In this document: positions 1 to 42,030 of the stretch, piece after piece
How the letters are laid out: the number at the start of each line of letters is the position of its first letter
Position numbering within the stretch: the first letter of the stretch is position 1
NCBI RefSeq assembly: GCF_004010195.1
Contig: NC_057753.1
Span: 7,946,520 to 7,988,549 of the forward strand
DNA: 42,030 nt
Reading direction: 5' to 3'
Source: Chiloscyllium plagiosum
Taxonomy: Eukaryota
Position numbers and translations under genes: made by a program
The notes under the pieces: model-generated
The model's input: only the letters and a program-made list of their open reading frames with translations
What the model was told of the DNA's origin: nothing
Databases searched by the model: none

Positions 1-133
1 AAGCGAGCATTGGATAGGCATATGGAGGATAGTGGGCTAGTGTAGGTTAGGTGGGCTTGGATCGGCGCAACATCGAGGGCCGAAGGGCCTGTACTGCGCT
101 GTATTCTTCTATGTTCTATGTTCTATGTTCTAT
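1..133 (+). mobile_element. CR1 LINE 3' end (young family), truncated by window edge
   Basis: End of ORF2 (KRALDRHMEDSG), 3'UTR and (TTCTATG)n tail; near-identical to the reverse complement of 5006-5130 and very similar to 40879-41000. Confidence 0.9.
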
Positions 134-705
134 TGCAAGAGTGGCACCTCCACATCACTGTAACTAATGACGTTTTAGCCTCGTACCTCCTACAAGTACT
201 GATATAATCCCATTGAACTCCCATAAATTCTGACCCTGTCCCTGAAGATCCCTGTAAATTGTGTTCACTCACTGAGGTTGCTCCGTGATTACAGAGTGGC
301 ACTCTGTAGTGGAATAAACTCCCTGGCCAAACACTTGAAGAAGAAATCAGTTTACAAACATACTCTCGCTGCAGAAAAGATGAGCTCGCATAAGAATCTG
401 AGAACGAAATTACGGGACTGTTTTACTTCTTGAAGGTACGAACTCCGTGAACTCAATTCCTTTCACTTCCCTTGTCTTTCTTCATAACAGTGCACTCTCT
501 TAGGCATCCTTGCAAACTTGAGCAAGACCAAATCAAATTTGAATGCAAATTGAGTTGGAAACACGTATAGATATAAAGTTTGTGATAAAAGCTGTCACCA
601 TCTACATCCTGTCACACTTGGTCCAGCATATCTTGTATCCTCTCCGGATTGTGACCCCGCAACTATGCTCAAAACAATCCAACGTTTCAGGAGATCGACT
701 GGAAG

Positions 706-1380
706 TGAAGATTTGTGACCCCTCAAGATCCGCCTCTTGGTTGGGGATCGGTCAAAAGAATCAACGAAATGCGGTCTGTACAAAAGTAAGGGTCATTAGC
801 CCATTAAATTAAGGTACCTTGATGCAATTCTGTCCAGCAACACAGAGGTTAAAGGTTCTCTGTTCCATGATGAAGTTGTGCAATTACATTCAAAAATTAC
901 ACATTACTTATTTTTTTTTTATTAAGAGATAGAACAACCTTAATTACAAGAAAAGATCAATCACATACTATAACTTGAGCCGATTTACAGCAAGTTAATC
1001 GAAAGATACTTCCTGGGAAAGGGTTCTTAATAACAAAAAAAGTCCCATCAACTGTAATATCGTGACATGATTGACAACAGGCTAATCCATTGGTACTCCC
1101 AGGGAAAGAAATCTTATTTACGTAAATCATCATGCCACGGTTCATTTCAGGGTTAGTGCGAATACTCAATTAATGTGTCAATATTTTCATTTTATGAAAA
1201 CTCCATTGTCCTCTTATTTTTGGATTTCAGCGTAATTTTCCAAAACAGCAGTACAAGTTCACAGGGTTCAATCACTATTCTCAGACATGTTGTTGTATTG
1301 TTTTAAACTGAAAAGCCATTTTGTGGTTAGTAAAAATCTACATATACTTGTTGCTTCAAAATTCAAATTTTAGATCCTCA
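706..1380. mobile_element. Solo LTR (ERV- or Gypsy-like), 675 bp
   Basis: TG...CA termini with imperfect inverted ends (TGAAGAT...ATCCTCA), 4-bp TSD GAAG (702-705, 1381-1384); absent from the paralogous site at about 20955. Confidence 0.75.
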
Positions 1381-1636
1381 GAAGGTGTGGAGAGGCTCCT
1401 TAATGGGATGCAAGATCCTCCACGCTGGACCAATATGCCGGAACAGGCTGGAGGTAAGGTAAGTAGATTATGTGCTGCTCACTAAGCTGTTGCGTCGGGT
1501 TGACTGAATCCATGAGAGAGATTTTAATTTGATTTCGTATATTTTATTGCTACATACAATGTAATGCATTGAAAAGTATTGATTTGATTGCTGTCCAGTG
1601 AAATAATTGTTTGTATAACTAAATTAGGGTAAGACA

Positions 1637-1915
1637 GCCCTGGATCGGCTCAGTGGTCAGTACTGCTGCCTGAATTCAGGGGCTGAATTCGATTCCATTC
1701 CTGGGTGACTGTCAGAGCGGTGTTTGCACGTTCTCGCCAAGTCTGCATTGATTTATTCTGGGTGTTCTAATTTCTTCCCATAGTCCAAAGATATGTAGTG
1801 GAGTCGTTTTAACACGGTTACTATCAGTTTATGGGGTCTGGGAGGGATGTTTATCAGAGGGTCAGTCTGGACCTAATGGGCCAAATTGCCTCTTGCCCTC
1901 TATTAATATTGTATG
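1637..1915 (+). mobile_element. Old degenerate HE1-like SINE, predating the duplication
   Basis: CAGTGGTCAGTACTGCTGCC head and SINE body; counterpart at about 21217-21480. Confidence 0.7.
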
Positions 1916-2801
1916 AATTCAGAATACAGCGCTACAAGGTTCTATTTTAAAATCCCACCTAATTCCTGAATGTATCCATTTCAACAATGGATCATAAATA
2001 TTGACTCTTGTGACTCTGAACATTAAATTTTACAATTTGAGTGAAGGAGTAGCTCATTGCGGACTGTTTGCAGCCACGCTTGTGATTCAGTCCAGTTGAT
2101 GCATTCATTTGGGAATGTTAACATTTATGCAATGGAAAGTATGTGCGGTGTGACACGGAGTGGCAGTAGATTGGCATTGGTGAGATTATGTTCACAGAAT
2201 GAACGCGGGCACAATGTACCAAAAGGTCCCACTCAAGTTGTAAGAATTCTGAAAATCTCTGAATTTGCTTAGGATGTTGGTCTCAAAATAACATGTCCTG
2301 TTTTTTGGGGGGAGTGTTTCTGAATGGCATACTAGCTGTGAAATATGAAAACGTTGCATCATAACATTGCATAAGATGGACAGTTACAGTTTCAAAAGGG
2401 CCTGTGAACCCTGGCATGCTGATTTGAAGCAATTATTGTTATTTCTTGACCTGGAGTGACAGTTGCGCCGGTCTGTATACTAGGCATTTAAACTGTCCTA
2501 TTCTACACCTTTCAACACAATCTCGATAGGCAGGATATTAGAACCTGTTCCGACAGATCTCTCTTCTCTTGCACTTGCACATTGGACGTGTTCTCGATTT
2601 GCACCTAGGATGTAGAAGAAACAATGCACTTACTGAATCTGGGATGTATTCCTTGCTTTCCATTCTGAAGCAGGAGGAAATTTGTCACAATGTCGATCAG
2701 ACCAAACCAAAACTATTAATTAACTGTAATCTAACCCACGTCACATGTAAGTGACGGAATTTTATGCATTCCGTCCTATCGAGTCGAACGTTGTAATGTT
2801 C

Positions 2802-3102
2802 TTAGATTAGATTAAGTATAGTGTGGAAACAGGCCCTTTCACCCAACAAGTCCACACCGACGTGGAACTGACCCAGACCCATTCCCCTACATTTACCCCT
2901 TCAACGAACACTATGGTAATTTAGCATGGCCAATTCACCTAACCTACACATTTTGGACTGTGGGAGGAAACCCGGAGAAAACCCATGTACACACAGGGAG
3001 AATGTGCAAACTCCACAAAGTCAGTCGTCTGAGGTGGAAATTGAACCTGGGTCTCTGCCGCTGTGAGGCAGCAGTGCTAACCACTGTGCCACCGTGCCGC
3101 CC
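2802..3102 (-). mobile_element. HE1-type tRNA-derived SINE
   Basis: Minus strand begins GGGCGGCACGGTGGCACAGTGGTTAGCACTGCTGCCTCACAG (A box), B box GGTTCAATTTCC, (TCTAA)n tail; absent from copy B at about 22380. Confidence 0.9.
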
Positions 3103-5005
3103 TCTTCCTTTACACTTTCCCACCTTCACTTAGTGCAATTTTGTCCGTCAAATGGTGTGCTGAAGTGGAACAACATCCAACAATTGTTGTTAACAATTAT
3201 TGCTGTATAAGCCTGAACTCTTTGTGTTAACATTCAAAACGCAAAACGAGCGTCAAATACCCTTGAAAAGAGATACACCTGGTTGATTCCTTTGATGGAC
3301 TGTTTGACATATTAGATAGGTTTTCAGTACAGCCAAATAAGGGGTGACGCTATTGAAACACAAAATATTCCGAGGTTACATGAGAGTGCAGATATTGGCA
3401 TCATGGTTCTATATGCGTGGAAATTTCATGCCAAGTTACAAAATAATTAAAGAATAGTTGTAGGGCGAGGGTCATTCATTTCAGGCAGTGATGCAAAACA
3501 ATTTATTCTTTCACAGGTTATCAATACTCTATTTTTTTTATTCCAGTCACTTGTGGAACCTATATCACTGAAGGCATTTTTAGAGTTTGTAAAGCATTAA
3601 AACATTGATGGATGTGAGCAGTTGGCACTAACGATGATTTCAGACCTGGGACAGGTAATACGTCATTTTAGAGAATGTTGAAGCAGTTTGAAGGGCTGAA
3701 CGGCTGACTTCTGTTTAAATATCCCACGTTCACAAACACCCGCACTTCTGCCCCACATTGAAAATTCACGATCCCACAGTTTATGACTCTTAATTATCAG
3801 GAACATTGTTTGCATCTTCACCTTTCAGGTATTACACTTTCCATACATTAAAATCTATTTTCTGTAATTTGTGTTCAATACCTTTGTATGGATTATTCTG
3901 CAGTCACTCCTTTGAATGCTGCATTCGAGTCACTATTTTGTTTCACTCTCGGCAGGAGCAAAGAATCGTGGTTCTCCAAGATGACTCTTGTGATGTGCTC
4001 TAAAGTCTCCTATTTGGATTATATTTTTGGCTTTGCAAATATGGGAAACTTTTCCAGTTCACGTTCAACAGAAAGTAATAATGATTTCTATATGGATTTG
4101 TGTTGCATTGAGTGTGGAATTTACAGTCAAGTTGAAGACTGCCAGTGCAATTTTCAAATCATGATAGATGATTGCCACTTGCAGTGCAGCTAACTTTGGG
4201 AACGTAGAAATTGTGATGCTGCATTCAGGGATATTGTTGTAAGCAATGACTGAATGACTAAGCCACGTTTGTCTGTTGGTTGACTTATGCATGTATAGAT
4301 CCCACTGTGCACACACCACTTTTGTGATATTAACAACGATATAGGTAGTGGATTGGCAGTAAATTTTCCAGCCTCCTTCACGAGCAAATGTCCATCCAGT
4401 TGCTGGATGTTTTAGCAGGAGTGCAATTCTGGGAATGTAGCAAAGATGATTTGCAGTGTCTAAACGAGGGAGTCAGAACTGCTACCATGCACCTTGGAAT
4501 CTACATGGGAGGCCTGTGACGTGTACACATTAAGACAGGTTACAAGCCATCAAAATCATCATCAAGAATGAAAGTAGAGATTGTCAACTAAATGTCTGTA
4601 AATTGATGATCCCAACAGATATTATAATTGGACATGGCAATCTTTTGACTGAAATCGGACTTGCCAGCTTTTCTTTGTTTGTTTCGTGACAGTGCAAGCT
4701 TCAGAACTTTAACAACAGGTCAAGGATTGAAAGAAGCAGAAATAACTTTGCTTACAATAAACTGTCAAAGGACAAGTTCAACGTGTTTTGCTGGAATTGA
4801 AACCAGCTAGTCATGTCTGAGACAAGAAGCAGTCGAAGATACACGAACAAAACTGCTTTGACAGCTGCTTGATAAATGGTTGCCTTGTGCCACAAGGACA
4901 AATGGCTTCGCTTCAGGAGAATTTAAGACGTTAATCACAGGAACACTGTGTCTTCAAACAGACAGCAAATTCTAAATGGAACAAGGCAAAAAAGAAAGAA
5001 AATTC

Positions 5006-5659
5006 TAGAACATAGAACATAGAAGAATACAGCGCAGTACAGGCCCTTTAGCCCTCGATGTTGCGCCGATCCAAGCCCACCTAACCTGCGCTAGCCCACT
5101 ATCCTCCATATGCCTATCCAATGCCCGCTTAAATGCCCATAATGAGGGAGAGTCCAGCACTGCTACTGGCAGGGCATTCCATGAACTCACGACTCGCTGA
5201 GTAAAGAATCTACCCCTAACATCTGTCCTATACCTACCACCCCTTAATTTAAAGCTATGCCCCCTCATAATAGCTGACTCCATACGTGGAAAAAGATTCT
5301 CACTGTCGACCCTATCTAAACCCCTAATCATCTTATACACCTCTATCAAGTCACCCCTAAACCTTCTTTACACCATTGAAAACAACCCCAAGTGCCTCAG
5401 CCTTTCCTCATACAATCTTCCTACCATACCAGGCAACATCCTGGTAAACCTCCTCTGCACCCGTCCCAGTGCCTCCACATCCTTCCTATAGTATGGCGAC
5501 CAAAACTGCACACAATACTCCAGATGCGGCCGCACCAGAGTCTTATACAACTGCAACATGACCTCAGTACTCCAGAACTCAATTCCTCGACCAATAAAAG
5601 CCAATACGCCATATGCCATCTTCACCGCACTATTTACCTGGGTGGCAACTTTCAAAGAT
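5006..5659 (-). mobile_element. 5'-truncated CR1 LINE (ORF2 C-terminus plus tail)
   Basis: LYKTLVRPHLEYCVQFWSP and RGHSFKL...FFTQRVV motifs; (TTCTATG)n tail; absent from copy B at about 28145. Confidence 0.93.
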
Positions 5660-6829
5660 AAATAGTAAGGCAAGCTGCCGGCTTGCAATATATCGGAACG
5701 TCACAAATTTGAAGCATGGAAAATTGTATAAGAATTAAACTCCGTGATTTCTGAGGAGCAGAACTCCAGAGAACAGCATTGAATAACCTTGGAGCCCTGG
5801 ACACATCCAGAGACAAAAATGTTGATTGTAATCCTGTCTAAATTCCTAAATGAATTGGTCATACCTAAGTTGTGTTTTGACGCTTCACTTACATATGAAG
5901 CATCATTTTAATTCCAAAATGCAGTGAAGTTCAAATTATTGTTTCAGTATTTGATTTATTATTGAGATGTGGTAATTATGTCGAATTAATGACAGCATGT
6001 AGTCATTTAAACACACATGTTTGTTTTGGTTCTAAAGCATTGTGCCTGTTCGATATACACGCATTTGTTCATGTGTGTTTGAGCGTAACAGCACAACAAA
6101 ACTGTGGCATGCAACATAAATGAAGGTAAAACTTACTAAACCAAGTTATTTATATATAACACAAATATGTTGGGTTACAAACACATGATTAAAACGACTT
6201 CGAACTATATAAAAATTACACCTTTTCAGACGTCACACGGAGAGAACGTCCTTCATTACCACCTGCTTAAAGTTTGCCTTGATTTACGATTAATTCCTAA
6301 TCTTGACAGGTGCATGCAAAGTGGTATTGAGCTAAAATTTTCTATTTTCAAGGAACACCCAAACACGGATTCAAACAAACATTTCAGTTTGATAAACGTT
6401 TGAAAACACATTTCGGTGAGGTCATGCAACAGTTATAAAATGCAAAACTAACTCCCATTCCTCACGTGCAAATGATTTTCAATTGCAGCATTATCCAATG
6501 TTCCTGCAGAACCTTTAACTTCATGCTAAGCTGGTATTTTTCATTTGAAGCTGCAGTTGTTTCCTCGGTTCCAAAATAAAACATGTTTTAGAGTCTGCCA
6601 TCTTCATGTCTAAGACATACATGTTCACTCTGTTTATTCATCAATTTCGAACAAAAATATAGTTTCCTGCTGAAAGTGTTCATCTGAGCAGTCTTTCAAT
6701 AATAATGTTGGCTACCAACTACTTAGTTATCATAGAAAGCCTAGACTGCAAAGTAGGCCAATTGAGACAACACCAACGGTCTGAAGAGCATCCTGTCCAA
6801 AGCCACGCCCTCACTATAACTCTGCATTT

Positions 6830-7058
6830 TGCATGACTAAGCCACATCACCTCCACATTACTGGATACTACGTGCAATTTGCTATGGCTAGACCACATTT
6901 TTGGACACTGGAAGGAAACCATAGCACCCGGAGAAAACAGACGCAGAAATGGAGAGAAAAGCAAATTGCAAACAGAGATTCAAGTGCAAGTCAGATAGAA
7001 CCTGGCTCTCTGGCAGTGTGAAACAGTGGCCCTAACCAATGAGCCAGCGTGCCCACCC
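6830..7058 (-). mobile_element. Old degenerate HE1-like SINE, predating the duplication
   Basis: CACATTTTTGGACACTGGAAGGAAACC...GAACCTGGCTCTCTGGCAGTGTG resembles 2802-3102; counterpart at about 29385-29608. Confidence 0.7.
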
Positions 7059-7595
7059 GAAACGTTAGTCATTATTTTGTTTTAATAGAAACACAGAACC
7101 TATATGCCACTAATTCAAATGGAAAAACAAAATTCAAATGTTACGACTTGACCTTCAAAACAGCAGAACCATAAATAACAGTTAAAAACCTGTAAATTGT
7201 ACACCTTATGTCACAGCACAGCTGTAATAAATTAAAATGGCTTTCCACATAATGGTTGATAGTGGGCCCTGTCGAATGCCATCAGCAAAGCCATTTCTCC
7301 AGCTTCGTTAAGAAAGTGCTGTTTTTCCGTGAAACATTCCATTCAAAACCGTAATCTTCAAAGAAAACATCAAGATTGTTTGGCTAGAACACGACATGGA
7401 AGATCGCAATTTGTGGGTCAACAATATTTAATCGAATTTATTGTGAAACTTGGAACATATGTGAAGACTGCTGTCTGTTGAAATTCGGTGTTCCTATGAG
7501 GATGCAAAATTGAGAACATGCCAGAAACGGCTTTGGATGTGGCATGATCATAGAGTTGACATTCTGTAATCTGAGCTATGGTTCATGTTAAGTTA

Positions 7596-9129
7596 TCACT
7601 TTTTCAATTTTTTGATTATTTTACTGTAGAAATTCATTGTATATTTGAACACCTTGTTCAACTCAACTCTGAATTTAGCCTGGGTGCCAGCATAAATAAA
7701 CGGATTAATGCACGAACTCAATAATTGAAGCATAAATCCCGTTTCTTGGAGAATAAAAATGGAATTGGCAAAATCAGAAGCAGAAGGATATGTCAGATTT
7801 GCAATTCGTACATAGCAAATTGTTACGAAGTATAGCAAATATAACAGGACGAAACTACCCGAGACCGTGAAAAGTAAAACAATGGACTTTCTCCTTCTTT
7901 CCACCTCTGGGTCGCTCTGATTTTCTCTCGTGCTGTGGGACCGGAGTTTCCTACGGCTTCTATTAGCTGTAAGAATGTGTCTGATGGTCAGCACATTGAG
8001 CAGTAATATCAGAAGAAAAGGGAGACAAGGTGTTAAAATAATTCGAATCCAGTCGTATGCAGCCCATGCAAGGGATGTATAAACAATCGCCTTTATTCCG
8101 CAGAGCCAAGGTGTATTGTCAATTACATAGATAGGTTCATACGCAAAATATGAGACAGTGTTTTTGAGACAGCTCATAATAGACAGAATTCCTATGACCC
8201 ACGCAGCTATCTTCTTAGTACAATATTTCAGTTTCAGTGTCTTGCAAGAAATTGCCACAAATCGATCAACAGTGAAAAAAACGGTTAACCAGGCAGAACT
8301 GTCAAGGGCTGCATAATTTAGAGCAGAACGAAGACTACATATTGGTGTGATGAACAAGAAACTAAATGGAAAATAAATTCCAGCAACACGGTTTAGTATT
8401 ACAGCCGTCAGCATCACCAGGAGATCCGTTACAGCCATGGACACCAAGTAATACGTGACGCATTGACACAGACCACATCTTCCTCGAGACAGGACAACAA
8501 TCACTATACAGTTAGCTTCCAGAGAGAGAGAAAGAGAAATTACGTAAGAACATACATTCATTAAGAGAGGGCAATGGCTTAGTGGCACTGAAATTGATAA
8601 GTAATCAAGAGACTGACATAACATCATTGATTCTGAAATGTCAATTATGCAATTCACTTATTTTCATGGAATTAGGAGTCTGGTGATTACCATGAAACGA
8701 TGGTCATAAAATCCTACCTGATTCCTTAATGCTCTTCACGGAAGGAATGCTACAATTGTAAATTAATCAGACATATATGTGAGCCAAGATGCACGACAAT
8801 GTTTCAATAATGAAAACTAAATCTGCAGAAGTAATCATCGCCCCGAAAATAAAACCGAGCTAGATTGTGTCAAGTATACCAAGAAAGACGAAAAACAAAG
8901 GAAGCAGCTCGATATAATACATTAAGGCAATGATGAAAAAAAATGATCCCATTGGAGGGAAAGAAGAGTACTTGTCATGTGCAGAAGCATCACTGTAAAT
9001 ATTGGAGTCTTTATGTAGATAAAGAATGGCTCATTTAAGAGCTGAGTAGAATTTTTTACCTGGAATCCCGACAGCAGCTAGTACTGGATAGTAAATAGCA
9101 AACAGCAGCCCTGTCAACATTTCATGCAT
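7596..9129 (-). CDS. GPR139/GPR142-like class A GPCR, copy A; exons 9129-9060 and 8515-7596; 329 aa
   Basis: Exon 1 MHEMLTGLLFAIYYPVLAAVGIP+G, donor GTAAAA at 9059; polypyrimidine tract and AG acceptor at 8517-8516 restore P-A-N in TM1. Seven TM segments with TDLL (TM2), DRF (TM3), ECL2 Cys (PWLC), NPFIY (TM7) and helix 8 KFR. Confidence 0.9.
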
Positions 9130-9167
9130 TTTTAAGCACGTGTGCATATCATTGCAAAGTAGCCTCA

Positions 9168-9214
9168 CTTATACCTGATGCTTGACTCAAGGGGACTAAT
9201 TAGTTTGTTCATTC
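9168..9214 (-). promoter_or_regulatory. Putative core promoter: TATAAG plus adjacent EBF-like and homeodomain sites
   Basis: TATAAG at 9173-9168; ACTCAAGGGGA abutting CTAATTAG at 9185-9203; 30 nt identical to 31739-31768 at the same distance from the ATG. Confidence 0.5.
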
Positions 9215-11759
9215 TTTTGTCATTAGTACAGTCAAATTAACACGTTATATACAGCAGATGCGATTTTCTGATTTGATGGAAAGAAATTGTTTTGCTTTTC
9301 ATGTAAGGTTGCTCTGACGGAACTTCACATAAAATTCAGAATGAATCTAGTAGCATCCTCAGAGCATGAATGTCAGTTAAAAGTACAGGTATTTTTCAAT
9401 TAAAAGTTCGCATTTCTGGAGAATACGCAGCTCAGGTCAGATTTTCAGCATAATTCCGTCTGCGATCTAGCTTATCAGGCATAGCACGTTTTCGAATTTC
9501 CTTGGGACTGTGCTTTAGAAAATCTGTGCATCTGAAGTGTTCCGTTTTCTAGGATCAGTCAAGTCCTGTCAGATTTGATATGCATTGCCTCAATTGTATG
9601 TTTTCACATGTTCGCTGTGCTTTCACAGGACATTTTCTTTCTATCATTCTGGACAAGATCACTGCAACATGACCAGTTCCACTGCAACAATCCTACTCAG
9701 TATGGTAAGGTGCAGATTCTGATCAGATGTATTCAGTAGCGACATGTTAAGATCAAGGTTTATAAACTGAATGAAAACTGCCCTATTCCAGCATCGTGTC
9801 TTTAGGCCACATTTTCTGTGCAAGTGCTGATCTCACTCAGATTATTATTCCACTCTTACTTTATATGAAAGGACTGAGTTCTGCAGTTCAGAAAGAAGAA
9901 TACAATCAGGGCTCCATCAACAATGTGGAGCAGCAAGTCAATTCTGACAGTTATATTATAGGAAAGAGGCAGAAAGAAAAAAGGAAATTATCACAGTGGC
10001 CATCTGTAATAAATAGTTCAGAATGGCAATGCTGTAGTTATTAAATGACTAAACAGAGCCTGGTAACCTTAACGTAAAACAAAGGTTTCTTGTGGTTAAC
10101 TGGCAAACGCTCAACTAGAGAGATGAACGGTCTCTGAGCAGAGTATTACAAATGCACACCTATTATCCTAATCGAGTAAACCTTAGGCTCTTACCACTAG
10201 GCATATGATGGCCTAATTGACTGGCAGATCTAATTGCCCACTACCTACATTCGGACTTCCCCTAACTTATTCCACTCACGTCATTGATCCCTTTGACTCG
10301 AACACGCTGTAATCGAATTATATTTTGATAGTATGTGCTTTTTTCAGTTTATCTCTCCGGAGTTATGTATTCGTCATTATGTTCCAGGACTCTTCTTATA
10401 ATTTATGGGGGCGCCAGGTGGGACGTAACACAATTCTAATCAGTACTCCCATTTTCAAATTAGAGCCTTGGTTTATGCGTTAAAGTTAAAATTGCTGATA
10501 ATTGTGCCGTGGGCTAGTTACACTCCTGGATACCCTGAGACCATATTGGTCTGACATCAAATACCTCTTCCATTCCCAAGCTGATGTCCCAACAAACGGA
10601 CTACATTATTGTGATTAGCTGCATCTTGAGCGGTATGAGTGCTAGAACAACATGTTTCATTAGTTATCTATAATTACTACAATATCTGCATCTATGTATA
10701 ATCTAAATTAGTACATTTATATAACTATGCAATTAAAACAAAACTTAAATACGTCATGACAAAATTCATTCTGACATGAAGGTTACGTATAACCAAGTAT
10801 AATTAGCCAAATTCAAGGTCATAGCAGTGCTCATGATTCTTCGATAAATGCAATAACAAGGAGGGTCTTACTGAAACTAGAGTACATAAATCTGGAAATA
10901 AACGAGAGCCACTTGGCATTGAAACTGTAATCTAAAATATTAGTTCGTTGCTTACATACTGTACAGAATTCCCTGAATTATTTCTTTGTCAAATGAAGCT
11001 TAAGTAATACCACAGGACGCTGGAATATTAATATCTGCATTGCCGACATAATCAGACTACCGTGATATCAGATTAATTGAGAAACATACAGATAACTGAT
11101 CAGAACTAAACTAAATCAATTATGAAATCTATGTTTACTTATTAAACTCTCAGGTAAAAAAAATGATCTTATCTAGCTTTACTTCGCATTACTGTTTCCC
11201 AAAACGTATTTCATCTTTTTGCATGCTATGTGATATTTTAAAATAGAAAATTAGCTCAACCAAGTGAAACTGACCTTGCTATATTTAAGTTACATATTGT
11301 GACTTGTCAGAAACTAGTTATCTACCTGACTATAAAGGTAGCTTACTTTTCTTTACGTTTTCACCTCTTAATTCGTGGCATATTCAAATCGTCGAAGGAT
11401 GACTCAAATACCAACTTATCTCGGATTCAGTGTGCGACACCGATCAGGGGAGCAAATGCAAACGATCATTCTGAAATTAGATGTTTTTCATTAAATACTA
11501 CTTCCAGACATATTGTTTCGATTCACTAAATAAGATAAACCAATATATATCATTCCACCCGTGTCAGTATAGCAGTTATACAATTCGCTAAGTATGTATT
11601 CATTAATAAAGTACAGAATTCAAACTTTTGGAAAGTCATATATGTTCTTGACAGATGTGAAAAGAAACCATTTCGTGGAATGTGTAGGAGTTTTTTTCAA
11701 GACCTTACTCTGTATTGCATTTTGTTGTTGTGTATTACTCTGCATCCATCTTTTTTGTA

Positions 11760-11905
11760 TTAGAGAGCAATATAGCATGGAAACACATACTTCCGTCCGA
11801 CCAGTCTGTGCCAAACATGATCGTCTAGATACATCTGCCAGCTCTTGGTCCTTATCCCTTCAGAACTCTTCTGTTCATCTACCTCTCCAAAAGTCTCATA
11901 ATCAT
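11760..11905 (-). mobile_element. Degenerate CR1/SINE-type 3' end fragment
   Basis: ATAGCATGGAAACACATACTTCCGTCC resembles the CR1 3' end at 17845-17880. Confidence 0.5.
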
Positions 11906-11914
11906 TGTGGCTGA

Positions 11915-12297
11915 AAGATTTACTGTTTCTTCCTGAGAGCAGGAATATGGGAAGACATACAAGAGGATCAGAGGATTAGATAGGGTAGTCAGTGAAAGTC
12001 TTTTTACTAGGATGATGACGTCAGCTTGTACGAGGGCGCATAGTTCCAAATTGAGGAGTTATAGATTCAAAACATGTGTCAGAGGAAGGTCAGAAAGTAG
12101 TAAGTGCGTGGAATGCCCTGCCTGCCAGTGAGGTTAACTAAGCCACATTAGGGGCATTTATAAATCCTTGGATAAGAACATGGATGATGATGGGATACTG
12201 TAGGAGAATTGGCAGTGATTAGTTTACTGTCGGGCATAACGGTATTCAGTTCAGCAGAGAAAGACCTTGTCGGTGTTGTATTGTTCTATGTTCTATT
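11915..12297 (+). mobile_element. Degenerate CR1 3' fragment
   Basis: ATCAGAGGATTAGATAGGGTAG...GGAATGCCCTGCCTG...TTGTTCTATGTTCTA tail; same family as 40555-40878. Confidence 0.8.
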
Positions 12298-12949
12298 CAC
12301 TGCAGGACAAGTGGAAAAAGGCAGGGGGCAGTGACACTCTTTGAGCTGTGGCTACTGTGTCGAGTTATCACCGACGGTGTTGCAATTTTACTTGAACAAT
12401 GTTCACAGCCTTGTCTATTGTGTAATCATGGTCGGTTGATTTGAAATCTACTGGGGTATCAGGAAGTTCAAGCCTTCCTAAATATGATACTCATTTTCTC
12501 TGATTTTAAACCAGTGTTTGCATGCATACCTGTTCAAAAGCATGACATGAAGCAAGTCGCTGATGTTCGTGTGAGGAGAATATTAAGTCAATCCACTCAT
12601 ATCTGGCCATGTGAACCGGCTTTCTGTGAAATTTCAGAACAAAACCTTTCCGATAAGCAATAAGGGCTAAAATGAACCGACACACAAAAGCGGAGAATTG
12701 TTTGATAGCATTGCAGACAGATTAACTGTTCATTCAGTAAGAAACACAAACTAACATGTTTGTTAATGCAGATTAACAATTACTGTCGCAAAGAGCGGGT
12801 AACAGAAAGGTGCGAAAGAGGGGAAATAGCACCAGATTTGACTCGAAGACAGAGACAAAACAATGGGGATAGGAGGCAAAAAATAAGAAGAGAAACCTTG
12901 CTTTACGTTGAAAGACAGGGTATATCCTTAAACAAAATACAAAACGTTG

Positions 12950-13430
12950 AAAGGCAATGAATGTGGATGGAGTGTAGTAACAAAGAGTTGGAAAACGATT
13001 CTGGTTAAATCATTAATCTCTGCTCTGGGAATATTCTACTTTTTCGTGACGTCATGAAGCACGCTGGATTGTAGATATGAGGAATCTGCAAGAGAATATA
13101 AGTGCATTATGCATGAAATACACAAAGATGTCGTTCAAGTGCAGCAAGTATTGAAGAAAGCAGAACCATTAAAAGAAATTCTGAAATTTGGAGTTTAAAT
13201 ATATGGAAGTTATTTTACAATATTACCGAGTTTTCGTGAATTCATTCTGTGAATAATGTTTACTGTTATAATTCTTGTCATCATGACCTGGCATACTGAC
13301 ATTGAATTCCGTTTAAAAATAATTCATCAGCATGAATCTTGGGATAAATAGCTGAGAAGTCAAAAACATCGAGACAGGTTCAACATCATTCAGTAGAATT
13401 TAAAATAATCACGGTTGGTTCTATTGAAGC
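12950..13430 (+). mobile_element. Very old CR1 ORF2 fragment
   Basis: Weak similarity to the region WQMEFN through QVQQVLKKA and QRRFTRM in other CR1 copies. Confidence 0.45.
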
Positions 13431-14571
13431 AAAACTAATTGACATCTTGCTGTGCTAATAAATCGTATCAGTAAATTCACGCTTTGGAGACATGAGTTTG
13501 ACTCGCAATGAGGCTCAACCAAAAATAACGTGAGCAAACAGCAACTGTAGACCCAATGATGATTGCTCGAAAAACGAACACCTCGCCCACTGATGTGTCT
13601 AATTTCCTCTGCAGAACGATATCTCCCATTAATGTCTGGCCTGGCTGTTGCTCAAGTTTTGAACACTAACAAAAGAAGCTCACAGTTAATGAGAAATACA
13701 AAGAAAATGAGACTTTTTGAGGTAACTTTGCTAATCTATGCACGAAGATGTTCACAGCCACCGTACATGCTTTGTCAGTTATTTAATCTTATGATAAATC
13801 ATCGTCTGCTCGGATAATGTTTCACAATCAAGCTCGACATCAATAAAAGAAACTGCCCCAGTACAATAACACTGCCCTACTTCAATTACTTGTGTAGTTT
13901 TCTCAGTTTTGTACTGTTCCTTGTGTCTCTTCTGACTCGTTTACACAGGGAATTTGTCCTGACTCAATCAAAATGCTAAGCCATCATCCACAACGACAGT
14001 TGAAATTGGAAAAATTTAAACAGTTCATGCTATGACTATCTCTCACTCTCACCCCCATTTGCTGTATCACCACCCGCCCATCTCTGTGTCTTTGTCTGTG
14101 TGTGCATAAGAGATCACTCTTCCTGAAAAAGGGAAAGCGATGTCAAAGGATGAACGTAAAACACCCACGACTAAAATTAGCGAGAATACTTTTAATTTTG
14201 TCAACAGTAATATAAACTGTCAACAGTTGATGGTGCAAGCTTTAAAAGCGCAGAGGCAGTAAAGTCATATCATAACCTGAGCAGTGTGGGGAATCCCAAG
14301 CAATATGATTTTGATATTTCGGTCATGACTTTGGAGTCATCGAAGGGCCGTATCAGAAAATGTTGCAGTGGGGTGTGAGTGAGTATCAGGAGCTGTTTCA
14401 AACAGTTGTGTCTCATGATGGAAGACGTCTGAGGAGTCAATTCTGGCCATCAATGTAGGCGGAAGCAGGACTGTTAAGTGCAGTTGATCAGAGGTAGTTC
14501 CAGTTCAAGAAATACTTGTTTGTTCTGAAAGAAAATAAGGTTTTAAATAATTCTTCTTCGATTTTCAAATT

Positions 14572-17107
14572 TCAAAATTGTTTTATATTAAGCAGTAGGC
14601 TCAGCGGATATTTTACACCTTCTCTAATTCAGTTCTGAATTTACTCTGAGTACAGCATAAATAAATGGATTGATGCAGGAACTCAATAATTGAAGCACAT
14701 ATCCACATCAATGTCGAAACGATTCCAGAGACTGAGTAGTAAAGAGCATTTGAAATTCCAACATTCTGTATCGTGACAAAAAACTACTAAATTCAACAGA
14801 AGAAAACTGCCTGAGATTGCGAAGAGGTAAACAATAGATTCCTTTCCCTTTTCCATTTCCAGGTCACTTTGATTCTCTCTATTCCTCTGGATATGGAGGC
14901 TCCAGCAGGATTTTTAACTGCTACAATGTGTCTGACAGTCAGAGCATTGAGCAGTAAAATGAGAATAAATAGGCGCATAGGGTTTAAAATGCCACGAAAG
15001 CATTCGTAGGCGGCCCATGCAGCTGGCAAATAATATACCTTTTAAGATGGAGACAGTGAGGTCTTCAATTGCTGGAGATCAGTGTTGAGTGTGTGTTTTT
15101 GATTCAGATTCCTTATGAAGGGCTCTGGCCCGAAACATCGATTTTCCTGTTCCTCGGTTGCTGCCTGACCTGCTGTGCTTTTCCAGCAACACACTGTCAT
15201 ACGTTTTAAGATGCAGAGCCAGGGTATCTTGTTCTCTATGTCGATAGGTTCGAAAGCAAAATAAATGCAGGTATTTTTAGGGAGCACAGCGTAGACACAA
15301 TACCTAGAACTCCAATAGCCACATTCTCTGTACAGGACTTTATTTTTTGCTTCTGGCCATAAATGGCCACAAATGAAGCAAACGTGACACTGACATTAAA
15401 CAGATAGAAATGTTGACAACTGCAAAATTTATTGCAGTGCACACACTGCATACGGGTGTGACAGATAGGAAACTATAAGTTGAAAGTCCAATTTTTTAAT
15501 CCAATGTACTATCACAGCCGTGACTATGCCTAGAAGATCGGCTATTTCCATGGACAACAAGTAATAAATGATGCATCCAGGGAGACTGCACCTTCGGGAG
15601 AAGATCACGATTACTGTCAGGTTAGCGGCTGGAGAAAAAGACAAGACAATCGAAACGGATTCGACTCGAATAAAATCATTCATTGCATTGCACTCTGTGC
15701 CATTCGAAGAGTTGAGGCACGAACAAAGGTGGAAAGTGGCCTCTCATGCCGGGTCACTTATTTGGTAAGTTTGACACAGTCACCTTGATTAAAATATGCG
15801 ACATCAATGACTCAAAGATGAAGGAAATGTCATGAGCTCTGACAAAATTCAAGAAGAAATGGAAACGTACATCTAACCAATCACAGCAACATCAAGAAAA
15901 TGATAAGCCAGCAAAGAAACATAGATATACTGAAGTAAGCAAATAATAGAAGAAGCAGCAATATGTCTAGAAAAGACATAAACTCAGGTTTTACCATAAC
16001 CAGAATTTAATACGGCTTCCTTTCAACGAAATATCTGAAAAAAGTTCACCTTTGAAAACATTGAAAGATCATTTATTCAAACACGATCGGACACAAAAAG
16101 ACGTGAGCAGGAAATCTGTGTTTCTTCAATTTTGTTGCAGAAATTTTGACCCATCATTACAACATGCTATATCAGTGTCTATGGTGTGAAGCAGACAGTA
16201 TTAAAGATTGAGAGCAGAAAAAAGTAACTGTTCTATGTTGCAGCCAACTACAAATCATCCATTAACAGGAAACACTTTACAGTAGTGCGAAAATCGTGGA
16301 GCTGAATATACTTTACTTCATAAGGGCATTCACCGAATTTCGCCTTAAATTGTTCAATATTTAAATTCTCTGAACAGAGCAACCATCGTGAGTATTCCCC
16401 CCATTCTAAATTAACCTTAACATCATACATCCCAACTGTTACAATGTCATAATTAAAGCACTGAAAGAATCGACATGAAGAAAAGAGAATTTCAATTACA
16501 CTGAGATGATATTGTGGATATTCAATTGCATGAGCATCGCCAATGATACAACAGAACTCCTTCCAACCATAATAACTGTTGGCGATTCAAAAACAATGGT
16601 CTGCCACTAATACAGTGACATGATTTTCATTTGTGATGAAATTACAGTAAGTTTGGAAGGTTATGTGTTTAAACTTGTGGGATGTTTTTGAGGTAAACAG
16701 GCAGTGTAACTTTACAGAAAACACATGTTATGGTTCAATGGAGATGGGACTTCTATGCCAATAATAGAATAACAACGGAATTAAATTCAGTGAAGGAAAG
16801 CACTGAAATCGTGAAACTCGGCCAATAAATAGGAAAAATCGTAACTTGAACATGAAGTGTTTAGGAACACGCAACTGAAGGTAAAGACATTGCAGCTGAG
16901 ACCAGATTAATGCAGGCTCATTAAAGCATATTCATACTATGTAGAATAGTAACCGTAAAAATGGGAAGGACTCATTATGAATTACGTAGTTTTATAGAGT
17001 GAATGATGTAGATTGTGAAATTTAACAAATATTTTACCTGGAAGTCCAATTGCTGCAAAGAAGGGATGGTAAATGGCAAACTGCAGACCTTTTACTCATG
17101 CATGCAT
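14572..17107 (-). pseudogene. GPR139-like GPCR pseudogene; exon 1 17107-17038, exon 2 about 15628-14572
   Basis: Exon 1 reads MHA*VKGLQFAIYHPFFAAIGLP+G then GTAAAA (70 nt, in-frame TGA). Exon 2 has fragments ANLTVIVIFSRRC..YYLLSM..ADLL, PWLC, AWAAY, LLNALTVRHI and LQLLSSCINPFIYA in different frames, plus an insertion at 15050-15198. Confidence 0.88.
15050..15198. mobile_element. Short Penelope-derived element inserted in the pseudogene
   Basis: Same family as 18840-19063; 15-bp TSD ATAC(C/G)TTTTAAGATG at 15035-15049 and 15199-15213; degenerate hammerhead-like core at 15112-15139. Confidence 0.8.
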
Positions 17108-17444
17108 GTCTATCAGAAGCTGCGAATGCATTTGCTAAACCCTTCAAAATGAATGGTATTGTGCACATGTCAGGTTCCAGGGAATTATATGAAATTGTAT
17201 ATTCATGAAAGTAGTTTCAATAAGCAAATGAGTTGTAAGTACAGGAACTCTGGCGTTGATACAATATTGCAGCAGATGGTTTTTCATAGAATGTGCCAAG
17301 GACCGAAGTTGGAATATCCAGCACTTATACAAAAGAGGCATTGCAAAGAGAAATTCTGAAAAAAATGGGTCTGTCCAAAGTCGTTGTGTATTTCGCTGAC
17401 CAGACCAGACTTCTCTTACCATGTGTCATGCATCCATATCCGGT

Positions 17445-17730
17445 AGAGTTTAGCTCGATGAGGGAGAATCCCACTAAAATGTTATGAGAAGCCTGGATAG
17501 AGTGTTTCCGATTTCAGGAGAGATGAAGACGCGAGGGCACAGTCTCAGTGTGAAGAACACACTCTTTAGAAACTGAGATGAGGACGAATTTCTTTAATTA
17601 GGGAGTGGTGAAACTATGTAATTCATTGACATGGAAGACTATAGTGGCCATAACATTGTGTGTAGGTTTTATAGAGATAAATAGATTTTTGATTAATGAG
17701 GGGAGAGATGATTAGGGGCAGAAGAGAGGG
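17445..17730 (+). mobile_element. Old CR1 3' fragment
   Basis: Degenerate RGHSL...TEMRTNFF..GVVKL..SL...FKAEIDRFL-like sequence. Confidence 0.7.
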
Positions 17731-17819
17731 GAAAGTTTGATTTTTAATTATTTATTCATTTCGTGTAATATTGGCCTCGCTGGCTGGCACGTGTAATGTT
17801 TTGGAATTCAGGTACAATT

Positions 17820-18460
17820 AGAGTCATAGAGTCACAGAGCATGTACAGCATGGAAACAGACCTTTCGGTCCAATCCGGCCATGCTGACCAGATATCCCAA
17901 CCCAATCTAGTCCCACCTGCCAGCACAAGGCCACCAAACCCTTCCTATTCATATTCTCTTCCAAATGTCTCTTAAATTGTGCAATTATACCAGCCTCCAC
18001 GAATTCCTCTGGCAGGGCATTCCATACCCGTACCACTTTCTGTATGAAAAAGTTGCCTCTTAGGTCTCTTTTATATCATTCCGCTCTCACCCTAAACCTA
18101 TGCCCTCCAGTTCTGGACTCCCCGACCCCAGGGAAAAGAATTTGCCTATTTACCCTATCCATGCCCCTCATTATTTTGTAAACCTCGATAAGATCACCCC
18201 TCTCCCTACAGCTCAAATCCTCCAAACCTGGCAACATCCTTGTAAATATGTTCTGAACCATTTGAAGATTCACAACATTTTTCCGATAAGATGGAAACCA
18301 GAATTGCACGCAATATTCCAACAGTGGCCTAACCAATGTTTGTAGAGCCGCAAAATGACCTTCCAACTCTTGTACTCAATACTCTGACCAATAAAAGAAA
18401 GCATACCAAATGCCTTCTTCCCTATCCTATCTACCTGCGACTCCACTTTCAAGGTACTAT
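17820..18460 (-). mobile_element. 5'-truncated CR1 LINE
   Basis: TLVRPLLEYCVQFW motif with frameshifts; (ATGACTCT)n tail at 17820-17840. Confidence 0.88.
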
Positions 18461-18839
18461 GACTGGATTGGTAAAACTATTATGCTATAGCAAAACACAC
18501 TTTATTTTTTCACCAGTTAAATACAGAGAGACGAAAACCAAATAGTTTAAATCTAACTCTATTGAGATGGTTAACAAAATGATATAAGATTTAACTTCTC
18601 TCCTAAACTGTTCCAATGATGCCGCATCCAGAAAGAAACTTAGCAAAGATCAACATAAAGGAGAACTCGAGAACACAAAACCAGCAATAAAGGGAGAACA
18701 CAAGCTTCCACAACAGTAACGAAACCTGTGTCGTCTGAAAATCCAGCTTCACCAACTGATAGTAAAACTGGAAACTCTGGGTCGGTGTATGTCTGACTCC
18801 ACCCATACATTCTTACTTAGTCGACTTTAAATAACACAA

Positions 18840-19063
18840 GGGGAAAGTGAGGACTGCAGATTCTGGAGATCAGAGCTAAAAATGTGTTGCTGGAAAAGCG
18901 CAGCAGGTCAGGCAGCATCCAAGGAGCAGGAGAATCGACGTTTCGGGCATGAGCCCTTCTTCAGGGTTCCTGAAGAAGGGCTCATGCCCGAAACGTCGGT
19001 TCTCCTGCTTCTTGGATGCTGCCTGACCTGCTACGCTTTTCCAGCAACACATTTTCAGCTCAG
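18840..19063. mobile_element. Penelope-derived hairpin element with two inverted hammerhead-like cores
   Basis: 93-bp inverted arms (18873-18965 / 18969-19061); CTGAAGA-A-GGGC-TCAT-GCCC-GAAAC-GTC on both strands; 14-bp TSD TTTAAAT(A/G)ACACAA at 18826-18839 and 19064-19077. Confidence 0.85.
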
Positions 19064-19269
19064 TTTAAATGACACAAACTAGTTTAATTGCTTTACAAGG
19101 GGCAGATGGCTCATCACCAGATTTACAATACTTACTATCAAGAGCAACAGGACCGCACAAATCGCGCTATAAAAGCAGATGTTTTCACAAGATACATAAC
19201 TAGGAACACACTGACAAAGTTAGGAGCAAAAGAAGAATATTTGACTGCTCACATATATGCTTGCGTGAA

Positions 19270-19990
19270 CTACGACCATGGCTGATCATTGTATGCAGCC
19301 CTTTGACCAGACTGGCTGCCCATACCATGAGCTTCTTTTAGCCCTAAGACTGCGATTAAACTTCTTCTTCAAGACATTCAATGCTTTGGCCTCAACTGTT
19401 TTTATTGCAACGAATTCCACAGGCTCACCATACACTGGATGAAACGGTTTCTTCTCATCTTCCTTGTAATTCCTTGTTCCAGTTCCTATCAACATCGGGA
19501 AATTAGTTCTTATTTCACCTTCTCCAGTCCTGATTAAATGTTATAGATTTCTATGAGATCCACCTCCTTTTTTAACTCCATTGAGTAAGCTCCTAATCAT
19601 TCCACTCTCTCATTGCATGTCAACCCTAACAGCCCCAGAATTTTCCGACACTTCCAGAAGCCCTTCCTCAAATATAAGAGGCCCGAACTGGTCATTATAC
19701 TCAAGATGTAGTCTGACCAAGGTCCTGTACAATTTTACCAAATCTTCCATGCTCTTTTATCTGAATCCTCGCGCCATGAAGTCCAACATACCGTTTGCCT
19801 TCTTCGCTCCTTGCTACTCCTGCCTACTATTTTCTGTAAAGAACGTAGGACAGCCAGGTCCGTCTGAAATAGGCTTTTGGTTTCAACATAGCATCATCCA
19901 GTCAATAAACTGCCTTTCTGATTTTGCTCTCAAAGTAGACAAAATGACATGTAAACCTTAAATTCCATTTGCTATGCTATGACCCACTGT
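19270..19990 (-). mobile_element. Old CR1 ORF2 C-terminal fragment
   Basis: Minus strand reads LYRTLVRLHLEYNDQFGP and PVEFVA..VEAKALNVLKK-like remnants. Confidence 0.75.
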
Positions 19991-19998
19991 CTGCGAGC

Positions 19999-20520
19999 CA
20001 CTATCAATACTGACACAGTCCACTAGGAGTCACTGTATATACAGATAAAATTCTCATGGTTGCCCTGTAAATACTGAACTACTTCCTATGGACTATCATA
20101 AATGCTGACATACCTTCTACGCTGCCACTGTAAACGATGTTAAACAACACACATCAGGTAATAGTCTCATAGGTTTATTTGGAAGTACTAGCTTTCGGTG
20201 GTCTGAACCATGATCAGGTAGCTGTGGAGCAGGGTCATAATACATAGTGTTATAAATTCTGTGCATTATAATCCTACCTTACAGCTACCTTATGAAGCAG
20301 AAGTACTCCGAAAGCCAATAATTTGAAATTAGCCTGTCGGACTATAACCTGGTGTTGTGCGATTTCTAACTTGGTCCATTCCAGTCGAACACCGGCACTT
20401 CCACATCACTGTAAATAATGACGTTATAGTCCAGGACGTCCTACAAGTGCTGATACATTCCCAATGCACTCCTCTAAATACTGACCCTGTCCCTGAAGAT
20501 TCCTATAAATACTATTCACT
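19999..20520. repeat. Degenerate 31-32 bp minisatellite interrupted by a Penelope-derived insertion
   Basis: CACTGTAAATACTGAC-like core at 19999, 20031, 20063, 20094 and 20126, resuming at 20407 and about 20439, 20470 and 20501. Confidence 0.55.
20140..20406. mobile_element. Older Penelope-derived hairpin element (second family)
   Basis: Imperfect inverted arms (about 20139-20247 / 20258-20371) with CT(G/T)ATNA...CCGAAAGC cores; flanked by CACTGTAAA(CG/TA)ATG. Confidence 0.7.
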
Positions 20521-21216
20521 AATTGAGAATGTTCCATGATTACATAGTGACCCTATGTACGTGAAAACAAACTGCCTGGCACACCATTTGAAGAAGAAAT
20601 CAGCTTTAAAAAATCTTCTTGCTACAGAAACGATAAGCCAGCATTAGAATCCGAGAGCGATAGTCTGGAACTGTTTTAACTTCTTGAAGGTACGAACTGC
20701 CTGACCTGAAATCCTTTCACTTTCCTTGACTTTCTCCACAACAGTGCACATTCCTGGGAATTTTCCAGCCCTGGACAAGACCAAATGGAATTTGGATGCA
20801 AGGACAATCAGAAACACTTATTAATAGAAAGTCTGCGATCTACACTGTAACCAAGTGCATCCTGTCAGAACTGATCCAGCATATCTACTATCCTCACCGG
20901 CCTGTGACCCTGTAACTATGCTCAGAGAAATCCGACATTTTGGCTGATCTGCTGGAAGAAGGGTTGGAGAACTTCCTTACAGGGATGCAGGATCTTCCAT
21001 GCTGGGTCAACCTCCCAGCAGCAGGCTGGTTGAAATCTAAGGAGATTATATGCCACTCATTTAGCTGTCGAGTAGAATTCATTGAATAGATGCATGAGAG
21101 CATTTAATTTGGTTTGATATATCTTATTGTCACATATATTGTAATACAATGAAAAGTATTGTTTTGCATCCTATCCAGCAAAATCATTCCTTGTATAAGT
21201 ACATCAAGCCAATTCA

Positions 21217-21480
21217 GCCCTGCAGCCGCTCTGTGGTTAGCACTGCTGCCTCACAGCACCAGGTTCTGAGATTCGATTTCAGTCCTGGGGAATGTCAGCG
21301 CAGTGTTTTCACATTCTCCCCATTTCTGTGTTGGTTTCCTTTTGCAGTCCAAAGATAAGCCGGGTAGTCGTATTCGCATGTTTAATATCAGGTTATGGCG
21401 TCTAGGTGGGACGTTTTTCAGAGAGTCAGTCTGGTTCTAATGGGCCAAATGGCCTCTTTCATTTTTGTAACGATTGTATG
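21217..21480 (+). mobile_element. Old degenerate HE1-like SINE
   Basis: GTGGTTAGCACTGCTGCCTCACAGC head; paralogue of 1637-1915. Confidence 0.75.
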
Positions 21481-22887
21481 GTTTCAGAATATAGTGCTCC
21501 AAGGTCCAAATTAAAATCTCACCCAGTTCCTGAATGTTCTCAGTTCAACCATGTTTACTTCTATGAATTATTGACTGTAGGGGTCCTGAAAATTAAGTTA
21601 CAGAACTTGAGTGAGGGATTGCTCTTTACGAACTGTTTGCCAGCCACGCTTGTGATTCAGTTCAATCGATGCATTTATTTGGGTATGTCAATCTTTATGG
21701 AATGTAAACAATGTGCAGTGTGAGGCAGAGAGGCAGCAGATTGGCATAAGGTGAGAATTTGGTTCAGGGAATTAATGTAGACACAACGTACTGAAATGTC
21801 CCAGTCATTATGTAATAATTTTGTAATTTTCTGAATTTGCTTAAGATCTTGTTCTCAAAAGAATATGTTCTAGTTTTTTTCTAGAGAGTGTTACTTAGTG
21901 GCATACTAGCATTGAAGTATGACAATGATGCGTCGTGAATCTTCACATGATGTGGGCAGTTACGGAGCCGGAGGCATGCTGATTTGAATCATTGTTTTTG
22001 ATTTATTGAGCAGACGTGATAGTCGCACAGTCTAAATACTAGGTTGTAAACTTGTCTTATTCCCAGACAGATTACACCATTCAACATAATCAATTTCGTT
22101 AGGAATTCGCAGCCTCTCGCCACAGAGCTCTCTTCTCATGAACTTGCACACTAGACTTGTTCCGTTTGTACCTTTGTCATAAAAAATATGCACTTGCTGA
22201 ATATGTGATGAATTTCATGCTTTCTGTTCTTAAGCAAGAAGAATTTCGACACATTTTCGATCAGAACAAACGAACGCCATTTCTAACTGATATCTATCCC
22301 GACACACACCGACAAAACCATGGCAGCGCGAGAATTCTATGCACTTCGTCCTATCGAGGTGACTGCTATCATGCAATTTTCTTTTTTAATTTTTCCCATG
22401 GTCACTTGGGACAATTATGATCTTCACAATGGCGCGCTGAAGTGGAACAACATCCAACAATTGTTCTTAACAATCATTGCTGTATAAGCCGGAACTCGTT
22501 GGCTTATCATTCAAAATTCAAAACCAGCGTCGAATACCCTTGAAAAGAGATACGCCTGGTTGATACGTTGGATGAATTGCTTAATATATCAGAGTAAGAG
22601 TTGATGCTTTTGAAACACAAAATATCACGAGAGGATTTCAGAGATCAGATATTGGCATCATGGTTCGACTTGTGAGGGAGTTCCATGCCAAGTTACAAAA
22701 ACATTGTAGAATGGTTGTTGAATGACAGCCATTCATTTCAGGCTCCGATAGAATGTAATTTCTTCTTTAAGAGATGATCAATATCTCAATTTCTCTATCC
22801 CAGGCACTAGAGGAATCCATATCACTGAAAGCCTTTTTAGAATTTGTGAAGCATCAAAACATTGATGGATGTGAGGATTGGCACTTA

Positions 22888-25800
22888 AAGACCATAAGAC
22901 CATAAGACCTAGGAGTGGAAGTAAGGCCATTCGGCCCATCGAGTCCACTCCGCCATTCAATCATGGCTGATGCGCATTTCAGTTCCACTTATCAGCGTTC
23001 TCCCCGTAGCCCTTAATTCCTCTAGACAACAAGAATCTATCAATCTCGGCCTTGAAGACATTTAGCGTCCCGGCTTCCACTGCACTCCGTGGCAATGAAT
23101 TCCACAGGCCCATCACTCTCTGGCTGAAGAAATGTTTCCGCATTTCTGTCCTGAAATGGCCCCCTCTAATTCTAAGGCTGTGTCCACGGGTCCTAGTCTC
23201 CTCGTCTAACCGAAACAATTTCCTAGCATCCACCTTTTCCAAGCCATGTATTATTTTGTACGTCTCTATTAAGTCTCCACTTAATCTTCTAAACTCCAAC
23301 GAATACAATCCCAGTATCCCCAGTCGTTCCTCATATGTTAGACCTGTCATTCCAGGGATCATCAGTGTGAATCTCCGCTGGACACGTTCCAGTGCCAGTA
23401 TGTCCTTCCTGAGGTAAGGGGACCAAAACTGGACACAGTACTCCAAATGGGGCCTAACCAGAGCTTTATAAAGTCTTAGTAGTACATCTCTGCTTTTATA
23501 TTCCAACCCTCTTGAGATAAGAGACAACATTGCATTCGCTTTCTTAATCACGGACTCAACCTGCATGTTTACCTTTAGAGAATCCTCGACTAGCACTCCC
23601 AGATCCCTTTGTGCATTGGCTTTATTAATTTTCTCACCATTTAGAAAGTAGTCTATGCTTTTATTATTTTTGCCAAAGTGCAAGACCTCGCACCTGCTCA
23701 CGTTAAATTCCATCAGCNNNNNNNNNNNNNNNNNNNNNNNNNNNNNNNNNNNNNNNNNNNNNNNNNNNNNNNNNNNNNNNNNNNNNNNNNNNNNNNNNNN
23801 NNNNNNNNNNNNNNNNNNNNNNNNNNNNNNNNNNNNNNNNNNNNNNNNNNNNNNNNNNNNNNNNNNNNNNNNNNNNNNNNNNNNNNNNNNNNNNNNNNNN
23901 NNNNNNNNNNNNNNNNNNNNNNNNNNNNNNNNNNNNNNNNNNNNNNNNNNNNNNNNNNNNNNNNNNNNNNNNNNNNNNNNNNNNNNNNNNNNNNNNNNNN
24001 NNNNNNNNNNNNNNNNNNNNNNNNNNNNNNNNNNNNNNNNNNNNNNNNNNNNNNNNNNNNNNNNNNNNNNNNNNNNNNNNNNNNNNNNNNNNNNNNNNNN
24101 NNNNNNNNNNNNNNNNNNNNNNNNNNNNNNNNNNNNNNNNNNNNNNNNNNNNNNNNNNNNNNNNNNNNNNNNNNNNNNNNNNNNNNNNNNNNNNNNNNNN
24201 NNNNNNNNNNNNNNNNNNNNNNNNNNNNNNNNNNNNNNNNNNNNNNNNNTGACCTCCCTTTACTAAATTCATGTTGACTTGTTCTAATCAGACTCTGCTC
24301 TTCCAAGAATTTAGAAACCTCATCCTTAATGATGGATTCTAGAATTTTACCAACAACCGAGGTTAAGCTGATTGGCCTATAATTTTCCATCTTTTGCCTT
24401 GATTCTTTCTTGAACAAGGGGGTTACAACAGCCATCTTCCAATCATCCGGGACCTTTCCTGACTCCAGTGGCTCTTGAAAGATCTCAACCAATGCCTCTG
24501 CTATTTCCTCAGCCACCTCTCTCAGAACTCTAGGGTGTATCCCATCGGGGCCAGGAGATTTATCAATTTTAAGACTTTTTAATTTTTCTAGCACTATCTC
24601 TTTCGTAATGGCAGCCATACTCAACTCAGCCCCGTGACACCCTTTAATTTTTGGGATATTACTCATGTCTTCCACTGTGAAAATTGACGCAAAGTACTTG
24701 TTAAGTTCTCCTGCTATTTCCTTATCTCCCATCACTAGGCTTCCTGCATCAGTTTGAAGTGGCCCAATGTCTACTTTTGCCTGTCGTTTGTTTCTTATGT
24801 ACTGAAAGAAACTTTTACTATTATTTCTAATATTACTGGCTAGCCTACCTTCATATTTGATCCTCTCATTTCTTATTACACTCTTTGTTATCCTCTGTTT
24901 GCTTTTGTATCCTTCCCAATCTTCTGATTTCCCACTGTTCTTAGCCACTTTATAGGATCTCTCTTTTTCTTTAATACATTTCCTGACTTCCTTTGTCAGC
25001 CAAGGTTGTCTAATCCCTCCCCGGTTAATCTTTCTTTTCTTGGGAGTGATCCTCTGTACAGTGTCCTCAATTATACCTACAAACTCCTGCCATTTTTGCT
25101 CTGCTGTCTTCCCGGTTAGCCTCTGCTTCCAGTCTATTTTAGTCAGTTCCTCTCTCATGCCCTCATAATTACCTTTATTCAACTGTAACACCATTACATC
25201 CGATTTTGCCTTCTCCCTTTCAAACTCCAGACTGTACTCTACCATATTATGGTCGCTACTTCCTAAGGGTTCCCTTATTTTAAGATCTTTTATAGAGTCT
25301 GGTTCATTGCAAAGCACTAGGTTCAGAATAGCCTGCTCTCTTGTGGGCTCCATGACAAGCTGTTCCAAAAATCCATCCTGTAAGCATTCCATGAATTCCC
25401 TTTCTTTAGATCCACTAACAACATTATTTACCCAGTCCACCTGCATATTGAAGTCTCCCATGATCAATGTAACCTTGCCTTTCTGACATGCCTTCTCTAT
25501 TTCCCGGTACATGTTATGTCCCTGGTCCTGACCACTGTTAGGGGGTCTATACACAACTCCAATTATGTTTTTTTTTGCCTTTGTGGTTCCTCAATTCCAC
25601 CCACACAGACTCCACATCATCCGACGCTATGTCATTCAATATCATAGATTTAATTTTGTTCTTAACTAACAAGGCAACCCCACCCCCTCTGCCCACCTCT
25701 CTGTCTGTTCGATAAGTTGAAAGACCATGGAGGTTTAACTGCCAGTCCTGACCCCCCTGTAACCAAGTCTCTGTGGTGCCTACTACATCATAATCATTCA

Positions 25801-26785
25801 CTATTATCTGTGCCATTAGTTCATCGGCTTTGTTATAATTGTTACGAGCATTCAGGTAAAGTGCCTTAATGCTAACTTCCTTATCATTAGAGATGTTGGA
25901 AGTCATATGTCCTAAGTTATCCTTGCTTTTTACTGCATTCTCAGTCTGCCTCAATTTTAAATCCGCCTGGAAACATGCTATCCTGCTGCTTATCTTGCCA
26001 TTTACCTCCATACTCCCTGTGGCTTTCACTTTCCCTTCCCCCCAACTCAGAAAGTTTAAAGTCTTACTGACCACCCTATTTATCCTCTTCGCTAGAACAT
26101 TGGTACCTGATCGGTTCAGGTGGAGACCGTCCCAACCGTTCAGATTCCCCCTGTTCCAAAACTGATGCCAATGCCCCATGAAGTGGAATCCCTCTTTCCC
26201 ACACCAATCCCTTAGCCACGTGTTTACTTGCCTAATTTTCTTGTCCCTATGTCAATTGGCACGTGGCTCGGGCAGTAATCCGGAGATTATGACCCTTGAG
26301 GACCTGTGCTTCAATTTCCTGCCTAGTGCTTCGTAATGCCCAAACAGGTCCTCCACCCTAGTCTTGCCTATGTTGTTGGTACCAACGTAGACCGCAACAA
26401 TTGGATCCTCCCCCTCCCGCTCCAATATCGTTTCAAGCCGGTCGGAGATGTCTCGCACCCTGTCACCGGGCAGGCAACACACCATGCGAGACTCCTGATC
26501 CGGCTTGCAAAGGATACTATCTGCCCCCCTAATTATAGAATCCCCTATAACCACTACTTGTCTATTAGCTCCCCCCTCTTGAATGGCCTTCTGCACCATG
26601 GTGCTTTGGTCACTTGGCTCATCCTGTCCAGAGCCCTTTTCCTCATCCGAACAGGGAGCAAGAATCTCGTACCTGTTGAACAAGGTCAAGGGCTGAGGCT
26701 CCTCCACTCCTGAACTCCGGTTCTCCCTACCTGCTTCACTTACAGTCACACTCTTTTGTGCCTGATCACTAGCTGAATGTGAATT
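22888..26785 (-). mobile_element. Near full-length CR1 LINE (partial ORF1 SGNH esterase plus ORF2 APE-RT), inactivated
   Basis: ORF1 motifs GDSIIRG, VGTNN, DGLHL; APE motifs YLNAR, TETWL, YRPP, MGDFN, SDHN; RT motifs KSPGPDG, NYRPISLTS; (TATGGTCT)n tail; candidate TSD ACTTA (22883-22887, 26786-26790). Stop at 26252-26254 and frameshift at the T run near 25570. Absent from copy A at about 3630. Confidence 0.95.
23718..24249. other. Assembly gap (532 N) inside the CR1 RT domain
   Basis: Run of N. Confidence 1.
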
Positions 26786-29117
26786 ACTTACTCTGGTATC
26801 AGACTGGCACAGGCCATATGTCATCTTAGAGAATGGCAGAGCAGTTTCAAGGGCTGAATAGCCGACTCCTATTTATATTTCCCACATTCCCATATTTCCG
26901 CACTTCTGTTCCACATTGAAAATTCGTGACACCATATGTTTATTCCTCTCAATCACCAAGAAAATTGTTCGCATTTTCCACTTCTCAAGTATGACACTTT
27001 CCTGGAATTTAAATACATTTTCAGCCCTTGTTCTGGATTATTCTGTAGTCACTCCTTCCGATGCTACATTCTAGTGACTTTTTTTATCACTCTCAGCAGG
27101 AGCAGAGAATCGTGATTCACCAAACTGACTATTGTGATGTATTGGAAAGTCTTCTATTTGGATTACAGTCTTGGCTTTGCAAATGTGCGAAACACTTCCA
27201 GTTGACATTCAACTGAATGTAGTACTGATTTCTATTGGGATTTGTGTTGCATTAGGTGTAGTATTTGCATTCAAAGTTGAGGACTTCCAGAACAAGTTTC
27301 TCATCATGATCGTCAAGAGGTGTTTGCCACTTGCAGGGCAGCTGAAATTTTGAAGCAACATCGCAAACATAGAAATTGTGATGCTACTTTCAGGGATATT
27401 GCTGTAAGGAATGATTGGTTGACTTATACTGGGACAGCTCCATCTGTGTATGTCTCATTTGTGCGATATCATTAAAGGTCTGCAAAGTGGAATGGCAGTA
27501 AATGTTCCATCTATCTTCACGAGCAAATATCCATCAGGTTGGTGGATGTTTTTAACAGTAACGCAATTCTGTTTATAACAGGAAGTCTGCAAAGATGATT
27601 CGGAGCAGTTAATTCGGGAGTCCAAGCTGCTGCCAAGTACCTGGGTAACACCGTGGGAGGCCTGTGACTGGCATATGCTAAGATAGGTTACAAGGCATCA
27701 TTTTCATCATCAAGAATGGAAGTACAAATGGACAAAAAAGTCTTTAAATTGATGATCGCAACAGATGTAATAATTGGACATGGCAATTCGTTGTCTGAAA
27801 CCTGATATCGAACTCTTTATTTTTATTTGTTTTGTGATAGTGCAAATGTCAGAATTTTAACAACGTCTCAACGAGTGAAAGAAGCAGCAATAACTTTGCT
27901 TGGAATAAACTGTCAAGCGACAAGTTCAAGGTGTTCTGCTTGAAATGAAAGCAGTTAGTAATGTCTGAGAAAATAATCTGTTGAAGATACATGAACAAAG
28001 CTGCTTTGACATCTGCTTGAATACTGTGTGCTTTGTCTCACAAGGACAACTGATTTCCCATCAGTAGAATTTAAAGAGTTAACCACAGGAAAACTGACTT
28101 CGAACTCACAGCCAATTCCAAAAGTAACAAGGGAAGAGGAAGATAAATCTGGCCGTGAGGCAAGCTGCAGGCTTCCAATATTTAGGAACATGTCACAAAT
28201 TTGAAGGACGGAGAATGTGTAAGTAATAAACTCCATGGTTTCTGAGGAGAAGAACTCCAGAGAACTACACTGCATAAGGCCCGAGCCCTGGACACACCCA
28301 GAGACAGAAACTGTTGGTTGGAATCCTATCTAAATCCTACCTTAACCGGGTAATAGTCAAGCTGAGTTCTGATGCTTCACTTACTTACGTGAGGAGTATC
28401 ATTATATTTCCAAAATGTAGTGAAATTTAAATTATTGCTTCAGTACTCGAATATCGGTGAGATGTCCTAATTATGTCGAATTAATGTTAGCATGTAGTAA
28501 TGTAAACACAACTCTTTATTTTGTTTTTAAAAAATTGTGCCTGTTTGATATACACGCATATATTCATTCGTTTTTTTTTACCGTAACCGCAGAACAGAGG
28601 TGTGGCATGCAACATAAATGAAGGCAAAATACGTTAAAGCAATTTACTTATATATGATACAAATGTAACGGGCTTCAAACACATGATCAAAGGGATTTCC
28701 AATTATATAGGAATCACATCTATTCTGGCTTCACACGGAGGGAAAGTTCATCCTTATCACCTGCTTAGAGTTTGCCTTTATTTACAGTCAATTCCTAACT
28801 TGGCAAATGGATGTAATGTCGCATTTAGCTAAAACCTCCCTAGCTTCTAAAAAAACCCATATGCGGTTTCAAACAAACATATCAGGCTGATAAAATTTTG
28901 AAAATTCCCTTCGATGAGGTCATGTAAATTATATAAAATGCAAAACTAACTCCCAATCTTATGAGCAACTGCTTTTCAATTGCAGAATTATCAAACATTC
29001 ATGCAGAATTTTTAACTTTAACCGGCAGCTGTTTCCCCCGATTCCAAACGACACCAATTTCTATCGTATCATGTCTAAAGCATAAATGCTTATCTTGTTT
29101 ATTCATCAATTTCGAAT

Positions 29118-29253
29118 AATGTACAGAGAAATTTATTACCTCCAGGAGGTAATAAATTTGGCCTTGATTTTTATTTGGCCTTGATTTTTATGTCCTCTTT
29201 GTCTACAGGAGTAGTGCCAGAAGACTGGAGGATAGCAAATGTGGTTCCCTTGT
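29118..29253. other. Copy-B-specific complex insertion: palindrome, tandem duplication and internal CR1 fragment
   Basis: 15-bp perfect inverted repeat (29129-29143 / 29145-29159), 17-bp direct repeat (29157-29190), then CR1 ORF2 piece LALIFMSSLSTGVVPEDWRIANVVPL. Confidence 0.8.
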
Positions 29254-29384
29254 CAACAATAAATAATTTTGGCTGCTGAACTACTCGGATCTCACACAAT
29301 GCCAAGACTTAAATAGTAGGCACGTTGAGTCTGGAGTCATTCCATCCAAAACTCTGCCAATTCTATAAGTCAGCATTTCCCATG

Positions 29385-29608
29385 AATAAACCACGTCACT
29401 TCCACATTCTTGGATACTATGTACAATTTGCTATGGATAAACCCCATTTTTCGACTGTGAAGTGAAACCAAAGCAACCGGAGAAAACACACGCGCACACA
29501 GAAAGAATGGGCAAATTGCACACAGAGAGTCTAATGGAAGTCGGATAGAACCTGAGTATCTGGCGCTGTGAAGCAGCAGGACAAACCAAAGAGCGACCCT
29601 GCTCACGC
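29385..29608 (-). mobile_element. Old degenerate HE1-like SINE
   Basis: GAACCTGAGTATCTGGCGCTGTGAAGCAGCAG; paralogue of 6830-7058. Confidence 0.7.
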
Positions 29609-30163
29609 TAAATGTTGTCGTTAAATTCTTGAATAGAAACACTGAAACCAATGTGCCACTAGTTCAAATGGAAACACAAAACTTATATGCCACTGCTGTG
29701 CCTTCAAAACCCAAAACTCATAAATAAATGTTATCAATCTGTGAATTGTGCACCTCATGTCACACGACCGCTGTTACAGATTGAAATGGCTATGCACATC
29801 CATGGTTGTTATCCAACCTTATCAATGGCATCAGTGTTGCCAGTTCTCTGGCTTCTTTGAGAAAGTGCTGTTTTTTCAAGAAATATCACACCCAAAATCA
29901 TATTTTTCAAAGGCAATTTTCAGTAGGTCTGACTGGCACATCACATGGAAGCTCACAAGGTATGGGTCAGCAATACATAATAGAACTAAGTGAAATTGAG
30001 AAAACATGCGAAGACTGCTGTCTGCTATAATTTGATATTCTTCACATGTCCTTGATTTGAAATTTAATTAGGATGCAAACGTGAGAACAGAAGCGGGCTT
30101 GGATGTGGCATGACCGTGGAATTCACATTCTGTAATCTAAACTATGGTACATGTTACATTATC

Positions 30164-31683
30164 CTATTTCAAATGTTTGAGTATTTTACTGAAGAAACTT
30201 ATCGGATATATGAGCCCCTTCTTTAATTGAACTCTGAATTTAGCCTGGGTGCCCGCATAAATAAACGGATTAATGCACGAACTCAATAACTGAAGCATAA
30301 ATCCCATTTCTTGGAGAATAAATATGGAATTCGTAAAATCAGAAGCAGATGGATATGTCAGCTTTGCAATTCGTACATAGCAAATCGTTAGAAAGCATAA
30401 CAAATATAACAGGATGAAACTACCCGACACAGTGAAAAGTAAGACAATGGATTTTCTCCTCTTTTCCACCTCTGGATCGCTCTGATTTTCCCCAGTGCTC
30501 TGGGCCCGGAGTTTCCTGCGGGTTCTATTTGCTGTCAGAATGTGTCTGACGGTCAGTGCATTGAGCAGCACTATCAGAATAAAGGGCAGACAAGGTGTTA
30601 AAATAATTCGAATCCAGTCGTATGCAGCCCATGCAAGTGATGTATAAACAATGGCCTTTATTCCGCAGAGCCAGGGTGTATTGTCAATTACGTAGACAGG
30701 TTCATATGCAAAATATGAAACCGTGTTTATGAGAAAGCTCGTAACAGACACTATTCCTGTGATCCACGCAGCCATCTTTTTCGTACAAAATTTCATTTTC
30801 AGTGTCTTACAAGAAATTGCTACAAATCGATCAAAAGTGAAAAAAACGGTTAACCAGGCAGAACTGTCAAGGGCTGCATAATTTAAAACAGAACGAAGGC
30901 TACATATTGGTGTGATGAACAAGAAACTATAAGGAAAATAAATTCCAGCAACACGGTTTAGTATTACAGCCGTCAACATCACCAGGAGATCCGTCATGCC
31001 CATAGACACCAAATAAAACGTGATGCATTGAGATAGCCCGCATCTTCCTCGAGAAAGTATAACGACCACTGCACAGTTCGCTTCCAGAGAGAGAGAGAAA
31101 GAGAAAGCAAGTAAGAACACACATTTATTAATAAGAGGAAATGGCTCAGTGGCATTGTAATTGATAAGTAATCAAGAGATTAGCTTAAGGTTGATGGTTC
31201 CGAAATTTCCATTATGCCATTCAGTTTTTATTACCATTAAACAATATTCATAAAATCCCACCTGATTCTCTAACGGTCTTTATGGAAAGATTGCTACTTC
31301 TGTAAATTGATCGGCCGTACATGTGACACCAAAGGCACGGCAATGTTTCAATAATGAAAACTCTATCTGCAGAAGTAAGAAATCACTTACTCTGAAATAA
31401 GCCGAGCTAGATTGTGTCGACTATACCAAGAACAACGAGAAAAAAAGAAAGAAAACAGTTCGATGATATACATTACAGTAAGGTTGAGTAAAATTGGTCT
31501 CATTGAATAGAAAGAATGATTCTTGTCATGTGCAAAATCATCACTGTTAATATTCAGTCTTTATGCAGATAACCAATGGCTCATTGAGCAGCTAACTGAG
31601 TACAATTCTTTACCTGGAATCCCGATTGTTGCGAGTACTGGGTAGTAAATAGCAAACAGCAGACCTCTCAGTATTTCATGCAT
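30164..31683 (-). CDS. GPR139/GPR142-like class A GPCR, copy B; exons 31683-31614 and 31080-30164; 328 aa
   Basis: Exon 1 MHEILRGLLFAIYYPVLATIGIP+G, donor GTAAAG; acceptor TCTCTGGAAG at 31081; intact 7TM with DRF, PWLC and NPFIY. Confidence 0.9.
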
Positions 31684-31721
31684 TTTTGAACACGTCTGTA
31701 AATCATTGCAAATTAGCTTCA

Positions 31722-31768
31722 CTTATACCTGATACTTCACTCAAGGGGACTAATTAGTTTGTTCATTC
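31722..31768 (-). promoter_or_regulatory. Putative core promoter: TATAAG plus adjacent EBF-like and homeodomain sites
   Basis: Same motifs and same offsets from the ATG (39 and 56 nt) as 9168-9214. Confidence 0.5.
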
Positions 31769-33414
31769 CTTTACCATTGGTACAGTCAAACTAACATGTT
31801 ATTTACTGCTGATGCGATTTTCTGACTTGATGGAAAGGAATCGGTTTGCTTTTCATGGGACGTGGCTCTGAAAAGCTTTGCAGAGAATTCAGAATAGGAC
31901 TAGTAACATCTATGCAGCTTGGATGTCAGTTAAATGTACTGACATTTCTCGATTAGAAATTCATATTTCTGGGGAATACACACCTCAGGTCAAACTTTCA
32001 GCATAATTCTGGCTGTGATCTTGCTTATCAGGCATGGCACGTTTTCGAATATCCTTGGGAATGTGCACTCACTTGAGAAAATCTGTGCATCTCAGCGTGT
32101 TTTGTTTTCTAGGTCAGTTAAGTCCTGTTAGATTCGATATGCATTGCCTCAATAGTATGTTTTAACATTCTCGCTGTACTTGCACTGGACATTTTAATTT
32201 CTGCAAATCAGGACAAGATCACTGCAATGTGATGAGGTCCACTGCAACAATCACATTCAGTATGGCCAGGTGCAGATTCTGATCAGATATATTCAGTCGC
32301 GATATGTAAAGTTCAAGATTTATAAGTTTGTTGAAAACCGACGCGTTTCAGCATCTTGTCATTGGGCCACATTTTCTGAACAAGTGCTGATCCCACTCAG
32401 ATTATTATGCCACTCTTCCTTTGTATGAAAGGACTGAGTTCTGTATTTCAATAAGAAGACTCCAATCAGGGCTTCGTCAGCAATGCGGAGCAGCAAATCA
32501 ATTTTGGCAGTTACATTATAGAGAAAAAGTCGAATGAAAAGGCAAACACAGCGGCCATCTATAATTAATACTGCAAAATGTAGTTATCAAATGACTAAGC
32601 AGATTCTGGTTACCTTAAAGTAAAACGAACGTTGATTACAGTTAACTGGGAAACTCTCATCTAGAGAGTTGAATAGTTTCTGAGCAGAGTCTTACAAATA
32701 CCCACATATTATCTTAAACAATTTATTTTGTAGCTCGGTGTTTTGTTAAAATAAGAGAAAATAAAATCTTTTTCGCACTTACCACTAGGCATATGACTCC
32801 CTAATTTTCTGGTAGGTATAATTGACCACTATCTACTTCAGGATTTCCCAATCTTAACCCATACGTGTGTCATGACTCCCTTTGCCCCGAACATACTACA
32901 ATCAAGTAATATTTTGACAATATGTGTATTTTCCGATTTATCTCAACGAAGTTATGTACTCCTCATCATATTCTAGGATTCTACTTATAATTTATATGGT
33001 CACCAGGCGAGACATGATGCAATTCTATTTGGTGCTCTCGTTTTCAGCTGAGACACTTCTTTTCTGCATTAATTACCATAAGATAAAGTTGCTGACAATT
33101 GTGTAGTGCGCTAGTTACACACCAGGACATCCTGAGACCATATTTATTTGAAATCAAATTCCTCTTTTATTCCCATGTTGACGTCCCAGCATGGGTTTTG
33201 ACAACATTATTCCGATTAGCTATGTCTTGAGGGGTAAGAGTGCTAGATCAACATATTGCGTTAGTTGTACATATTTACTACGATATCTGCATCCATATGT
33301 AATTCAAAATTGTATACATTATAAAATTAAAAACAAAACTTAAATACGTCATGACAAAATTCATTATGACATGAAGGTGACATTTAACCAACTATAATTA
33401 GCCAGATTCAACTT

Positions 33415-33776
33415 CATACAAGAATGCCTTCCTTGAAGAAGCTCTTTTCCTCCCTCGACAAGGATTTCAGTGAGTCCCTCTCTCACTGCACACCCCAGGT
33501 CATCTCCTCTGCACAGAAGCTCAAATCCCTCGAACTCAGCACGGCCTTCCTTACCTGCAATCATCTTCCTGACCTCTCCGCCCCCATCCCACTCCGGCCT
33601 ATCACCCTCACCTTGACCTCCCTCCACCTATCGCATTTCCAAAGCCCCTCCCCCAAAGTCCCTCCTCCCTACCTTTTATCTTAGCCTGCTGGACACACTT
33701 TCCTTTTTCCTGAAGAAGGGCTTATGCCCGAAACGTCGATTCTCCTGTTCCTTGGATGCTGCCTGACCTGCTGCGG
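33415..33776 (+). mobile_element. Penelope-like terminal (pLTR) fragment with hammerhead-like core
   Basis: Pyrimidine-rich tract followed by CTGAAGA-A-GGGC-TTAT-GCCC-GAAAC-GTC (33710-33737) and the same downstream sequence as 18969-19035. Confidence 0.75.
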
Positions 33777-34073
33777 ATCGTTAGCTGTCTTTCTGTTTGT
33801 CCTATGTAGTGTTTTGTGCAGTCCTTGCATGGGACTTTGTACACTACGTTGGTTTTGCTCATGCTGTGTATTGGTTCCTGTGTCCTGGTGAGTTGTTGTC
33901 TGAGGTTGGATGTTGGTTTGTGTGCTGTTATGAGTCCTAGTGGTCGTAGTAGCCTGGCTGTCAGTTCAGAAATGTTCTTGATGTACGGTAACGTGGCCAG
34001 TCCTTTGGGCTATGGCATGTCCTAATTCCGTTGTCTTTCTCTTAGGCATCTGTTGATGAAATTGCGGGGTTAT
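33777..34073 (-). mobile_element. Penelope-like element GIY-YIG endonuclease fragment
   Basis: Minus strand translates ...LPYIKNISELTARLLRPLG...SKTNVVYKVPCKDCTKHYIGQTERQL. Confidence 0.88.
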
Positions 34074-35507
34074 TCCGTTGCTTACATACTGTTCAGAATT
34101 CCCTGATACATTTCTTTGTTAAATGAAGCTAAGTAATGCCACATGATACTAGAATATCAAGATCTGCATTGCCTATATCATAGTCAGGATCCTGTGATAT
34201 CAGATTAATCGATAAACATGCATATAACTGATCAGAGGTAAACTAAACCAGTTATGAAATGCCCGTTTCCTTATTAATCTCTCAAATAATGTTCTTACCT
34301 AATAGAAGTTTTAGCTTGCATTATGATTTCCCAAACTTATTTCTTCTTTTTGCATGCTATATGTTAGTTTAAAATAGAAAATTAGCTCGATCATGGGATA
34401 AGTGACCTTGTTATACTTAAGTTACATATTGAGAAATGTCACAAACTAGATACCTATCTGAATATACCTTTTTTAAATATGTTATCACCTCTTAATTCCA
34501 TGGAATATTCAAATTGTCGAAGGATGACTCAAGTACCAACTTATGTCGGATTCAGTGCCGACACCGATTCGGGGAGCAAATGCAAAAGATCATTCTAAAA
34601 TTAGTTACTTTACATTAAATATAACTTCCCCACGTATTGTTTCGATTCGCTAAATAAGATAAGTCAATATATATCATTCCACTCGTGTCAGTTAAATGAG
34701 TCGCTATTCATGCTATCGTTGATAAACTACAGAATCCAAACTTTTGAAAAGTCATATATTTTCTTGACAGATGTGAAAAAAAAAAAATTTGTGGAATATA
34801 TATCTCCTTGGGCGGACTGTAAGTTATGTTCCAGGTAGTGAGACTATGGTTTTGAGGTGGGGGTAGGGGGCTCCTGGTTTGTTAATGTTGGGTAATCCGT
34901 AGAAACGTGGTGTGTTGTCTCCATCTGGTTTCATGTTTTGGAATTCGGTCTTATTTATTTGTTAAGATTACTGATGTTTTTTGAGTCGGGTTGTGATTCG
35001 GTTCTCTAGTTGTGGGGTCAGGTCTATCGCCACCTGTTGGTAAGTGTTGGTATCTGTAAGTAGTGAGTTCGCTCTTTCAATGCCGTGTCTTCGATTTAGA
35101 ATGACTGTCAAGCGTCATTTGCCTGCCTGAAGGATAACAATGTTTTTTTATCTTTTTTTAGTCTGTCTGGTGCTTTCCTTTCTTGTGTATTGAGTGTGCT
35201 TGCTTCCTTTTTTCTGCTTAATGTTCGGGGCAACTACCTGATTGATGGTTTGTTGGGTTTCTTCTGTAAGTTGGTTGTCTTTTAGTGTTGTTTCTAATGC
35301 TGCTAAGAAATCTTTCTTGTCCGCATCCTGGTAGTTGTAATTTAATCCTCTCACTTAGACGGCCTTCTCAGCGTCTGTTATGGGGCGGTCAGGTAGCTTT
35401 TTTTAAATCCATACTTCTGTGTAGTCAGTGTTGTTAATTTGTGTAAGTTTGTCTAGTTTTCTGCAGGACTACTTTTTCCATTATCTGTGTTTGTCGCTGT
35501 CTAACAT

Positions 35508-37562
35508 GAGAATGATGAAAACGAGGGTATGTCCGATCAAGGACAGCAGTGGGAGACTGTGTATTGAGTCAGAAGAGATAGGAGAGGTCTCGAATGAGTA
35601 CTTTTCTTCAGTATTTACAAATGAGAGGGACCATATTATTGAAGAGGAGAATATGAAACGGACTGGTAAGCGAGAGGAGATACTTGTTAGGAAGGAAGAT
35701 GCGTTGGGCATTTTGAAAAACTTGAGGATAGACAAGTCCCCCGGGCCTGACGGGATATATCCTCGGATTATGTGGGAAGCAAGAGAGGAAATTGCAGAAG
35801 GGTTGGCAATGATCTTTTCGTCTTCACTGTCAATGGGGGTGGTGCCAGGGGACTGGAGAGTGGCGAATGTTGTGCCCCTGTTCCAAAAAGGAAATAGGGA
35901 TAACCCCGGGAATTACAGCCAGTTGGTCTTATTTCAGTGGGAGGCAAACTGACGTATAGGATTTATGAGTATCTGGAAAGCCACTGCTTGATTAGGGACA
36001 GCCAGCACGGATTTGTGAGGGGTAGGTTAGATTAGATTAGATTAGATTAGATTACAGTGTGGAAACAGGCCCTTCGGCCCAACAAGTCTACACCGACCCG
36101 CCGAAGCGAAACCCACCCATACCCCTTACTTAACACTACGGGCAATTTAGTATGGCCAATTCACCTGACCCTGCACATCTTTGGACTGTGGGAGGAAACC
36201 GGAGCACCCGGAGGAAACCCACGCAGACACGGAGAGAACGTGCAAACTCCACACAGTCAGTCGCCTGAGTCGGGAATTGAACCCGGGTCTCTGGCGCTGT
36301 GAGGCAGCAGTGCTAACCACTGTGCCACCGTGCCGCCCACTTAGGTCTTGCCTCACAAGTCTTATTGAATTCCTTGAGGAGGTGACCAAGCATGTGGATG
36401 AGGGTAGAGCAGTGGACGTAGTATACATGGATTTTAGAAAGGCATTTGATAAGGTTCCCCATGGTAGGCTTATGCAGAAGGTCAGGAGGCAGGGGATAGT
36501 GGGGAGTTTGGCCAGTTGGATAGAGAACTGGCTAACCGGTCGAAGTCAGTGAGTGGTGGTAGATGGTAAATATTCAGCCTGGAGCCCAGTTACAAGTGTA
36601 TTTCCGCAGGGATCAGATCTGGGTCCTCTGCTGTTTGTAATTTTTATTAATGACTTGGAAGAGGGAGTCGAAGGGTGGGTCAGTAAATTTGCAGATGATA
36701 CGAAGATTGGTGGAGTTGTGAATAGTGAGGAGGGTTGTTGTTGGCTGCAAAGGAACTTAGAAATGATGCAGAGCTGGGCTGAGGAGTGGCAGATGGAGTT
36801 CAACCCTGTCAAGTGTGAAGTTGTCCATTTTGGAAGGACAAATAAAAATGCGGAATACAGGGTTAACGGTAGGGTTCTTAGTAAGGTGGAGGAGCAGAGG
36901 GATCTTGGGATCTATGTTCATAGATCTTTGAAAGTTGCCACTCAAGTGGATTGAGCTTGTAAGAAGGCCTATGGTGTATTAGCGTTCATTAGCAGAGGGA
37001 TTGAATTCAAGAGTCGTGAAGTGATGTTGCAACTGTACAGGACTTTGGTTAGGCCACATTTGGAGTACTGTGTGCAGTTCTGGTCGCCTCACTTTAGGAA
37101 AGATGTGGAAACTTTGGAGAGGGTGCAGAGAATATTTACCAGGATATTGCCTGGAATGGAGAATAGGTCGTACGAGGATAGGTTGAGAGTGCTAGGCCTT
37201 TTCTCGTTGGAACGGCGAAGGATGAGGGGTGACTTGATAGAGGTTTATAAGATGATCAGAGGAATAGATAGAGTAGACAATCAGAAATTTTTCCCCCGGG
37301 TACAACAGAGTGTTACAAGGGGACATAAATTTAAAGTGAAGGGTGGAAGGTGTAGGGGAGATGTCAGGGGTAGGTTCTTTACTCAGAGAGTGGTGGGGGC
37401 ATGGAATGCTCTCCCTGTGGGAGTGGCAGAGTCAGAATCATTGGTGACCTTTAAGCGGCAATTGGATAGTTACATGGATAAGTCTTAAGCTAGGATAAAT
37501 GTTCGGCACAACATCGTGGGCCGAAGGGCTTGTTCTGTGCTGTATTGTTCTATGTTCTATGT
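35508..37562 (+). mobile_element. 5'-truncated CR1 LINE (RT to tail)
   Basis: KSPGPDG, DFRKAFDKVPH, PQGS.LGP, KFADD and RPHLEYC motifs; (TTCTATG)n tail; 8-bp TSD TCTAACAT (35500-35507, 37563-37570). Confidence 0.95.
36028..36341 (-). mobile_element. HE1-type SINE nested in the CR1
   Basis: A box and B box (GGTTCAATTCC), (TCTAA)n tail, 5-bp TSD TAGGT (36023-36027, 36342-36346). Confidence 0.93.
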
Positions 37563-37965
37563 TCTAACATCTATGGTTTGTTGCCCTGTGTCTATCCATT
37601 CATGGTCCGTTGGATGACAGAGTAAAGAGTTTTGATGCAAAATGTCCCGGTTGTATTTACGGAGTCTGTTTTGGGCATCTTTAATAATTTCTCTAAGCAT
37701 TCTGCGTACATTTTGCTCTGCTATTCTTATGTCTATTTCATTGACTTAGATCCCTTTATGTAACCATACTTCCCAAGCTCTCCGTATTTAAATAATATTC
37801 TTCTTCTCTATTTTTAACAAACAAGTTATAACTTCACATTTAGCACCGTCCGCTGCATCTGTCATTTGTTTTTTTTCTCATTCAATTTCTCTAACTTAGG
37901 TAGAAATGTCAAATATTGGTTCTGATATTTTCGAGAGAAACGTATCGATTAAAACAGTAGGACGA

Positions 37966-38208
37966 AACACAGAGTGAATTGCAGATGATTGAAATCAGAA
38001 ACTCAAATTGAATTTTCTGTACAAAAGTAACCCTCGGAAGGGTTATTCAGGCTGCATCTGGTGAGAGGAGGGAAAGTGAATGCTTGCAGTCCAGGGAGCT
38101 TTCAGTGACCAATCAGTCTTGAAGAAGGGCCTTCCTGGAAGCGCAATGATAACTTTGCTTTCCCTCCACAGACGCTGCCAGAAATGTTGATTTTTTTTCC
38201 AGAAATGC
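37966..38208. mobile_element. Very old Penelope-derived hairpin remnant
   Basis: TGCAGATGATTGAAATCAGA head, GCTGCATCTG / CAGACGCTGCC inverted remnants, TTGAAGAAGGGC core. Confidence 0.45.
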
Positions 38209-39089
38209 GTGCTTTGAATGTGTAAAAATAGTGATACTGGTATCCCGGATTAAGATGATGAAACGTCAAACAAAGCATTACACATAAAGTGGATTTTGAA
38301 ATACCCAAATAAAACTACCAAGGAAGAACGAGAAATGCATTTGAAATAATTTTAAAAATTCTATATTGTTGACGATTTCTGAGTGTTTAATCAAGACGAG
38401 AGCCACCGTTATGTGATTCATACAAATAGAAGTTCTGCAATAAAAAGGAAACATGTCGCAAATATGCTTCACACTCAAACAACATCCACCCCGTCTCATT
38501 ATGTTCTGTAAAATAAAGCACGACATGAGAAGATTAAATGTGAATGTAAAACAGAACGTAGGCTGCAGGGGATCATACGCACACATGTAACCTAACGACT
38601 ATATGAAAAGTACACTGTTAAACTTGCCCATACGAAATGTAAATATGCATTTTACAGTTTATTGAGCATAGTCAGCAATCAAATGGTTCTTCTTTGCTTT
38701 GCAAATGAAAAGACAACTCTCACTGGGTAAATACAGCTGCATGTAGTTATGGATATAAGTCTAAAATTTACCTCTGGCAGTAAAAGAATCAATAATACTA
38801 TGCATTAAGAAACATACTCGAAAGACGTATGATCACTCCTCGATAGGACAAGAATCAGTGGGGCACATAATGTACAATGACATGAGAAGGACCGCGTCAT
38901 AGCGTGTTTTCGTCAAAAAGAAAACCTTCTTTGCATGATACTGATGATGCAGCATTAGTAGCGCTTTGGAAATTCTCGTCAGCCTGACAATAAGACTAAA
39001 TTCTTGAAGTACTCATCATCGTGAGGAGGAGGCAAATCGATACTTGTCTGTTAGGAAGAAAATGCAGAATTCTGAGTACGTTTTCGTGA

Positions 39090-39415
39090 AGGAATGGCCA
39101 ACAGATTCCATGTTAGTGTGACGTGTGGTGTTCATATGCATCTGCTTTTCTTGTCTTTTTAGAAAGCTTGAGATTTTGGAGAAGATTTAAATTCCTTTAA
39201 ATTCATCAGGACCTGTTTCAACGTGGTGGCATGTTTGTGGCTACCATGATGCCTAGTTTCTGGAATAGTCTTTTTTTCATCTCCGAATTGTCATTGATGT
39301 ATGGCAGGATGGCTAGTGTCTCTGGGTGTGTTGTGTCTTCTTATTTATGTCTATTGTGCAGTAATGGGAGAACTGCACTTATCAGTAACCCGTTGTTCCT
39401 TGACTTTAGGAGGTA
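39090..39415 (-). mobile_element. Old Penelope-like fragment
   Basis: Minus strand reads KEQRVT (NGY region) and ETLAILPYINDNSEM..RLFQKLGIMVA, homologous to 33900-34060. Confidence 0.65.
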
Positions 39416-40554
39416 GATTTCCAGTTAAGAAGAAGCTGGCGGGAGAAAACTCATGATTTGTTGCTAAGCGCCTTGTGGAATGTAAACATATCTTCCACGG
39501 TTCATTATTGTAGAAGACAGGAAATGTCAAATTTGGTAAATGCGGTGCAAAGCATACTTCCACGGATCAAAATCATTTCACGAATTCAACAGTGTGAACA
39601 TTATCTCGTGATCACATATCGATTATTCATGGAACATAACAGTGTGAATAAAGAAGTTACATTTACACAACGTTTCATCCCAATTTAGAGATGTAGTGTA
39701 TTTTTTGACGGTTCTGCAGAACTCCACGCTTTGGGAGACCTAGAATATTGAACCAGTCTCTATCTTGAGGAAACAACACTTTGGCAAATCACAGTTTTTA
39801 GAATGAGAAATGGGCAGTAATATTTGCAACATATCTGTGTCAGAAAACAACTATTTGCACGAAAAGAGGATCTAATCATCTATTGATGTTCACTATCATT
39901 TCCATGATATGATTGAAAAATGATGTAAGAGACAAGGAATTATGCAGAAAATAACTCACTTCCTCTCTCCCTCATATCTTGCCAACAGCCCCAAGGTTGA
40001 ATTCACGAGTGGGATAGAATAACCTTCACTTACCTGAAATATACAATTGGAGCAATATGTACCCTTAATTAAAAATAAAGTAGTGACTGGCTAAATCTAA
40101 TTCTATAGCATCTTTCAAGCTCCCGACTTTTAACAAGAAGATGATGACTAAGGCCACAGTTGAAAATAAAAATTGGTTCATGCATGTTCTCCTACAGGAC
40201 ATCCACTGTACGGACTGGGAACGATAGTACTATTCCTTCACTGCCACCGCATGAGCCAATTTAGTCTCCTTTCTGAGAATATCCTTCCAAGCTTTCGGTC
40301 CTCCAACCACATATTTTCAGCAGCAGTTCCGTAGATCTTCTCAATCACAATTCAACCTGAGCATAAACAATGAGTGATGACCATATAACTAAAATGCACA
40401 GAATATCGATATGACTGTACTATATTCCTTACTCTTCATTTTTTGCATGTGGGCCTTGCTGACAGTATAGTATGTAATCCTGGTCCGTATTTGTCCCTCA
40501 GAAATTGATGGTGTGCTGTTTTCTAGAATTACTGCTGTAGTTTCACAAAAGGTG

Positions 40555-40878
40555 ACATGGAACATAGAACAATACAGCGCAGAACATGCCCTTCGGCCCT
40601 CGATGTTGCGCCAACCTGTAACTATTCTCAGCTCGCCCCCCTAAATTATCCCAAAATCATCCATGTGCTTAACTAAGGATTGTTTAAATCTCCCTAGTTG
40701 ACTACCTTAACAGGTAGGGTATTCCCACGACTTTACTACTCTCTGCGGAAAGAACATGCCTCTGACATCTGTCTTAAATCTGTCACCCCTCAATGTGTTG
40801 CTGTGCCCTCTCGTACAAGCTGACGTCATCATCCCACGAAAAAGACTTTGTCTGTCTATCCTACCTAATCATCTGATC
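40555..40878 (-). mobile_element. CR1 3' end fragment
   Basis: AACATAGAACAATACAGCGCAGAAC tail end and degenerate ORF2 C-terminus. Confidence 0.85.
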
Positions 40879-42030
40879 ACAGAACATAGAAGAATACAGC
40901 GCAGTACAGACCCTTTGGCCCTCGATATTGCGCCGATTCGAGCCCACCTAACCTACACTAGCACACTATCCTCCATATGCCTATCTAATGCCCGCTTAAA
41001 TGCCCATAAAGAGGGAGAGTCCACCACTGCTACTGGCAGGGCATTCCATGAACTCACGACTCGCTGAGTAAAGAACCTACCCCTAACATCTGTCCTATAC
41101 CTACCACCCCTTAATTTAAAGCTGTGCCCCCATCGTAATAGCTGACTCCATACGTGGAAAAAGGTTCTAACGGTCAACCCTATCTAAACCCCTAATCATC
41201 TTGTACACCTCTATCAAGTCATCCCTAAACCTACTTTTCTCCAATGAAAACAACCCCAAGTGCCTCAGCCGTTCCACATACGATCTTCTTACCATACCAG
41301 GCAACATCCTGGTAAACCTCCTCTGCACCCGTTCCAGTGCCTCCACATCTTTCCTATAGTGTGGCGACCAAAACTGCACACAATACTCCAGATGCGGCCG
41401 CACCAGAGTCTTATACAACTGCAACATGACCTCAGGACTCCGGAACTCAATTCCTCTCCCAATAAAAGCCAGTACGCCATATGCCTTCCCATATGCCTTT
41501 TTCACCGCACTATTTACCTGGGTGGCAACTTTCAAAGATCTGTGTACATGGACACTATTTTCCCTCTGCTTATCCACACTACCAAGTATCCGACCGTTAG
41601 CCCAGTACCCCATCTTTTTGTTACTCTTACCAAAGTGAATCACCTCACACTTAGCTACATTGAACTCCATTTGCCACCTTTCTGCCCAGATTTGCAGCTT
41701 ATCTATATCCCGCTGTAACCTGCCAAGTCCTTCCTCACTGTCTACAACTCCTCCAACTTTCGTATCATCCGCAAACTTGCTCACCCAACCTTCTAACCCC
41801 TCTTCCAGGTCATTTATAAAAATGACAAACAACAATGGTCCCAAAACAGATCCTTGCGGAACACCGCTAGTGACGGCACTCCATGAAGAAACTTTGCCAT
41901 CAACTACTACCCTCTGTCTTCTTCCATCCAGCCAATTCAAATCCAAACCTCCAACTCACCCTCAATGCCATATCTCCGTATTTTCTGCAGTAACCTACCA
42001 TGGGGAACCTTATCAAACGCCATACTAAAA
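40879..42030 (-). mobile_element. CR1 LINE (RT to 3' end), runs off the window
   Basis: SGVPQGSVLGP, KFADD and RPHLEYCVQFWSP; 12-nt duplication giving AYGKAYG; same family as 1-133 and 5006-5659. Confidence 0.95.

Follow-up and report, generated by a model that had tools for sequence, protein, structure and literature searches.

Candidate chemoreceptors in a large, tandemly multiplying GPCR family of sharks and rays

A 42,030-nt stretch of the Chiloscyllium plagiosum genome (contig NC_057753.1, positions 7,946,520 to 7,988,549; the window) contains a tandem cluster of receptor genes and raises the question of what these receptors are and what they might detect. A sequence-only reading of the DNA had proposed a lineage-expanded group of GPR139-like sensors, possibly of amino acids or metabolites. 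The question is of interest given that the olfactory repertoire of cartilaginous fishes, with a mean of 43.8 and a range of 20-62 genes, is smaller than that of all other vertebrate groups (PMC10869828), and that their GPCR complement has been called sparse (PMC8455134). Published work is cited here by PMC number, from the parts of each source that were available.

Two intact genes and a pseudogene

As the sequence-only reading had recognized, the window harbors three paralogues on the minus strand, namely two intact genes (g1 and g3) and one pseudogene. Exon 1 of g1 (9129-9060, 70 nt) extends from the start codon to the middle of TM1 and ends in a phase-1 donor; exon 2 (8515-7596) codes for the remainder of TM1 and all that follows up to the stop codon. 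The two are separated by a GT-AG intron of 544 nt, and the reading frame is intact, contains no internal stops and encodes 329 aa. In g3, exon 1 (31683-31614, 70 nt) and exon 2 (31080-30164, intact reading frame) are separated by an intron of 533 nt, and the protein comprises 328 aa. The limits originally drawn around the cluster coincide precisely with the stop of g1 (7596) and the start of g3 (31683). The pseudogene has a stop at codon 4 of exon 1 (17107-17038, 70 nt, minus strand), which is followed by an intact donor with the same splice phase as in g1 and g3. Its exon 2 (minus strand, 15628 to about 14600, the lower end being approximate) contains stops and frameshifts and an inserted high-copy repeat (15040..15213, no strand assigned) that is bordered on either side by a 10-nt target-site duplication (15213-15204 and 15049-15040). 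The common layout that had been described thus applies to the two exons and the 70-nt length of exon 1, but not to the intron, which in the pseudogene is longer (1,409 nt). The DNA of the pseudogene is 68% identical to that of g3. Among 192 proteins matching the pseudogene, g1 and g3 occupy ranks 101 and 114; judged by sequence comparison, these two genes are not its close sisters.

The window contains a segmental duplication, whose copy A (about 143-11681) holds g1 and whose copy B (20394-34797) holds g3; no strand was assigned to either. The copies are 71-80% identical, and copy B is lengthened by a LINE insertion. LINE and SINE pieces are abundant in the window.

Both intact genes code for class A (rhodopsin-like) GPCRs. 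The sole Pfam match at an E cut-off of 0.01 was 7tm_1 (E 3e-23 for g1 and 3e-21 for g3), and seven helices, N1.50, D2.50, C3.25, DRx, P5.50 and NPxxY are present; Pro6.50 and Trp6.48 are substituted. For the part of g3 encoded by exon 2, a confident 7TM model was predicted (pLDDT 92.7); a first structure model with a pLDDT of 56 had been set aside and a second one used. Asn1.50 is residue 25, and the N-terminus is therefore very short, as had been pointed out before; its length is identical in 75 of the 83 relatives that have a readable start. The sequences of g1 and g3 are 84% identical. With both frames intact and a dN/dS of 0.27 at a dS of 0.29, the two genes are under purifying selection.

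A multiplying family and its relation to GPR139

The search for family members yielded 1,451 hits among 3,428 candidates. Among the best 120 of these hits, 119 were named and all of them stem from sharks, 71 from the horn shark Heterodontus and 16 from Rhincodon. The 71 horn shark proteins possess 71 distinct strings at 26 pocket sites, and only five pairs exceed 92% identity. Phylogenetic trees contained a Heterodontus-only clade with 31 members (FastTree support 96) and deep subfamilies common to sharks and rays; the monophyly of the cartilaginous-fish sequences taken alone is weak (85/65). These trees were calculated without true GPR139 and GPR142 orthologues and without TAARs, and 95 of 314 proteins were excluded prior to alignment because their match was too short. 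A third protein search, which sought true GPR139/142, returned 11 amphioxus-type proteins only. Chimaera was not found among the named proteins, 30 distant proteins having been looked up. A protein scan for further family loci gave 35 loci, all of them distant and none a close family member, and the exon-1 pattern matched no stretch in metagenome contigs. In one DNA run, the summed contig depth was 784 at a TM3 site and 13 nearby; depth is not copy number, and the difference is a hint of many similar copies. Together with the pseudogene, the hits and the clade establish that sharks and rays possess a large class A family that multiplies in tandem and has undergone species-specific bursts. The expansion by births and deaths that had been postulated from the window alone was thereby supported, and such clustered births and deaths in a multigene family are what is expected of an olfactory repertoire. 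The literature search, which had few subscription papers within reach and covered 12 of 24 whale shark supplements, retrieved no publication about these receptors.

The sister group of the family is an orphan gene of amphibians and sturgeon (support 100/100, and 99 in another tree). A search for this gene gave 25 hits, with 20 amphibian clusters, each of a different genus, and one sturgeon sequence (records P0226 and P0279-P0298, automatically named 'probable GPR139'). It resembles the shark family in 29% identity to g3 over 289 aa and in a common ICL3-TM6 motif. Unlike the shark family, it is represented by a single cluster in each of the 20 amphibian genera, has an invariant pocket, and is apparently single-copy in amphibians. 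No paper on this gene was retrieved in the literature search. Further unstudied vertebrate relatives of GPR139/142 are GPR210A and GPR210B of coelacanth, gar and teleosts (PMC6504862). The coelacanth, teleost and bichir proteins P0221, P0228, P0251, P0258 and P0263 probably represent these two; in both trees, they branch separately from the shark family. The main text of the same study (Rinne et al. 2019) mentions no shark or cartilaginous fish in the part available. Look-alikes of the shark family in the Atlas include Srw-family clusters from nematodes and chordates, and GPR139 has been linked to FMRFamide and MIP receptors (PMC12208981). Clustered rhodopsin-type expansions are also known from the candidate chemoreceptors of Aplysia, which are expressed in chemosensory organs (PMC2700072). 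These families and the invertebrate FMRFamide/srw-group expansions are, however, lineages independent of the shark family.

The proposed closeness to GPR139 was not borne out. Human GPR139 was absent from the 58 matches of g1 at E values up to 1 and from the four matches of g3 at 0.001. With a profile of the close family, GPR139 scored 55.7 bits, which is level with TRHR (57); only a broad profile that included distant relatives ranked it first (140 bits versus 110 for TRHR). Among solved structures, GPR139 also gave the best match to the sister gene and to other low-copy relatives. The structural alignment with GPR139 (PDB 7vug, 9m42) had 21% identity and Foldseek rank 6, no better than many peptide receptors, and a fold search with VIA did not list GPR139 among the top 50. 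Common to the shark family and GPR139/GPR142 are the class A fold and aligned words in TM1, TM3 and TM7. GPR139 is highly conserved and brain-expressed (PMC12208981), in contrast to the shark family, whose copies number at least in the tens per species. On sequence criteria, GPR139 appears as the nearest human receptor within a wider GPR139/142-related group. Orthology of g1 and g3 to GPR139 was rejected on the basis of the 21% identity, the missing direct match, and the agonist site. This site consists of F3.33, H5.42 (5x43), W6.48, R6.51 and N7.39 (7x38) in GPR139 (residues from PMC5430874, mapped by eye from the alignment). The corresponding residues of g1 and g3 are Y, R, Y, Y or C, and F, so that none of the five is retained. 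Among 122 close sequences, 48 keep none, 56 keep one, 18 keep two, and none keeps more.

Pocket variation and promoter elements

Heterodontus paralogues and amphibian orthologues have the same mean identity (0.77). Among the former, entropy was 1.14 at 26 pocket positions and 0.72 at 47 other positions in the outer half (p=0.008); among the latter, it was 0.04 at the pocket and 0.42 elsewhere in the outer half. The predicted pocket, whose list of positions is partly provisional, thus varies among shark paralogues and is fixed in amphibian orthologues of equal overall divergence. In other sets, the stricter test, from which TM4 was excluded because its anchor was unsure, gave p=0.005 for the divergent set and weaker results for all 122 close sequences (p=0.065) and for Rhincodon (p=0.27); all these p-values are optimistic, since the sequences are related. 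The most variable TM positions of the close set are 5.43, 3.29 and 6.51. Because g1 and g3 are equal at 25 of the 26 pocket positions, they probably share a similar ligand.

A putative promoter element precedes each gene on the minus strand. In g1 (9186..9202) and g3 (31740..31756), which have the same element sequence, it is composed of a TAATT homeodomain core, two purines and an O/E(Ebf)-like core and is located 73 nt upstream of the ATG; both genes have a TATA-like box at -44. In the pseudogene (17176..17187, 80 nt upstream of the start), the homeodomain core abuts the O/E-like core with no spacer, and the spacing hence differs from that in g1 and g3. The pattern TAATT N0-6 CCCYNGR, which like the other patterns was composed after the sites had been inspected, occurs three times in 42 kb, once before each gene (0.48 expected; 3 reached in none of 100 shuffles). 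The sites of g1 and g3 count as one event, and the three genes represent only two independent loci. A purine/pyrimidine-only pattern at the g1/g3 spacing had two hits versus 0.21 expected. This spacing is the same as in the Lhx2/Ebf composite probe of the mouse enhancer Sfaktiria (PMC5608512); the composite pattern with one mismatch gave two hits, a number reached in 4 of 100 shuffles. By itself, the O/E core occurs in the window about as often as expected (8 sites versus 8.5), and a 30-nt block identical in g1 and g3 is not unusual for a duplicated flank of 6.5 kb (86-98% of simulations). Factors presumably bind at these promoter sites. Ebf and Lhx2 have roles outside the nose as well. Homeodomain and O/E sites typify mammalian odorant receptor promoters (PMC3247239, PMC12547500), whereas in mouse, the composite form is described as typical of enhancers, not of promoters.

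Candidate chemoreceptors within or outside the nose

The shark family resembles OR, TAAR, V1R/ORA and V2R/OlfC in being clustered, in its births and deaths, in a variable pocket and a very short N-terminus, and, at the three genes of the window, in a putative homeodomain and O/E promoter motif. It differs in the intron inside TM1 and in matching Pfam 7tm_1 only. The coding region of ORs is typically devoid of introns, which counts against an olfactory reading. Membership in OR, TAAR, V1R, V2R or T2R by sequence was rejected, as 7tm_1 is the only match and hits and trees lead to GPR139-like orphans. The chemoreceptor-like profile assigned to the cluster by the sequence-only reading gained from the pocket diversification and the candidate promoter motif; the aromatic amino-acid ligand found no support.

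In our judgment, chances are evenly balanced that g1, g3 and the dead gene belong to an undescribed chemoreceptor repertoire that detects chemicals in the water, with olfactory sensory neurons as the most likely site. Under this reading, a single ancestral receptor whose pocket resembled that of GPR139 would have been copied many times in the elasmobranch line, and the copies would have altered residues in TM3, TM5, TM6 and TM7 and thereby their ligand. Lhx2/Emx2-type and Ebf factors might turn on each gene in olfactory neurons via the homeodomain and O/E site, and signalling may proceed via Go or Gq to TRPC2, which are markers of shark olfactory neurons. Against the olfactory reading, none of the 50 top genes from a catshark library of brain plus olfactory tissue is a GPCR (PMC11979771), and robust expression in the catshark nose is already on record for V2R/OlfC genes (PMC10116579).

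A diversified sensor family outside the nose, which we consider unlikely though the most serious competitor, could operate in taste or solitary chemosensory cells, skin or sensory ganglia, gut or leukocytes, comparable to mammalian MRGPRs and formyl peptide receptors. Family size, bursts and pocket variation suit any ligand-diversified family, and Ebf factors are active in B cells and other neurons. Moreover, cartilaginous fishes reportedly lack MAS1 and its relatives (PMC8455134) and have only about four taste receptors (PMC10869828). However, a homeodomain and O/E-like site with a TATA-like box before all three genes points to olfactory neurons, and no result of the present analysis indicates another tissue. 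Mostly neutral copy-number drift in repeat-rich regions, with copies that are redundant for one internal ligand or barely expressed, appears distinctly improbable. It would agree with the LINE/SINE content, the duplication and the pseudogene of the window and with the single pocket difference between g1 and g3. In addition, and likewise weighing on the olfactory reading, one single-cell run of unstated tissue contained no reads on the exons of g1 and the pseudogene among 12.96 million records (about 2% of the run). In contrast, the dN/dS value, the concentration of variation in the pocket, opposite to the single-copy orthologues, and the deep subfamilies common to sharks and rays argue against drift. 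A further read check had a small depth solely in the bin containing the splice acceptor, which is CT-rich, and was not used.

More improbable still are multiplied GPR139/GPR142-type sensors of aromatic L-amino acids, despite the rank of GPR139 with the broad profile and as the best structure match of the sister gene and low-copy relatives. The amphibian sister keeps three of the five agonist residues (F3.33, W6.48 and N7.39, with K replacing R6.51), and the exchanges of Phe and Trp for Tyr in g1 and g3 are mild. Nevertheless, no close sequence retains more than two of these residues, Pro6.50 is also absent from g1 and g3, and GPR139 mutants of F109, W241 or N271 have sharply reduced Trp and Phe responses (PMC5430874). 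Trp and Phe are unlikely to be the ligands of g1 and g3.

The olfactory reading can be extended, at a confidence slightly short of even, to the proposal that sharks and rays possess a fifth large family of olfactory receptors. This family would have originated from a GPR139-related orphan, come independently under Lhx2/Ebf control, and outnumber the known OR, TAAR, V1R and V2R genes together, which would overturn the notion of a shark nose with a few dozen receptors. The small known repertoire is puzzling, as the olfactory organs of cartilaginous fishes are large; one subfamily alone comprises at least 71 distinct proteins in one shark, compared to the mean of 43.8 known olfactory genes. The single-copy sister gene of amphibians such as Xenopus and axolotl offers a laboratory handle on the ancestral ligand. 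If the family is olfactory, the puzzle of the small shark repertoire changes; if it is not, it is still among the largest unexplained receptor expansions of vertebrates.

Two intact receptor genes and a dead paralogue

Six-frame translation revealed two long open frames on the minus strand of the window, one at 8657-7599 and the other at 31171-30167; near 15.6-14.6 kb there is also a broken homologue. The intact genes, g1 and g3, comprise a 70-nt exon 1, a GT-AG intron within TM1 (544 nt and 533 nt, respectively) and exon 2. Their products of 329 and 328 amino acids are identical in 276 of 328 residues; dS is 0.29, dN 0.078 (dN/dS 0.27), and the intron distance is 0.24. Both genes lie in a segmental duplication (about 143-11681 versus 20394-34797). 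The pseudogene has the same exon 1 and splice phase, a stop at codon 4 and an intron of 1,409 nt; its exon 2 is disrupted by frameshifts and stops as well as by an inserted repeat that is accompanied by a 10-nt target-site duplication. It is 68% identical to g3 at the DNA level, and g1 ranks behind 100 other proteins among its matches, which marks it as an older paralogue. These sequence facts are solid; frames, exon structure and lesions confirm the two intact genes and one dead paralogue of the sequence-only reading.

LINE and SINE pieces surround all three genes. Copy B of the duplication has taken up a long LINE on the minus strand (22982-26872), whose ORF1- and ORF2-like frames are long and open; a gap of 532 N in the assembly (about 23718-24249) interrupts the element. 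A 189-nt inverted repeat (18873-19061; 94% self-complementary) is built of a short repeat also found in the pseudogene insertion and at 33707-33775. The frame fragment at 33684-34009 may come from a Penelope-type retroelement, as it resembles the GIY-YIG end of such elements. A 32-nt block is identical in both duplicated flanks (about 33334-33365, with its match near 10.8 kb), ~1.7 kb upstream of the g1 and g3 starts; it may be due to chance.

An expanded family and its amphibian sister gene

With g3 exon 2 as query, 1,451 of 3,428 candidates from a protein set clustered at 90% were matched. The best 120 of these share 51-70% identity; the 119 with organism names are all from sharks, and counting the listing gives 71 from Heterodontus, 16 from Rhincodon and the remainder from seven other genera. 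The best matches are mostly auto-named 'probable GPR139', some 'capa receptor-like', 'GPR15-like' or 'TRHR-like'. An exhaustive search (E up to 1e-30) yielded 103 clusters at 50% identity. Thirty more distant proteins comprised 19 shark or ray family members, one further member and 10 proteins outside the family; Leucoraja, Rhinoraja, Hypanus and Mobula are among the sources of the 19. The close-set tree displays species-specific bursts, for example a branch of 31 Heterodontus-only rows. Matches and bursts bear out the postulated lineage expansion, which is well supported.

Public models of three family members (P0111, P0121, P0161) are too long or are fusions, in one case with zinc fingers, and they are inconsistently auto-named. 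Such models and names may have concealed the family from orthogroup surveys; its genes are already publicly catalogued, but the label they carry is misleading. No paper on the family was found in the literature searched, and catshark or whale shark supplements may still list its genes. In their accessible parts, surveys of the whale shark and of chemoreceptors instead emphasise how few GPCRs there are and put the olfactory genes at 20-62 (PMC8455134, PMC10869828).

The GPR139-like identity proposed earlier could not be upheld as orthology. Human GPR139 was not among the matches of g1 at E up to 1 or of g3 at 0.001, a close-family profile scored it at 55.7 bits, level with TRHR, and a confident predicted structure (pLDDT 92.7) aligns to it at 21% identity, which many peptide receptors equal; g1 and g3 are thus ruled out as GPR139 orthologues. 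A profile including distant relatives placed GPR139 at the top (140 versus 110 bits).

A salamander protein among the distant matches, 29% identical, contains the ICL3-TM6 motif of the family. Its own word-based search matched 25 of 1,675 candidates: 20 amphibian clusters from 20 genera that span the three orders, one sturgeon and four proteins of cartilaginous fishes; one of the sturgeon records carries an unverified flag. Amniotes and teleosts were absent from these 25, an absence that is soft since the search was word-based. Two maximum-likelihood trees, both computed without true GPR139 and GPR142, unite this gene with the family (support 99; 100/100), apart from amphioxus and two other low-copy vertebrate lineages. 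The sister relation is well supported; the trees give the cartilaginous-fish family a close single-copy sister in amphibians and sturgeon.

The sister gene (P0226, P0279-P0298) encodes an orphan GPCR with a GPR139-like pocket, ~70% conserved over the three amphibian orders and also present in sturgeon; no paper on it was found. The two low-copy GPR139-like lineages of coelacanth, bichir and teleosts (P0221, P0228, P0242, P0251, P0258, P0263) are probably GPR210A/B, judging from the available part of Rinne et al. (PMC6504862). Amphioxus has a small paralogue set auto-named GPR139 (P0268, P0303-P0312), of which P0268 scores 80 bits against human GPR139.

Promoter sites

TAATTAGTCCCCTTGAG stands 73 nt before the start codon of both g1 and g3, with a TATA-like box at -44. 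According to the accessible parts of the sources, homeodomain and O/E (Ebf-like) sites are enriched and required in mammalian odorant receptor promoters (PMC3247239, PMC12547500), and receptor enhancers are driven by an adjacent Lhx2/Ebf composite of fixed spacing with a loose pyrimidine-purine Ebf half (PMC5608512, PMC7804114). The Sfaktiria composite probe in the available supplementary file 7 of PMC5608512 has the same register as the shark site. The comparison is limited by the fact that in mouse this composite belongs to enhancers. With patterns defined after inspection of the sites, g1 and g3 counting as one event and the promoters compared being the three of the window, a pattern restricted to purine/pyrimidine classes after TAATT occurred at g1 and g3 only (2 sites; 0.21 expected; 0.01 for a tighter composite pattern), and a further pattern, which allows a variable gap before the published O/E core, occurred once ahead of each gene, at -80 in the pseudogene (3 sites; 0.48 expected; 0/100 shuffles). 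The identical upstream block of g1 and g3 is not unusual taken alone.

Ligand pocket and possible roles

In the accessible part of a GPR139 study, F109, H187, W241, N271 and, by model, R244 are tied to activation by Trp and Phe (PMC5430874). Placed on the family via the close-profile alignment, g1 and g3 have Y for F109, R for H187, Y for W241, F for N271 and Y or C for R244. None of the five residues is kept in either gene, and a GPR139-type ligand is improbable. The amphibian rows, 24 in number with four near-copies among them, are uniform at F, Q, W, N, K, which preserves three of five plus a basic residue, and the 71 Heterodontus rows display 44 distinct five-site strings. Entropy was compared between 26 pocket-facing and 47 other outer-half positions; the pocket list rests partly on general class A knowledge. 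For rows related by descent, Heterodontus paralogues (mean identity 0.77) gave 1.14 in the pocket versus 0.72 elsewhere (p=0.008), whereas amphibian orthologues of the same mean identity gave 0.04 versus 0.42 (p=0.0002). The divergent set gave 2.58 versus 1.98 (p=0.005), all 122 close rows p=0.065 and Rhincodon alone p=0.27; g1 and g3 differ at one of the 26 positions. The contrast between paralogues and orthologues is well supported, and neutral drift as the origin of the family appears unlikely.

An olfactory role has about an even chance of being correct; use of the receptors as sensors outside olfaction is a possible but weaker candidate. As far as the sources are accessible, catshark olfactory neurons are microvillous and Go- and TRPC2-positive with robust V2R/OlfC expression (PMC10116579), and the top 50 brain-plus-olfactory genes of a catshark organ study contain no GPCR (PMC11979771); sparsely expressed receptors would likewise be absent from such a list. 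In 2% of a single-cell run that carries the same species label but states no tissue, comparison with the g1 and pseudogene exons and with repeats gave reads on repeats only and none on these exons. The pocket data suggest an order of events in which a fixed ancestral pocket would have come first, followed by multiplication of the family and then by diversification of the pocket. The ancestral pocket perhaps served an amino-acid-like ligand.

Follow-up and report, generated by a model that had tools for sequence, protein, structure and literature searches.

A candidate Lhx2/EBF composite site in the proximal promoters of two duplicated GPR139/142-related receptor genes of the shark Chiloscyllium plagiosum

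We analyzed a stretch of 42,030 nucleotides of the Chiloscyllium plagiosum genome (NCBI RefSeq assembly GCF_004010195.1, contig NC_057753.1, positions 7,946,520 to 7,988,549 of the forward strand; hereafter the window) and found that two intact receptor genes carry an identical candidate composite site for a homeodomain protein and EBF. Its sequence on the gene strand is TAATTAG-TCCCC-TTGAG; it lies 73-57 nt before the ATG and just upstream of TATAAG. Our tentative reading, which we hold to be possible though short of probable, is that the TATA promoter is driven in olfactory neurons through this composite, with an Lhx-type homeodomain protein bound next to an EBF dimer. Olfactory control by Lhx/EBF is a plausible and cheaply testable lead. 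The features of the window are collected in Table 1.

Table 1. Features of the two receptor genes and the related pseudogene, in window positions.
Feature	Position	Strand	Remark or basis
AATAAA, candidate poly(A) signal	6633..6638	-	in a stretch identical between the copies
Coding exon 2, copy 1	7596..8515	-	TM1 end to stop; 7tm_1
Intron, copy 1	8516..9059	-	544 nt, GT-AG; deduced from homologue proteins
Coding exon 1, copy 1	9060..9129	-	short N-terminus and TM1; phase-1 GT donor
Proximal upstream region, copy 1	9130..9279	-	131/150 columns identical between copies
TATAAG box, copy 1	9168..9173	-	sequence
Candidate Lhx2/EBF composite TAATTAG-TCCCC-TTGAG, copy 1	9186..9202	-	published pattern and Sfaktiria probe register
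Subparts of composite, copy 1	9202-9197; 9195-9186	-	homeodomain core; EBF-like half-sites
Second O/E-like word TCCCAAGGA, copy 1	9499..9507	-	~370 nt upstream of ATG; common to copy 2
Broken exon 2, pseudogene	14605..15659	-	stops, frameshifts, repeat insertion near 15109-15199
Exon 1, third pseudogenic paralogue	17038..17107	-	in-frame stop at codon 4
O/E-like word TCCCTGGAA, pseudogene	17175..17183	-	76 nt upstream of pseudogene ATG; aligns with EBF half of copies 1/2
Coding exon 2, copy 2	30164..31080	-	
Coding exon 1, copy 2	31614..31683	-	
TATAAG box, copy 2	31722..31727	-	
Candidate composite, copy 2	31740..31756	-	identical to copy 1
Second O/E-like word, copy 2	32052..32060	-	

The first-pass annotation had described both genes as intact, and they are indeed intact two-exon class A GPCR genes. 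The true start is a 70-nt exon with a phase-1 GT donor and not 8627, where the long ORF of the plain ORF list begins; the minus-strand ATG at 9129 (copy 1) and 31683 (copy 2) opens this coding exon. It matches the N-terminus of the homologues: a regex places the start of 76 of 120 at this point, and inspection by eye adds 10. Each intact gene lies in one of two tandem copies of an 11.5-kb unit, at 143-11681 and 20394-34797, between which sits the third, broken paralogue. Comparison of the intact copies gave a dS of 0.27 and a dN/dS of 0.28 (exon 2 only) and a non-coding divergence of 0.245. The dN/dS value indicates that both receptor genes are under purifying selection, and the similarity of dS to the non-coding divergence indicates near-neutral drift of the non-coding background. 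Candidate mobile sequences likewise occur within the window. At 18873-19061 lies what seems to be a small mobile element with inverted repeats: over 189 nt the sequence matches its reverse complement at 94%, and related pieces are found at 33707-33775 and, within the pseudogene's exon 2, at 15109-15199. LINE-like ORF pieces of reverse transcriptase, endonuclease, and esterase type, which we take to be CR1-like, lie at 22979-26824, 35506-37564, 40555-42030, and 5006-5659, and an assembly gap of 532 N occupies 23718-24249.

The upstream block had been reported as 30 nt identical in both copies, and indeed 9185-9214 equals 31739-31768 letter for letter, the exact identity stopping at 30 nt. The distances given for it are also correct: in both copies the block lies 56 nt, and the end of TATAAG 39 nt, upstream of the ATG. 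Within the window ACTCAAGGGGA occurs solely at 9185 and 31739, and CTAATTAG solely at 9196 and 31750. The additional shared word TCCTTGGGA was likewise recovered in both copies, with 9499 and 32052 as its sole occurrences in the window. Because public DNA contigs of run X2, which is possibly the source sample, span 8381-9971 with only 2 differing letters, the sequence of the promoter region is not an assembly error. Two further words lie between the TATA box and the ATG on the minus strand, namely TTTGCAAT at 9150-9158 in both copies, presumably a C/EBP-like word, and CACGTG / GACGTG at 9137-9142. Two coding interpretations of the region were rejected: the small upstream ORF that would begin within the identical block has 15 codons in copy 1 and stops after 9 in copy 2, and an alternative coding exon using a GT before TATAAG is out of frame with exon 2. 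An Rfam scan gave 0 matches.

The site agrees with the composite pattern printed in PMC11643329 at 17/17 positions, at 9202-9186 and at 31756-31740; the trailing [4] of that pattern is ambiguous and was matched here with no mismatches. The spacing from the homeodomain to the EBF part equals that of the Sfaktiria EMSA probe, as given in the relevant part of PMC5608512. In this one respect the motif reading of the first-pass annotation is stronger than was realized, the spacing corresponding exactly to the Greek Island Lhx2/Ebf register. The same source (Monahan et al. 2017), in the sections on the composite, reports that the fusion protein binds less well once 2 bp are inserted, describes the EBF half as relaxed, and uses a HOMER score over 10 as the threshold for a composite match. 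The published pattern alone is too loose to carry meaning, as it matched 85 times in the window and 95 times in shuffles. Tightened patterns, in forms picked after the site had been seen, have no match in the 42 kb beyond the two promoter sites, where 0.27 matches were expected. Stepwise tightening with similarly post hoc forms gave 7, 4, and 2 matches against 9.1, 2.0, and 0.8 expected, corresponding to a chance of about 4%, 1%, and 0.4% per given 200 nt for these post hoc forms. The earlier caveat that the EBF match is imperfect was well founded: the palindrome is 5/8 by inspection, and the proximal site is absent both from the 9 one-mismatch TCCCNNGGGA matches and from the 77 YYYCARRRR matches in the window. 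The distal word at 9499/32052 passes YYYCARRRR and is a better O/E match; such words number 77 against 70 by chance.

The region upstream of the pseudogene aligns weakly with those of the intact copies (34 and 79 of 1000 shuffles reach the score). The homeodomain core TAATTA and the TATA box are not kept there, although a decayed copy is a weak test either way. Among the 3 family upstream regions compared, the composite is present in the 2 close duplicates, and the pseudogene has the EBF-like half only. A metagenome scan with the exon-1 pattern returned 2 matches, both by chance in unrelated DNA. A chance likeness, in which an AT-rich TAATTA beside a run of C was inherited from one ancestor and the composite has no role even if a real TATA promoter is adjacent, is in our estimate somewhat unlikely. 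In its favor are the frequency with which the composite pattern arises by chance, the poor EBF half, and the absence of the homeodomain half in the pseudogene, and the motif was found post hoc, after one had been looked for. It accords less well with the restriction of the strict pattern forms to the two promoters and with the exact Greek Island register, which the first-pass annotation had not invoked.

Conservation between the copies bears on the same question. The earlier caveat that background identity is high proved correct, since non-coding identity amounts to 79% (0.791). The 30-nt identical run is by itself unremarkable, as 674 of 2000 permutations of the 8818 aligned non-coding columns gave a run of at least 30 (p=0.34). 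Runs of at least 30 were also reached in 237/2000 permutations of the main block and, at the local identity of the 201 columns upstream of the ATG, in 452/5000. Equal or longer exact non-coding runs occur elsewhere, with 36 nt at 10735-10770 and another 30 nt at 3159-3188. The former run (copy near 33340-33375), ~1.6 kb upstream of the ATG, could be a second regulatory patch or chance; it contains an ACGTCA word, which we take to be CRE-like. Over the 150 ungapped columns upstream of the ATG, 131/150 are identical (87%) against the background of 0.791 (binomial p=0.006), a level reached by 3.6% of sliding windows, at 5 loci. The span 9168-9214 is identical at 45/47 positions, which is equalled at 3 loci in the duplicated unit, and the next 200 nt (9280-9479) are at background (154/199). 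The proximal upstream position is thus more conserved than background and modestly special. The high background and the equal or longer runs elsewhere favor a chance likeness, whereas the excess identity of the proximal 150 nt argues against it. The two promoter copies derive from one ancestral event, a single tandem duplication, and their sites count once.

A CA dinucleotide is located 30 nt downstream of the first T of the TATA box in both copies, and this TATA and CA geometry suggests that transcription of copy 1 may start near 9143. In the mechanism that we tentatively favor, the block would belong to the core promoter of both intact receptor genes, to which it came by a single tandem duplication of the 11.5-kb unit, and modest constraint would have preserved it. 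TAATTA would be bound by a LIM-type homeodomain protein (Lhx2/9) and the adjacent TCCCC-TTGAG by an EBF dimer, in the Greek Island register. These factors would bring the basal machinery to the TATA box, which lies about 13 nt downstream, and in olfactory sensory neurons a short-leader mRNA would begin some 14 nt ahead of the ATG. Each member of the GPR139/142-related family would then act as a small-molecule chemoreceptor.

Public reads were compared with the window. X5 and X6 are single-cell runs from one sample with the same species label and the tissue unstated, and neither contained a read of at least 90% likeness: 11 of 12,955,460 records aligned in X5 (about 2% of the run), none at 90% or above, and 0 of 8,328,510 in X6. 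In X7, 36 contigs aligned, none with at least 95% likeness. The matches in X5 and X7 came from repeats and from a distant, apparently rearranged paralogue. Eight X5 reads at 8240-8316 derive from this distant paralogue and have a flank that is not family-like, which suggests that a rearranged copy is transcribed at a low level. X5, X6, and X7 showed no splice joint, piled read ends, or start site, and with the tissue unstated they neither support nor refute expression. The lack of a start site in them is compatible with a start further upstream, in which case the block would not be a promoter and would lie in an intron or exon of the 5' UTR, with CTAAT resembling a branch point. Mouse OR genes often have non-coding first exons, and in the public models P0023, P0052, P0057, P0076, and P0091 the gene begins upstream of the usual start. 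However, copies 1 and 2 share no pyrimidine-rich AG acceptor in the interval from the block to the ATG, and the TATA and CA geometry is kept in both copies; we regard a distal start as very unlikely.

The receptors gave 7tm_1 only in Pfam. Vertebrate OR identity was ruled out by this result together with the two coding exons and with TRHR and GPR139 as the closest solved relatives. With the exon-2 protein as query, 2787 candidates yielded 556 homologues at E <=1e-10. Among the 120 best, all but one (119) are assigned to sharks by name, 71 of them to Heterodontus, and the automatic name of most is 'probable G-protein coupled receptor 139'. Human GPR139 was missed by a single-sequence search at E 0.001, and against solved structures the family profile scored GPR139 (E 3.5e-13) and the TRH receptor (E 2.3e-13) level. 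The agonist contacts of GPR139 are presumably a His in TM5 and an Arg in TM6, and the positions aligned with these hold Arg and Tyr/Cys in the window copies. Orthology with GPR139/GPR142 was rejected, since the likeness is distant and the pocket His and Arg are replaced; the shark family is a related clade. The profile search found 132 representatives at E <=1e-30, and the 10 of the 150 listed matches that were checked include stingray, salamanders, coelacanth, and two teleosts. These low-copy relatives in bony vertebrates are possibly the clade of the orphan 'GPR210', which the pertinent part of PMC6504862 places near GPR139/142 in coelacanth, gar, and fishes. In the available text of PMC8455134, GPR142 is named only as an orthogroup label. 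The relatives P0221, P0227, P0234, and P0258 (salamanders, coelacanth, teleosts) offer a zebrafish-accessible route to function.

The ligand pocket is variable within the family. Across the 120 homologues, 17 pocket-facing positions average 1.52 bits, and 40 other positions in the outer TM halves average 0.92 bits (p=0.002), in a sample that is dominated by one species and whose sequences are not independent, and with an approximate pocket numbering. Sliding the pocket set by 1-2 residues gave 1.16-1.27 bits. As far as sequences tell, the family size, the tandem birth-and-death, and the variable pocket would fit a chemosensor with varied small ligands, a description that names no tissue. Several members, including P0070, P0098, and P0120, have Trp in TM6 where most of the family have Tyr, and 5/120 homologues have Arg at the position aligned with the TM6 Arg of GPR139; these TM6 Trp/Arg members are candidates for aromatic amino acid sensing.

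A functional homeodomain site, perhaps with EBF, could also drive expression outside the nose, in other sensory cells (taste, solitary chemosensory, ampullary, or somatosensory ganglia) or in leukocytes, the family being an analogue of MRGPR- or FPR-type expansions. EBF1 acts in B cells, and homeodomain and EBF factors act in many neurons. The four RefSeq accessions for one protein of the bamboo-shark paralogue P0047 suggest transcript evidence from routinely sampled tissues. According to the passages concerned, cartilaginous fishes are without the MAS1-related family (PMC8455134), and OR genes of the catshark have expression outside olfactory tissue, for instance in the ampullae (PMC11979771). 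We nevertheless judge non-olfactory expression unlikely. The 1-bp-spaced composite was described, in the accounts at hand, from olfactory neurons, and in many of the family's public models the first exon is wrong, as would be expected if the genes are missing from RNA-seq of the usual tissues. Two catshark observations speak against olfactory control. The relevant section of PMC10116579 describes olfactory neurons that are microvillous and V2R-dominated and in which ORs are not expressed. The top 50 brain-and-olfactory-specific catshark genes in the available portion of PMC11979771 include no GPCR, which is weak evidence as V2Rs are also missing there.

The lead matters because, despite their keen smell, sharks have been credited with only a few dozen olfactory receptors, as counted in part of PMC10116579. 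It is rather doubtful that the wider claim holds, namely that hundreds of GPR139/142-related genes, each with the Lhx2/EBF composite of the distal Greek Island enhancers of mammals in its proximal promoter, form a fifth, undescribed olfactory receptor family of sharks. Were it true, the current picture of shark smell, with about 40 genes of mostly V2R type, would be incomplete, and the composite would predate the split of cartilaginous and bony vertebrates and have served an unrelated receptor family. Should both olfactory expression and a family-wide promoter composite hold, vertebrate olfaction would gain a new receptor family and the composite grammar would be dated to the jawed-vertebrate ancestor; otherwise the duplicated gene simply has a conserved promoter of the ordinary kind. 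With a variable pocket and a promoter word in the register of Lhx2/EBF, this large family of orphan GPCRs can be tested directly and cheaply. Our search, with subscription journals largely outside it, found no paper dealing with the shark family or describing Lhx2/EBF sites in promoters of sharks; the promoter word in this register remains a lead.

Among known receptors, human GPR139 (PDB 7VUG, 9M42) and GPR142 resemble the shark family in being class A with a short N-terminus and in sharing the motifs YY..L...G.PAN in TM1, S.W.TV..T.DR in TM3, and WI in TM5; they are single-copy in mammals, whereas the shark family numbers hundreds. The bony-vertebrate relatives (coelacanth, salamanders, silverside, anchovy) also differ in having few copies; with coelacanth XP_005988539.1 the identity is 34% over 302 aa (E 7e-42).

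With respect to regulation, the shark site shares with the Greek Island composite the TAAT core, two purines, a pyrimidine run and a purine run in the same register, and the relaxed EBF half. The Greek Island composite belongs to mouse intergenic enhancers of OR clusters, whereas the candidate site in this cartilaginous fish lies 13 nt upstream of the TATA box of a non-OR gene. The HD2 of the J element is a mouse OR enhancer case of the composite, as described in part of PMC7804114. The first-pass annotation had regarded paired sites as defining vertebrate OR promoters and enhancers. Mouse OR promoters do require HD and O/E sites. The composite of abutting sites, however, belongs to enhancers, being enriched there and not in promoters according to the pertinent sections of PMC12547500, PMC11643329, and PMC7804114, and depleted from OR promoters in those of PMC11643329. 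Mouse OR promoters such as M71 and MOR23, as presented in part in PMC12547500, resemble the shark promoters in having AT-rich upstream sequence with words of HD and O/E-like type and, close to a clustered GPCR gene, a box similar to TATA; they are without the abutting composite that the shark genes have. The shark receptors moreover have an intron in the TM1-coding sequence and belong to a different GPCR branch from mouse ORs. The shark site would therefore be better described as an enhancer-type word in a promoter position, for which the term 'OR-promoter type' is inexact.
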